From Entomortierella parvispora E1425 (lineage: Eukaryota; Fungi; Mortierellomycota): a stretch of DNA of 64,000 nt. The notes under the pieces were generated by a model, which saw nothing but the letters and a program-made list of their open reading frames with translations, was not told where the DNA came from and did no database searches. Made by a program: the position numbers and the translations under genes. Each line of letters begins with the position of its first letter. Positions within the stretch are counted from its first letter, which is position 1. The stretch lies in contig BQFW01000001.1 in the NCBI GenBank assembly GCA_020891255.1, forward strand, positions 124,001-188,000. Direction: 5' to 3'. Below, in pieces: positions 1-64,000 of this stretch.

Positions 1-331
1 ATTCCTTGCCAGTGCCAGGCACGCACGAAGGAAAAGAAGAGCAAAGAAGCCAAACGAACCCAGCTGGGAGGGAGGACTTGTCTGTCTACCCTGCACCATC
101 TCGCCATCTTGCCTTCTTCTTTTCATCATCTTCATCACAATCGTCCTCTCTCGACCTCCTCCTTCTCCTCCCCCTTCCCTGCTCCCGTCTCTGCTGCCAG
201 ATATCGCACACTACTCTCGTCCCTTCTTCCAAGTCGACCGTGTGTGCTTTGTTCTTGTTCGTCCTCTCTTGTTGCTTGCTTCCTGCCAACCTACTTCTCA
301 ACCCCATCTCTGCTGATTGATAAAAAGCTCA

Positions 332-3300
332 ATGCTTGCCCACACCATGCACTCTTCAAACTCGATTCACTCTTCCACCGAAGGCACTTCCTCCTCATCC
401 TCTGCTGCCGCAGAGATGCAGATGTTGCACCAGGCTAGGAGCGAATCTGCTGCTGCCATCGCTGCTTCCGCTGTCGCCTCTGAGGTCTTGAACCAGACCG
501 AGGATGAACCCGTCGAACCCGTTTCTGTCAAGCAGGCCACCCCCCGCAAGGTCCAGAGCCTCGATCTCGATTCGATCTCCATGTTCCCTTCGCTCGGTTC
601 CTCGTCTGCTGCTCCTGCCCGTCCTGCCGCTACCTGGGGTGCCGGTCCTTCGTCCCGTGTCAAGTCTGCTGCTGGCAAGTTGGGTGCTGTTGGTGATCAA
701 CGCCGTACTCCCGCTGCCGCCGCCGCTGCTGCCGCTGCTTCTGCCCCCAAGGTCAGCAGCTCCGGTAACATTCAAGATCGTATGCAGATCCCCTCGGCTC
801 AGATCTCTGGTTTTGGAAAGTCCTCTGTGGGTGATATTGCCAAGGCTGTCATGACCTCCTCTGGCGCTCGTATTGAATCGACAACCTCTATGACCAGCGG
901 CACCACCACCTTCTTGATCTCGGGCAAGCCTGACGCCGTTGCCAAGGCTCGCCGTGATCTTCGATCCAGCTTTGCAAAGAAGGTAAATTGACGCGAATCA
1001 ACATTGAAATTTATTCATGACTTTGGACCTAGCTGATCTGATCGTGGGTAAAAAAAAAGAAAAGAAGATAGGGTGGATGAAGATCGCCAGGTGGTGGAAA
1101 GGATCCATTCTCCTCGGACTGTTGCCTGTTTTGCTTTGGTTTTCTGAATTGTCGCTGGTGGCAAAAAAGGGGGTGAAGAGGGACCGAGGCAAAATATTAA
1201 GACTGGAGTCAGATAAAAAGGCAAAGGGGGTGCGGGGGTGCGAAGATCAGCACTGAAAATATGCTCAAGGGGCGGCTCCACGTCTAAACTCACGCCATCT
1301 TGTTTTCCCCCACACATAGGAGAAGATCCAGTACTCTGTTCCCTCGTCTGCTCGTCCCCACCTTCTCGGATCCAAGGGCCGCACCCTTATCGGCATCCAG
1401 ACCAAGACTGGAGTTCAAATCACTGTTCCCCGTCGTGACCAACAGGAGACCACTTTTTCCACTGTCACGGCTTCTGAAGATGACCTGGACGCTGAGGAGG
1501 AGATGGTCGATATTGACATCGAGGGTGATGAAGAGAGCATTAGGGCTGCCAAGGAGGAAATCGACTCCATTGTCTCCAAGGTTTGTTCACAGAACGCGTT
1601 CCTCTGCATGCGGATCAAAAGTGCAAAGCGGCGGAAGACTAACATCAGTTTATATTCATTTGAAAATATTAGGCCTGCAGAATCAGCTACCGTTTGACCA
1701 CCGTCCCTGCCACGTATTACCCCTTCATTGCTGGAGCTCGCAATGTTCACATTCAGGCTATCCAGCAGGAGACTCACACCCGTATCAACATGCCCTTTGT
1801 CACGTCCCAGGAAGAGGATGAGGATGAGGATGCCAAGGATACCGCTATCGTGATCCAGGGAGACCGCAAGAACATCCGCAGGGCTATCGAGGCTATCGAG
1901 AACAGCTACCATGAGATTGAACGTACCACCCGTACCATGACCATCAACATCCCCAAGCGTCAGCATCGTTTCTTGGTCGGTACTAAGGGCGTTCACATCA
2001 ACGAGATTCATGCCGCAACTGGATGCACCATCGAAATCCCTCCCGTGGACTCTACCTCGGATGCCATTGTTGTCCGTGGACCCGAGTCTGAGCTGATCCC
2101 TGCTTTGACCTTGATCATGGAGAAGGCCAACAGCTCGCAGGTCGAGGTTGTTGATGTCACCACTCTTCACAAGCCTGTGGCTGGCCACAGCAAGGCCGAC
2201 CATGCCCGTCATGTCACAAAGTATTTGAGCACTCGCAACCGTCTCCGCAAGATTGAGCAGGAGCATGACGATGTCCAGATCTCGGCTGCTCGCGCTGAGG
2301 GTCAGACCACTGGCACTATTGAGATTGTCGCAAAATCAAAGTCGGAGGCTGAGGCTGCTCGCGCCAAGGTTCTCGAGGCTGCTAAGGCCTTGAGCCCTGC
2401 TCTTTTTGATGTTGTCCACATTGAACCTCTCCTTCACCGCCACATTGTTGGTCGCAAGGGTCAGAACATTAACCGTCTCCGTGAGACCCACGGTGTTGAG
2501 GTTATTGTGCCCGACTCAAACAGCGACTCGACCGAGGTTGTCCTCGTCTATGAGAACCAGGCTGACTTGACCGATGTGTCCAAGGTCCGCGCCGCTTTGG
2601 AGACTGTCAAGCAGGAGCTCGATAAGCTCGCCCACGACGCCACCGATTTTGCCACCAAGGTGTTATCTGTCCCTGCCCGTCTTCACAAGGACATTATTGG
2701 ACCCAAGGGTTCGACTTTGAACTCGATCATGGGCTTGGAACCCGTCACCTCTGTTCGTCTCGGACTTGGTCGTGCCAGTGCTGATGTGGCTGGCAAGAAG
2801 GTGGCTGGCCCTGCCTTGACTGAGGACTCTATTGTGATCAAGGGACCCAAGGAGGAGGTTGAGCGTGTTGCCAAGGAGATCTTGGCTGTCGCCGAGGATG
2901 CCAAGCACCAGCAGATCATGAAGTCCTACACTGTCAACTTTGAGATCCCCGCCACTGCCTCCCCTCACGTCATTGGCAAGGGCGGTGTCCACATTAACAA
3001 GCTGACTGAGGAATTCCAGGTCAAGTTTGATCTTAGCGACCGTGCTGCCCCTGGCGACGACAAGACCAAGAAGAAGTCTGGCGCTGAGATGATGGATGTT
3101 ACCATTCAGGGTGTCAAGAAGAATGTCGAGGCTGCCAAGGCCACTATCCTTAAGAAGGTCGAGCAGCTCGCCGATTCTACCGAGGCCAAGCTCAACATCC
3201 CCAAGGATTACCACCGTGCCTTGATCGGTGACAGCGGAGAGTACGTCCGTCGCTTGGAGGAAAAGTACGGTGTTCGCATCCAGTTCCCCAAGGCTTCTGA

Positions 3301-4690
3301 CTTTGAGGACGAGGATGACAAGTCCAAGTTGGATGTTGTCATGGTCTCTGGAGGCAAGAAGGGTGTCCAAGGCGCCAAGGAGGAGCTCTTGGAGTTGATG
3401 GAGTATGAGAAGGAGAACAACAACAAGCTCGAGATGACTGTCGAGCGCAAGATGTTGCCTCACATTGTCGGTCGCAGCGGTTCCAAGATTGACGAGATCA
3501 AGGAGGCTACCAACACCCGCATTATCATCCCCCGCGCTGGCGAGGCTGATGATAACTCTGAGGTTCGCCTTGTGATCAAGGGACCCCGCGCTGGTCTTAA
3601 GCAGGCCGAGAAGGCCATTTTGGAGATCATCGAGGCCCAGAAGTCGCAGGTTGAGGAGTTGGTCGAGATCAATAACAAGCACCACAAGGTCTTGATTGGT
3701 CAGGGTGGATCGACCTTGCGCGAGATCATTGCCAAGGCTGGCGGACCTGCTGAAATGTCGGCCCAGGCTGGTTTAGTCAAGTTCCAGAGTAGCAACAACG
3801 CCGTCTTGCTCAAGGGCGACAGGGTCGTTGTCGAGAAGCTCAAGGCTGAGATGTTGGCTATGGTTGCCGAGCAGGATAGCTGGACCACTGTTTCCGTTTA
3901 TATTCCTTCTGCCCAGCATCGCCAGGTCATTGGACCCCAGTTCTCCAACGTCAAGGAAATTGAGAACCGCCACAATGTCCGTATCCAGTTCCCCAACAAC
4001 AAGAACAACGCTGCTAAGAAGGAAGCTGAGACTGCCGCCGCCGACGGTACCCCTAACCCCAACGACCGTGTGACCATCAAGGGTCTCAAGGAGAACTGTG
4101 AAAAGGCCAAGGCAGATCTCGAGGCCAAGATCCGTTCCTCCGCTAGCCGTTCCTTCTCGATCCCCATGCGTTATCGCCAGGCTATCTTTGGTGACAGAAT
4201 TGGCTGGAAGATCCGCAACGAGTTCAACGTGGCCGTTCAGCTCCCCAAGGGTGGTGCTGCTGCTGGTGGCAAGCGCATTGATGTGGAGGAGGACAACGTC
4301 ACCCATGGTATCACCGATGGCCTCTCCTGGGAATTGTATGACAACTCTGCCCCCGCCACTGTGGGCGAGGTCGCTGAGGAGGCCCTCTACACCGTTCAGC
4401 TCCAGGGTACTGAGACTGCCTGCGATGCTGTTGAGAAGCACTTGACCGACCTCTTGGAGAAGGCCAAGTCTTCGACTCATGTCCTCAAGATTCGTGTCCC
4501 TACCACCTACCATGGATTGATTATTGGATCTGGCGGCAACAACATCAAGAACATTGAGGCCGAGTCCAACACCTCTACCAAGATCAACCGTGGCGAGGAG
4601 CTGATCACCATCTCGGGACCTAAGGAGGGTGTTGAGAAGGCTAAGGCTGCCATCGTTCGCATTGTCAACAACTCTGATAAGCGCGTTTAA
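332..4690 (+). CDS. SCP160: Vigilin / Scp160-like multi-KH-domain RNA-binding protein (3 coding exons: ~332-982, 1320-1580, 1673-4690)
   Basis: Many KH GxxG loops (FIAGARN, LVGTKG, IVGRKG, IIGPKG, VIGKGG, IVGRSG, LIGQGG, IIGSGG). GT-AG introns 983-1319 and 1581-1672 join ORFs 317..991, 1503..1697 and 1694..4690 in frame. Start codon uncertain (ATG 332, 347 or 417). Confidence 0.9.
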
Positions 4691-6548
4691 AAACTCGAAA
4701 AGGGAAGGAAAAAAAAAGTGGCGTGAAGACTTTTCTACTTTTTTTTGTTTGCATCATCTTTTTGTGAACACCCATTTGTAAATATCATCAACCACTTGTT
4801 TGAATAAAATGTCATTTCTGTTTGCCATTTTTTAACGGGCCCAACGTTTGTTATCTCAATGGTGGATGGAGTCTGCAGAGGCGCAAATGTTTCGCTGTTT
4901 TGAACTGTGCCTCATTCTTTGTCACTCTACTCTCAATTCCCCTAGAATCTGTGCCACATTGGAGAATTGAGGTTGGCGTTGTGTGAGCACAGGCCCGAAA
5001 AATAGGAGCGATCGCTTTTTCTGGTAGAAAGAGAAATGTAACGACGAAAAGAGAATCAAGGACGGACTAACAGGAAAAGGAAAACCGCTTTTTGCGAAGA
5101 TGAGCAACACTCTCCTTTTCGAGTTACGGTGCCACCCAAAATCAAGAGACACCAATGAAGGTCGACCACACCACCACAACAACAACAACAAAAAATCCAG
5201 CTATTCTCGATGTGGCGGACAAACTTGAAGGGTTACATTTTTGGGGGAAAGGAGTTGATCTGCGCGAATGTAGCGGAAAAGGTTGTCGCCAGCTGGCTAT
5301 TGAACGACGACGCGACGACGCGACGCACAAAAGAGGGCATGCTGACAACGACAACGGCGACCAGCGCAGGAAAGGGTAATTCTGCTCGGGTTCTAACTTT
5401 TAAAAAATCGCACCCTTTCCTTGCAAGGAAAGAACACGTGTGGCTTTTCTTCCAGGCAGACAAAAGGAGACGCAGAGACGCATGCTCGCTGTTGTGCGCT
5501 CGTCCTCATTCCACTTTTGTCCTCATTCACTCTGCACATCACTTGCGACACAGTCAACATGTCGCCACAGCTCTTGACGGACCTGGACCAGCATCATTGT
5601 AAATTCATGGACAGGATTGGCCACAATGACCAGTAACAAGAATGAAGAATGGGGCACACTGTCGACGCGACTCTGGAGAATGCAGGAAGGGACATTATTG
5701 CCTTTATGGCATTCATGGGTTCACCAGAACAGAGGGATCAGCACCGCCGGATTACATTCAACCTGAGCTTCCCGTTTCATTTCGCGCTTGTCAGAAATCT
5801 CTGGATTGCAGTATTGCCATCTAGCAAAAACTGGTTTCTCCGCCCGCTTTGTTGGACCTGCTATTCACCCTCGTTCGATTGAAATGAAGGTCTTCTGTTG
5901 ACTTCTGACAGGGCGCATGGCTCTGGTGGATTTCACTGCGCGTCATCAAGACTACTTCTGCACAACGACTGTGAGGCACCGCTGGCAGTAGGCTTGACGT
6001 TCGTCAGGATTGTTGATATAGGAAGGCTGAGGATGCGACCTTGACCACCTACGACCGGGCACCGTGGTCATCCATTAGCAGAGAGCGGAAACCAAGCGCT
6101 ATGCGGCTAGTCGGGAAGGAGGAACTGACTCGAGCCGAAAGCGATTGTGGCTGATTCAGGAAGAATCTCCCATGGCGGCCTCATGTCACTTCATGCATTG
6201 ACCTTGGCGGCCTTCGTTGCAGTTATATAACGTGGACAGGTAAGAACTCTCCCTCACTCCCCTTCTTCGTTTCTTTTACTCATCACTTTCGCTGCATATA
6301 TTCCCTTCGCCTGTTTCTCAGTTTCATATACATTGCATACTCACTCCTCTGAAAATCTTCAGGTGTCTATCAACCACTTCGTCGGACAGGATCATCGCTC
6401 CGTTTGAGAGGATCATCCGCATCTTCCAGACCGCTTCTATTTCTGTGGACCTATCCACATCTACTCTGGCGTCTTATATCTGGACAAAACAACGGATTAA
6501 ATACTCAAACTCGACTCGTTTGAAGATCCTGAGCATTGGACAACCAAC

Positions 6549-8159
6549 ATGCCCGATTTCATTGTGCCTGGACTGAGCCCTCTCGAGATCCCAGAGGTGA
6601 TTGCTATGGTGGGCCAGCAGATCCCTCTAACCCGGCAGGAAACCTATACGGACCATTTTAATCCCGCACTGACCGGAACCCGGACCGTATTCGCAGCACG
6701 GGACTTGGTAGCGTGCACTGCAGTATCCAGGAAATGGCGCTGGGTACTCCTTCCGATATTGTGGCGACAGTACGATGGTCCACTCATGCGACATGTGCCG
6801 AGGTCGATATTGCAGGCAAACAGCGAGTACTGGCGTTCTTTTCGGGATCGATTCGGTCACCATCACGTAGGACCCTTTTTTACAACAAATTTGCGACAGC
6901 TAGTCATTTCTCAACAGCATGACTGGGCGGTCCCATTCATAACATCCAACACTTTATTGTGCCACTTGACATGGACGGGATTAGGAACCAGATTTTCGGA
7001 CGTAGAATTCTCTGCCCTTTCTGTTCTCTCCAATCTTCGAGACCTCTCCCTTTCCAACTGGAATCTGGATGGGAGACAATTGGCAGTCGTGCTCTGTGCA
7101 AATCCAAAGCTAGTGCGACTGAGCCTGGGATTTGTGGATGGCGTGCTGAATCTCGACGGAATGTTGATTTTGTTTGCGCTCGAGGAAATCAGTCTTGGAT
7201 ATATCCCCCCCAAAAGTCAAAGTCTGCTAGAGCTGGCGAGGTATTGTCCAAGTCTTCAGAGAATATCCTTCTTGGGCACATGGACAGCGGACCAACCCAG
7301 GGATTTAGTCGCACTGAGCAACAGCCTGCTTTTTTGCTGTCCGGATCTTTGCTCTATTCATTTCTCGGCCTCATATTGCTTTGCGACCAACGACTTTGAC
7401 ACGCTCGAGGATTTCGAATATGCGGCTTTGATCCACAGCTCGAAGGCCCTGGGTAACTTTGCAGCCGAGGTCGCAGGACTTGGACGACTAATGACGGACT
7501 CGCTGATCAGCCACTTTGACAGTCTGGTTTCGGTGGATTTGTGCATTCGACGTCGGTACCAGTATACGCACGATGGCGGAGGCGGAGGGGTCATAAGCCG
7601 ATCCATAGATATTGCCAACACTGCCAGGATTCTGAGTAGCTGCAGTCGACTCCGGATCTTTCGATTGTCCAGTGCAGAGAACGTGATTGAAATGAGGGCG
7701 GCTCTTGAACTGTTTTCTCTCCCCTGGGCTTGTCTTGGACTTGAGATTCTCTCTTTGAGTCAAATATTACTACCAAACTTGAATTCTAAGCAGGAACGTG
7801 GGGGCCGATCGACAGCCACCGCGCCCGCTGCCATGAGTTCTTTAAGGGCATTTGGATGGCACCCACAGTCAAAGTCTGGACCCTTGGCGGCCTGTACGCA
7901 GTCCTCTACCACGACCTCTCGAGAGGCACTAGTGACCGCGGGAATCCCTTCACCGCCAAACTTCGCACTGACCACAACCCCAAATTCAGCTGCCATGGCG
8001 GCGACCTTGCCTACACCATCGCCATTGGAAGCCGATGATGATCTCTGGCGATTTGGTACTGAATTCAAGTGCAAACTCCTACCTCAGGTCAGCTCCTTGA
8101 AGGTCTTGAAGGAGTTATGCTTGAACAAGGTCATCTACGCAAGGACGGCTGTTGCTTGA
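6549..8159 (+). CDS. F-box-like / LRR-type protein, intronless, 536 aa
   Basis: N-terminal SPLEIPEVIAMVGQ...LVACTAVSRKWRWVLLPILW F-box-like motif, then degenerate LxxLxL repeats and a PWACLGLEILSL motif shared with the other F-box-like ORFs in this window. Confidence 0.7.
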   Translation: MPDFIVPGLSPLEIPEVIAMVGQQIPLTRQETYTDHFNPALTGTRTVFAARDLVACTAVSRKWRWVLLPILWRQYDGPLMRHVPRSILQANSEYWRSFRDRFGHHHVGPFFTTNLRQLVISQQHDWAVPFITSNTLLCHLTWTGLGTRFSDVEFSALSVLSNLRDLSLSNWNLDGRQLAVVLCANPKLVRLSLGFVDGVLNLDGMLILFALEEISLGYIPPKSQSLLELARYCPSLQRISFLGTWTADQPRDLVALSNSLLFCCPDLCSIHFSASYCFATNDFDTLEDFEYAALIHSSKALGNFAAEVAGLGRLMTDSLISHFDSLVSVDLCIRRRYQYTHDGGGGGVISRSIDIANTARILSSCSRLRIFRLSSAENVIEMRAALELFSLPWACLGLEILSLSQILLPNLNSKQERGGRSTATAPAAMSSLRAFGWHPQSKSGPLAACTQSSTTTSREALVTAGIPSPPNFALTTTPNSAAMAATLPTPSPLEADDDLWRFGTEFKCKLLPQVSSLKVLKELCLNKVIYARTAVA

Positions 8160-8499
8160 AAAAAAAAGGGGGAAGCTTGCGGTCCTCATGAATCAAATGC
8201 TTGCGATTTCCATGGCAGGACTCTGACATCGAATCAGTCGAGGTGCACTACCCTCCCCACCCTTTCGCATCAGGAATTTTTGTCTACAAACGTGTCGATA
8301 TAGCCACCTCTCTTACCGACGGCTCCCTTTCCTCAGCCTTGATATGTGTTTAACGTTTCTTTATACCAAACGGGAAAAAATATCGCTCCCCTCTTGCATC
8401 GCATCTTGCCTGCATTAAGCATCCCATATCGCTCTTTTCTTCAACCAATACCTGCAGAGAAATAAAAGATGCCAAATGCTGATTCAACAAAGCCTATCG

Positions 8500-9370
8500 A
8501 AGCACTGAAAGACCGAGCAGCAATATGTCGACTAGTAAGAAGTATCACCTGCGAGTGAGGCTAAGAACACCGAAGTTTTCTCAATGAGGCGAGGAGCATT
8601 GATCTAAAATCCCAATCCATCTGTCCAACTCGACGCAATACTTGCGATGAAAAGAAGAATTCTCTTCTTCCTCATCGCAGATGCTTCGTTTGGTCGTTCC
8701 ATATGGCAGCAGGCCGACAGACATTTGAGCAGCAATGTCGACTAGTAAAAAATCGCCCTGTTCACCTGAAACCAAATGCGTCGTGTTCCTTTCGCGGAGG
8801 AGCATCGATATGGGTTATTCAATCACAACTCGTCAAGAAACCAAGGCACCAACAGCAACAGATCCAGAGGTTGACTTGGCCACCCAACGTAACATTTACG
8901 ATTGCCGGAAGAATTTTCTTCTTTCTATCGCAGATGCTACGGTTGATCAGGTCCCCTGGAACGGCAATGTCGACTAGTAAAAAGTCATTGCCCACGCGTG
9001 GGACCAAGTGCACTGAACTTGTTTCGTCGAGGAGCATCGATCTGATTCGTAAAATCAAGGGTCAATATTTTTTTGTCCAACTCGTCAAGAAAAGGCCGAT
9101 TCTCAGATCCATCGGCTGCCCAAACCATTCATGATATCAGGTGATCTTGACTTTGAACAGCAATGTCAACTAGTGAAAAGTCGTTGCCCACACATGGGAC
9201 CAAGTGCGCTGAACTTGTTTCGTCGAGGGGCATCGATCTGGTTCGTAAAATCAAGGGTCGATGTTTTTTGTCCAACTCGTCAAGAAACGGCCGATTCTCA
9301 GATCCATCTGCCCAAACCATTCTTGATATCAGGTGATACTCAGCTACTGACTGGAATGGTAAAAAGTCAT
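8500..9370. repeat. Degenerate tandem array of 4-5 units of ~190-230 bp
   Basis: Anchor CAATGTCGACTAGT(A/G)AAAA recurs at ~8521, 8733, 8965 and 9161. GATATCAGGTGAT recurs at 9133 and 9325. Minus-strand ORFs 8581..8805, 8819..9058 and 9129..9320 share (G/N)DF(L/S)LVDIA. Confidence 0.8.
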
Positions 9371-9473
9371 CGCTGGTATACGGGACAAACGCACTGTGCC
9401 TCTCTCGTCACAGAGCCAGATCTGGATCATAACATCAATGAATCCAAATCACTTTTTTTATATGTTTTTATAT

Positions 9474-9511
<38 letters not shown>

Positions 9512-9900
9512 GCTGAACTGGTAACTGACTCTACGCGAGAAGACAGATTTATTCATTGCCTTTTCCGCGCTAAGATTTGGACCTGCACTGTTGACTTCTA
9601 AGAAGCCATGGTATGCACTCCGAGCAGGCCATCCCTTACTTCAAGAAGCATCGATCCTGGGCGCTAAACTTCTGTTGGCGCGGCCGAAGCTCTCATGCAC
9701 TTGGTCACATGACACCATGTGATTCCTTAGTTTCGCCCTCTGACTTGAAGCTGCTCTTCTCGCCATTCATTCCTTTTTTCTCTTCAACCACCCACCCACG
9801 GACTCACAGGAGCGCACCCAGACCCAGTTTCTCTTATTCTTTGCTGCAAGGAAGACGATAACTAGAGACGACATCCACGCGTCAACCCCATCATTCCATC

Positions 9901-11426
9901 ATGTTTGCAAAGCATCGCACCACCGGATACAACGGATACGCCGTAAAGTGAACTGGTTCTTGAGCCCCCAGAGTTGTCGAGCGTCATGCTTGTCTGAAGG
10001 ACCCACCGTATAGAGCACGCTTTTTGAGGCGCATTACTTCCTGATGCTTACCTCTGGCACCCCATTTCTTCTTCATGGTGTTGACTTTTGTTGTTTAGGT
10101 CCAATGGAGTCCGTTTTTTGAGCACAAGTTGGCAGTGGCCACTGCCTCCAACTTTGGACTTGTAGGCAACGGAAGACTTCATATCTTGAACGTTGGAGCA
10201 GGGCCCGCAGCAGGGCAGATCACCGTCGAGCGAGTGTAAGTCTTCTTTCCAGACTTTTGGTCACCAGATGGGATCTGCTTTGAGACCGACCGTCGATCGG
10301 CTCAGGGGAAATTATTCCGGTCAAAGTGACCCTCTTTGGGAACCAATCAGCCATGGGATCGGTTGGTGACCGCCACCATTCTCGTTGAGGCTCTGCAAAA
10401 ACTGACAGCCTTTTTTTCGGGTTCATTCCCCTTTCTCGTTGGGTCTTCTAGTTTTGATACCCAGGATGGACTGTTTGATGTGTGCTGGAGCGAGGTGAAC
10501 GAGAACCAATTGGTCACAGCCAGTGGTGATGGATCCATAAAGTTGTGGGATACTACATTGGCCGTAAGTTTGGTCCGCATGTCGCGTGTGTTGTTCCCTC
10601 AATCTTCTGGCCCTCTGGCCATATATGTCTGACCTTTTGCATTCTATCGCCTTGCCACTATAGGACTTTCCAATTCAAAACTGGCACGAGCATCAGCGGG
10701 AAGTTTTTTCTGTCAATTGGAATCTGGTCAGAAAAGACAGCTTCCTGAGTGCTTCGTGGGACAACACAATTAAATTGGTAAGCCGCCACACACAGGATGC
10801 CATGAGAAATCTGAGGAATCTGGTGAAACTGTGAAGAGGTGAGGGCCTAACATGCACGCTTCAAACTTTTTCAACATTGACAGTGGACCCAAAACAGTCC
10901 GACCTCGCTGCAGACATTCAAGGGCCACTCTCACTGCGTTTATTCAGCCATGTGGTCGCCTCACTCTCCATCACTTTTTGCATCCTGCTCTGGAGATCAT
11001 ACGGTGAAACTCTGGGACACCAACTCACCAGCACCCATCCAGACCATTTTGGCGCACGGCAATGAGGTCCTGTCGTTGGACTGGAACAAATACCAGGATC
11101 ATACCGTTGTCACTGGATCTGTTGACCATACGATCAAGGTGTGGGATATGAGGCGCCCAGATCGGGAAGTCAACTGCCTTCGTGGACACGAGTATGCAGT
11201 TCGAAAGGTCAAGTGCTCACCACATTCGGGATCACTGGTGGCGTCGACGTCTTACGATATGACGATGCGGATTTGGGATATCACAACTGGCGACATGATT
11301 GAGATTCACGATGCTCACACAGAGTTTGTACTTGGAGTCGACTTCAACCTTTACCGAGACCGCGAGATTGCCACTTGCGCATGGGATGAGAGCGTGCATG
11401 TTTTCCAGCCAAGGTGTCTGATGTAG
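9901..11426 (+). CDS. PEX7: Peroxisomal PTS2 receptor, WD40 (exons 9901-9942, 10099-10235, 10452-10563, 10664-10777, 10884-11426)
   Basis: Spliced N-terminus [36 protein letters not shown], then [33 protein letters not shown] and WD40 repeats. All four introns are GT-AG and preserve frame. Confidence 0.93.
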
Positions 11427-11949
11427 GTCAGGGTCAGATAATTGACAACCGAAGTGACATGACTAGCCGTAGGTGAAACTGTTGCGCCTAAAGTCCAGGA
11501 GAGAGCGAAAACGGCGCTGACTGGACTGTAGAAAAATAAACATTGTACCATACCAGAATCCTTAAACCTCTGCTTGCCCTTATGCCCACTTGTAACTGGC
11601 AGCTCTCTGTCCAGGATCATCGAGTCAGCCCAGTGGCCCCGTCCTCTCCTCCATCCAAAAAAAAAAAAAAAAGAAAAAAAAAAAAAGTGGCGCACAGTCT
11701 CTGGTCGACCACGGTCACATCTCCCACGCCCACGCGTCTGCGCAAATTGCCCAGGGGGAATTGCGCGTCATTCATTGCGAATGAATGAGTACCATGTATA
11801 AAAGAGACTCTCTTTTCACTCTTTCTCATCTTCTTTTCAACCCCACCCACATCCTTCCCTCTTCAGGAAAACCACCCTTCAGAAACTTCCATCGAAAAAA
11901 AGTACCACTACCTTCACTTTCACTCCCACTTTTTTTCTAAAAAAGCAGT

Positions 11950-12702
11950 ATGGCCGACAACATTTCCAAGTATGGTCTCAAGGCTCTCCCTGCTGACCAA
12001 GAAAAGTGCAAGCCAGAGATCTCAACTCCTCCCAAGCCAGTCTCGATCAAAGCCCTTCAACCCCCGAAGTCGGCTTTGGCCAAGCGCATCCGCGCCTATT
12101 GTGAATCGCAGTTGCCGGCCGAGACCTACCGCCATTCCCTGAGAGTCTACAGCTACGGCTGCGCGATTGCCCGAGAGTGTTATCCATCCTTCGAACTGAC
12201 GGCCGGGAGTGCCCTGGATGAGACTTGGTTCTGCACGGCCATGTTGCACGACATTGGAACCACACCCGAGAACATTTCAAAGACACGTCTGTCGTACGAG
12301 TTCTGGGCCGGATACCATGCTCTGGAACTTTTGCAGGATGAGAAGGCTCAGGGTGGTGGAGTTGCAGAGAGAGATCAGGCCGAAAGTGTGGCGGAGGCGA
12401 TCATTCGTCATCAGGATGTTCAACCCAAGGGACAGATCTCATTGCTCACTCGACTGATCCATTGGGGCACCCTGTTGGACAACATTGGAGCCGTGGCCGA
12501 GTTGGTGGATCGGGAGACTATCTCAGAGATCTGCGCAGCGTACCCGAGAAAGGGGTGGTGCGGATGTTTCAAGAAGACAGTCTTGGAGGAGCTGAGTCTG
12601 AAGCCGTATGCGATGGTCAGCCGGATCGAAGGGTTTGATGCTTTGATCGAGAAGAACGCGACATCTGGACCAATGAGCCACTGGGATAAAGGCGGCCAAT
12701 AG
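11950..12702 (+). CDS. cah: Cyanamide hydratase (HD-domain; Cah / Ddi2-Ddi3 family), intronless, 250 aa
   Basis: Motifs ETYRHSLRVYSYG, MLHDIGTT, TRLSYEFWAG, QAESVAEAIIRHQD and TLLDNIG match the fungal cyanamide hydratase family. Confidence 0.88.
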   Translation: MADNISKYGLKALPADQEKCKPEISTPPKPVSIKALQPPKSALAKRIRAYCESQLPAETYRHSLRVYSYGCAIARECYPSFELTAGSALDETWFCTAMLHDIGTTPENISKTRLSYEFWAGYHALELLQDEKAQGGGVAERDQAESVAEAIIRHQDVQPKGQISLLTRLIHWGTLLDNIGAVAELVDRETISEICAAYPRKGWCGCFKKTVLEELSLKPYAMVSRIEGFDALIEKNATSGPMSHWDKGGQ

Positions 12703-12899
12703 AGCGAAGAAAGGGATACCAAAGTCCATAGGATGGAAATAGTGCAAAATATCCTATCGGACAGGCAGCTACTCGCTGGAGGAAGCGAGGCCAGGCTGAA
12801 ATAAATCTTCAAGCGCCGTTTCTCAAACAAAAAACTGTAACGTCAAGAATTCCACAAAACTGAAATATGCTCTTTGACTACTTTTCCCTTTTGTTGACC

Positions 12900-14030
12900 C
12901 ATGGATTCCCCATCAGCGGCAGAATGTCGCTGACTCTTTCGCTCCATGCAATTTTCAGCAAGAGCCAAATCGCTGAATACATTGGGTGGGCGTTTCGTCT
13001 TTTTGACGGAGTCTACGTCCTGGAGTGCCATCGATTATATGCAAGCGCTAAGGCAGATACCCAGCTTCCTGGAATTGGTCAAGAACCAATTCATGCTGTC
13101 GCTTACACTGGCAGTGTTGCCCCGCCTGTTAGAATCAGATCAGGGCCTGTCGGTAACTCGACTGACTAGGGTCGCACTATATTACCAATTCATGGTAAAA
13201 TTTCTTGAACATGGGAGACAGAGACTTGCAGCCTAGTTGATGAATTCCGGGTACCAGGATGACCTTCGAGAGTGTCTCTGATGGTGATTTTATACAATAC
13301 GGGATAAATTACCTCAAGGAATTGGCTGCGGCAATCCATGACAACCAGGCCGGCAACCCCATGGTACAATATTCTCACGCCCGCGATAGAAATACATGCA
13401 AAGGCAAAATTTTCAAAACCCAGAAGACGAAAACCAAGTCCTACTAGAAGCCAGCCCTCTTAGTCGCAGCCGAAACAAGTATCGATTTATATCATCGATC
13501 ACTGCTGGAGTACTTTGTCGCCCGTTCGATTTTCGAGCCGAACGACAACGTCGACTCGTTTCTTCAGATGCGCAGGATGAGCAGAGACTCAGCTGTGAGT
13601 TTTCAGAGCCAGTATTGCTGGCAGGGCCACACTGACAACATTGGCCGTGTTGCATTTTCGCCACTGGGCAACCACGTTCCCTCCACAGGTGTAGACAAGA
13701 CCCTTCGCCTATGCAATGTTCTCGACGGATACGGTGCGGAGGGTGATTGAGGGGTTCAATGGAGGCGTTCATAGTATTGCCTTCAGTAGCACGGACGATG
13801 GATATAAACTAGTCACCGGCTGTGACGACAAATCCGTTCGGAATGTGGGATGTGCAAAACGATGAAGAGGATGTCCAGGTGCGTTTGCGTTGGAGCTCTG
13901 GTCATACAGGAATTGGTTCGTCGGGTGCCATTCTGCAGGATGTGAGCGGTCTTAGCGATGTCAACAGAGAACTCTCACAGCAGCGCAGTACCATTGGCAG
14001 TCCAAAGGAGGCTTTGACCTTTCACGGGGT
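12900..14030 (+). pseudogene. Fragmented NACHT-WD40 (NLR / HET-E-like) relic
   Basis: Pieces in different frames with stops: LVKNQFMLSLTLAVLPRL...LTRVALYYQFMVKFLEHGRQRL; FESVSDGDFIQYGINYLKELAAAIHDNQAGNPMVQY; LLEASPLSRSRNKYRFI; WD40 GHTDNIGRVAFSPLGNHVPSTGVDKTLRL; C-terminal LRWSSGH...LQDVSGLSDVNRELSQQR. No Walker A region seen. Confidence 0.75.
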
Positions 14031-14271
14031 GGCCAAGAAGATAATGATGACCATAAATTCTGTGGCGAAAGCATGAAGTCAGAGGCAGTTCCTCAAGAAG
14101 AATAAAAAGCACGGGTGGTATACACTCCCAAAGGCTGCCAGTTCATTGTCCCTGCCTCATTGTATTAGTTCCAAAATGTGTTTCTGGTATGTCTGTGCAA
14201 AGACAAAACGGGACCTCATCCAGAGCAGTAGTGAAAAAAAAAAAAAAAAAAAAAAAATGAGATGGCCCACT

Positions 14272-17200
14272 TTATTCTTCTTCATCTTCCTCGCCTTGGG
14301 CTGCCATGGCTTCCTCCACTTCCTTCATTTCCAGAGTCATGATCTTGGACCGTCCCAAAGCTCGCATAGCCTCGGGCAAGAGATTCAGTCTCTTGCAAGC
14401 AATCGCCAATTGTTTGTCCTTCTCAATCCTGGCATAGACCGCCTTACAGTAAGCATCCATCGTCAATTGACCTGTCTGCACCTGCAAGACCAAAAGCTTC
14501 ATCTTGATTTCCAGCTGCGTCAATCGGTCCTGGTGCTCTTCTTCCAGTTCGGAATTGCCCACAGCCCTGGCATCGTGTATCAACTTTTGCGTCAGCTGGA
14601 TCTCGTTTTCCAAAACATTATTCGAGACCAAGAGTTCCACGCTACAAAAAATGAAAAATAAAAGTTTAGTCGCGTCACTGGCAACGCCTCTCTCAATTGT
14701 AACCCATTTCGAGTGAATATCATCAAATCTCACCTGTTGACCTCGTTTAGGGCCTTTTCTGATTCGCTTTCTTCGGGTTCTGCTGCTGGAGCGGTTGTAG
14801 CAGGGCGTGCCGATGGTTGTGTTGCTTGTGGTAGAGATGCAACAGCTGGAGCTGGCGAGGAAGCTGCAGGTTTGGGGGTGAGTGGCTTGTTTGCTGTGGC
14901 GGCCTGCACTGGCGATGGAGCTGCATTTCCTGTCGCCCTTGAAGCAGCTGTTACGCCTTTTGGTGCTGCTGGTGTAGAAGCCACTGGAGCTCTTGGTACA
15001 AACGCAGGAGCCTTTGCAGTAGCCTTGGGTGCAGGGGCTCCGGATCGGCCCAGCGCTGGACTTGCTGCTTGACGGCTAGGAGGAGTACTGGCAACTGGAG
15101 AAGGAAATCCAAGGCCTCCAGAGTTGAATTCGTCAATTACTAGCCATTTTTCCTCCTTGACAACAATCTCTGGTTTGAGGAGGGGGCGCTGTAGACGAAT
15201 CTTGACCTCAATCTTTCCTCCAGTGGCCTTGCGTGTTGAAGGATCCATGAGCTATAGTGAACGAGAAGATGTTAGTATGGTCCGGCTAGGAAAAAAAAAT
15301 GACACTGAGGAGAGCAATCCCACACCACAACTTACAGGTATGATTTCGTGAATCTCCGAGTGATGCATCAATGCCAGCAGCGGGACTTGAGCCTTTCCAA
15401 GCTGATAGTCCTTCCAAAGCAAGCCTCGGTAATGCCACACCTCGAAAGTAGCCTTCCTGCGCTCTACAAACTTGTGGAAGGCCCTAGTCCGTTCAATGCG
15501 AAGGCTCTTGGAATAGTTGAAATCTGGTCTAGGTGTCCGCCTCACCGTGGAAGTCGTTCCTTTGCCTGACCCAGCGCCTGCCATGTTCTCTGTAGGCCAT
15601 CCCAGATCCCAGACAACATAGGCGTCAATGTCCGATGGCTGAATCTCTCTATGGGACAAGTCCCAGGCGCGAACAATCTCAAGCGATAGGTCATTAAGGC
15701 CAATATCCTGATTGAATCCGACCTCCAGCTCGAATCTCACGTCCTGGAAATGAAATGCTGGTGCTCTCATTTTGTGATTCCGATGGGACTGCAGGGACAA
15801 AAGATCTCTCTTGAAGATGTTGTTGAGCTTGTGGAATCCCAGGGCAGTCTGCTTGTCACCTGCCTGGTAATAGTACTTGCAGGTCTCGGTGCACATCTTG
15901 ATCTGCGATTCCAGTTGTGATTGGAGCATATCAAAGGTATCATCGTCAGAGTTGGATACGATTTGAAAGTCGTCATCTATCGCCATCGGCCTGAACTCGA
16001 TACCGCCTCCAAATGCGCTGCGCACCACTGCTCCACTTCTCATGTCCTCTGCTGACGCCTCTGCAATGCTGTTTGATACTTGTGTTGTAGGTTCTGGTGC
16101 AGGGGAGGCGATGGCAGGAGAATAGGGTGACTGTCGCCGCTTTTCGGATGCCGGCACTACTGTGGAGACGGAAGGTGATTCCAATGCAACGGGGTCCACG
16201 GGTATGCTTTCAGTGGTATCAATGGCGGGTGGTGCATCTGGCACGGGGTATAATTCGAGATCCAGAAATCCTCCTGCTTCCACCAGTCGAATCCAGGTCT
16301 GAATCGACTTGAACGTCTTGACACGTTCTGCAGCCAAGGCCATGTCCCCCGATTTCTTTGCATCCAAAGCCGCTTTTTTGTACTGAACATCCCTTGTCTT
16401 CAAGAGGCCAAGTAGATCCTTGTGATTTGTTTTCGGAATTTCCTCCAGCCGCTTCAACGGCTTTGGTTCTGGTGGGGTTGTCGGTTTAAAATCCATGGCC
16501 TCGTTCGTAGAGGTGCTGTCTTCCATCTCATCATCATTGTCCTGCGGAGGGATAGCAATCATAGAAGAGCTTGCGGAGGCAAGTTTTGGAGGTTGTTCTT
16601 GATGATGCTCGGATATGGGAGTAGATATGGGAGTAGAGACGGGTGATTCGTGTATTGAGTGGGCTGGAGGTTGCGTGAGTTGTGGTGCTGGTGCTGGTGC
16701 TCGTGCTGGTGCCGGTTTTGGTGTCTCCATAGGTACATTTTTGGTATCTTGCTCATGATGGTCAGGAACCCCTCCAAGAGACTGAAGTTGCGCCTACTCG
16801 TAGTGAAAAATTGGTCAGTCGGTGAAAATAAAGGTCCCGGTCAAACGGTGCGATGAAATCAGGCGAAAAGTAAGCTCACCAGAAACTGTGGGTCTTTCCA
16901 GTCGTCCTCAGTCAACTCGACATCTTCGTCATCCTCTTCATCTCTCAATACGTCCTGTAAATCGAGGCCTAGTCCCGCCAAGGCAGATGAAGGAGCTGCT
17001 GCAGTTGGTGGCACAGGTGATGCGATCTTCTTCGGTTGTGGTGGCGTGGAGGCTGGTTTTGGTGCTGCAACGGCTGGTGTGGGTGCTACAACAGCTGGTG
17101 TGGGTTCTGCCACTTTCTTCACTGCAGGTTGTTCCATGGGTTTTTTTGGCGGTGAAATTGAAGCTTCTCCTGTAAGTCCCTGCAGTTCGGCCTTTGTTCG

Positions 17201-17524
17201 TTGTCAAGAATAGAAAAATAAATACATGTTAGCAACACGGTGCATGGAGGGAATGAGTAAGCGAATGAACGAGTTCCTGAGTACAAATTAGAATCGTTTT
17301 GCTCCTCATACCAGCAAGTCGGGGTCATCGAGGTCAATGTCGCCGAGGTCGTCGTCGCCGTCCTCAGCCATGTATTCGTCTCCGCCCGCAGACTCGTCCA
17401 TGTCCTCGGTGGCGAGCCGCAGCCCCTGAGCAATGAGGTCAGAGTAGTCTCCTGTGGGGTTCTGCTGCTGCTGCTGCTGCTGTCTCTGCTGTGAGGGCGG
17501 GTTCTGTTTCTTCCAGCTGAACAT
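14272..17524 (-). CDS. CC2D1: CC2D1A/B (Lgd)-like DM14 + C2 domain protein (exons 17524-17312, 17191-16880, 16793-15336, 15251-14734, 14641-14272)
   Basis: DM14-like LKTRDVQYKKAALDAKKSGDMALA...LYPVPDAPP. C2 domain LSLEIVRAWDL...PDFNYSKSLRIER...KATFEVWHYRG...LGKAQVPL, followed by LMDPSTRKATGGKIEVKIRLQRPL...EKWLVID. GT-AG introns keep the frame. Confidence 0.75.
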
Positions 17525-18646
17525 GTCTGGCGGTTGTTGTGAAGAGAGTAGTAGAGAGAGAGAGACGAACACACAGTAACACCACACACCACACCACACC
17601 ACGCTCGCATTCACGCACAGCTCCCTTGTGGGTTGTGGTCGACGGACAGCTGCAGTTGACACGTCCCCACTCCCAAAAAGGGCTGAATCCCACAGGGCTG
17701 TACCCTTAAAATCACGTGCTGCTTGCCAGTGGTGCAGTGCCACTGGTGCGCGCGCACTGCTGATGACGTTTGGCGCTCTCATTCCCATTCCAATCAGAGG
17801 AACTGCTTTGCCACCCGCCCGTCCTCTCACACTTTGTGTTTCTGCCGCGCACCCACACCTCCTCGAAATCCAATCAGCGCCTCTGCGCCCCCTCCCAGCC
17901 CCCTTTTCGCCACCCTTTCCTTCTGTTGCCTTCTTTTCCCCGCTCTCCTTTTGTTCCCCTCTATCCATCCATCCATCCCTTTATCTTTCCCTTTTTCGCC
18001 ATCCATCCAACCATCCATCGACCCTTCCTTCCTTCTTTCCTCCTTACCACCCCCCACCGACCCCGCCCCTGATCAGACTTGCTCCCAAGCATCCGATCGA
18101 TTCATCCCTTCTCAGCCAGCCTTCACGCCAGCAAACGCCAACCAGCCCAACAGAACACGAGCCAGCATCATCTCCGCCAGCCGCCCATCAGCCAGCCGAC
18201 CCAAAAAAACTCACTCGCTTCTCTTCGGTATGTCTGTCTCTACTACCAAGATGGACACCCTCTCCACCACCGGCGGTGCTGCTACTTGAAAAAGAAAGAA
18301 AGAAGAAAATACTCTTTGAGAAACCTCGTGTTGCATTCAATCTCCATCAAGACCATCACTTCCTCCGAACGACGAAGGATCGAGTGGGATCGAGTTGGAT
18401 CGAGTCTCTTTTTTCGCGCGAAGAGCAGCCAGCCGTGCTCCAGTACTGGAGGAGGAGGAGGATCCCGCACCTGCATCCTGCATCGCTGGTCGATTCCCAC
18501 TGCTTGAGAAACCTATTACTAAACGATACCAACCCACCTCCACAATCTCCTCTCCCCTCTCCATCTGCCACGTCTTCTTCACTGCGTCCCCCTTCCGCTC
18601 CAATCTCTCTTGTTCTTCAAATCATCAGATCCATCTCCAATCCATC

Positions 18647-20304
18647 ATGACCGACCACCACGACGATCTCGTTGACTACGATGAGGATGATGATGTCATC
18701 CAGTCCATCAACGCCGTCCCCGCCGCTGCCGAGCCTGAGGCCGTCGAGGACTCCAAGGACAAGAAGGGTTCCTATGTCGGAGTTCACTCCACTGGTTTCC
18801 GTGATTTCCTCTTGAAGCCAGAGCTTCTCCGTGCTATTGTCGACTGCGGTTTCGAGCATCCTTCTGAGGGTATGTGCTCGGCATATGATCTTTCGATTTC
18901 AAGATATTTGGGCTGGACCGACCTCTAATTGGCCTCTTTCAATTGTATCCAATAGTTCAGCAGGAGTGTATCCCCCAGTCCATCTTGGGCATGGATATTT
19001 TGTGCCAGGCCAAGTCTGGTATGGGTAAGACTGCCGTCTTTGTCCTTGCTTCTCTCCAGCAGGTCGAGCCCATTCCCGGCGAGGTCTCTGTTGTTGTTCT
19101 CTGCCACACTCGTGAGTTGGCTTTCCAGATCAAGAACGAGTATGCCCGCTTCAGCAAGTACTTGCCTGAGGTCCGTTCCGAGGTCTTCTACGGAGGTACG
19201 CCTTTGAAGAGAGATCAGGACATTCTCCGCAACAAGGAGCGCTGCCCTCACATCTTGGTCGGAACCCCCGGCCGTGTTTTGGCTTTGATCAAGGAGAAAA
19301 CTCTTAACTTGAAGAACGTCAAGCACTTTGTCCTCGACGAGTGCGACAAGATGCTCGATCAGATTGGTAAGTCCTATTGCTATCCCATGAACTCTTTCGG
19401 TCGCACACGATCGCCCATCCCTGCTCGGCCTTGCCAAAAGTCTTTCACAGCATGTTATGATGATAACTTTATTGCTATTAACCCAGCTCGTTTAAGGACA
19501 ACATACGTTCCTCATGAGATGAAGTTGACGCTGACCCATGCTATGAAAGACTTTGGTTGATATGGGAGGGATGGTTAAGAGAATGGTGTCAACTTCAACA
19601 TTTGTACTCTTGTTAACCCTTCATTCTCTGTTACTACAGACATGCGCCGTGATGTCCAGGGCATTTTCCGTGAGACTCCCCATCACAAGCAGGTCATGAT
19701 GTTCTCCGCCACCTTGAACAAGGAGGTCCGTCTCGTCTGCAAGAAGTTCATGCAGAACCCTCTCGAGATTTACGTCGACGACGAGACCAAGTTGACCCTC
19801 CACGGTCTTCAGCAGTACTTTGTCGGAATCACCGAGAACCAGAAGAACCGCAAGTTGAACGACCTCTTGGATTCCCTCGAGTTCAACCAGGTCTGCATCT
19901 TTGTCAAGTCTGTCCAGCGTGCCAACGAGCTCAACAAGTTGTTGGTCGAGTGCAACTTCCCCAGTATTTGCATTCACGGCTCCATGCCTCAGGAGGAGCG
20001 TATCGCCCGTTACAAATCATTCAAGGAGTTCAACAAGCGTATCCTCGTCGCCACCGATGTCTTCTCTCGTGGTCTCGATGTTTCCCGTGTGAACGTTGTC
20101 ATTAACTACGATGTCCCCGATGCCGCTGATACCTACCTTCATCGTGTCGGTCGTGCCGGTCGTTTCGGTACCAAGGGTTTGGCCATTACTTTCGTTGCCG
20201 ACGAGAAGGATACCGAGATTCTCAAGTCGATCCAGGCCCGTTTCGAGGTTCAGATCCCCGAGCTTCCCGAGGAGATTGATGTCTCCTCTTACATGACCGC
20301 CTAG
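18647..20304 (+). CDS. SUB2: DECD-box RNA helicase Sub2/UAP56 (exons 18647-18869, 18956-19366, 19640-20304)
   Basis: [67 protein letters not shown] introns 18870-18955 and 19367-19639. Confidence 0.96.
19449..19542 (+). ncRNA. Intronic box C/D snoRNA (probable LSU rRNA 2'-O-methylation guide)
   Basis: Box C ATGATGA 19457-19463, box D CTGA 19531-19534, 6-bp terminal stem AGCATG (19449-54) / CATGCT (19537-42). Antisense element AACCCAGCTC (19480-89) is complementary to conserved LSU GAGCUGGGUU. An internal AGGACAAC/GTTCCT stem precedes a C'-like AGATGA. Confidence 0.78.
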
Positions 20305-22029
20305 AGAGTTATTTCTGGGACCCAATGTGCTTGCTGCTTCAATATGAAATCTCTTCAAAAACAAAAAAATCCCCCCCACTAAATCAAGCAGAAGCACCAA
20401 CCCCCGTCGTGTGGAGGCGTATGACCCCGCACACTTTGTACCATAATAAAGGCTTCCGTCAACAAACTCCAATGTATAAATGTGTAAAGTGTTGTAGTCA
20501 GGAGATGAAAGATTGCATCCCAAGGACCCGCGACTGAGTGTATTTGGCCTTGGATAGAGCCTGGCCCCTGAGCTATTGCCCCCCTTCCAACAAACTAAGC
20601 GATGCTACGGCCTTGACCGTTCAGGAACACAACGACAAACATATTCGAAAGCAACCACTGCTGAGACAGTGGGCTATTCGATGCCGCCTTACGTTTGTTA
20701 GGGCAATGTTCGTTGCTCGATCCCTTACATAATTTCCTTGCGCAACGCCCAAATGCCCAAGATCTTCTACAACCCCGGATTTCTGCCGTGGTCGAACATG
20801 CAACCTTGAAGTCTCGAGTACCAGACTGATCCAAGTTTTCATAAAGCAGCAATGCACGTGCGCCTCGAGAGTACGAAGCCCGAGGGATTAATATCAGGAA
20901 AGGTCATCAATGCCCTGGTGCCCTGGTGGCAAAGACAGCACATGTCGCTCTGCATTCATTTTAACATCACTCTGCCTGCTCTCTTGCATGCCGAAGAGAA
21001 TTCCCTTTTTAATTCTCTTTAGAAATCAACCTTTTTCTTTTTCCAGGAGAATCAAGTTAAATACACATTCCTCACCTTGTCTTATCACATCAAACAGGAT
21101 GGTGAAACCTCCAGCGCAGCCTCATCCTTTTCAGGGCGTGGATCTACCGAATCGATTGTATCTCTGCAAGAGACCAGTAGCGTACAACGCGCTGGACTAT
21201 TTTCAAACGTTCAGTAACCTCAGGATTTCGAATAAGGGCCTTCTTCACGGGATCTGGAGAAGGCACTCAGGGTCATGGAAGAAAGTGATCTCTAAGCCTT
21301 TAAAAGTCAAGGACGGCAGCTCTTGTCAGCCTGGAAATGGCCTAGCAGGGGGTCTGAACGACCTTTGGACTAGAGTTGCGCAAACCGAGTACCTCGGTTT
21401 GGTGAGAGGGTTGCGATCGGCGCGCTAGATGGCTGAGCATTAATCACGTTTGAACAACTGGATCTCACCGAACCAGTGAGATCTTGTTCCCTGTCGTTGT
21501 CCCAACGAGAAGAAGACTGGTTGTGCTTTGTACTTGGTTGCTCTAATAAGCACTCTAATTTTTTTTTTTTGTCTTGTTTTGTTTTGCGTAGATGAAGTTT
21601 CCACTCCCGGTGCCTAGATGACAACGGACGAGGCTGCCGCCTGACCTTCCTACGTCCCCGTTGTCCCACATTCGAATCTTTGAATCTATTCAGCTATGCC
21701 TTTCAACACTTGTGGCCGCCTCCGCACGGCCGTCTCTTTCTTTGACACCGTCTTACAATTCCTGCCTGTTGTCCCTTTAGGATGTACTTTTTGAACTTTT
21801 AACAGCAGCAGGCTCTGAATGGCAATTGAGTACCTATGGCCATACAATGAAGAATACTAAGTTATGTGAGACGAGGCAGAGGTTTGAATTACGCTTGCAT
21901 GCCTCGTCAACCCCAAAGGGTCGCGCACAACCATCCCTGTTACCGAAAGAAGGAGGCATCGTGTATCGTGCAGCAATTGAATCGGCCACTACAACAAAAA
22001 TCACCGTCACACATCATAGCCGCCCGCCA

Positions 22030-22953
22030 AAAATGCACGCGCCCATTGACCTTCGCCATGCCTGATGTCCTCCATCTATCTTGCTATCAAGCACACCAGC
22101 ACACAAGCGATCCCTCCAAGACCCAAGACCAGTAAGTAAACGAAAGTTTATCTTTCCCATTCCCACTTTTTCATTTTTGGGTGTGAGGCAGCCCACAATC
22201 ACGACCAAAGAAACACATCGCGTTTGCATGAGCAATTCGCATGCTTTGGCTAAGGAGTGCCAGAGGGGTTCTGGTGCCAAAGGTAAAGTATCTTCTTCCG
22301 AAAGCCGGCGCCTGGGAATAGGAAGTCGAGTCACTCTTTAATATCATTTCATATTTCAAGCCAGGCAATCAGAAATATACACAAGGCATTTTTTCTTTTT
22401 CCATGATGGCGACATGTTTCCTTCTCTTGCGTCAAATTTCAAGGTCCATGGCATTGAAGATCTCCATCCATTCTTCTACGAAGAGAAGCCTGAGAACTGG
22501 ACTCCAAAACGGTTTTCCTCGAGAGGAGATGCCTCACAGTAATCCGACGACGCCGCGCCCCTTCTTTAGGGAACAATTGCCATGAGATTCTGCAGTTTTT
22601 AAAACGGGACAGTGACGGAGTGAAGGAAGAGAACAAGGCTAAAAGATCAATCGAAGTTAGGGTAGCCCTGCACGCCGAGAAGGAAGAGGAGATAATCTTT
22701 CGAGCAGGCGAATGCCAATGGCATCCCAGCTGTGAAGCTCCCGGAGTTTCGATCCATTCAGTTCTGCAGCCGATGTCGCTTCCGGGCAGTTCGGAAAGGC
22801 AGGTCCATCCTCTGTGAACACTGCAGTTGGGACATCGACAGAGACCATAACGCCGGCGAAAATCTCGCCAGATGTCTGGGTACTCACCTACAAACACAGA
22901 CATGGCCAGCGCCTCTCGACAACGCGCTCGCCAAAGTTCACTCGCGTGAGTGA
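22030..22953 (+). mobile_element. Degraded Fanzor/TnpB-like nuclease gene (RuvC-II, zinc finger and RuvC-III intact at the C-terminus)
   Basis: Frame 22702-22953: ANANGIPAVKLPEFRSIQFCSRC...RSILCEHCSWDIDRDHNAGENLARCLGTHLQTQTWPAPL, giving RuvC-II Glu + CxxC...CxxC + DRDxNAxxN. Possible RuvC-I remnant PIDLRHA* at ~22043-22065. The intervening sequence is broken by stops. Confidence 0.7.
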
Positions 22954-23350
22954 GGCTCATGTGGAATGAGCACAATCTTCTTTACAGCATCATCGGTAAG
23001 TGCAACAAAAAATCCGAGGACAAAAGCAAAAACCTTTATATTTTCAACTAATTTATTCTCACGTCTTTATGCATTTTGGGGAGTTTAGCTGTATCATACC
23101 TTGGACAACAACTAGCGATGGTCGACAAATATTAGAAAGATGGCGTTTTGAGAGCCTGTTTTAGTCCGAACGTGTCTTTCGACAACTATTTGGGAACCAC
23201 AGGCCCTTGCCCCCCACGCGACCAGTCCTTCGAAATACAAGTAAAAGATACCTGAAAATCAATCTTGGTGTCCCTTTGCAACGTTTCTCCCGCCATGAGC
23301 CCAGCCTTGAAGTCCAGTAGTGTGGCGCGTGCATGTGTTTGTGCGTAAGA

Positions 23351-23374
23351 GGGCGCGCGCGCGCGCGCGAGATT

Positions 23375-23407
<33 letters not shown>

Positions 23408-23483
23408 TGCAAGCGACGAGAAAGGAGAGTCCCCTCATGTACTCAAAGTGTCCTCAAAGTGTCCTCAAAGTGTCCTCAAAGTG
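23351..23483. repeat. (GC)n + (GA)n microsatellites followed by an 11-bp tandem repeat (TCCTCAAAGTG x ~4)
   Basis: Read directly at 23351-23400 and 23441-23483. Confidence 0.85.
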
Positions 23484-24453
23484 AGCGTCAACAGATGAAA
23501 CCAACGAGACCGCGTTGGGTCGACTTAGCCGAGAACTCATGGATGCTGCGATGGACGAAAATTGATTTCCGGGCGGTGGTTGGTCGCCACGTTTGTGGTC
23601 GCGCTTGGTTGGTACTCCATATCCACCCAGCCACCCAGAACACTACACTCTACACATTGACGCTGCCGACCTTAACATGAATTGTTTCAGCAACACGCGA
23701 TGATCGGGTCTAGAAAATGGCATGTTACAAATACTTGTGGAGGAGACGATCGATCTGTGGCTGTGCGGGAAGGTTTACATGAAGTGGGGTGTGTGAAGAG
23801 CGAGCCATGGGTGTTCACCTTGCCAAGCAAAACTCCGAAGTTTATTGAGCCCTCCTCTCGTTCTCCTCTGCTCTCCTCTGCTCTCCTCTGCTCTCCTCTG
23901 CTGCACAAGTGGGCTGTAGCAAAAAAAAGAAAAAAAAAAGGGAGATTGAACACAAGGCTAAGGTTGATTAAGCTCTTCGCCTCGTGGGCGGAATGATAAT
24001 GTTGTTCTCATTGGTTATCTCTTTGCGCTTTTGTTTGCTTGTTTCTCTTTCACTGCGCCCGTTTTCTTGGCGATCAATCTCAATCTGTTAGATCCATTGA
24101 TACTCCCGCGGCCATTGGTTGGTAGTTGCATGAAGAACAAGGACACGCAACAAACAAGGATACCATATCATGGACACAAAGCTTTATCAGCGTCCCATCT
24201 CGCATCTTTCGATGCAAGGACCATTGTTCCCCCTCGGCAACAATGGAGACAATCGAACTCAAATCCTTCAACGCCCTCAATTCATTCAACTGATATTGAC
24301 CGCGGGCGCTTTGAGCAACAACTATAAAGACAGGGCGAGGCGCACAACTTTTTTTTTTCTTCTTTACCCTCAGGTCTCCAACTTCCTCTTCTACCTCTTC
24401 CACCTCCTCCACTTCCCCCCCCCTCTCTTCCACCCGCTTTCACCTCTGTCATC

Positions 24454-25833
24454 ATGGCTCGTCTCACCGATCCAGTAATCCAGGTCGCTATCCTGGGTGC
24501 CGTCTTCTTCTGCCTCCCTGCTTTCTTCAACGCCCTCAATGGTCTCGGTTCTTTTGGTCTTACAGCAGCAGATGCTCATATTTCCAACAACGCCGGTACT
24601 GCCCTCGGTGTCTTGTTCGCTTTCTCTTCCCTTGTTGCGGGTGGTCTCTTCAACCTGTTTGGCCATCGTTATTTGTTGTTCTTCGGAGGCTTGTCCTACG
24701 CCCTGTACATGTCCTCGTACCTCGCCTACCATTACATCCAATCGGTCGCATTCATCGTCGTGGCTGCTTGCGTACTGGGTGTCGGTGCCGGTTGTCTGTG
24801 GTGTGCCCAGGGTGCAATCATGATGGGATACCCAACTGAGGGCGAGAAGGGAAAGTACTTTGGTGTCTTCTGGGGTATTTTCAACGCCGGAGCTGTCGTC
24901 GGAAACATTATCCAATTGGCCATGCAGTGGAATGACAAGGCTTCAGGAGAAGTCGCTCCCGCAACCCAAATTGTTTTCATCGCCGTCGCTGTCATCGGTA
25001 GTTTCTTATCACTCCTTTTGTTGCCTGCCAGCAGGATTACCCGCTCTGATGGTACCCCCGCCGCCAGTGTCAAGTTCTCGTCGCCTACTACCGAAGTTAA
25101 GGCCATTTTCAGTCTCTTCAAGGACTGGCGTATGCTGGCTTTGTTCCCCATGTTCTTCACTTCCAACTGGTTCTACACCTACCACTTCAGCATGAATGCC
25201 TTGAACAGCCCCAACAGTGTCCGTACCCGTGCTTTTGACTCGATGTTCTACTGGGGTGCTCAGATTTTTGCTTCCGTCGCCTTCGGCAACTTCTTGGATA
25301 ACACGAGATGGACTCGCCGCACCCGTGGTCGCTATGGATTCTTAGTTCTCATTTGTTTCCTTACCGCTGCTTGGGCCGGTGGAATCGCTTACCAGTCTGG
25401 CATTGGTATCGGCAGGTTCCATGATTACGATTTTGTCAACACCACAGGAGAATGGATCAAATTCTTCTTCCTCTACTTCGTCTACGGAATCTGCGACGCT
25501 ATGTTCCAAGCCTATGCTTACTGGTTGATGGGATCTCTCTCCAACGACATGCATGTTGTCGCCCGCTTCTCTGGTTTCTACAAGTTTGCTCAAAACGTCG
25601 GAAATCTTTTGGCTCCTCAGGTCGCCAACTCTCCTATCGGTAACACCGTTGTTCCCGCATCTAGAGCCATTGGCCACGGTATGGGTGAGATCTTGATTTG
25701 CGTTGCTCTCGTCGCTTTGTCGATCATCTGCGCTGCACCTGTCGTCTTCAAGGCTATCCAGGACTCGACCACTGAGGAAGACGCTGTAGAGGAGAAACAT
25801 GAGATCGAGTACGAGAATGAGACCAAGGCTTAA
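24454..25833 (+). CDS. UNC-93-like / DUF895 MFS-type membrane protein, intronless, 459 aa
   Basis: QVAILGAVFFCLPAFFNALNGLG, GVGAGCLWCAQGAIMMGYPTEGEKGKYFGVFWGIFNAGAVVG and FFTSNWFYTY; about 11-12 hydrophobic segments. Confidence 0.85.
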   Translation: MARLTDPVIQVAILGAVFFCLPAFFNALNGLGSFGLTAADAHISNNAGTALGVLFAFSSLVAGGLFNLFGHRYLLFFGGLSYALYMSSYLAYHYIQSVAFIVVAACVLGVGAGCLWCAQGAIMMGYPTEGEKGKYFGVFWGIFNAGAVVGNIIQLAMQWNDKASGEVAPATQIVFIAVAVIGSFLSLLLLPASRITRSDGTPAASVKFSSPTTEVKAIFSLFKDWRMLALFPMFFTSNWFYTYHFSMNALNSPNSVRTRAFDSMFYWGAQIFASVAFGNFLDNTRWTRRTRGRYGFLVLICFLTAAWAGGIAYQSGIGIGRFHDYDFVNTTGEWIKFFFLYFVYGICDAMFQAYAYWLMGSLSNDMHVVARFSGFYKFAQNVGNLLAPQVANSPIGNTVVPASRAIGHGMGEILICVALVALSIICAAPVVFKAIQDSTTEEDAVEEKHEIEYENETKA

Positions 25834-26465
25834 AGGAGTTCCTTTCTTCCTCAACTTGTCGCAGTCGCACTTATCTTGTTAGCAGTAGTTATCTAGCTGA
25901 AATATTGCATTTAATAATACCCTTTTCGCCTTCTCCGTAAGAGGAATGGCCACAAAACTTATATTATTGTCGACTTTTTCTTCTGCACAACTGAAAGAAG
26001 GTTGGGTCGGAGAGGATTACTTCTGTTGTCAGAATAGCTGGTAACTAATGGCATTGGGTCCACAAGCAATTCCTCTACTCAGAGTTAAAGACTCGGATGA
26101 AGGGGAAAATCTATAGCAACAGGATGCAAACAGTCGATCGGGGCTCCTTGTTGAGCATGTGTAACGATTCACAGCTTTGTTCGTCTGGTTCTGATGTATG
26201 TGTATGGCAGAGGGAGACAGGAACGAGTGAAGACGCGAGTTTCCGGGGAAATTACGCGCGCAAGGAGAGTTCCCCTACGTCACAAGTTTTCACGTGACAC
26301 ATAAAATTGGTGGCGTGCTCCCCCATTGGCAGATTGTTCCCCTGGACGCGAATTGTTCTTCGTCCCTGTTGGAGTCTCACTTTTTTTTTTTTTTTTTTTT
26401 TTTTTTTGTGGATGAAGAGGACGATCTTCTTTTCATCTCTTCTCTTTACCGCAGTTACAACCACC

Positions 26466-28703
26466 ATGGACGAAGACTATGACAATAACAACAATAAGCT
26501 AGGCGTGCATGCGCTCGACCTTCCTGAACTTAGAGTCCTCCTCTCGACCTACTTTCTCGGCGATCTTCCCACCCTATCCATCTGTTCTCGCGTCAGCAAA
26601 TCCTGGCATGCAACCTTCAATCCTTTGATCTGGCGCTCGCTCCATGCCTCCAAGCTCCTGCCGAAAGGATGTCTCACCTCACAAGGGATCCAACACAACT
26701 CTCAACATATCTACCATCTTCGACTTGGAAAGGCCTATCCAGATCGATACCCCTTGGAGCACTGTCAGAGTCTCCGAACGTTGGCTATTGAGAAGGAGTG
26801 GTCAGATGAGCGTACTGATTGGGATCATCTGGGCGTCTCCAATCAGTATTTCTATGTAGCCACGGTGACGCCGACGCCTGCTATAACCACAACGACAGAC
26901 CCCCCTACATCCACTATCGCCGCCACTGCTGGCGCTTTGACCACTACAACCACCACGACCACAACTACAACAACGACTACAGTTTTGTCTGCAAATGAAG
27001 CAACGGCGTCCACTTCTGTACAGACGACCACCCTGTCGTCGTCCTCCCTGTTCTCAGAGCCAGCGTATGCATCCGGAGAAGGATCATCGGGATCGGGAAG
27101 TGGAAGCAGGAGAGACAGTGTTAGCAGCATCAGCAGCGACGATAGTTTGGCTAGTATCGCCAGCCTCAACGGCGTCAGTAGCATCGGTTCGGTCGGCTCT
27201 AGAGGCAACAATATCAGTGACCAAGAGGATTGGATGGAGGCGCTGGCAAAGCTTATTCGGCAGAACCCTGGACTGGAGCAATTGAGTCTGATGATGGACC
27301 GATTCCAGCCTTCAGCTTCATTCTGGAGAGCGGTTCAGACTTGTGGGAACCCTCGCGCAAATTTGGCTGAACACACTGTCGGCACAGACAGTGGTAATGT
27401 TGGCGCAGACATGGCTCCTACAGGACATCGAGGGCTTCGGAATGTGCTATACCTCAACACTCGAATCCCTCGATCGATGATGAGCTACTTTTTGGATGCG
27501 TTTGAGCATCTCGAAAGTCTCGTTATTCAGAACTGTATCTTTGATGCATCCCCGTTTTATACACTCGTGGATCGGAGGTTCCCGAACCTGCGCTCGCTCA
27601 CCATCAAGACCAACCTCTGTCTGGACCTGGCCTCTCAACTTCAAATGATTCGGTGCTTCCCCAGCCTCCAGTCTTTGACATGGTCCATCATGAGCAACCA
27701 CCATCTGCCGATCCAAGAGGTCTGTGATCTCTTGCAGTTGGATTGCCCCAAGATCGAGTCCTTGGCCCTTTCAGATCTCAACATGACCCCAACTCGATTG
27801 GAACGGGTCTTGCGATCGATGCGAAAACTGACACGACTGATTTTAACCATCGATACCGCGACTTCGATGATGAGCGATCCCCTGGTTATGGACGCGTTGG
27901 TGCAATGTGGTCATTTGGAAACGTTGAAGGATATTGAGTTTGGACAGAACAGGACAAAAATTGATTGCGGAACCATCTTGATGTTCTTGCAACATTGTCC
28001 CAAGCTGGAGAGGTTGGTCACGTATGGAAAGTTGGATTGCAGCCGACAGGCCATTTATCAGCCTTTGCAGCCGAATCTCCATGACCCGACCCATGTCCAT
28101 CACAGTCATGCCGGTGTGCCCGTGGCGGTGTCGATTTGGAGTCCCGAGAACGATGACAAGCGGTTGGCCCGAGATATCCCTTGGGTTTGTTTAGGGCTGA
28201 AGCGTCTTCAGGTGATCCTAACAGGCGATTCAAGAAACATGTGGCTGAACCCAGCACTACAGCAACGTGTGTTTACACAATTGGGTCGGTTGCATCAGTT
28301 GGAAAAATTGTCGCTGGGCCACACCATGCTCTGGATGTACTATAGCGGTATACATCATGGTCTGGATTTCTCGATCAAGGGCGTTCAAAGCGACCAGTAC
28401 CATCATCATCACAATCACCAGCAGCAAAATTACAGTCGCCACAAAAACGGTGGCAATGACACCAAAAATCGGGGCCAAGGCGTGGAGCGCCTTGCAGGCT
28501 TGAAGCGACTGGAGGAGTTAAACTTTGAAGGGATCCACCAACATTTGACCGTACCTGATTTAGAATGGATGTTGAAGAACTGGCCGAGGTTGAAGGTGCT
28601 GGATGGAGAATTAAACCCTGACAAGGGTGAGCGGGAAAAGTTGGATAAGTTCATGAAGGAGAACGGGTTCAAGATCACTCACCACTTGTATCGTCGTCGA
28701 TAG
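26466..28703 (+). CDS. F-box-like / LRR protein with Thr/Ser-rich insert, intronless
   Basis: HALDLPELRVLLSTYF...LSICSRVSKSWHATFNPLIW, LRR-like core, IPWVCLGLKRL and GLKRLEELNF...WPRL. ATG at 26466 (CCACCATGG) is preferred over the ORF-track start at 26307. Confidence 0.72.
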   Translation: MDEDYDNNNNKLGVHALDLPELRVLLSTYFLGDLPTLSICSRVSKSWHATFNPLIWRSLHASKLLPKGCLTSQGIQHNSQHIYHLRLGKAYPDRYPLEHCQSLRTLAIEKEWSDERTDWDHLGVSNQYFYVATVTPTPAITTTTDPPTSTIAATAGALTTTTTTTTTTTTTTVLSANEATASTSVQTTTLSSSSLFSEPAYASGEGSSGSGSGSRRDSVSSISSDDSLASIASLNGVSSIGSVGSRGNNISDQEDWMEALAKLIRQNPGLEQLSLMMDRFQPSASFWRAVQTCGNPRANLAEHTVGTDSGNVGADMAPTGHRGLRNVLYLNTRIPRSMMSYFLDAFEHLESLVIQNCIFDASPFYTLVDRRFPNLRSLTIKTNLCLDLASQLQMIRCFPSLQSLTWSIMSNHHLPIQEVCDLLQLDCPKIESLALSDLNMTPTRLERVLRSMRKLTRLILTIDTATSMMSDPLVMDALVQCGHLETLKDIEFGQNRTKIDCGTILMFLQHCPKLERLVTYGKLDCSRQAIYQPLQPNLHDPTHVHHSHAGVPVAVSIWSPENDDKRLARDIPWVCLGLKRLQVILTGDSRNMWLNPALQQRVFTQLGRLHQLEKLSLGHTMLWMYYSGIHHGLDFSIKGVQSDQYHHHHNHQQQNYSRHKNGGNDTKNRGQGVERLAGLKRLEELNFEGIHQHLTVPDLEWMLKNWPRLKVLDGELNPDKGEREKLDKFMKENGFKITHHLYRRR

Positions 28704-29809
28704 AGCCGTCGAACTCCCTTATAGATATAAGATTGTACAATAAATGCAGTGAAGATGATATTCACTAGAATGCTCTGCATGCTGCTCCGATCCCTTGGGA
28801 GGACTGATATCTCTGTCCGTTCTGCTTCATCTATCTGCTGCATCTGGCCAACGAGAAGAACCTGTTGATGATTGAAAGATGACTGAAGGAACAGACAGCT
28901 TGTTCGAGGTGGTGATCAAGCAGGAGGGATAAGTGGGAAAAGAAGGAGAACGGCAAGTTCCACATGAGAAGAAAAATAAAAAAAAAGAAAAATCAAAAAC
29001 TCGCTTTGTACATTTAGTTTTGTTCTGGTCCTCTGATTTCTCACCTCCAAGAGCCCTCATTGAGGAACCTTGGACCAAACTTTCCTGTTGAAGGTGTCAC
29101 GTCATCTCCATTGTACTCCAACCGTTGGATTATATGACCCAACAAACAATCGTCGGCTTCAGTTATGCCCATTGCGAAAGAGCACGCGGAAATTAACATT
29201 GATGTTCTGATCGCTTAGGAGGAGGAGGAAGATGAAGACGGACCACCGACTCGAACCGGATCCAGAGCTCGCCAAGTTAAGGCCAGTAAAGACAAAGCGC
29301 GGGTTCTGGCCAAGCCAATTGTTGAGCGGCGGCTGAAGGATCCATTGGTAGTCTCCGAACCGCCGATTCGTGCCAGATCCAAACGTCGCCAGGTTGAGGT
29401 CAGCACAGACTAATCGTCAGCTCTTGCCAAATAACCCCCCTGGGACAGCGGCCGGTGCATCAATTAACAACCTCTGTTGACGGCTGTTTGGGGCGAAGAC
29501 AACGGCTAGGACAAAAGCGCTGGTGTTTCCAAGCCCCACTGCCTCTCCCCCAGAGCCAACTTCGCTGCAGCTCATGCTGGGTCCACACCTGTAAGTTACG
29601 GTGCAAACCTTGAATCTGGCCAGTGTGCCTTTCCTACACAAACTGAAGATGCCCATTATCTAGGAGCCCTGCCAGTAGGGCGCACGTAATGTAGTATATC
29701 CTCATCCGTCCTTTGTTGAATAATGAAAAAAAAAAAAAAAAAAAAAAAAAAACAGAAATGAAATCCGACTTGGACCGTGCACAAGAGGACAGATCAAAAC
29801 ACCAATTGG

Positions 29810-31340
29810 TCGAAGCGCGTTTTTCCCCCTGGCGTCTCTCCCGTCTGCTCTCCTCTCATCGACTTCTCATGTCTCCATCTCTCCATGCCCTGCCTGCATC
29901 GCCCCATTCCACCATCCTTCTCCATCACCGCTCTTTCATCCATGCATTAGCCTCCATTCACTCCATCTCTCAGTCATCGACTTGATGCATCTCTTGATTC
30001 TCTTGGCATGGCGAGGTTTAACTGCACTTGTGAAGACTATTGAGGTCCAAAAGACCTGATCTCCTTCACAATGGTTGCCTTGGCTGACTTACCTTTCAAA
30101 CAAGATGATTCACACATGAGATCAACTTTAGTAGCGGGACAAATGGTCGAATGTTTATTCATCACCAACTTTGTAAAGTAGTAGTAGTAGTTTATTTTTT
30201 GAAGTTCTTTTTCGCAAGTCCATTTTTTTTTTTTGGTCAGAATTAAAGAGAGAAAACAAGAATTTTAATAATAGAGTGCTTTGAAATGGAGTGGAAGTGG
30301 AAGAGAGTGCTTTGAAAGTGGAAGAGAGTGCTATGGAAGTGGAAAAAAAGGGGAGAAAAGTTAAGTTTCGAAGAAAAAAAATGGTTTGTGGAAGAGATAA
30401 AGTGAGTTGGCGTACCAAGTCCCCCGATGTTTGTTATAGATGCTGACGACTGCGTGCCATCACCACATCCCATCGGGGATCAAGGATTTGTGGAAGAAAC
30501 AAAGAGCAGTACCAAGTCCCCGATGTTCGCTGACGACTCTGGGCCATCACCTCATCACATCGGCATCATGGATTACGGCCCACTATCCTAACTACACTAG
30601 GGCTAAACTAACTAGTCTAGAAGCGAAGGAAGAGGGACGGAAGAAAAGGAAGTTTTCTCTCTTGATTCTTGTTTCTTGAATTCTTGTTTCTTGTTTCTTG
30701 GATGGGGGGCCCTAGACCAAAGAGGGCAGGGAGGCAACTGTGTTTGAGAGGCAGGCCAGGCGGTCTTGAGGGCCAAGGTCAAGTCTGAAAGGGTTGGATG
30801 ACCTTGAGGCCGAGGGAGGCTGAGGCTTGGGCCGGGGCAGGCAAGCGGGCAGGCGGTCTTGAGTCCGAGGCGGGTCTTGAGGGCCAAGGTCAAGCCATGA
30901 GAAGGCAGACAACTTTGAGGCCGAGGCTTGCGCTTGAAAGGGCGGGCAAGTTTGTGGCCAAAGGCTTGAAAGGGCAGGCAGGTTTGCGGCCAAAGACTTG
31001 AAAGGGCAGGCAGGTTTGCGGCCAAAGACTTGGAAGGGCAGGCAGGTTTGCGGCCAGAGTCTTGGAAGGACATGAAAGGTGGGCCGGGAAATCAAGACCG
31101 TTGGGACCGGGGCCAAGGAGGGCAGGACCGAAGCTGAAGGGCCGATGTCGTTGGACCGGAGTCACTTGTTGCTGGCCGATGGGAGGATGGAAGCATGGTG
31201 GTGTGTGCTTTATGTGCTTTGTGTGCTTTGTGTGCTTTGTGTGCTTTGTGTGCTTTGTGTGTCTGGAAGGGGAGTGAAGAAGAAAAGAAGGATGAGGAGC
31301 AAAAAAAAGAGGGGGAATCATGGGGGGTATTTGTATGAAA
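29810..31340 (+). repeat. Left arm of large palindrome (inverted repeat), with internal 32-bp and 9-bp tandem subrepeats
   Basis: Reverse complement of 31769-33300. Mirrored ORFs 30155..30418/32696..32959, 30243..30473/32641..32871 and 30440..30679/32435..32674 have identical translations; their coordinates sum to 63114 (axis ~31557). Confidence 0.95.
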
Positions 31341-31768
31341 AGTGTTTAACTTATCGACTGCGGCCCCCCCACGACATGGCGACATGAGGGAGGGAGGAAA
31401 TCGATTGGTCCAAGGGTGAGAGAACAGCGAAGGAAGGATGGCGATAGGCCCGCCGAAACATGTGAAAGAGAAGATAAGCGAGAGAGCAGACGTTAACTTT
31501 GGGTGTAGAGCGAAAATAAGAGAACTGACTGCGCGTGGACGCGAAGTCAGACGTGCCATTTTGCCATGGAGGATGAAAATAAGGGAACTGGCCACGCGTG
31601 AACGGGCCATTTTTGCCATGGTGGATGAAAATAAGGTGGCAGATGGCGACGCGTTTTCGCTTTTTTTTTGAAATTTGGTGAAATTCTGAAAAACAATGAT
31701 GGCTTGGCGGATGAAAACAAAACAACATCCTCAACTTGGGCGAAGTACGGTCCACCTCCAACAGTCCC
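31341..31768. other. Unique 428-bp spacer of the palindrome containing three ~52-63 bp direct repeats
   Basis: GAAAATAAG at 31512, 31575 and 31627; GCCATTTT(T)GCCATGG at 31555 and 31606; ACGCGT at 31594 and 31649. Confidence 0.8.
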
Positions 31769-33300
31769 TTTCATACATATACCCCCATGATTCCCCCTCT
31801 TTTTTTGCTCCTCATCCTTCTTTTCTTCTTCACTCCCCTTCCAGACACGCAAAGCACACAAAGCACACAAAGCACACAAAGCACACAAAGCACATAAAGC
31901 ACACACCACCATGCTTCCATCCTCCCATCGGCCAGCAACAAGTGACTCCGGTCCAACGACATCGGCCCTTCAGCTTCGGTCCTGCCCTCCTTGGCCCCGG
32001 TCCCAACGGTCTTGATTTCCCGGCCCACCTTTCATGTCCTTCCAAGACTCTGGCCGCGAACCTGCCTGCCCTCCAAGACTCTGGCCGCAAATCTGCCTGC
32101 CTTTCCAAGTCTCTGGCCGCAAACCTGCAAACCTGCCTGCACTTTCAAGTCTTGGGCCGCAAGGTTGCCTGCCTTTTCAAGCTCAAGCCTCGGCCTAAAA
32201 GTTGTCTGCCTTCTCATGGCTTGACCTTGGCCCTCAAAACCTGCCTCGGCCACAAGACCGCCTGCCCGCTTGCCTGCCCCGGCCCAAGCCTCAGCCTCCC
32301 TCGGCCTCAAGGTCATCCAACCCTTTCAGACTTGACCTTGGCCCTCAAGACCGCCTGGCCTGCCTCTCAAACACAGTTGCCTCCCTGCCCTCTTTGGTCT
32401 AGGGCCCCCCATCCAAGAAACAAGAAACAAGAATTCAAGAAACAAGAATCAAGAGAGAAAACTTCCTTTTCTTCCGTCCCTCTTCCTTCGCTTCTAGACT
32501 AGTTAGTTTAGCCCTAGTGTAGTTAGGATAGTGGGCCGTAATCCATGATGCCGATGTGATGAGGTGATGGCCCAGAGTCGTCAGCGAACATCGGGGACTT
32601 GGTACTGCTCTTTGTTTCTTCCACAAATCCTTGATCCCCGATGGGATGTGGTGATGGCACGCAGTCGTCAGCATCTATAACAAACATCGGGGGACTTGGT
32701 ACGCCAACTCACTTTATCTCTTCCACAAACCATTTTTTTTCTTCGAAACTTAACTTTTCTCCCCTTTTTTTCCACTTCCATAGCACTCTCTTCCACTTTC
32801 AAAGCACTCTCTTCCACTTCCACTCCATTTCAAAGCACTCTATTATTAAAATTCTTGTTTTCTCTCTTTAATTCTGACCAAAAAAAAAAAATGGACTTGC
32901 GAAAAAGAACTTCAAAAAATAAACTACTACTACTACTTTACAAAGTTGGTGATGAATAAACATTCGACCATTTGTCCCGCTACTAAAGTTGATCTCATGT
33001 GTGAATCATCTTGTTTGAAAGGTAAGTCAGCCAAGGCAACCATTGTGAAGGAGATCAGGTCTTTTGGACCTCAATAGTCTTCACAAGTGCAGTTAAACCT
33101 CGCCATGCCAAGAGAATCGAGAGATGCATCGAGTCAATGACTGAGAGATGGGGTGAATGTAAGGCAAATGAGCATGCATGCGTTTGAACGAATGGAATGC
33201 TGGAAGAAGGATGGAGGGATGCAGAGATGGAATGGAAGCATGGCCACCAAAGAGGACGCGCTTCGCCCAAAGATCAAAGAAAAGAGCCCATTTTTTTTGT
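31769..33300 (-). repeat. Right arm of large palindrome
   Basis: Inverted copy of 29810-31340. Apparently identical over ~32260-33117, more diverged in the 32-bp array and distal to 33117. Confidence 0.95.
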
Positions 33301-34870
33301 CTTCTTTGTCCTGCTTTGTCCTTTGTCCTTCTGGTCCTGTGGACCTCTGGTCCTCACTCTTCTGAGCCAATGCACCCACCTCTCATCTCCATGGATCATG
33401 AGTGAATATGGTATCTGTTCATTCTTCCTGCCCCCGCTCTCTGGTCAACAGCATATATTGTCCATCGTTTTGCCACAGGCCTTATCTCTAATGGCTCCAA
33501 GGACCAACAACGGCCACATAGATTCGAGGTTGTCTCTTCTTTATTTTTCTCTGCGCCCTCAAACTAATACTATCTATCGGCTCGCAAATGACGATTCATC
33601 ATCTATTGTACATCTTTCATAAAGCCCTGATGGTTTTACAAAATGGCAGGCGTCAATTGACGCAGTTGCTATGGACGACAAGAGTTTGAACATTAGAAGG
33701 CAAAGAGTCCATTCAGTTCTCGTGTGGAAACAAAAAGTTGTCGAGACATCAAAACCTCGCAGGAGATTGCTGTTATTTTTTCTTTTTCTGCATCTCTTTT
33801 GTTCTGGTTCTTGCTTTCGTTTCTTGTGGGTGGGCTGTCCTATCTGAAGAGAGGGCATCCTCCGTGGTCTTTCTCGGCTTTTACTGCGCTTCTTGGATCC
33901 AACTGCAGTGGAAGCAGCGTTGATACCAGAGGAAGGACCTTACCTCTGCATCTTGTTGTCCGCTCAGTGTTTGCAGAATGTCAATTTGATGTTCCAACAC
34001 ATGCAAAGATGAAGGCAAGACAATTATAGCGGTGTATGGCTCGGGTTGTCTGTTTATGCCTTGATGTCTAATGATTGTCATCGAAGAGCCATCCACAATT
34101 GTTTAGGGACGGTGATAGCTGCTGTAGATTAAGGTAGTTGATTTCGAGCGACACCTCTCGTGAAGCGGCACTTCAAACCGTGTATGCTCATGATTGTTGA
34201 TCAGCGACGGTGGCAATGCGCTAATTGATGCCCTTTCATCCCACGTTGAGGTGTAGAGAGTTGATGCTTGATGTTTGAGTGGCATCTATTGTGGTACTCT
34301 TGTGTTGCTGGTTCTCGGTTACGTAGGAATGAGCGGCGACGAGTGATAAGATGACGCCCAGATTCCCGCGTCCAGAGATGTTGGTCGAATATATGATAAA
34401 TGGGCGGTACGTAGTATCTGTTGTCCGTCACTGTATTTCAAGTCTTGGCGTTGACGATGTCGAGAAACAGGAGAATCTCGGATTCCACGTATTCGATGAG
34501 GATGGGTGGGTACAGAATAACGGATGGCGGGGTGGTATCCGTGGCTAGGCTTTCACGTTACATGACTTGAGGTTTTGGTGTTGATGATGGCAACTGACAA
34601 ATGAATGGCCAGTGGTCCTGAATCCAATTAGGACGGATAGATGCAAGATAGCTGGATGGCATCCATGGACAGACTCTCGTCTCGCTGGCCCTTGCATTTG
34701 GGTTCTGGTGTTGACGGGGGGCAGGTTGCATGGATGTTCCTACGTCCATGAAGCTGGATGGACAAGAGGAAAGGACGGTATCTATCGTTGAGTTTCCGTC
34801 TCGCCGGGTCTTGTGATCTGGATGATGATGTTGACGAGGGGCAGATTGGATGGATGCTGCCGCCAGAGTT
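33300..34870 (-). repeat. Non-coding block contiguous with the right arm; inverted homologue of ~61900-63450
   Basis: Colinear inverted peptide matches in the ORF track: FLVGGLSY (33724..34029 vs 62675..62923), ESGRHLIT (34201..34431 vs 62328..62510), LTRGRLDGC (34813..35010 vs 61883..62092). Confidence 0.88.
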
Positions 34871-35021
34871 GGAATTATCGCCTCCTTTGTTTTGACCGGA
34901 TCATGACTTTTGGTAGAGCAATGTTGTGGGTATTGTTCAGAGAATGGCGCTTGAAAAATTCATGGAGACTCCAAAATGCTTTTATTGAAGGAATGGCCAG
35001 AAGGCTCTAGAAAGAAACCTC

Positions 35022-37828
35022 TCACGGCGCGTCAGTGGACGAAGGGACAAAGGTGATAGCTGTTCCAAGGTATTCGAGCAATGACTTTTCACGGAAGCTC
35101 TGAATCTCTCCAAACTGGTTCCTACGTGGGTACTGTATGATGCAGTCAACCACTCGTTCTAGAAAAGAGGAGGGAGGATTAAAGAAGATATTGTTAGTTG
35201 TCATAAACGAGGATAGAGAAAAGCAAGAGACGAGGCAGGTAAGGCAGGCGAACTTACTGGGATCAATAGTTTTGCCTGAGGACTCCACAACCTTCAAAAA
35301 GTTTTCAATCTCCAGCTGCAACGCCGGGATTCCAAACGTGTAATAATACAGAAGCATGTCGTCGTTGGATACAGTGCTGCCTGTGCCAATAACAGTGCTC
35401 TCACGAAGAACCGAAGCAGCCATCCATTGAATCACAAACTTAAGCTGCATATCGCCTCCAAAGGCACCACAGCCCCAGTTGCCCGTAGCAATGGGATGAG
35501 ACGTCAAAGAGTCCTGCAAATGGATCGAAGGTCGGAATCCAACCAAGCATTTGTTGAACTCTCGCAAGATCGAGTACCGCTCGAACTGGTTCAGACGCGA
35601 GATCTTTGACTTGAAGGGGGTCGCATCGATGGCACAAATATTAGTCATCCGACGACCAAGAGCGTCACTAGAATGAGATATGAACGTCAGAGACCAGATT
35701 TGTTTTAAGATAATGAAATCCGTACGATGCTGTGCAGTTCTCTACTTACCGAGGGACTGGATCCTTGTGATCAGAGTACCATTCAAAGGTCTTGCTGTAT
35801 CCAATGTAATTCGAATACCTTTCGGCGCCTTTGATCAGCAAGGACTCGTTGGCCTCCAATTGAGTAGTGAACAGCCGCGAAATGATCAATTCAGGACAAA
35901 TCATGAATCGGATCTCTTCTTGTACGGCGCCCTACAAAGTCGATTCCAGTCAGATGTCACCCTTCTACACAGACAAGCAATCCTAATAGCATTCATAAGA
36001 TGCTTACCCTGTCTAAAGCACCACCGCCAATGTTCTTGTTGGCAAAATCCATCTGTAGAGCGGCTTGTGGAGCCTCTTCTAGAGGAGTAACCGAGTCCAC
36101 GTTGACCTTGTGGAAATGGAATCCGTTGAGTTCACCAGTATCCTGACCGGCCTTGAGGTAAACTGGTTTCCTGATCACCTGCCGATGGTAAGTCACGGTT
36201 CCCGTAGGCACTATTGATTGAAAGTGAGGGGTTAGTTTTAGTACTTATAGTTAAAGAAAATTCTCCTTACGAATCTCAATAGTTGTGGGTGCTTACTTTC
36301 TGTGGTTACTCGGTCAAAGTAGTGCAGAATACATCGAAGCTTCGCGGCCTGGGCGGTTGAACAGGGGGTCAAGCTCGAGGTGTCTTCGGCCCAAAACAGG
36401 CTGATAAAGTTAATCGAAGGCATCTTAGGGCCACGCTCGTCCTTCTTTTCCTTGGCATCGTCGACCACAGCCAAGTTTTCGACGCCAGAGGCGAGTGCGC
36501 TCAAACACTCAGCCTTCAGCCTAGCGCAGAGCTCCGAGGGTTCGCCGTCTTCAAAGAACTCAAATAAGGCCGCTGTGCCTTTAGCTCTTCGCTTCCTGGG
36601 GGGTCGAGGCTCGTTAATTGTGCTAAACACGTTCTTCTTGCCTCCACGACCAGACGCCTGGCCACCACCTCGACCCCCTCGGTTGGAAGATCCGCCGCGG
36701 CTAGATGCTCCACCACGAGTCGCCTTAGTCGTGGATACAGAGCCCTTGTCTTTCCTCTTAAGGACCTTTCGATCGTTGGCCTCATCGTTGGAGTCTTCGG
36801 AGTCATCTTCGTCATCCTCAGGCTGATCATTTTGCTGTTGTTGACCTCCAGAAGAGCTGGATCTCTTGAATCCAGGCCTCTTGGTGAACCGCCTGCTTCG
36901 CTTGTTGGGGACGTTTCGACAAGGGAAAGTATTGAAAAAGGCATTGGCGAGCAAGCAGGCAATCTGTTCCTGAGAGAGCGTAATGGCCGAATCCTGCTGT
37001 TGCATAAGAAACGGGATTGGCTTGTGAACAAGTTCTGGTAACCTCAGAGCAAGTGCCTGCATCCTTGGCAAAATCACGTCAAAGAATCGGGTCCGTTCCT
37101 GGAGACTCAAGTACTGACTCTTCAAAGGTGCAGAAGACAGTTGAGGAGAGGAAGAGGAGGTCCAGGCGTTGGAGGCCGACAAAGATGGAGTACTGGAGCC
37201 TTGCTCCTGCTGGCGAAGGACATGCTCCTGTCGTTGAGCTTCCAACCATTTCTGGTGGTGTTCCTCATCCAAGATCCGATCTTCCTCATCATCGTAGCTG
37301 TCGTCCTGAGAGTCGAAGCGGTCCTTGGTGGCCAATCGATCCTCCTCGTCCAGGATTTCGGCTTCCTCAGACAAGGTGCCTTGATCATGAGTCGATTCGT
37401 ACAGACTGTGGGCATTCAGAAAGTACTCGAGGACCTTAATGTTCCAAGTCTGCTCCTTAGCCTTGTTCCATCGAAGCATGACTTCAGACAGTTGGTCCGT
37501 GTTGGTGATCTTCGTTTGGAGACCTTCGACAATCTCAGGCCACTGGGAGACGTCGTTGTAGTGTCGCTTGGAGCAAGGCAAGCGGACGTGCTCGTTGTCC
37601 CAGCTGTCCTGGAATTCTTCAGGGAAGGAGGGCTGATCGAGACCGGGGATCTATGACCAAAGAAGCGAGGTTTATGTAAGTTTGTCACTGGTTTGTCATG
37701 CATGCTTTGGTAGCACAGGATCGCTTGGGGGCGGATGCCACCTCTACCTTGCAGAGAAGGAGGTTGGGCCCGGTTTCAAAGTACTGGGACGACGCGTCGC
37801 TGCTAGAGCTGGAGTTGGAGCAGGACAT
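35022..37828 (-). CDS. PARG: Poly(ADP-ribose) glycohydrolase (exons 37828-37748, 37650-36297, 36210-36008, 35931-35750, 35667-35258, 35158-35022)
   Basis: Spliced catalytic signature [32 protein letters not shown], plus GAERYSNYIGY, ATGNWGCGAFGGD and DSWDNEHVRLPCS. GT-AG introns keep the frame. Confidence 0.93.
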
Positions 37829-39081
37829 GATGGATTGGTTTTTGTCTTTGAAGACTGAAGAGGGTGAACGTTGATGTGGTTGTAGTAGTGTTGTTGTTGA
37901 CGATGCGGGTGGGTTGAGATAGAGGAGGAAGAGGAAAAGTCAGCTTGCTTTTATAGCGATCGCGGGAAGAGATGCAATCCGGACACGGAATTGGAGAGAA
38001 GACGATGGAAAGAATCCACGGGACAGGGAATGGCAGGCGAAGGGAATGAGGAAAGGGGTAGGTGCAGGCCAGCGGACAGACGGATGAGAAGAACAAAAGT
38101 CCAATGATGAACAACGCCATCCATGACCTGACCAGCGATGACCCTTTCTTCTTTGTGTCCATCACCCTCTTGTGCGGCGTACATGTAGGTTTCGGTTAGA
38201 GTTCATTCGGGCGGTGCACCACTGCCACTGCCGCAGCAGTCACGTGGAGCGAGATTTTTTTTTTTTTCCCTTTCTCGCGTCTTCACGGTTGAAACGCGCC
38301 GCAGTTCGCGTTCTCTTCCAGACTTTGTCAATGGGATCGACACTAAGAAGAGCTGGCGCAGTGATCAATGGTGGCAATTGCTATTGAAATCTGATCATCG
38401 ATCATGATCGTGGTCAGACCTGGTAATCTTGCGGGTTGTTGTGTTTTCAAACGACCAACCCTTCGTGGGCTGCCGATCACCTTCACTTTTTCTGCAAATT
38501 CTATTGTCAAAGGTTTCATGTAGATAAGTGCCGCGGAGTTGTCATGCCCATCCAATTGATGTGTTCAGGGTGAACCAATAGAACACCCGCCCACCAACAT
38601 CGCCGAGCCGTTCCAGATTTCTGCTGAGCTGCCCTGCAACAAACATTGCCTTTACCAATTTACCCCCTTTTCAGACCTCGAAATCTTGTTCCAGCACGCT
38701 CTCATGCGAAAACCTATGATCCCTTGTCCCTGCTCTCCTCACTCGACACTCTTCCTCAGCTTTTGTAACTCGAGCTTCTTGTTGAGTCCACCATCCTCAA
38801 AGCATCCCATTGACCATCAATGGCGCATGCACTTCCTTGAGGTAAAATCCATTACGGACTTTTCGGTTTGATTTTTTTTTCACCTTCATATTTAGAAGTT
38901 TAAAATATTCACCGAGTGATAGATGAACGTCATCATGGGTTGATTTCCCCTCTTCTTCAGACGGCTGCAACTTTCACCTTTCTTCTCACCATTTTATCAC
39001 CATCTGCACATAACCCACATCCTACACTGTTGCAAACTCCTTCCCTTACCTCCTTCATAATCGAAAAAAGGAACCTCGACA

Positions 39082-39776
39082 ATGGCGGACCAACATCACT
39101 CCTCCGCGTCCGACATGCTGTTCGATGCCACTCAGAAGACAAAGATCCAAGCGCAGTCCGCCTTATCTGCTGTGAAAAAGAATGGGGTCTTTCAAAACTA
39201 CGTTCAACCGGCTCTGGAACGCGTCTGGGACTTGCTCAACCGAACTCCTTTCCTTCTCAAGATTGCTCTCCTGGGCTTCTTCGGCTTGAGCGCCGTCCCT
39301 CTCGGCTGCTTCTTCGGGTTCATGAGCATCGTCACGGTCGGATGCTTTGTCCTTGGTGGAATCGCCTTTTCAGTGGTCGAGGCAAGTAAACAGGGCATCT
39401 GTTATTGTGTATTTCGCCAGGAGGAATGGTGGGTGATGATAATAACACGAAAACAACTTGTTCATAGGGCGGTTTCGTCATGTTTGCCTCCACCTTTCTG
39501 CTGCCAACTCTGGGCGTGTCGCTCTTGATCGCAACCGGGGTTGGGTTTGTTGGGTTTTGTCTTTACATGACCTACGTGGTTTTGAACAGGGTCTTTGGAG
39601 ATTCTGTCGACAATCAAACCACAGCTGCGACGGCGGCTCGCCATGGGGCGGAGGAATCAAAGGGTCGAGCTGAAGCGATAGGTCAAACTATTCAACATGA
39701 AGCAGGTCATTTCAAGGACAACCTCAAATCCGTCATGCCTGGCGGTAGTTCCAGGCCTGCTGTTCCTAGACAGTGA
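39082..39776 (+). CDS. Promethin / LDAF1-like lipid-droplet membrane protein (exons 39082-39381, 39468-39776; GC-AG intron)
   Basis: Four closely spaced hydrophobic helices (LKIALLGFFGLSAVPLGCFFGF...VVE|GGFVMFASTFLLPTL). Frame is restored by an intron with donor GCAAGT at 39382 and acceptor CATAG at 39467. Confidence 0.65.
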
Positions 39777-39940
39777 AAATTTGGCCTCTGAGCCATCTGC
39801 CTGACGCGTTTTACAACAATAAAAAAATCTCGAATAAATATCCTGTTTAGTAGCCAATTTTATCCTAGAATAGACTGTGACTACCTTGCCACCTCCACCT
39901 GGCCCATGGCCTTGTTCATCGCCTTCATCTTCACCAACCC

Positions 39941-41818
39941 ATGAGCAACTTGGTCTTCAGTATCCCCGAGCTCACCGATGCCATTGCGGACTATCTCGAC
40001 CGTTCGGATCTTGTCTGCTTACTACGTGTCAGTCGACTGCTCTACCCCGCCTTTGCTCCACGTCTCTGGCGCCATGTCACCGTGAGAGGCTACACGTTAT
40101 ACCTTGCCGCGCTTTTCCCCAAGCTTGCATCGGCGACCGCATCACCCTCATTTGGCATATTCAAGTCTACTCCTCCATTAGCAGGGCTCATTCGCAACAG
40201 TCATTGGATTCAATCCGTTACGATACAATGGGATGACAATCTCCAATTCCACAGTAGTCCCATTTCACAGTTGATTCCGCAACGCGAAGGCGGGCCGTCG
40301 GTGTTTTTTTCTTGGCCCGAAGATCCGTCCGAAGTTCTGATCCACAAGGCGATCAAGCGTCTCTATCCCTGCCCAGGACAGGCCCTGTCGAAAGAAATGG
40401 CGCAGCAACAAATGAAGCTCCAGCTGCACTTATATAAGATGCTCCCTGGACACCTGCAGGCGGCCGTCTTTGCGGCATTGCTGGAGAAGATTGGCGAGGC
40501 GCGCGCAATGTACCAAACGTGGCAAAAGAATCGCCCCCGGGGTCCCATCAGGCCGTGGACGTCTCTTTCGATCATCTCTAAAGGGACGATTCGACCTGTG
40601 CATGCGGCTTCTGGCCCTTGCGGCACTGGTCATTTTCAACATTCACTCTACCGATGTTCCCAAATCTTCAGAGATATGGCCATATCGTTTGTGTTACAAG
40701 CAGCACTCAGGGCAACCACCAATGCAGACACGGCGATTGACCCCACAGTGGAAAACCCTTTTTTCACGAGCGATTCAACTACACAGGAGGAGCGATGCAG
40801 CCTTGAAAACTTGACGGTGGCGCGATGCGACGGCTTTGGCGCTCTTTCTGTCTTTGTCTTGATCCAATCCCCGGCATTGGCAAAGTCTCTAAAACGACTT
40901 GATATACGAGGCTGCGCTAACTTTCGGAGCGAGGAGATGCATGTGTTGCTAGAATCTTTGCCTCACTTGGAAAGAGTTGATTTCCGAGCACGGCACGAGG
41001 CTCTTATGAGGTACGCCGGGATAGCACCGAGAAGACGGATGAATCAAGGAGGCCCTGTGAAAACCGAAGTCGATTACTTTTGTGCACCGCAACATCAGTT
41101 TCTCGATCGACTGATGATGGAGCCGCAGAAGCAACGATCGGATACGAGGCCCTCAGAGGAATATGCCATTCAAAGGGAGAATGAGGGATCGACCTCCAAT
41201 GTCAGATCTACGCAAGGCACCTGGTCTTGCGCGTCGAGTCTGAAGGTTTTCCGGATTGGCATCAATAATTCAGAATCAACGGTCGGCTCTGAGCCGCTCA
41301 ATCCGAATCTCCCAGTGGTTAACCCGAGCCGCGTGGCATGTCCAGGTGAATATCGTTGGTTCTATGAACTCGTGGCTCCGCTGACGAACCTTCGAGAACT
41401 TTGCCTAGTGACAGGTTTCTTGAACTGGACAGAGCAAAGTCCGCTACAGATCGATGTGAAGCATGGGTTGGACTTGTGGCAGGGCTTAAAGACAATAGAG
41501 CTCTTTGACTTCGAGGGCTTGATTTTGCCTTGGAGAGATATGTGGGATGGGCGTCACTGTGAAAAGGAAGACAAAGATCAAACCAGGAAAGTCGACGTGC
41601 AATGGATCGGCCAACATTGGCCAAGATTAAGGATAATCAAAGGACTTTGGTATCGACATCAGATGATAGAAGCGAATCCGGAGGACTTGCCAAAATCAGT
41701 TCAATGGTTGAAAGAGAACCGACCTGAGGTCAAAGCCCCATTGTCGCTGTGGCCGCGCGAATGGGGCAGTCCTGAGACGGAGGAAGAGGATCTGTTTATC
41801 CATGGCTATCATGGATGA
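39941..41818 (+). CDS. F-box-like / LRR protein, intronless, 625 aa
   Basis: LVFSIPELTDAIADYLDRSDLVCLLRVSRLLYPAFAPRLW; TWSCASSLKVF; GLKTIELFDF...WIGQHWPRL. Confidence 0.75.
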   Translation: MSNLVFSIPELTDAIADYLDRSDLVCLLRVSRLLYPAFAPRLWRHVTVRGYTLYLAALFPKLASATASPSFGIFKSTPPLAGLIRNSHWIQSVTIQWDDNLQFHSSPISQLIPQREGGPSVFFSWPEDPSEVLIHKAIKRLYPCPGQALSKEMAQQQMKLQLHLYKMLPGHLQAAVFAALLEKIGEARAMYQTWQKNRPRGPIRPWTSLSIISKGTIRPVHAASGPCGTGHFQHSLYRCSQIFRDMAISFVLQAALRATTNADTAIDPTVENPFFTSDSTTQEERCSLENLTVARCDGFGALSVFVLIQSPALAKSLKRLDIRGCANFRSEEMHVLLESLPHLERVDFRARHEALMRYAGIAPRRRMNQGGPVKTEVDYFCAPQHQFLDRLMMEPQKQRSDTRPSEEYAIQRENEGSTSNVRSTQGTWSCASSLKVFRIGINNSESTVGSEPLNPNLPVVNPSRVACPGEYRWFYELVAPLTNLRELCLVTGFLNWTEQSPLQIDVKHGLDLWQGLKTIELFDFEGLILPWRDMWDGRHCEKEDKDQTRKVDVQWIGQHWPRLRIIKGLWYRHQMIEANPEDLPKSVQWLKENRPEVKAPLSLWPREWGSPETEEEDLFIHGYHG

Positions 41819-42199
41819 GGAAATAAATTTGTCGTATCTCGTCAAGCCTGACTCGTTCACGCTGGAAAGATTTCACGCGCGGGGGGCAGACGCGCGCCTT
41901 TCATTTTTTCATTTCGTGTTCCTCTCCCTTCCCTTCCTCCCTCGCCCACTCATCCTCACATGCACTCTTCCAACTCGGGATAGCTTTTTTCACTGCAATG
42001 CACTGGATTATGGGCTGAGCAGTCAATGGACAAGAAGACAGATGGGCAATGTGGACAATCAACACGCCGCTTCAGTCTCCATCCGAGAGCCTCTGACTAA
42101 GCCTGAGCTGCGCCTTCAAACCCTTTGTTTGGTCCATTCATTGCTCCTTTTTTCATTCAAATGTACCATGTGTACATTCGCCATCCGACATTTGCAACC

Positions 42200-43438
42200 A
42201 TGATCACCATTTTTGACATTCCCCTCCTAATGGACCAGATCTGTCGACATCTGTCCCCGCATCAAATCAGGCGCTGTCTACGAGTCTGCAAGGCATGGGC
42301 GGTGGCTTTCAACCCTTACCAATGGGACCATGTCTTCCTAATCCGAAAATCCAACGGTGGATCTCTTGTCGAAGATCTGTCGGAGGCGGAGAAGCAACTC
42401 TTGGTCCAGAATGTCTACTGGATTCGATCACTGCGGATCCATTTTTCAGAGGAACTCTTGAACGTGCCCGACTGTGTCAACCTCCGAGCAGTCTCCTTTC
42501 GGGATCTGGATGATTATCTGGACAATCGAGATACGGGATCGTAGTTCTTGGCTAGTGTTGAGCGAGGTGGCGCACCACGACCACCAAAAATGATTCAGGA
42601 CAAAAAGTCAAAAGCTAGTGGCAAAGAAGAGAAGGCATCTAGGATTACGACCCCAACATCAGTGAGAACAGCAAGCATTCCAAAAGGAAAGATCTTGGAA
42701 GAACGTCGGACGCGCAGGAAGCTTCAGAAATTCAGCCTACGCGTGCCCATTGAACTTGATCCACCAAAACTTTACGACTTCATGCAATGGCTACCCCGAA
42801 TTCTGACCTCACTAAGTCTTCGAGAAGTCAACAGTTACTATTCCTACTCCCTAGAAGAGCTCGAGGACTTTGACCCACTGAAAGAAGATGACAAGGTCTC
42901 ATTCCGCATCCAGTCATACAAAGTGTACGGATTCAGCTCGCTGATGATCGAGGTATTTTCAATCTGGCTCATTGCTCGCTCCCCAGAGTTGAGAGAGCTG
43001 CGTCTGCCAACCCTAACGGATTCTAGAGAAGTCACCCCGACCTTGTTTCGAACGCTCATTCGTGCATTGAATCGAACACACCCCTTGGATCTCAGCCTGG
43101 ATGCCGATTACTTACCTGTGCCAGGAGAAAAAGAGGCTCGAGCGCGGGATCCAAAGACAAGAGAGTTTTCACACAGGCATCGCGGTTGCGAATGCCAGCA
43201 TTTTGATCATTTGACGATCCCGCTCCGCTCATTGACCATCGATGTGCATGACAATCATAATAAGGTCTTTGAGACATGGGCAAGATATTCTGGAAAGACG
43301 CTGAGGGAATTGAAAATAATGGGTTGTGAACCCGTAGGTGACATTGATATGTACTATGTGATTGAGGATTGTTTGCCGTTGAAGAGAGTCCATTATTGGA
43401 TCGGCGATCCGGACGGCAAGGACCCTTATATATTATAG
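42200..43438 (+). pseudogene. F-box-like protein interrupted by an in-frame TAG at 42542-42544
   Basis: MITIFDIPLLMDQICRHLSPHQIRRCLRVCKAW F-box-like start. ORFs 42125..42544 and 42548..43438 are in the same frame, separated by one stop; no plausible intron covers it. Confidence 0.6.
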
Positions 43439-46400
43439 GGGCTCCCGAGGATTCAAGACCTGAAGGCAATAGAGATTTTGGGTAAAATAAAATCACCGGC
43501 GCTTTTTTTTTTTTTTTTTTTTTCTCCGCAGGAGTGGGCGATGCTGTGCGCGGAAAGAGCTACGAAAACACCACGGGCCGCAGTTCACTTAAGAACTGCG
43601 TGGGTGTAGTGGTGGTTGGGTAGAGAGGACATCATGGGTGAAAAAACTTTGCCTCCGGGTGATTTTCCTCGGCGGGATCCAAGGCCCACCTCTAACCTGC
43701 AGGATCGCTGGAGTCCATTTTTTTTTTTTTTTTTTTTTTTTGCAGGAAAGGATTGACAAAGAGGTCAGAGCCAAAGGATTAGGGGTCCGAGAGCGGTCCA
43801 GTTGCAGTGTGCATGCATTGCATGCACGCTTTTGGTAGCTTGTTTTTATTTTTCATATGGAAGCAACGTGTTTGAGCAGGGTAACAGGGTCATCATTAAG
43901 TGATAGTTGTTGTTGTTTGTTTGTTTGTTTGTTGTTGTTATGGCTGCTGCTGTTGTTGTTGTTGTTGATTGGATCGTTGCATGATTGGATCGTTTCATCC
44001 ATAAAAGTACAAAGGCGTTTGGGCGATCCATTTGTATCGGCTTTTTCCAAACGTCTAAAGGCGGCGGAGAGGAAGGGAGGGGAGGGGTTTGTCACAATAT
44101 TTCGTTTATGGAATTAGGGCCTTAACCAAAGCAGAGGATGTTGAGGCAGAGGGAGGAGAGAGGCAGAGATGGGAGCGATCCATGCTTTTGCGCGCGCGCG
44201 CGTGCTTTTTTTTTGAGGATCGTGCGCCTCTCTTTGAAAAAGATGGGTGGAGAAAGCATCACTTGTATTCTTTTCTTTTATTTCTGATATACCCCGGAAA
44301 GGAACGAGACCGTGGTCGAGTCCCAGCGCCGCACTGCTTACTTGAGTTCGAAAAGGAAAAAAAAAGAGAGGCAAGGAGCGAATGAGGGTCTGTGATGAAA
44401 GCAAAACGCAGATCATTGTTCGAAATAGTGTCCACGAAAGATAGTGCCTTTCCCTTTCAGGATCCTCTGAAGCGACTGATCCGAGTTGAGCCGTTCAACG
44501 GTCGTGACCATAGCTATCAAAATTGAATATACATTTTCTTGTCAAAACAGCAATTGAATCCTGTCTTTGCACCAGTCCAAGTCGATCAAACTTGTCAGGC
44601 CAACTCCTTCTTCCGCGCTCCTGTTTCTTGTTCCTGAAGATCTGTGTTCGAAGGCTGATCCGATAGTTGCTAGTTCGCGCCAAAAAAATAAATTCAAAAA
44701 TAATAAATCGCTTTTATTTCTTTTTGCGTGTGTTCGCCCTCTGCTCCGCTCCTCTCCATTGAGAGCAAAGTAACATTAAAAAAAAGGCCAACAAAGACAA
44801 AGGTGTGTGGGGTGTGCAACCATGTCACTCGGCGTACAAGAAAACTGTACTAGACACTAGACACGAAGTGCTCTTGGCTGTTGTGGGTGTGTTCTTGTGT
44901 TTACGATGGGTGGGGGTTGACGAGATGCAAAATAATTTAGACTGGCGGCCATCAGTCGCTTTGAGGGCATGAGGGAGACAAACACACCTTGTGTTTCTCT
45001 GTCCACTACGTCCAGCCGGGGTCTGTGTTCTAGTCTGTGTCCATCGATCTTTCAGCCAAGAGGCCATTGTCTGGGCCGGACGGCGAGAAGCAATGTGGGT
45101 TATCGTCAAGGTGTTGGTCGATTGATATTTTGAATGGGTGATCATGGAAATATAACAGAGGAAAAGCTGGAAACATTCAAAAAAGTAACAGTAAAGCCAT
45201 GAACAGGTCCCAAAGGAATTTTCCGACATAGTCGACGACAAAAGGGGGAGCTAAAAGAAAGAAAAGACTCCTATATTTTGATCCGGAGGTGCTGTGCCAA
45301 TTCTAAATGATCGAAAAAAGGGCCAAAAGGTACTTTCAAATTTGTAAAGAATATTCGCCTACTACAAGGGAGGGGATGGCAAGTTCCCAGAAGCCCCTCC
45401 AATACAAAAACAAAACAAAAGGTCCGCGTCGTAACACTGTCTAACAAAGCTGAAATGGAGAGATGCAATTGAAACGATTGACAGAGTTGACATGATTCAT
45501 AAGATTGCAGTCCAGATCGACTGCACCCTTGACACATGCTCTCTACTCAGTGGCACGTAAGCGGCCGATCGAGGCAGATCATACTTCTGTAAAAGGCAAG
45601 AGTAAAAGATGACATCCCTGGTCTTGCTTGTCCAATCATGGTCATTGCAATGAGCTCTAATAATCCCACTGACAGGTAAGAGGTGGTTCGTCCGAGGGAA
45701 TGAAATGAAAGAAAAAGTGCCGTGAAGTAAACAAATCGCCAGAGCGATTCTGCAGCAGATACACAGTCTACTTGGCAGTGGACGCACTCATCTCAAAACT
45801 CCTGGGCACACAAACAAAAAAAAAAAAAAAAAAAAAAAAAACAACCACGTAGTCCAAGGAAGGGGACCACTGCACAGACATGCAGAGACAGACAGAGAGA
45901 CAGACAAACAGGGCGGACAGACCGGCCGAAGGACAGGTAACGATTGTTACTTCGACCTGCACGCAAAGCAGGACGAAAAAAAAGAAAAGAAAAAAAAAAC
46001 ACTTTCTGCCTCTTCCTCGCTTTCTTTCCGTCTCCCCTCTCTCACTCCCTCGCCCTCAGTCCCTCCGTGTCGATTCCTCCATCCATCCTCTCCCCTTCCC
46101 TCTGCCTTTGCACAATTTCTTCCATTTTCCTCATCCTTGCTGTTCGGTCCTCCCTCCTGACTGTCGGCCAACCCGAGCCAAATAGCGCCACGTCGACTCT
46201 CCCTCACCCCTTTGAACCACTCGTCCCCTACTCCTATCTCGGTCCCGCGTGATTGTTGCTAGCTGTTTGCAGAAGCAGGGCGTCCCGCGCAAACACCCCT
46301 TCCAGGTACCTTGGTTTAACTTTGCCACTAACTGGAACACAGAACGACTTTGATGGATTCTGAAGTGGAGTTTCGATCTTGACGAGATGATGCGGACATC

Positions 46401-48055
46401 TGCAGATCTGATGAGTATGGATCCATGTGGATCAAGTCTCAGGATGATGACGATGCGATGAGTCCAGATGTGCACAAGCCATGGCCTGTTTTTTTTTTTT
46501 TTTTGTCCTTTTTTTTTTTTTGACTTTCGAAAAAAAAGGTTGGCTCCGACGTGGAGATTGGTGGCAACGCAACTTTGGCCAGAGTCTCGCAGGAAAGAGA
46601 AAGGATAGATGATGGACAAAAGGGCGGCATGATTGCATGATTACCTCGGACTGGATGAAGGAACAATGATTTGCAATCAGTGAGTGGCCACCATGAGACA
46701 ACGCCGAGGACGCGTTCTTTCAGACATTTCTCCGGTGACCAGGAACAGGCGGGATTGACCATGTCATGACGACCGAGAATCGTCATGAAGGGTAGCCGCA
46801 GGGTAGGATTGACAAGGAAGCGGGGAGTGAAAGCACAAGGGCGGGAGGGAAAGGGTGGAAAGAGAGAAGAGAGGGGAGCGGAGAGATGGCGGCGTCGGCG
46901 CTGGGCTTGTCCGGGCGACAAGACCAGGGAGGAGTAGCAGAGCAGGTTTTTGGGTTTGTGTCCATGTTGGAAGATTTGCTGTTGATTCGGTTTGATGTTG
47001 ATGCTTGCTATTCTTGTGCTGAGAGTGGACACACGGCATTGCCATTGGTGGGAGAAGGGAAGCGATGCGGTGCGGTGCGCGGTGTGCACAAGAGTGTGGG
47101 TGTGGGTGAGGGTGTGGGTGCTCTCAACGCGCAGACAAGAGAGCGCGCACAGGGAGAGTGAGAGCGGAGGAGCAGACATTGAGAGCCGTGTGTTTTTCAT
47201 TTCCCCCTGGCTGGCTGGCGCGGTGGTCCCTCTCTTCTTTTTTTCATTTCCTGCTGCTGCAGGCCGCCCTCTTCTCCTTCGCTCTTCCTCTCTTCCTCTC
47301 CGTCTCCTTCATCTTCTTATCTTCGTGGTGCTCTGGACCCCTACCACTCTCCATGATGAATGACGGATCGAAAAGGGCCGATCAAGGGGCAAATGAAGAT
47401 CGCCATCGTCTTCTCGGCCCTTGTCTCTTGGTCGCTTAGGTGCATCCGCTCCTTTTTTTATTATTATTTGCTGCCCTTGCGCTCTTGACCTCTACATCTT
47501 CGCCATTCTCCCTTCTACCGTCCTTCCTGTTCTTCTCCAGCCTCTCTCTTGTTCATCTTATCCTCCTCTGCTCCCGTCTCCTCAGCGCAATCACGCCTTC
47601 CTTGTCGACTGCGCCTATATGTCCCTTCTTTTTCTACTTTGCCTTCCTCTACGGCCCGAGCCTGCGCTGTTCTCATCTCCCGTCCCGTCCATTGTTTGCA
47701 TTCATCCACCTGAAACGCACAACATCTCTCGCACCAGCCCTCATTGAGCACGCTCCTAGAAGATCAGTCATCAACCACCATCCTCACTTTTGTGCAACCC
47801 TCACAACCTTCATCTCTCCACGAGGCCCGCTAGCTGCAGCGAATAACAAAGGACTGATCTAGATTCTCTTTCGTGACCATCCCACCAGCAGTAGGAGGCT
47901 CAAGTTTGTGTTAGTGCCAGAGTGCAGCAAGGAGTGCTTGGACACATGTAACCCACTTGCAATGCACCGGCGATAAATGTTCATCTCTCTCTGTGTTTCC
48001 ATTAAGCCCTGTTTTTTTGTTTTGCTTCTTCTCCACAGCACAATCATCCACGAAT

Positions 48056-51000
48056 ATGGCCGATCCATCTTCTAACAGTCGAGTCAAAAGGTCCAAGAAT
48101 CGGACTCCTCGCTCTTCCAAATCAAGTAGCACTTCGTCAACAGCAACTCTCCATCACAAATCCTCGGTGGATTCAGTGTATCAAGTCATGTACGGATTGG
48201 AAGGAGGCATGGCCACGATGGATACTTCTGGTGGAGGAATGGTCCAGGACAGGATTACCTCCTTCAATACAATACAACGACGACAGTCAGAGGCGAGTGA
48301 TCAGTCTAGCTTTGGATACGGAGGAAGTGAACTGGATGGTAATACTTTACAACTGAGGCGTCTTTCAGCTGTACACGCAGAGGATAGCGATTCTTTGGGT
48401 ATAGTGGCAAAGAACATCGCGTCAACATCGGCAACATCCAACAAGAACAGACCGAAGAAGCAAAGTTCGTCCAAGGATCAAAACGTGGTATGAACCATGA
48501 TGGCGCTCTCTTCATTTCATGACTTTCCTTCTCGGCCTTTTCGGATTTTAATTGTTCTCGATCCATACCATAGGACGAATCACAGAGTGGATTCGAGATG
48601 GACAAGTCCATCCAAAAGTCGACTATCATGATGAAAAGGCTCCGTTCAAAGTCAGAGAGCAAAAAGTCTGGTAGGTTTTCTTTCATATTTTCATATCTGC
48701 GCAGATAAAGATCGAAACAGTGTTGCTGACCTAATAATGAAACCACATGGCCTATTTCTAGAAAGCGAGTACAGCTCAGGGACGTTCGAGGGACAGGACT
48801 CTCAGGATCAGACTCCTGCTCATAAACGACTGCAGCAAAGGCATTGGGCAAGTATTTCCCTATCAATGGGCTATACATTTTCTGTTCGGCCTAGGCCTTG
48901 ACTGCTCATACCACTTTTCTTCATCTAATTTAAATCAGGCAACACCAAGAGATGACGAGCTCTCCTTTCGCCGCGATTCAACCTTTTTACCTCCAGTGGA
49001 TCCTCAGAGTACGCGAACAATTGTTGAACGTCTCTAACCTCCAGATCACCTTTCACAGTGCAGCCTATCTAACATTCACATTTACTTCACTTACTTCTCA
49101 GCGTACATGTACATGCAACTTCAACCTGCCAGGGAAGATGGAGGCTGCGTGCTCTGTCAACAAAACCATGATGATCCAGAAAATCAGATTGTGCTCTGTG
49201 ACAACTGCGACCGAGGTTTCCATCAACTCTGCTACATGCCTGCCATTGAAAGTCGCTTTGCAGAAATTCAAGATCTTGAATGGCTATGCTATTCATGTAC
49301 TCTCCCTCTGAGTGCAGGCAGCTCTCAAGAACTGTCAGCCATGACGGAGGACATGTCCTTGACTGGCCAGCAGGTTCCGCAGGAGGTTAAAGACAACTAT
49401 CTAAGGTCCATGTCCAAAGCTAATCTACTCAAACTTATTTCGAGAATTGAGACGACGGCGCCAAATATCAAACTGTATCCCTCTCGGCTATCTTCCCCGA
49501 CGGCATTGCACTCGGACGAGATGACATTCACGAGCGTGACTCCCGTCGATGTAGTCATGACTCCATCGCGACGAGAGAGCACCAGTCAGGACATGTATGA
49601 TGGACTAGGATGCCAACCATCTTCAGATATTCAGATGAGCTACTACGGTAGGTTGAATTTATTCAACATGCGCTTTTCGCTGATCGTTATGGCACGTCGT
49701 AACTCATGATTTTTTTCCCTTTTCATGATAAAAGACTCGCTCAACTCACCGTTCAAATCCAAGCCCGAGGATCCAGATATGAGCAGTGGTGCAATAATTG
49801 ACAGGTTGCTCACTAGCCAGGGGTCGACGGGACTAGACTCCACTGGGATTAACGAAGGCAGCAAGTCCAAATCGAAGTTTAAGTCTGGCCGTGCCCTTCC
49901 TACCACTCCGAAGGTCAGCCAACGCCAGCCTCAGAGCTTGGGGACTGGAGCATCCTCGGGAACAAACCAGAACAAGAGCCTAGACCTGCCACCGTACGAG
50001 GAAATGATCTACAGAGCCATCAGCGACTTGAAGCAGGAGGCGGGCAGCGCGCCCAAAGCGATCCTCGACTGGGTCCAAGCGTAAGTTAAGCTCGCGCTCA
50101 ATTAACTCTCTTTGATTGGATTATGACGTCAGCGATTGACTCTGACTCGGCATTCCCCCTATCCCCGCCAATGCTACAGCCACTACCCGGTCCCAGAGAC
50201 CTTTCGTGCGTCTTGTGGACAGGCCATCTCCAAGGCGGCCAAGAAGGGGCGTTTGCTCAAAGAGGCATCGTTGTACAAGCTCAAACCTGGTTACGACTAC
50301 CCTAGGGTAAGTTGTTACGATAGTTTTACTTGTTTACTCTTTTTTGTCTTTGCAGTGGAAACTAACCCCCGACTCACTCTTTCTCTCTCTCTTACCCTCG
50401 CCCTCATTCTCTCTCCTTCTCTTTATTCCTTGTTTATGAATGCCAATTTCACGTAGAGATCATCTCGGCAAGGAGGGCAGAGGGATCGATCCCATTCCTA
50501 TAACGGTATGCCAAGTCTTTCCATGACGGCACCCTCTGACGACCAGATCAACTCCATCATCGAAGCGAATCTCTTTGGCATGATACCAGGATCTGCCTTT
50601 CGTGCCCAACCCTCCGTGACTAACTTGCCGCCACTTTTCCCAGCAGACCCTGCTGCTGGACCAGGACCCTCAGAAATACAGGCCATCCATCCATTTTCGT
50701 TCGTTCCTTCAGTCGATGGAAAAGACCCTGCGGCAAGCGATTGCACCACAGAAGCTTCTGGAGCGACCTCATTAGACGTCTCTAACTCCACCAAGATATC
50801 CACAGAGCAGACAGTGACTGATCTGGCATTACCTTCAGGATCCATCCTGACATCAATGGGGGAAGGGGGAGGAGGAGCCGCAGCAGCAGCAGGAGAGGCA
50901 AACCAATCAACGTTTGTGGACAACCTTCAAACCTCAGTATCTTTGACAACAGGACCCCTCATGACCCAGCAGTTGATACCGCCAAACTTCTTGTACGGCC

Positions 51001-51653
51001 AATCGTGGTCCAACATTGGAGGCGCTAGTGACTCACAGTCTCCAGGAGGATTCATAAACATGAACATCGCGAGTTCCGGCGCTACAAGAGGCTTCCCAGG
51101 AACTATGGCACAACTACAGCGACCAGGGAACGTGTTTCCGCAAATGCAGATCTTGGGCTCAGCTAACTACGGCAACTTGGGATCTATAACAATACCCATG
51201 CAAACAGCTTCGCCTCCTCCTCCTCACACACGCATGGGGTTCAGCACCCAGGTTCCTATGGGTCAATCGCCTCCACATCCACCATTGGCCGGCAGAGGAA
51301 CGATGGATGGATCAGGTCTAGTAGGTTCACGAACAGGATCTGGTGTATATCACACCATGATGATACCCCAGACCTTGCCGTTTACACTGTCACAGCCACC
51401 CTTGAGGCATCCCACCTCGAATCAGTCTCAGCAAGATCCATCAGCACCTCGTCGGACCAGTTTTTCAACCCTGCCATCACGACAGCAGTATGGCTCTCTT
51501 TCACTCCCTGCTTCGCCTCAGGAAATCTCGGCGCCCTCGATGGTGCAACAGCCCTTTTTTCGACCGCAACCAGTTCGACAGATGAGTCAACTACAGTTAC
51601 AGGCCTCTCAACAGCAACAACAGCAGCAGCCACAACAACAACAACAACAACAA

Positions 51654-51692
<39 letters not shown>

Positions 51693-51751
51693 CAGCAACA
51701 ACAGCAACAACAGCAACAACAACAGCAACAACAACAGCAGCAACAACAGCG

Positions 51752-51787
<36 letters not shown>

Positions 51788-52268
51788 GCAGCAGCAGCAG
51801 CAAGTCGGGATGGACGCCAATGGAATCCACGGAGAAAATAGTACAAGTAATATTAGCGGGAACAGCAACAATTCGTTTAATCCGATTAGTCAGTTTGGCG
51901 GAAGCGATGGATCTACCTCTGGATCGTCCATGTTATACCAACAACCTCCGTTTCATCAACAGCAACAGCAGCAACATCAACTAAAGTTACATCATCTACA
52001 GCAACAACATCACCAGCAGCAACAGCACCAACATCAACAGATGCAGCAGCAGATACAACGACTCCAGCTTCAAACTGCAGCGGCACAACAGCAACATCAA
52101 CAGCAACATCAACAGCAGCTCCATCACGAGCAACTGAAAATGCAGCAGCAGCATCACCTCCACAACAATCACCAGCTGTACCATGAGCAGCCAACGGGTG
52201 ATACTGCGGAGGGTCCAAATCAGAGCACATCCACCGAAAAAGAGGTACTATCGCTGCAACAGAACTAG
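48056..52268 (+). CDS. Multi-exon nuclear protein: PHD finger + linker-histone H1/H15-like winged helix + long polyQ tail
   Basis: PHD CVLCQQNHDDPENQIVLCDNCDRGFHQLC...WLCYSC (49147-49300). H15-like PPYEEMIYRAISDLKQEAGSAPKAILDWVQA|HYPVPETFRASCGQAISKAAKKGRLLKEASLYKL (49988-50290). The terminal exon is Q-rich. Internal exon borders are approximate. Confidence 0.72.
51608..52190 (+). repeat. CAA/CAG polyglutamine-encoding tracts
   Basis: Mixed CAA/CAG runs at 51608-51801 and 51955-52190 within ORF 50508..52268. Confidence 0.9.
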
Positions 52269-52479
52269 CTAGATTTTTTTCTTCTCATTTTTATCTTTTT
52301 ATTTTTTGAACCCAAGTGGAGGACTTTCTTTCGTTTGTCCTTCAAATGTTTGCATATAAAACAAAACAAACATACCCGATTGTTTTTCTCGTCAAAACGA
52401 AGGAGAAAAAGAAATATAAAATAAAAAAAGACATCTCACTCCAATTGTCTCATCATTGGCCTGCCGCTCTGCTAGGGTG

Positions 52480-55400
52480 CTAAACAGCCCAGCAAATGGT
52501 TCTTTCAGAACAACCCAAGGCCAGCGGACCAAACCGTTTTTCAGCTCCCGAGATTTCATATTGGGTGACAAAGTCCACTCCTGGCGCCTTGTCCAGCGGC
52601 TGTTGACGCCAGCTCTCCTGCTCGTCATCCTCTCTCTCGGCTGCTGTATCGATCACAGCCAAGCCCTTGAGGGCAATTCGAGTAGACCCTTGGTTTGAGG
52701 AATCTGCGCATGGCATCAAGTTCAAAAGAGATCCAAAGTCGTCAGGGATAAAAGCGGAACCCCAAAGCAATTAGATATTCCAAAGTCGAAAAGTCCAGTG
52801 CACGGATCAGTCGGGCCCAACCATCCTCCTCTTCAAACTTGAAATCGATGAATTCCAGTTGAACCAAAGAAGCAATGTCCCTTGATTGAACTGCAGTAGA
52901 AGAAGAGGTCGACGACAATGACGGAGACCCTGCGGGCATGGAGATCAGGTTCAGAAGCAACGAGATGTCGTAAAACATGCCTCTTGCATCTGCCATACAG
53001 AGACTCAAATGAGTCATTCGCGGGAGTAAGCTCCTATCCAATTTGCACCGCAAGTTCCGCAGCCAAGACAAGTCTGGGGACATGACTACTTCAGTTGCAA
53101 AAGGACCGAGTCGAGTCAATACACCCTGGGTGAGCTCATGATTGGACTCACTGCTGAACTCGATTTTGAGAACCATCAGTCTACGAGACTCCTGGATGAT
53201 ACTCCTCAGTGAATCCAGAAGGGACAGAGTTATCGCGCTTGGTTCGGATGAAGACCGACATCAGCAAGGACTGTCCCTGACGTTCCTCAATGGCAGACAA
53301 GATATAGAGGAATATTCCCGGAAATAGATGCCTCTTATCCATAACTGCCAAGGAATCCAGATGATGCCCCTTGAGCTGCATGAATAGCTTCCGCTGTTCT
53401 CCTTTGACTACCTCCCTAAAGTCATGTTGGTACTCTTGAAGAATGATTGACTTCAACTGAGTAGTGGGAGTGATTGCGCCATCGCTGTCGAATTTGAGAG
53501 TCGCCTGTGCCTCGTCGACGAAATCCTCCAGCAAGAGGCGTCGAAAAGCCGTGCCGTTGCCGCTCCCATCATGGACCAAATCGTGCTGTAGTTGAATTAC
53601 AGCTTGCTCTAAAGAGGACAAAGATTTCCAACCTGGAGAGACCAGGTTCAGGTCTCTTAGGCTCCGGCCCTCCTTGATGGTAACTCTTAATAGGATCAAG
53701 AGGTCTTCATCGCAGTGGGTTAAAAAACCTAGACGCAAGCTCTGAAGAGTGCTGCAACACTACAAGATTCGAGAGAGAGTGATTTCCGAAGAATGCTTTC
53801 TGATCATCTCAATATCTAAGCTCAAATGACGGAGATGCAGAGCCGATTCTGGAATTGCAGAGAGATCCACTCTGCTGAAGATAGAGGGAGAGGATCCAAA
53901 TGTTGCTGAGCGAAGACGACTTTTGGCGAGTAGCTGGATCAAAGGGGTGTGGCGCCGCTTGCCATTCAAGATCTCTGCAGTTGGATTTTCAGCAGAACAA
54001 TAAAGTTTCAGAGAGATTACCGCCGACTTGTCGATGGTGGATGAGAGCGTCCTGAAATCTTCCGTAGTACACTCCCAGGTCGAGGTGACATCCAAGTCAT
54101 GAACGCCTCGAGCATTCTCCAAAGCTGAGTAGAACGTCTTTGTCTGAGTCATGCTCTTTGAATTCGCGGTAGTTTTTTTTTTGTGGCCCCCCGTGCTAGA
54201 GCCATGTAAAACGAAACGCATTTTCTTAACCAAATAATGACGTCGACTTTGCTCTGGTCAGCTGACGTCATGTAAACTGGCCCCGTGCTAGAGCCATGTA
54301 AAAGAAAACGCCGTTACTTAACGTGTACTTAACGTGTACTTAACGTGTACTTAACGTGTACTTAACGTGTACTTAACGTCGCCTCGGTTTTGTTGAGTGA
54401 CGTCGACTTTGAGAGAAATGGCGGTCCCTTGGAAGAGGAAACGGTCGCAGTGGTGGTAACACTGCTCTTGATGCTGCCGGCCTGTGCCCCTGCATGTGGG
54501 CAGGGTAAAGACTTTTTGTTGGCAGGCAGTGAAGAGGTCAATGCTGGAATGGAGGCGAAGGACGTCAACAGCGGAAGTGGTCCAAACAAACCCATTTGAC
54601 GTGTCCCTGGCTCGTCACCATCTTGTAGAGATTGCCCAGAGCTCCAGTTTTATCTGAGTCGTTCAAGAAATGTCGTAGCTGTCGAAGCTCAGCTCCTTCC
54701 ATCGTCTCGACCCGGCTCAAGGGCTCCTGTGGCGACTTATTTTCGTTGAAGATGGCACCCCGTCCCTGTTTCATCTGATCCTCAATAAAAGATATGGAGA
54801 TATCAACCATCCCTCCAAGCGTCTCTTTAGTGAACTCTGAGTTGATCACCGATATTGCTGAGGCCTTCTGCAATATTGAATTGTGCCAGCGAAGGAACGA
54901 CGATCCCGGCGGTGGCTACTCCGAATTTGACCATATTCAGCATAGCCAGGACGTATGGGTCGTACTTTTTGAAGAAGAGCTTGGGGTGGTTAATATCGTA
55001 TCCTGTATGCTTTGCAAGGTGTGCTTCGTCAGGGACCTTTGCTATACCGCATCGTATGTGTACCGCACTCACAAAGGAAGTAGAGTCGGAATTGCCTCGA
55101 AAACCACCGTTGAGCGGTATCACGACGTCGAATATCCTTTGGCAGGACGATAAATAATCTTGGGATCGGATACTCGTGCAACTCAAAGTTCTGAGTCAAG
55201 ACGGTTTCCAGACGAGTATTGATTCTGTCGCACATCTGCTCTTGCACGGTCGCCATCGCTTCCTGAATCTCTAGAACCTGTGCTGTCAAGGCTCCCTTCC
55301 TTTCCATTTTTGTCATTCCGGCCATCATCATGTCCTTGACATCGTGTGCCAGCTGCGCATGGTTGTCCGCCACAGTTTGTGTAAGGAGTGAGAGGATCTC

Positions 55401-56036
55401 CACAACCTCAGCCTTCACCAGGTCTTTGATGCGATCCTCCTGAGAATCAAGAACTGCTCATGTAGGAGTCACAAGTTCGAGGCAAACTCTGGAGGGATGA
55501 CGATATGGAGCCCGACGAAAAAGAATGACGGTGGGACAGATGCAATAGGCGAGGGGACTTGGCCCAAGAGAAGTAGTACGGTCTTTCGAAGTGCAGCGGT
55601 GATGGTGACCGAGAAGGGGGGCTGTTTGCTGCTGGGGCGATGTCGTCGTGAAACACGAGGTCCAGGATCGTGCCCTCTCGGTACAAAATTCGAAGGGGTT
55701 GCAGCCTAAAGACGCAAAAAAGCAAAACATAAGTATAAACATAGCCCAACTCTTCCTTCACAGAAAATGGTCGAGATTACATGGCTCTTTTTCGCTTACT
55801 GTGCATGGTCCTCGCCATGGAGAAATGACTCTAGCACCGTGCCGTTCATGGCGCATTTGGCCCTGGGCCAAATGGCAAGCACATCAGACCAACGAATGAC
55901 CAGTTTTTGAAGACTATGGTCCATCACAGCTCGGATGCCCCATCACAGCTCGGATGCCACGTTGCTGAGGTGGAGAGGACGAGCAGGCTGACTGGGCGCG
56001 AAAGGTCTGGATGAATTGCGTCTCCTCTAGAGTCAT
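52480..56036 (-). pseudogene. Disabled lineage-typical LRR/NLR-like gene
   Basis: Family motifs QTFR...VIRWSDV, ELHEYPIPRLFIVLP, FRLYFLCECGTH, HLAKHTGYDI, GHVKWVCLDH and ARGVHDLDV are spread over 7+ ORFs. Lesions: 19-bp tandem duplication at 55921-55958 (frameshift), further frameshifts, in-frame TAG at 53760-62 and a 398-bp insertion. Confidence 0.8.
54173..54570 (-). mobile_element. 398-bp polyA-tailed retroposon-like insertion with imperfect 7-bp TSD
   Basis: On the minus strand the host reads GHVKWVCLD-H|insert|YRE. Flanks CTTCCGC (54577-54571) and CTACCGC (54172-54166); A10 tail (T10 at 54173-54182). Internal dimer of GGCCCC(CC)GTGCTAGAGCCATGTAAAA / TGACGTCGACTTTG and an 11-bp array (ACTTAACGTGT x ~6, 54316-54378). 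Confidence 0.65.
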
Positions 56037-56707
56037 GGTGGGGAATGGGGAACGAAGAAGAGATCAAAGGTGCAAGGCAATGGCAAAGGCGATCCGTGTT
56101 TGTGATCACAGGAAAGGCCTTACGCGCTGGCCCGCAGTCAGCAGGTCATTGCAGGGTGGTTGCGTGCAAAAGGGAAAGGGCATGACAAACTGAAGAAGGA
56201 TGAGGGATTGGAGTCAAGAGTTATGGTGGGTGGGTGGATGGATGGTTGATGGAAAAGCAATCGCGTTTGTTCCCGTTCCTGGATTTTTTCTTTTCTTTTT
56301 GTTTGCTCCGCTGCAACTGAGACAGCGTGGATCTCTTGCCCATGCACCACCTCGCCTTCTCCTCCTCCTTCCTTTCTTCTTTCGTTCACTCTTCCGTTCC
56401 CTCTTTCTTTACGTCTTTTCGCTCCCACCTTCGTTCTTTACTTCCTTCCTTCCTTCCTACCTTCCTTTCTTCTTTCCTACCCTCCTTCCTTCAGTCCTCC
56501 ATTATTGCATTCTCCACAGAGACTCAACCCCAGTCGCCACCAAGTGAAAAAAGTTGGTGGCGCGTGTGTGACTGCTGAATTTTTGCCGCATTTGCCACCA
56601 GCGAGCCAGCCTCAAAAACGCGCTTGCCATTGCATGGCTCATGCTCATTCAGTTCCTTTGACATCTTCCAGTCTCATTGCCTTCATTTGCCTTCTGAACG
56701 CATAAAG

Positions 56708-59358
56708 ATGTCACCCTACAACCTTCGCAAGAGTACCCTCGATAGACGGGATGCCCGAAGGTAAACAACACACACACTCTCTCTGCTCTGCCTTGTTTTT
56801 GTTTTTTTTTGTTCGCGTCTATTTCCCCCTGCAAAGGGGTGAGTGATGTTGCACATAGACTGCGGTGCTCATACCATCCTCTTTTGGGCTCTCTCTGTAT
56901 CCTTTAGCGCGGTCGCACCATACGCTGTGCCCAGCAGCCGCCGCCGCCGATCCCTTTCCTCGGAGGGAACTGTTGCCGCTGTCTGCCCTTGGTACAAAAA
57001 CATCCATGACAAAGCTTTGCAAAAGACTCCATTTTTGACCTCGCAACTTTTTTGTTTGGTTTCTGGTCGCTCATCTTTTTGGAACGATATGTCTGTATTC
57101 TTTTTTTTCTCTTTTAAATAGTAACGGAGCAGGAGTCGAGAGAGGTGTTGAGTCTCCTCCTCGCCGTCCGTCCCGCCAGGTGCCCAAGAAGCGTGCCAAG
57201 GAGACCCTTGCCCCTGTAGATGCGTCTCGACAGGCGTCGTGCCAGTAAGTGAAGCGGACAATACCAACATGCAAGCGCAGTATGAGATGTTTCTTCTCTG
57301 TCTTTTGGTATCAAACATAAATATTGATGCGCCTCTTTGTTTATTCTCTATGTTCCAGCGTGGACGTAAGCGCCACCGCCGACGGCCTCTTGCAGGTGGA
57401 CGGAAGAGCCCCTGTCGAAGACATGTTCAAGGAGGATGGAAGTGCCTCCGATGCTGCCAGGGACGGAAGTGCCCAATCTGGAGTTGTGAGCAACTCGGCA
57501 GCATTCCGGCGGAAGCGGGTCAGTGAGGACGATGTCGCTTTCGCACATCGCGCCTCGAAGAAGAGACGTCAGGAGGAAGTTGCGGCTCCAAAGAAACCTG
57601 TCTTTGTGATTCGCTTTCCAAGGTCCCTTCTTCCTCCTGTGCCTGAGGGAACAACAGCAACAGAACAAGAGTCGTGCCGGTAAGTGAAGTAGTTGTTTTG
57701 ATGGATGGCCTGAATATTTGCCCCTTATTGTCCATACACTATCGTAGCATCTACTCACTTCTAATATTTTTGCCTTACTAGTGTGGACGCAAGCGCCACC
57801 GCCGACTGTTTGTCTGGGGAGGACAGAAGTGCCTCCGATGCTGCGTGCGACTCGCCAGCATCCCGTGGAAAGCGACCCTTGGAGGAAGATGTCGGTGGCT
57901 CGCATCACGCCTACAAGCGGTCTCGCTCCGAGAGAGAAGTCGTGGTCCCTAGAAAGCCGATCGTTTTACGAATCCGGATTCCAAAGGCCCTTCGTCTCCC
58001 TGCCCCGCAGACAACCCCACGCTCAGCACTGAAGGCAGTGCACATTCCCGAAGGTCTGGTCCCAGGTATTGCCACTTGTTGTTACTTAGTGTGCTCTTGC
58101 CACATATTACACTGCCTCTTGTGACAATGGTAACTAATACTAATGTCGTATTTCTCTTGAAACTCATCTAGAACCGACCAACAAGCCGTCCATCGAGATG
58201 AGGCTCTACCGAGCGAAGGCTTACAAGGCAGGCTTGGTGGCTCTGCCTATTGGCGAGCCATTCGACGCCTCGCTAAATCTGGGCAACGTTTTCGCGAGGT
58301 TAGTGTCTTCTCATCCATCATACTCACCAGCTGTTGCATATTCTGTTTCCCAAAGCTGGCATACTAACATATTACTTGTATCTTTTACCAAAAAACAGCC
58401 CTGCGATCGAGAGTGGAGAGAGCTCGGACGCAGCACTCTATGTCTTTGTCCATGATCTGTAAGTACTAATCTCAGAAATAGGAACGTGCTCAAACGTTGA
58501 AATCTCTGACCATGATAATATATTTCTTTCTGTTTTAGTCCCAGAGGTTCGGAGATCGTCATGTTGAAGTACATGAGCAAGATCTTGAGAAGTGGAAGCG
58601 GCCTTGTAGACGTGGCTGTCCCCACTCAGCCAACAGCCGGTGCGGAGAGGTCTCGAGCTCTTCGGACCATCACCACGCAGTTGCTGTACGCGTGGGACAC
58701 CTACGTAGCTCGCGCTGGACGGAGAGTGGTATTGCTTGGCTCAGGACTCGGGAGCTTTGCCATGAAGTCGCTCATGGAAAGCCGCCAAGAGGATATGAAG
58801 CGTGTGGTTGCATGTGCCATTTCCCTTCATGGAGACATAAAAGCTTTGCCTTCTGTGGGTTCCGAGTTTGTGAACTGGTATCATGAGAACACCTCGGTCC
58901 TGGTTCCTGAGTTGCATCCGGCTATAACCAACAGGAAGGAATGCCGTGGAAATGTCATGGCAGCCCGTAAGTATCTTTGAATCGGGTTAACTTTGTTGGC
59001 TTTGTTGGCTCTACTCACTTTTCAGGTTGGACTAATATACGACGCTTTTTATTTAGTCCTTCTACAGCCAAATGTCAAGGGTGTGGACATGCTGAGAAAG
59101 GTCCGTCGCCGTGTGTTCAGGATGGTTAAGCCGAAGTTGAAAGGGTTCCCTGCACCCACTCGAGCCATGAACAACGGTCATGAGATAGAGAGGCTTGACA
59201 GTCAAAAGGACTCTGTTCGCTGGCTGGAGCCCCTGGTCACAGGTGACGATGGAGGACCAGCCTTCGACCCTTTTGACTACGAGAGGATTGCCAGAAGAAT
59301 GGAGCAACTCCACTGGGCCAGGACCAATCCGCCGTCTTTGAGTGCGCCCAAGTCGTAA
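56708..59358 (+). CDS. Multi-exon protein with tandemly duplicated basic exons and a C-terminal Hda1/Clr3-type Arb2 domain, no deacetylase domain
   Basis: Spliced RLYRAKAYKAGLVALPI...LYVFVHDL|PRG...LLYAWDTYVARAGRRVVLLGSGLG...FVNWYHENTSVLVPELHP resembles the class II HDAC C-terminal Arb2 domain. N-terminal exon structure is tentative. Confidence 0.55.
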
Positions 59359-59713
59359 CCGCCAGTAATCTTCCTTGTGAGTCTGTTCGTGAGCCTATGT
59401 TGACTGGGATCAAGTTCAAATGACTCCATGGTCCCCGTCTGTCATGTTCAATGTGAGCCGATCATCAGACCGTAAAGACCGCCGTCACTTTGGATACGAA
59501 TCTTGACCCAAAAGAAGTGGAACGCTGCTTTTGACGAGGACAAGAAGCTCTACGTTGTCTAAGCTGTTGTACGGCCAGAAGCATTCCACCGTCGCCCAGC
59601 TCGTCCAGAACCCTGAGAAGAACGATCCCATGAAGTTCTCCATCGTCGTTGCCGCCACTGCCTCCGAGGCCGCCACCCTTCAGTATCTCGCTCCTTTCTC
59701 TGGATGTGCTGTC
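59343..59713 (+). pseudogene. ATP1: Internal fragment of mitochondrial F1 ATP synthase alpha subunit gene
   Basis: With frameshifts it reads AQV..LP.ESVREPMLTGIK..DSMVPV..VQ.EPII..QTVKTAVTLDT.L.QKKWN..DEDKKLY...[45 protein letters not shown]. Walker A is corrupted. Confidence 0.9.
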
Positions 59714-59819
59714 TTGAGGGTCAATTGATACAAGGCTACTGACTACTAGCATCGCGAAGAATACAAGGAGCAGGCTCTTCTGACCTGTTCTGCTGACATC
59801 GATACGCGGGAGCTCAGCA

Positions 59820-62150
59820 GTGGATATCCCATCCAGCAGCGCGAATCTATCCATCGTCATACTTTGCAGGGACATCAGCAAGTGCTTTTTATTCTCTTGC
59901 CATCATCAACAGTCAAGACACTGGACCAAGTGAGACGGCCTCACAACAACAATGAATACCCATCTCAGCCCCCTGAATCCGTCCATCGTCATAGAATCCA
60001 AGGACATCATCGAGTGCCTCTAATTATTCTCTTGCCACCGCCGACGCTCAAGACACTAGAGCAAGTAAGATGGGATCACGACAGCCGTTGTCATCTCAGC
60101 AGCACGAATCCTTCCATCCTCATAGGATGCAGGGGATATCTCCAAGCGCCTTTCACCCTCTTGTCATCATCAACACTGAAGACATTGGAGCAAGTGCGGC
60201 TGGTCACAACAACCGATGTTCGTCTCAGCACCCGAATCCATCTGTGCGGGGCAATCATCGAGTACTTTTCATCGTCAACACTCTGAAAAGAGAATTCAAC
60301 AACGGATGTCACCGCAGTACCTGTATCCACCCTGCCACAAACGATGAGCCAGCAGTGGTAGCTTTTGGTCTTTCACCGCCAGAATCACTCGATGCACACC
60401 ACCATTCAACAGATGCTACAAAGCATTCCACATCCATTTCCACAGGATACATTGGCATCAAAAAAAACCCCCCTCCACGCCGCCATTGTCGCCGTATGCT
60501 TCCTGGAGTCTGCCACCTCAAAAGACAGTGAAGCAAGGTACAATACTGACACCTTCAGCGACCAGCAGTGAACGCCTCAAAAGACGGAGACGAGAGATAG
60601 CAGCAAGGGCACCTTTCCATCCAGCTTTCCATCCCTCCAACCGTCTCCAAAGGGTGCAGGGATGTCATCGGGTGTCTTCTGGCAGATACTCAATCTCCGT
60701 CGGCGGGAATCCAGGTTTAATGTCTACCACGTTTGGTATCAGCTAGTGGTTGATCCTCGGGTGCTCAATTGCCTCCAACATATCTGGATCCCAGGTCGTA
60801 GTTGTAAGACTTGGCGTCGACTGCAGCACTTCCGTCAAGCTCCTGAATCCACCACTTGCGCCACAGGGACATCTCAAATTGACCATCATCCCCTACAATG
60901 GTGGCAACACACGACGGTCGTTTGTTTGGTTCGACTTCTCTTTTGGTTCACAACCACTGCTCAGGACCACAAAACCGGTCGTAGTGACCATCCGTCTATG
61001 GATGCCACCCAAATACCATCACGCCATTATTCAAGATTTCAAGAGCGACTTACCCCAATATCCAGAGTCCATCTGTTCTCATGAATCAAGGAATGTAGTG
61101 AGAATCCGGCTCTATCGTCGCTACTATTCACCATTCGCAACTCCCAAGATCTCAAAGGACAACATGTGTCTCTTGCAGCATCTGTCAGTCAATACCCCCA
61201 AAACAACCGCAACACTCAAGAACCCAAGAGCCATCGAAGAACAATCTTGTCATTTTTACCTACCTATCCGCACTGGGTGCAAGGAGATACACGGGTGACG
61301 TCTGATCCGACAGGAGGCCAACAATGGATACCGCCTAGCCATCCTGAATCCGTCGCATTGGGTGCAGGATTCAGGGACAACAACGGATGTTGTTTTACTC
61401 CTCGCCACCATCAACTCCCAGGACCCGAAGATCTGATGGATGCTTATTTTACCAATTTGCATCCATCCGTACTCATCAGATTCAGGGGTATTATACAGTC
61501 GGATCTCTTGTCACCCTAGTCGCAACCACCGATACGCAACCATCGACTTCAGAACTTCAGATTCTGATCACCCTGCAAAAGATACCGCCCATTCATATCG
61601 CATCCATCCTTCGTCAAAGGATGCAGGGCCATTAGAAGTGGTCTGGCATCCCGGCACTATCAACACTCAAATCTTAACATATGGCGAGACAGGAACACAA
61701 CAAGGATATCACCAAGTCAATTACATCCAAACGGTCACCAAATGGTGCAGAGATGTTGATAAGTGTCTTGCATCTCGGCACAATCAACAGCCAAATCTCA
61801 AGATTCAGCGAGACGTGAGCTCAACAATGGATACCTGGATATCTTCCATTCCTCTTACCCATCCATCTTGGATGCAGGAATATCAACAAGTGTCGTCTTG
61901 CCCATCATCACTATCAAATCCAACAACGCAAGAGACGACGTGTGAGCCCACAGCGGATGCCACCCTGCATCCATCCAACCTGCCCCTCGTCAACATTAGA
62001 ACCCAAATCGCAAGGGCTAGCGAGACGAGAGTCAGCCAATGGATACTATCCAGCTGCTCGCATTCATCCATCCTAATTGGATGCAGGACCATTGGCGATC
62101 AATTTGTCAGTCGCTATCATCAACACCAGAACCTCAACCTCAAGACTTGT
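59820..62150. repeat. Degenerate ~130-bp tandem array with a recurrent CATCC-n-GGATGCAGG hairpin motif
   Basis: (C/G)AAGACA(C/T)T(G/A)GA(C/G)CAAG at ~59914, 60048 and 60178 (periods ~134 and ~130). Progressively decayed units continue to ~62100, e.g. CATCCTCATAGGATG at 60115 and CATCCATCTTGGATG at 61860. Confidence 0.7.
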
Positions 62151-64000
62151 AACGTGAAGGCCTAGCCACGGATACCACCCCACCATCCGTCATCCTGCCC
62201 CCCGCATCCTCATCGGATATATGCGGAATCAGAGATTCTCCTGTTTCTCGATATCGTCAACGCAAAAATTTTGAAATCCAGTAAGAGGGCACCGCTCATT
62301 CATCATACATTCAAGAAACATCATTAGATGCAAGAATCTGGGCGTCATCTTATTACAGTCGCCGCTCAGTCCCACTTAGCCGGGATCCGGCAACATAAGA
62401 TCACCACAATGGATCCCACTCAAACATCAAACAACAGCCCTCTATACCTCGACATGGGACGAAAAGCCATCAATTGGGCCATTACCACCGTCACTAATCA
62501 ACAATCATGAACGTACACGGTATGAAGTGCCGCTCCACGAGAGGTCTCGCTTTGAAATCAACTACCTTAATCTACAGCAGCTATCACTGTCTCTATACAA
62601 TTGTGGATGGCTCTCCGACGACAATCATTAGACATTAAGGAATAGCCAGACAAAGCCCAAGTTAGACACTGCTGTTATTGTCTTGCCTTCATCTTTGTAT
62701 ATACTGAAACATCAAATTGAGCTACTCCACCCACCGGCATTTTCACATTCTGTAGACACAGAGCGGACAACAAGATGCAGAGGTAAGGTCCCTCATCTGG
62801 TATCAACGCATCAACGCTGCTTCCTCTACAGTTGAATTCTAGAAGCGCGATGAGAGCCGAGAAAGACCATAGAGGATACCATCTCTTCGGATAGGACAGC
62901 CCACCCACAAGAAACGAAAACAAGGATCAGAACAAAAGAGATGCAAAAGAGAAAAAAAAATCAGCAGTCTGCCAACGGGGCTTTGATGTCTCGACAACTC
63001 TTCACTCTTTGTTTGCACACAGAGAACGGAATGGACTCTTTGCCTTCTAATCTTCAAACTCACTCTTGTCTCCCTAGCGATTGGGTCAATTGACACCATA
63101 CATTTGGTAAAACCATCAGGGCTTTATGAAAGATCTACAATAGATGATGAATGAAAAGATGATAAAGATTCTCTATCCCTCAAACTGATATGATCTGTCA
63201 GTTCGCACGGAAAGTGGCTGGCAATGGACAGATGATGTTTGCACGGGCACAGGTATAATGAAGGAGATGGGTCGGTGAAAGACAGAAAGAGACAGCTTTG
63301 AATCTGGGTGGCAGTTGTTGGCCCTTTCAGCGGCCCTTGCAGCCAATGGAAACCAGGCCAGTGGCACAACGATCTGCAATAGATGAAGTGGATCAGAGAG
63401 GAGGGGACAGGCAGGATGAACCATATTGTATGAAGATGATAGATGGATGCGTTGGCTCAGAAGAATGAGGGCCAGAGGTCCACAGGACCAGAAGGACAAA
63501 GAAGGACAAAGCAGGACAAAGAAGGCAAAAAAAAAAAACGGGCTCTTTTCTTTGATCTTTGGGCGAAGCGCGTCCTCTTTGGTGTTCATTCTCCCCATGC
63601 TTCCATTCCATCTCTGCATCCCTCCATCCTTCTTCCAGCATTCCATTCCTTCAAGCGCATGCATGCACATTTGATTTACATTCACTCCATCACTCCATCT
63701 CTCGGTCATTGACTCGATGCATCTCTAGATTCTCGTGCCCTGGCGCGTTTAACACTGGTGCAGACTACTGAGGTCCAAAAGAGCTGATCTCATTCACAGT
63801 GATTGCCTTGGATGACTTATTCCCTTTCAGACAAGATCATTCACACATGAGGTCAACTTTAGTAGCGGGACAAATGGTCTACTGTTTATTCATCACCAAC
63901 TTGTAAAGTAGTTCCCTTTTTTTTTTTTTTGAAGTCTTTTTTTTTTGGTCAGAATTAAAGAGAGAAAACAAGAATTTTAATAGAGAGCTATGAAAAGGAG
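61900..64000 (+). repeat. Third, diverged copy of the palindrome arm plus its flanking block; runs off the window end
   Basis: 63700-64000 matches 29970-30290 in direct orientation (CACACATGAG.TCAACTTTAGTAGCGGGACAAATGGTC...GGTCAGAATTAAAGAGAGAAAACAAGAATTTTAA). 61900-63720 is the reverse complement of 33120-34870, roughly 80-85% identical by eye. Confidence 0.9.

Follow-up and report, generated by a model that had tools for sequence, protein, structure and literature searches.

Gene content and inverted repeats

The window analysed here is a stretch of 64,000 nucleotides from the soil fungus Entomortierella parvispora E1425 (contig BQFW01000001, bases 124001–188000), and coordinates below count from its first letter. 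Pfam domains and the NCBI gene table show that the genes listed in a preliminary description for the interval between two long repeats were broadly right: PARG, with two Pfam domains, is joined by a promethin gene and a 625-aa F-box-like gene that both stand in the NCBI table, and a Pfam scan recovered the PHD finger and the Arb2-like domain. A homologue search with the 586-aa PHD-H15 ORF came back blank, the query being glutamine-rich, and low-complexity words probably filled its candidate list. As had been stated, no transposase, integrase or recombinase domain was present in the ORFs scanned with Pfam, a scan that was not exhaustive.

By self-comparison, the long inverted repeats were found where the preliminary description had located them, with E-values (0 to 1e-92) far beyond chance. 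We designate the left repeat copy B and the right repeat copy C. The giant palindrome reported at the left end is present (3.3 kb, 29897–33229, arms about 98% alike), and the two copies do face outward and run colinear for more than 2 kb, with 61774–64000(+) matching 34857–32823(−) at about 80% identity across some 2.1 kb. This match consists of two pieces of 1203 and 756 columns (61968–64000(+) against 34736–32823(−), 80.6% and 79.6% identity in the self-comparison), prolonged to 61774/34857 by weaker matches, and 63685–64000 additionally gives a direct match of 83% to 29952–30291. The longest exact stretch common to B and C is 54 nt. They are separated by 38 indels, only 9 of which are divisible by three, and thus the 1.5-kb block lacks a coding signature. 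Two elements of the description needed revision. Repeat units of about 130 bp exist, but they are few and degenerate (59815–60242 and 61773–61892) and form no uniform array. Likewise, the right repeat mirrors the left as proposed, but its true start is at about 56578, which places the Arb2-like gene and the ATP1 piece inside the unit (Table 1).

Table 1. Features of the repeat unit and of its copies B and C
Feature	Position	Strand	Remarks
Full unit			~11 kb; order: 1.6 kb upstream DNA, Arb2-like gene, ATP1 piece, CA-rich repeats, 1.5-kb block, palindrome, terminal module
Copy B	34870–29754	−	truncated to block and palindrome; between the convergent PARG and F-box genes
Distal terminal module, copy B	29754–29896	−	outside the outer arm; aligns with L042 19120–19385
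Left (distal) arm, copy B	29897–31340		against right arm, 95.8% (BLAST, with gaps), 97.9% by substitutions
Spacer, copy B	31341–31768		about 430 nt; mosaic of short multi-copy motifs
Right (proximal) arm, copy B	31769–33229		runs straight into the 1.5-kb block
Transcribed arm interior	30288–31272; mirror 31864–32848		poly(A)+ RNA; no conserved long ORF
46-nt motif	30225–30270; 32844–32889; 63937–63982		identical in both B arms and copy C
1.5-kb non-coding block, copy B	33230–34736	−	80.6%/79.6% to 61968–63690; 80–83% to L042 14222–15900
CA-rich repeat remnant, copy B	34737–34870	−	truncated inner end; some 150 nt beyond the stop codon of PARG
PARG	35022–37828	−	788 aa, P0001; resident, outside the repeat
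Copy C	56578 to beyond 64000	+	full-length; palindrome beyond 64000 predicted from copy D
Left end and upstream part, copy C	56578–58197	+	91% to L042 3311–4686
Arb2-like gene, copy C	58198–59358	+	~300 aa; seemingly intact, with four apparent coding blocks
ATP1 (F1 alpha subunit) pseudogene fragment, copy C	59507–59725	+	inside the 87% match to copy D
CA-rich non-coding region, copy C	59815–61967	+	few degenerate ~130-bp units
1.5-kb block, copy C	61968–63690	+	counterpart of the copy B block
Proximal arm start, copy C	63685–64000	+	83% to 29952–30291; 89.7% to the D mirror arm

The Arb2-like gene matches Pfam PF09757 (E 9e-12) and is colinear with a 300-aa paralogue, P0121, over residues 1–300. 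The translated 73-aa stretch of the pseudogene fragment is what we take to be recognisably ATP1-like.

Copies of the unit and their ages

A phmmer search with an Arb2 exon led to P0121 on the same contig and thereby to a third copy, D, whose locus we call L042 (coordinates labelled L042 refer to it). Copy D is complete, is situated about 111 kb farther on and has the opposite orientation to C. Its locus aligns with window positions 56548–57925 (91%), 57921–61707 (87%) and 61774–64000 (80%), and further alignments link it to the two palindrome arms in the window and to the distal module. C and D have an identical sharp left end (~56578 / L042 ~3337), and the distal ends of B and D coincide within a few bases; the homology of B stops sharply at window ~29754 / L042 ~19385, beside an A27 run at 29726–29752. 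In the unit the palindrome measures 3.3–3.5 kb and is followed by the short terminal module. The sequences thus have the properties of a duplicon, being copies of several kilobases at several loci with moderate identity that carry a gene and a gene piece. The three copies seen all lie on one contig, within 160 kb. The B–C gap of 22 kb and the position of D 111 kb away are unlike random dispersal in a 38.7-Mb genome.

Substitution identities between copies are nearly uniform (B/C 84.5%, B/D 85.1%, C/D 85.1%), and the three-copy comparison yields similar numbers of lineage-unique sites (141, 131 and 126). Because the copies are equidistant at about 15% substitutions, this comparison shows that B, C and D, as judged from their alignment, spread at about the same time and that their blocks have been without sequence exchange since.

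Sequencing reads were compared as contigs only, from a same-strain DNA run, an RNA run (X2) and a related-strain run (X3); these are Logan short-read contigs, which break at repeats. Depths in the same-strain DNA contigs are 76x for PARG, 394–492x for the block and 500–2043x for the arms. They suggest 5–6 duplicon copies per genome, where depth is the summed word depth of contigs placed at a likeness of at least 80%, which is not a true copy number and is inflated in places by tandem sub-repeats. The unique contig that bears PARG ends at 34849, and loose contig ends in the same run match neither the window nor D. Same-strain contigs carry B-specific and D-specific letters exactly. Because of this exact short-read support, the independent locus D with identical architecture and a contig built from 409x Nanopore data (PMC8759367), an assembly artefact is an unlikely source of the repeats.

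Gene order in relatives shows that copy B interrupts an older arrangement. PARG and a 745-aa F-box-like gene (55% aa identity) have orthologues in Gryganskiella cystojenkinii that lie tail to tail with 220 bp between them; their relative orientation matches that in the window, where the gap is 6.3 kb. This adjacency was seen in one outgroup genus only, and Gamsiella has a different neighbour. Because the two genes are direct neighbours in Gryganskiella, PARG occupies its ancestral position, and the 6.3 kb containing B are an insertion. The order and orientation of PARG, promethin and the 625-aa F-box-like gene are also kept in a closer relative (L002). Together, these arrangements make the left junction ancestral and reveal neither an inversion nor a move of cargo. 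A contig of the related-strain run X3 leaves the window stretch at 34950, a hint of a possible empty site.

Palindrome arms and their transcript

The B arms are essentially identical over about 29985–30785, and the arms of the D palindrome lie at L042 15965–17227 and 17867–19119. Within a locus the arms are 97.9% and 95.9% identical, versus 88.6–90% between loci, and 93 quartet sites group the arms by locus versus 1 and 2 for the alternative groupings. The palindrome is older than the split of the loci: inner arm boundaries coincide in B and D, and the two copies are homologous in the block on one side and in the terminal module on the other. These alignments show that within each palindrome the arms have been kept 96–98% alike although the palindrome predates the copies, a likeness that would be the product of arm-to-arm gene conversion. 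The spacers of B and D have only motifs of 30–40 nt in common and no whole-length homology; the B spacer has a DNA contig depth 13–16 times that of single-copy sequence and an RNA depth of about 0. In copy C, the arm would be expected to continue past 64000 and to be followed by a spacer and a mirror arm, as in D.

The RNA library of the strain is described as TruSeq RNA (PMC8759367). Run X2 consists of cDNA, with the GT..AG intron of PARG (35159–35257) absent from its contigs. RNA covers the arm interiors only, the 1.5-kb block being at about 0. Summed RNA contig depth over the arm interior reaches 6,000–67,000 versus 22–30 for PARG, with the highest values coming from contigs shorter than 131 nt that mostly carry D-type letters; exact or long RNA contigs over the arm interior have depths of 136–402. 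The arm core (30383–30780) is 94–100% alike between loci. The 46-nt motif borders the transcribed part on its outer side. It comprises a T/A run and then a TATA-like or AUUAAA-like stretch, and a 50-column stretch around it, starting at 30233, is 96–98% alike to D. The arm interior carries a conserved, transcribed, apparently non-coding poly(A)+ RNA unit, although, given the D-type letters, the window's own arms are no more than possible sources of this RNA.

Coding capacity and known RNA families were assessed in several ways. A search with a 268-aa arm ORF gave no hit among proteins of comparable length in the collection. A 76-aa ORF, 30473–30243(−), keeps an open frame of the same length in each of the four arms; it matched no Pfam family, scored low for recognition in a protein atlas, and is probably non-coding. 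No Rfam match to the arm was obtained at gathering or permissive thresholds, a tRNA search of the arm found none, and the folding of the arm transcript showed no excess over shuffled sequence (z 0.04 and 1.11). We therefore rejected a globally structured RNA, given that folding equals that of shuffled sequence and that Rfam is blank, and set aside an rDNA-spacer origin of the abundant arm RNA, given the TruSeq mRNA preparation and the lack of nearby rRNA. Metagenome scans gave 0 hits with a 22-nt conserved arm motif and 33 single hits with a 20-nt sub-repeat, all of them chance matches in which similarity ends at 23–24 nt.

Interpretation of the paired repeats

We consider it highly probable that B and C belong, independently of each other, to a low-copy duplicon family and that the genes between them are residents. 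Because the repeats are two of about 5–6 old duplicon copies, the roughly 22 kb of genes that separate them would be ordinary residents lying by chance between two family members, and the interval would neither move nor flip as a unit. The duplicon itself would have spread by segmental duplication or by true mobility. A reading of the region as a single bounded element of 27 kb is contradicted by the third copy, by the unequal ends and by the ancestral neighbour of PARG. Of the three alternatives in the preliminary description, two insertions of an undescribed repeat family, which was among the two it favoured, proved essentially right, but the family is larger than had been supposed and of a different kind, and its unit is an ~11-kb gene-containing duplicon with a terminal palindrome.

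Another of those alternatives was an invertible segment, in which recombination between B and C inverts 22–27 kb as at the Ogataea MAT locus or on chromosome XIV of Saccharomyces cerevisiae. Inverted repeats of about 2 kb do flank a gene block of similar size to the known cases, and gene conversion clearly acts in this genome, at least inside the palindromes. However, the identity of B and C is about 85% when substitutions alone are counted and about 80% once indels are included, and at such divergence mismatch repair is a strong barrier to recombination between repeats. Moreover, B is as close to D as to C, and therefore B and C have not been homogenised; because, in addition, no identical run between them exceeds 54 nt, flipping between them is very unlikely, and the left junction keeps its ancestral gene order and orientation. 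The repeats of the yeast system, by contrast, are described as "almost identical" and continually homogenised (PMC9731477). The remaining alternative, that the repeats are the ends of one giant-TIR, foldback or composite element with the enclosed genes as cargo, gains from the inverted ends, for whose pairing the window alone offered no other reason, and from lineage-variable genes in the enclosed region (F-box-like genes, an LRR pseudogene). It is nevertheless extremely improbable: PARG, which would be the first cargo gene, retains its outside neighbour in Gryganskiella; the ends are not equivalent, B being truncated at about 34870 and C reaching 5.4 kb inward over the Arb2-like gene; they are 15–20% diverged, with D equally related to both; and the scanned ORFs contain none of the mobility domains named above.

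A refinement of the preferred duplicon reading, possible though somewhat unlikely, is that the ~11-kb unit is a discrete, undescribed, non-autonomous mobile element and B a truncated insertion of it. The left ends of C and D and the distal ends of B and D coincide, the distances among the copies are equal, in the manner of a burst, B is inserted where Gryganskiella has PARG and the F-box gene side by side, the X3 contig hints at an empty site where it departs, and the unit contains a captured gene fragment. We know of no mobility gene for such an element. Inspection by eye revealed no terminal inverted repeats between the unit ends and no Helitron-type ends, and no clear target-site duplication was apparent at the left ends of C and D or at the distal ends of B and D. 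In addition, the occurrence of the three copies close together on one contig fits serial local segmental duplication, and local duplication rather than independent insertion may have produced them. That the unit is an undescribed mobile element whose spread is driven or guided by the arm poly(A)+ RNA with its promoter-like motif, or by the palindrome, is a doubtful proposition.

Comparison with known systems places the duplicon between several classes. Flip/flop regions resemble it in having a gene block of about 20–27 kb between kilobase-scale inverted repeats; examples are the 19-kb MAT inversion of Ogataea polymorpha (PMC5720833) and the 24-kb region with 4-kb inverted repeats on S. cerevisiae chromosome XIV (PMC9731477). 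In those systems, however, the repeats are almost identical and homogenised within each strain, with both orientations observed, whereas those of E. parvispora are about 80–85% alike, unhomogenised and part of a wider family, with only the ancestral orientation seen in contigs. Foldback, long-TIR and composite transposons likewise have long inverted repeats, no mobility coding in the repeat and intergenic insertion. Unlike these elements, the E. parvispora unit has its palindrome at one end only, with arm flanks that belong to the unit, and it has no clear target-site duplication and, in the ORFs scanned, no transposase relative.

Low-copy repeats, or segmental duplications, are similar in having units of about 11 kb, few copies and 80–91% identity, in combining non-coding DNA with a pseudogene fragment and a gene that looks functional, and in clustering on one chromosome arm in both orientations; the E. 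parvispora units differ in their coincident ends, which are more typical of mobile elements, and in their terminal palindrome. Primate sex-chromosome palindromes also comprise two inverted arms around a spacer, and their arms are kept alike by arm-to-arm gene conversion. The E. parvispora arms are comparable in that they agree at 96–98% within a palindrome versus 89–90% between paralogous loci, in a structure older than the loci. However, they are only 1.3–1.45 kb long and hold a non-coding transcribed unit instead of testis gene families, and the spacers between them are short, change rapidly and consist of a mosaic of small motifs.

These findings dispose of the attractive but mistaken idea that an early-diverging fungus holds a giant cassette able to carry cargo or to invert, and put in its place a duplicon family described by its boundaries and by the three members found on contig 1. 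In annotation terms, the Arb2-like gene counts as a multi-copy duplicon gene and the ATP1 piece as a pseudogene fragment. Because one palindrome occurs at two or more paralogous loci, concerted evolution of its arms is directly demonstrable (93 sites versus 3), and the palindrome arms appear to house an abundant non-coding transcript family.

Extent of the repeated unit

Comparison of the window with itself confirmed that the two structures claimed in the preliminary description, long inverted repeats and a large palindrome, are both present. The palindrome arms are essentially identical from ~29985 to 30785; their differences lie chiefly in how many copies of a 32-nt sub-repeat each contains and in the outermost ~90 nt. 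Nucleotides 61968–64000 (plus strand) match 34736–32823 (minus strand) at 80.6% and 79.6%, with weaker matches reaching 61774/34857, and the window's final 315 nt align directly with the outer left arm at 83%. By these matches, the right arm is simply where a longer unit, B, ends, which reads along the minus strand from ~34870, and the left arm repeats the final 1.4 kb of B in inverted orientation. The second unit, C, possibly has a palindrome lying beyond the window.

When the Arb2 exon at 58561–58977 was used as a phmmer query, one close relative was found, P0121 (EMPS_00073; 84% identity), encoded on the same contig. Its locus, L042, holds a third copy, D, and the alignments are collected in the table. 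An insertion (record ~308.8–313.8 kb) interrupts the upstream part of copy D at a site matching window ~57921 and carries Gag with zf-CCHC plus a 596-aa RT/RNase H/integrase/chromodomain ORF, which identify it as a Ty3-type LTR retrotransposon.

Positions of repeat features in the window and at L042 (record 297344–318503, read in the opposite direction to the record; subtracting 124000 from a record position gives the window position)
Feature	L042	Window	Identity	Remark
Palindrome arms of B		29897–31340 and 31769–33229		spacer ~430 nt; window self-comparison
Palindrome arms of D	15965–17227 and 17867–19119		89–98% complementary	spacer ~640 nt
Upstream part	3311–4686	56548–57925	91%	
Insertion	4686–9751			no window counterpart
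Arb2-like gene, ATP1 piece, CA-rich repeats	9751–13509	57921–61707	87%	
1.5-kb block and arm start	14033–16201	61774–64000	80%	
Block and right arm of B	14222–17231	34728–31766 (reverse)	80–83%	
Arm	15882–17227	29952–31339	87.6%	
Mirror arm and distal module	17862–19378	31344–29756 (reverse)	84%	

The homology between C and D starts sharply at window ~56578; for B and D it breaks off abruptly at ~29754. As aligned to L042, the repeated unit thus spans ~11 kb and comprises upstream DNA, the Arb2-like gene, an ATP1 fragment, CA-rich repeats, the non-coding block, the palindrome, and a terminal module. The Arb2 and ATP1 sequences had been listed among the genes between the repeats, but both lie inside copy C and are therefore part of the right-hand repeat rather than cargo; the true interval between the repeats is 34870–56578 (~21.7 kb). 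The Arb2-like gene of the window is colinear with P0121 across all 300 residues and looks intact. Upstream of it, also within the duplicon, two related ORFs of ~115 aa lie in tandem (57324–57683 and 57783–58124, plus strand), the first acidic and the second basic. They may be additional exons or form a small gene of their own; the second is broken by the retrotransposon in copy D.

Copy number was approached by placing Logan contigs of three sequencing runs on 29500–35400 at a likeness of at least 80%. Run X1 is DNA of the same strain, with several contigs matching at every base. Its depth is 76 over PARG and ~340 over 29500–29893, and its summed depth is 394–492 over the block and 500–2043 over the arms. 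This places the block at approximately 5–6 copies per genome, a figure treated as approximate because summed contig depth, as the tool warns, is not a copy number. The unique X1 contig that carries PARG terminates at 34849, the edge of unit B. A 32-nt insertion in one X1 short-read contig is found exactly in L042, so copy D is backed by independent short-read data, and other X1 loose ends have no match in the window or in L042, so that further copies must exist. The family is also multi-copy in run X3, from a related strain or species that is ~6–9% different over the PARG 3′ end. Note that the sequence just beyond the duplicon end (29500–29752) is itself repeated, at ~4.5 times single-copy depth among the same-strain contigs; it terminates in a 27-nt A run abutting the duplicon, is missing from copy D, and possibly represents the 3′ terminus of a retroposed sequence.

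Evolution and transcription of the palindrome arms

When the two arms of B and the two of D were compared, identity within loci was 97.9% and 95.9%, and that between loci was 88.6–90.0%. The four arms group by locus at 93 informative quartet sites, with 1 and 2 sites for the alternative groupings. Yet the inner arm boundaries, the proximal block, and the distal terminal module are common to both loci, which implies that the palindrome is older than the separation of the copies. The likeness of the arms is therefore best explained by arm-to-arm gene conversion. The palindrome centre is evidently fast-changing, to judge from the B and D spacers, which have in common only rearranged motifs of 30–40 nt. 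One such 40-nt motif (31372–31411) is present twice, in opposite orientation, in the D spacer and is the point at which several short-read contigs from other copies diverge; it thus resembles a small module repeated at the centres of palindromes.

The assembly was built from 409x Nanopore reads with Illumina polishing, and an RNA library was sequenced too (PMC8759367). Run X2 is cDNA, one contig of which omits the PARG intron at 35159–35257 (GT..AG, with a CTAAC branch site). Its summed depth reaches 6,000–67,000 over 30288–31272 and the mirror image, versus 22–30 over PARG, although the top depths come from contigs shorter than 131 nt and the longest RNA contigs are at depth 136–402. The abundant RNA has the D-type letter at most differing positions, indicating that most arm RNA is derived from other copies. 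Depth is ~0 over the block and spacer, and from the spacer value there is accordingly no sign of read-through that would make hairpin RNA.

The arm core (30383–30780) is 94–100% alike between loci, compared with ~85% for neutral parts. A 46-nt motif on the outer edge of the transcribed part is identical in both B arms and C, and its stretch is 96–98% alike to D. If transcription runs inward, this motif would be a TATA-like promoter, and the majority variant has a GGTAAGT on the corresponding strand; if it runs outward, the motif would be an AUUAAA-type end signal. We found no conserved long ORF between arm copies, no Rfam match for the arms, and no excess predicted structure in the arm RNA. 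A 76-aa ORF starting MGCGDG (30243–30473, minus; 32641–32871, plus; and the L042 arms) stays open in each of the four arms, at a length of exactly 231 nt. Its middle third differs among arms, a search found no relatives, and its recognition score is low; it is probably non-coding, odd as the conserved length is.

Insertion site of copy B and origin of the repeats

Copy B lies next to the gene for the 788-aa PARG protein of Entomortierella parvispora (contig BQFW01000001.1 of GCA_020891255.1), within 6.3 kb that separates PARG from a 745-aa F-box-like gene (ORF 26307–28703); NCBI annotates no gene in this interval. Both genes have orthologues in Gryganskiella cystojenkinii, with 55% amino-acid identity for the F-box-like gene, and there the pair stands tail to tail across a 220-bp gap, in the same relative orientation as in E. 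parvispora. By gene order, copy B is thus an insertion into a conserved neighbourhood, with PARG, the first supposed cargo gene, still in its old place beside a gene outside the proposed element. Gamsiella has another gene downstream of PARG, so that the adjacency is established for only one outgroup genus. The order and orientation of PARG, promethin, and the 625-aa F-box-like gene are kept in a closer relative (metagenome contigs, ~77% DNA identity).

Several further features of this site were observed. In the relative, contig L002 carries ~5.3 kb between promethin and PARG (3800–9300) that is absent from E. parvispora, with one Crinkler-domain ORF, one Ribonuc_L-PSP ORF, and two ORFs of unknown function. 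Four metagenome and Logan contigs of this relative (L002–L005, from four samples) all end within the last PARG exon at the equivalent of 35101–35137, three of them at an identical base, which suggests that a repeat or strain difference starts there in that species too. A 10.3-kb X3 contig tracks PARG up to 34950 and continues for ~6 kb unlike 29500–34950; that related strain may have no copy B at the PARG site.

A single bounded element of 27 kb, whether a mobile giant TIR or composite element or an invertible flip-flop segment, had been proposed for the region. In a three-way alignment of the block and the start of the arm, identity by substitutions is 84.5% for B/C and 85.1% for both B/D and C/D; B has 141 sites found in no other copy, C has 131, and D has 126. 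These equal distances and similar counts describe a star in which B has no special pairing to C. The two window copies are separated by 38 indels, with a longest identical stretch of 54 nt; only 9 of the indels are multiples of three, and there is hence no coding signature. In yeast, a 24-kb flip/flop region on chromosome XIV has 4-kb repeats at its borders that are "almost identical" and undergo continual homogenisation (PMC9731477). In contrast, there is no such near-identity or homogenisation between B and C. With the three copies equidistant and PARG in its ancestral neighbourhood, neither form of the bounded element is supported. The remaining proposal, independent insertions of an undescribed repeat family, came closest to the truth, except that the repeat is a duplicon of ~11 kb that contains a gene and carries a terminal palindrome, and that has spread either by segmental duplication or by its own mobility.

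What the first reader, a model, noticed from the sequence alone, without database searches (positions are those of the whole stretch)
29810..33300. 3.5 kb palindrome with homogenised arms in a 6.3 kb gene-free interval
Seen: arms of ~1.5 kb around a 428-bp spacer. About 29997-30855 and 32260-33117 look identical (three mirrored ORF pairs translate identically), while the outer ~190 bp, the 32-bp array and the third copy at 63.7 kb are diverged. It lies between convergent 3' ends (28703 and 35022). Inference: an identical core with diverged edges suggests arm-to-arm gene conversion or a recent fold-back duplication. Known analogues are IR-type regional centromeres (Komagataella phaffii, Candida tropicalis), Foldback transposons with subrepeat-laden TIRs and hairpin-RNA loci feeding RNAi. 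The extra arm copy 30 kb away weakens the centromere reading.
Basis: partly seen in the sequence, partly recalled or inferred. Interest (0 to 1): 0.75.

Follow-up and report, generated by a model that had tools for sequence, protein, structure and literature searches.

The report
Gene-converting palindrome from a repeat family
The 3.2-kb mirror-image repeat is real, but it is one of 17 related non-coding repeat loci in this soil fungus rather than a centromere; its two halves keep overwriting each other, and each half holds a ~290-base core kept almost unchanged in all 27 copies, which may be an undescribed RNA gene.

Summary
The arms (29945-31340 and 31769-33170) are 97.2% identical around a 428-bp spacer, with a perfect 866-bp core (29996-30861 = reverse complement of 32253-33118).

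The locus is not unique. A model of the arm core finds 27 intact copies at 17 loci (10 palindromes, 7 single arms) on three of 20 contigs, mostly C1 0.15-0.8 Mb. That rules out a one-per-chromosome centromere.

- **Arm homogenisation:** in 7 of 8 palindromes examined the two arms are each other's nearest relatives (94-99.9% against 86-93% between loci). Perfect runs are far longer than chance allows, and the window's arm differences are variants shared with other copies. This is an old structure undergoing arm-to-arm gene conversion, not a recent fold-back or an artefact.
- **Not a classical Foldback transposon:** palindrome edges differ between copies, and I found no target-site duplication or transposase. 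The unit (spacer + arm + 1.75-kb flank, 31341-34914) is non-coding.
- **New here:** a ~290-bp core in each arm (30375-30660) is 97.7% identical between loci, with about three-fold fewer private substitutions. It folds into two hairpins and ends in a T-run. It may be an unknown RNA gene, but transcription is untested.

Earlier notes of this scan report converting palindromes elsewhere in this genome.

The parts
28806..29752 (+). Unrelated retroposon-like element ('LF'), 5'-truncated here and ending in an A27 tail (29726-29752). It sits inside the outer part of the left arm.
   Evidence: A27 tract. Related copies occur on at least 9 contigs without any palindrome nearby. Other copies extend 200-460 bp further at the 5' end. 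The same junction with the arm is seen in c222, C6, c672, c383 and c497.
29755..29944 (+). Diverged outer part of the left arm ('LF-inner'). It is part of both arms in the C6 and C10 copies.
   Evidence: It matches the outer arms of the C6, C10 and c299 copies. It is only about 65% similar to the right-hand counterpart 33101-33246.
29945..31340 (+). Left arm of the palindrome.
   Evidence: 97.15% identical to the reverse complement of 31769-33170.
29996..30861 (.). Perfectly identical tract (mirror: 32253-33118), read as a recent arm-to-arm conversion tract.
   Evidence: No differences in 866 bp. The permutation maximum was 423.
30375..30660 (-). Conserved non-coding core of the left arm. On the outward-reading (-) strand it forms two homologous ~45-nt hairpins and ends in a T8 run (30381-30374).
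   Evidence: 97.7% identity between loci and 0.9% gaps, against 79-88% identity and 20-35% gaps in the neighbouring arm. Private substitutions are 0.16 per site against 0.24-0.52. Consensus fold. 27 of 27 genome hits are full length.
30933..31069 (+). 32-bp tandem array, 4.3 copies. The mirror array at 32038-32162 has a different copy number. This is the most diverged segment between the arms.
   Evidence: In this segment the right arm carries variants specific to copy c245.
31202..31261 (+). 9-bp tandem array, 6.7 copies (mirror: 31846-31905).
31341..31768 (+). Unique spacer (type A). It holds a 40-bp motif at 31371-31410 found only in this family, 52-bp direct repeats (31559-31636) and two ACGCGT sites.
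31769..33170 (-). Right arm of the palindrome.
32454..32739 (+). Conserved core of the right arm, the mirror of 30375-30660 (approximate limits). The model hit itself lies at window 32533-32692.
   Evidence: Model hit at C1:156533-156692, + strand.
33171..34914 (+). Right flank ('RF'), a non-coding continuation of the repeat unit beyond the palindrome. It has a sharp outer end at 34909-34914.
   Evidence: Contiguous with the arm in five copies that differ only by indels. The terminus is shared by W, c484, c235 and c663. No codon periodicity, and most indels are not multiples of three.
61968..64000 (-). Third copy, a 'solo' unit (RF, then arm) that runs off the window end. It continues to about C1:189743 and has no inverted partner.

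Best explanation
This is one of ten palindromic loci, plus seven single-arm derivatives, of a lineage-specific non-coding repeat unit of about 3.6 kb (spacer + 1.4-kb arm + 1.75-kb outer part). The unit has been copied as DNA, without its neighbouring genes, into different places on three contigs of a Mortierella-type fungus.

Shown:
- The family and its common architecture.
- The two arms of a locus are kept more alike than copies at different loci, by patchy, recurrent arm-to-arm gene conversion.
- The arms also carry tracts shared with other loci.
- Each arm holds a ~290-bp core that is almost invariant and intact in all 27 copies.

Inferred:
- The palindrome arose once, and solo copies are palindromes that lost an arm through breakage in the spacer.
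- Occasional crossovers between arms flip the spacer.
- The core is the selected part. It is most likely a gene for an undescribed structured RNA of about 290 nt, read outward from the centre and ending at the T-run. On that reading the palindrome is a mirror-image pair of such genes, protected from decay by conversion.

How the unit moves (transposition in trans or ectopic duplication) is not resolved.
For: Family: a DNA search of the genome finds full palindromic copies on C6 and C10 and many on C1. The core model finds 27 full-length hits, 174-199 bits, always diverging from the centre.

Concerted evolution: arm identity within a locus is 94-99.9%, against 86-93% between loci, and the partner arm is the nearest neighbour in 7 of 8 loci. 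Perfect runs of 866, 552, 434, 317, 292 and 112 bp occur in six loci, all with P<=0.007 by permutation. The spacer/arm junction is the same in all palindromes, which points to a single origin.

Mosaicism: the window's right arm carries states specific to c245, and the left arm carries states specific to c672.

Copied without neighbours: the F-box-like and PARG genes have no paralogues beside other copies, and homology stops about 100 bp from each gene.

Solos derived from palindromes: they break at spacer positions of about 341, 352, 395 and 410.

Spacer flips: the motif strand relative to the retroposon-bearing arm is one way in W, c299 and c383, and the other way in c222 and C6.

Core: 97.7% identity and 0.9% gaps against 79-88% and 20-35%. 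Private substitutions are three-fold fewer (P=6e-18). It is not coding: 8 of 22 arms have frameshifts and the substitutions are mostly non-synonymous. There are two hairpins with invariant stems and variable loops. G.U pairs favour the outward strand (-77 against -57 kcal/mol), and this strand also carries the T-run.
Against: There are no RNA data, so transcription of the core, or of anything in the interval, is unproven. The fold is not significantly better than shuffled sequence (z = -1.5), and there is essentially no covariation because the core hardly varies. No A/B box, TATA box or upstream E-box was found, and there is no Rfam family. A T4 run lies inside the proposed transcript. Core conservation could instead reflect a DNA-binding site or preferential exchange between loci. 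No GC bias of conversion was detected. The spacer-flip inference assumes that the retroposon insertion happened once. Several loci (c383, c497, c568, c235) were seen only as coordinates.
Confidence: 0.6

Rival explanations
1. It is a non-autonomous Foldback-type (long-TIR) DNA transposon. The arms are terminal inverted repeats with subrepeats, a transposase encoded elsewhere mobilises the element, and the conserved core is the transposase-binding or other cis-acting site.
For: It is a dispersed family copied without neighbouring genes. It has long inverted arms containing 32-, 21/22- and 9-bp tandem subrepeats. The outer end on the RF side is sharp in several copies. One locus (C1:235 kb) looks like an internally deleted derivative that keeps both outer parts.
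Against: The palindrome edges fall at different family positions in each copy, and homology continues asymmetrically beyond them. No target-site duplication is seen at the palindrome edges or the block edges. No transposase domain is present in any copy or extension. The conserved part is internal, about 450-900 bp from either end of the arm, not terminal. Resident copies show fewer private substitutions in the core, which is not expected for dead copies. The copies are confined to three contigs.
Confidence: 0.2
2. It is a hairpin-RNA locus. Read-through from the convergent flanking genes, or from its own promoter, gives a transcript that folds into about 1.4 kb of double-stranded RNA. That RNA is diced into small RNAs which silence the repeat family or nearby genes.
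For: The arms are 97% complementary around a 428-bp loop. Both neighbouring genes point into the interval. An earlier first-stage note proposed the same for the sister copy at C1:222 kb.
Against: There is no transcript or small-RNA evidence of any kind. The idea does not explain why only a 290-bp core is conserved, nor why single-arm copies keep the core intact.
Confidence: 0.1
3. It is an inverted-repeat regional centromere of the Komagataella or Candida tropicalis type.
For: The size and layout (a unique core between ~1.4-kb inverted repeats in a 6.3-kb gene-free interval between convergent genes) resemble those centromeres. This comparison rests on my own knowledge of those systems and was not tested here.
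Against: There are 17 loci: at least 13 on contig 1 within 650 kb, 3 on contig 10, 1 on contig 6 and none on 17 other contigs. The window itself holds a second copy 30 kb away.
Confidence: 0.02
4. It is a recent fold-back duplication or an assembly or library artefact.
For: There is a perfect 866-bp stretch.
Against: The arms differ by 28 substitutions and several indels clustered in patches, with different array copy numbers. The flanks are asymmetric, with a retroposon on one side only. The differences are shared with other family members. Nine other diverged palindromes have the same architecture.
Confidence: 0.03

Closest known systems
Arm-to-arm gene-converting palindromes of mammalian sex chromosomes (e.g. 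human Y palindrome P6; PMC3723533)
   Same: Inverted arms around a unique spacer are kept more alike than their age predicts, by non-reciprocal exchange in tracts of hundreds to thousands of bases. There are rare crossovers that invert the spacer. The arms carry the functional units.
   Different: Those are unique segmental duplications of 10 kb to Mb scale that carry protein-coding genes, with >99.9% arm identity and GC-biased conversion. Here the arms are 1.4-2.4 kb and non-coding, arm identity is 89-99.9%, and no GC bias was detected. The structure also exists as a dispersed family of 17 loci.
Foldback (FB) transposons of Drosophila and FB-like elements (own knowledge; mentioned in PMC6431247)
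   Same: A dispersed family with kilobase-long inverted arms containing tandem subrepeats, a short unique centre and mostly no coding capacity.
   Different: In FB elements the arms are the element termini and are built almost wholly of subrepeats. FB elements have target-site duplications, and some copies carry a transposase. None of these features was found here, and the conserved part is internal to the arm.
Actively maintained long inverted repeats around gene pairs in C. elegans (PMC1803023), and other converting palindromes noted earlier in this same genome
   Same: Mirror-image duplicates of a functional unit are homogenised within a locus. The earlier scan notes (unchecked) describe such palindromes, including one read as a pair of non-coding RNA genes.
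   Different: Those are single loci. No sequence similarity to this family was found by the genome search or the notes look-up.
Inverted-repeat centromeres of Komagataella phaffii and Candida tropicalis (own knowledge)
   Same: A unique core of a few hundred bp to a few kb between kilobase-scale inverted repeats in a gene-free interval. In C. tropicalis the repeats are homogenised.
   Different: Those occur once per chromosome. This family has many copies on one contig and none on most.

Membership tests
Arm-to-arm converting palindrome | The arms of one locus are closer to each other than to paralogous copies that share the same palindrome origin. | tested here: met
   True in 7 of 8 loci: 94-99.9% within a locus against 86-93% between loci. 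The centre junction is common to all palindromes.
Arm-to-arm converting palindrome | Patchy identity: long perfect tracts next to diverged patches. | tested here: met
   Six of eight loci have perfect runs beyond permutation expectation, at different positions in the arm. In the window the run is 866 bp.
Arm-to-arm converting palindrome | GC-biased fixation of converted sites. | tested here: not met
   Substitutions shared by both arms: 80 weak-to-strong against 109 strong-to-weak. This does not differ from substitutions in one arm only or in solo copies. GC bias is a frequent feature of such palindromes, not a defining one.
Arm-to-arm converting palindrome | Spacer inversion by crossover between the arms. 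| tested here: inconclusive
   The orientation of the spacer motif relative to the retroposon-bearing arm differs between W/c299/c383 and c222/C6. The inference rests on the retroposon insertion being a single event.
Foldback-type DNA transposon | The inverted arms are the element's termini, with ends common to all copies. | tested here: not met
   The palindrome edges differ by copy, and homology runs on beyond them, asymmetrically.
Foldback-type DNA transposon | A target-site duplication of fixed length. | tested here: not met
   None at the edges of five palindromes or at 28806/34914. Old copies may have lost theirs.
Foldback-type DNA transposon | Arms built of tandem subrepeats. | tested here: inconclusive
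   Arrays of 32, 21, 15/22 and 9 bp occupy roughly a fifth of each arm. The rest of the arm is unique sequence.
Foldback-type DNA transposon | A transposase encoded by some family members or by a partner element. | tested here: not met
   No Pfam domain in the ORFs of the interval, the long C10 arms or the extensions. The only hits are neighbouring host genes. Partner elements elsewhere in the genome were not searched exhaustively.
Inverted-repeat regional centromere | One per chromosome. | tested here: not met
   17 loci on 3 of 20 contigs, with at least 13 of them on contig 1.
Inverted-repeat regional centromere | CENP-A occupancy or Hi-C clustering. | not testable with these tools
   No chromatin data.
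Hairpin-RNA (RNAi) locus | A transcript spanning both arms, and small RNAs of both polarities. | not testable with these tools
   No RNA data.
Polymerase III-type small RNA gene | A T-run terminator at the 3' end of the conserved region. | tested here: met
   T8 at 30381-30374 on the outward strand. At least T4-T9 is present in all aligned copies.
Polymerase III-type small RNA gene | An internal A/B box or an upstream TATA-type promoter. | tested here: not met
   No match to A-box, B-box, TATA or the E-box that earlier notes report before tRNA genes.
Polymerase III-type small RNA gene | A structure supported by covariation, or membership of a described RNA family. | tested here: inconclusive
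   No Rfam match; the best hit scores 10.7 bits against a threshold of 120. Of 87 predicted pairs almost all are invariant, and only 1 has a double change. z = -1.5.

The most novel reading that the evidence does not exclude
Each arm carries a gene for a new, lineage-specific structured RNA of about 290 nt (two hairpins and a T-run end). It is present in 27 intact copies, and the fungus keeps most of them as mirror-image pairs so that gene conversion repairs them. On this reading the 'junk' palindrome family is a self-maintaining multi-copy RNA gene family of unknown function.
Probability: 0.3. Interest if true: 0.6.

Novelty: new variant of a known kind. Interest (0 to 1): 0.42.

Why it matters
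Palindromes kept alike by gene conversion are well known as single, large, gene-bearing structures on sex chromosomes. Here the same process acts on a dispersed family of small non-coding palindromes in an early-diverging fungus. Ten independent replicates, plus seven single-arm controls, let conversion tracts, exchange between loci, spacer flips and arm loss be compared within one genome. The almost invariant 290-bp core, intact in all 27 copies while the surrounding repeat decays, marks a functional non-coding element that no database describes. If it is transcribed, it is a new RNA family, and it would be an example of palindromic arrangement serving to preserve non-coding genes. For genome annotation, the result also warns against reading such gene-free inverted repeats in Mortierellomycota as centromeres.

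Tried and rejected
**Coding potential**
- The 268-270-aa arm ORF and its mirror images: several overlapping frames are open on the same C-rich strand, the frame differs between copies and the translation is low-complexity, so they are artefacts.
- A 54-121-aa ORF starting at 30427 inside the core: 8 of 22 arms are frameshifted and the substitutions are mostly non-synonymous, so I rejected it.
- The right flank: no codon periodicity, and only 6-7 of 28-30 indels are multiples of three.
- Pfam on 25 ORFs of the interval and of other copies: nothing except neighbouring host genes.

**RNA and promoter signals**
- Rfam (two scans) and tRNA search: nothing.
- A/B box, TATA and E-box: none.

**Transposon signatures**
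- Target-site duplications and terminal repeats at the palindrome edges and the block edges: none.

**Other tests**
- GC-biased conversion: no signal.
- The 40-bp spacer motif as a general palindrome-centre signal: it occurs only in this family and is missing from some members.
- Segmental duplication together with neighbouring genes: rejected for the window. It does hold for the pair C10:601 kb / C1:799 kb.
- Two metagenome scans (spacer motif, core 22-mer): 0 hits. Records near this genome may be excluded from that collection.
- Literature searches for Mortierella palindromes, foldback elements or centromeres: nothing relevant.

- The organism name (Entomortierella parvispora) comes from earlier scan notes and was not verified here.
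Full report
**Observation.** The palindrome is in the sequence as described. BLAST of 29500-33600 against the window pairs 29945-31340 with 33170-31769: 1405 columns, 97.15% identity, 28 mismatches and 8 gap openings. That leaves a 428-bp spacer, 31341-31768. A global alignment of the arms has no difference between 29996-30861 and 33118-32253 (866 bp). There are 9 differences in the outermost 50 bp, about 30 in 30862-31049 (the 32-bp array, which also differs in copy number) and 4 in the inner 290 bp. In 2000 permutations of the 38 difference events the longest perfect run never exceeded 423 bp. Beyond 29945/33170 only about 60-65% similarity remains. It is the only large inverted repeat in the window.

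**Context.** The window is contig 1, 124001-188000, of a 38.9-Mb, 20-contig genome. Earlier notes of this scan, which I did not check, name it Entomortierella parvispora, Mortierellomycota. An F-box-like ORF ends at 28703 on the + strand, and a PARG gene split over exons ends at 35022 on the - strand. The 6.3-kb interval between them has no Pfam, Rfam or tRNA match.

**A family, not a single locus.** Searching the genome with 29800-33400 finds complete palindromic copies on C6 (287 kb) and C10 (277 and 361 kb), and many copies on C1 between 153 and 801 kb. I merged the 30 fetched loci into 13 sites. All share the plan arm-spacer-inverted arm, or a single arm plus spacer. A covariance model of the arm core later gave the full census: 27 hits, all full length, at 17 loci. 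That is ten palindromes (C1:154/156, 222/224, 299/302, 383/385, 479/481, 497/499, 659/660 kb; C6:288/290; C10:278/280, 361/363) and seven single arms (C1:188, 246, 569, 612, 673, 799 kb; C10:602). Nothing was found on the other 17 contigs.

**Concerted evolution.**
- In an alignment of 22 arms, the two arms of a locus are 89.5-99.9% identical, against 86-93% between loci. In 7 of 8 loci the partner arm is the nearest relative.
- The junction between spacer and second arm is the same in all palindromes. So the palindrome arose once and predates the divergence between loci. Arms that had evolved independently should be at least as different as loci are.
- Six of eight loci show perfect runs (866, 552, 434, 317, 292 and 112 bp) beyond permutation expectation, at different places along the arm.
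- The sites at which the window's arms differ are not new mutations. In the array segment the right arm carries states otherwise seen only in copy c245. At 30862-30872 the left arm carries states of c672.

The arms are therefore old mosaics, shaped by conversion between arms and probably also between loci. A recent fold-back duplication or an assembly artefact does not fit. I found no GC bias among substitutions shared by both arms.

**The repeat unit and its edges.** The right flank 33171-34914 is contiguous with the arm in five copies that differ only by indels. It ends at the same point (34909-34914) in at least three to four copies. The unit is therefore spacer + arm + about 1.75 kb, window 31341-34914.

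On the left, 28806-29752 is a different element. It ends in an A27 tail. It has relatives on at least nine contigs without any palindrome, and it extends 200-460 bp further at the 5' end elsewhere. It looks like a retroposon fragment lodged in the outer arm. The same junction recurs in five other loci, so the composite was copied after that insertion.

Palindrome edges differ from copy to copy: arms of 2383 bp at 99.2% in C10:276 kb, and about 1.5 kb in C6. I found no target-site duplication or terminal repeat at the palindrome edges or the block edges. The window's flanking genes have no paralogues near other copies, so the block was copied on its own. One pair (C10:601 kb / C1:799 kb) is a larger segmental duplicate that includes a downstream F-box-like ORF.

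Single-arm copies carry the spacer and break off at different spacer positions, about 341, 352, 395 and 410. That suggests palindromes that lost an arm by breakage near the centre.

The strand of a spacer motif relative to the retroposon-bearing arm is one way in the window, c299 and c383, and the other way in c222 and C6. This is what crossovers between inverted arms would produce, as seen rarely in the human Y palindrome P6 (PMC3723533). The inference depends on the retroposon insertion being a single event.

**Non-coding, with a conserved core.**
- The long arm ORFs are artefacts of a C-rich, stop-poor strand (GC skew +0.24 and -0.28 in the two arms).
- The right flank shows no codon periodicity and mostly frame-breaking indels.
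- Conservation along the arm is very uneven. 30426-30625 is 97.7% identical between loci with 0.9% gaps. The wider core 30375-30660 is at least 95% identical. The neighbouring arm is 79-88% identical with 20-35% gaps.
- Substitutions private to one lineage are 0.16 per site in the core, against 0.24-0.52 elsewhere (P=6e-18). So the resident copies themselves are being kept intact there, which is not expected for dead transposon copies.
- All 27 genome hits to the core model are full length and score 174-199 bits. There are no partial or decayed hits, even at E<=1.
- The core is not coding: an ORF from 30427 is frameshifted in 8 of 22 arms, and its substitutions are mostly non-synonymous.
- The core contains an internal ~87-bp duplication. 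On the outward-reading strand each half forms a ~45-nt hairpin whose stems are invariant and whose loops vary, both between copies and between the two halves.
- G.U pairs make this strand fold better (-77.3 kcal/mol, z = -1.5) than the other (-57.4, z = +0.7). The conserved region ends on this same strand in a T8 run, with at least T4 in every copy.

These hints agree with an outward-transcribed structured RNA of about 290 nt, but they are weak. There is no covariation because there is too little variation. There is no promoter box and no Rfam family. No relatives turned up in two metagenome scans.

**Comparison with known systems.** Mechanistically the closest are palindromes homogenised by arm-to-arm conversion (PMC3723533, PMC1803023). 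In appearance the closest are Foldback transposons, but three defining features tested here were not met: arms as common termini, target-site duplication and an associated transposase. The hairpin-RNA idea remains possible and untested.

Earlier notes of this scan report other converting palindromes in this genome, one of them read as a pair of non-coding RNA genes. They also place a '3.2-kb palindrome' at the position of family copy c222. I could confirm only that a family copy lies there.

**Limits.** No RNA, chromatin or related-species data were reachable.

**Verdict.** The centromere and artefact readings are rejected. Foldback membership is not met. The new element of interest is the conserved core in each arm.

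Noticed in passing
window 28806-29752: A retroposon-like element ending in an A27 tail. Related copies at 70-95% identity lie on at least nine contigs, and other copies are longer at the 5' end. It is nested in the outer arm of six palindrome-family loci at the same junction.
   Followed up: partly
L023:1-4510 (C10:600441-604950) and L029:1-4519 (C1:798133-802651): These two single-arm copies are part of a larger inter-contig segmental duplication, 92-96% identical to the end of the fetched DNA. It includes a downstream F-box-like ORF (Pfam PF12937, E about 1e-5).
   Followed up: partly
G000 C1:234789-236725 (not fetched): The left-flank element is joined almost directly (23 bp) to the distal right flank, as if the whole palindrome plus 1.2 kb had been deleted. 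Its outer flank is 99% identical to that of the copy 10 kb away (C1:226 kb), so it is a local duplication.
   Followed up: no
G000 C5:1103908-1105351, C6:771685-773059, C7:2120159-2121096, C7:2538270-2538845, C7:2782805-2783268, C8:2512497-2518294 (not fetched): Weak matches (72-88%) to the 32-bp-array and inner-arm segments on both strands, about 1-1.4 kb apart. They look like smaller, distantly related palindromes without the conserved core.
   Followed up: no
window 31371-31410 and 31559-31654: The spacer holds a 40-bp motif found only in this family (15 genome hits; in type-B spacers it is duplicated at a 103-bp period). It also holds a 52-bp direct repeat and two ACGCGT (MluI-box-like) sites.
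   Followed up: partly
window 30001-33000: Strong mirror-image strand asymmetry: GC skew is +0.24 in the left arm and -0.28 in the right, so the G-rich strand runs toward the centre on both sides.
   Followed up: no
window 31091-31200: A second, weaker conserved and gap-free stretch in the arm (92.4% identity between loci, 0.2% gaps), between the 32-bp and 9-bp arrays.
   Followed up: no
L012:3-1061 (C1:657087-658145, - strand): An ORF with a 3CxxC zinc-ribbon domain (PF13695) lies directly left of the C1:658 kb palindrome. Family copies sit beside unrelated genes at each locus.
   Followed up: no
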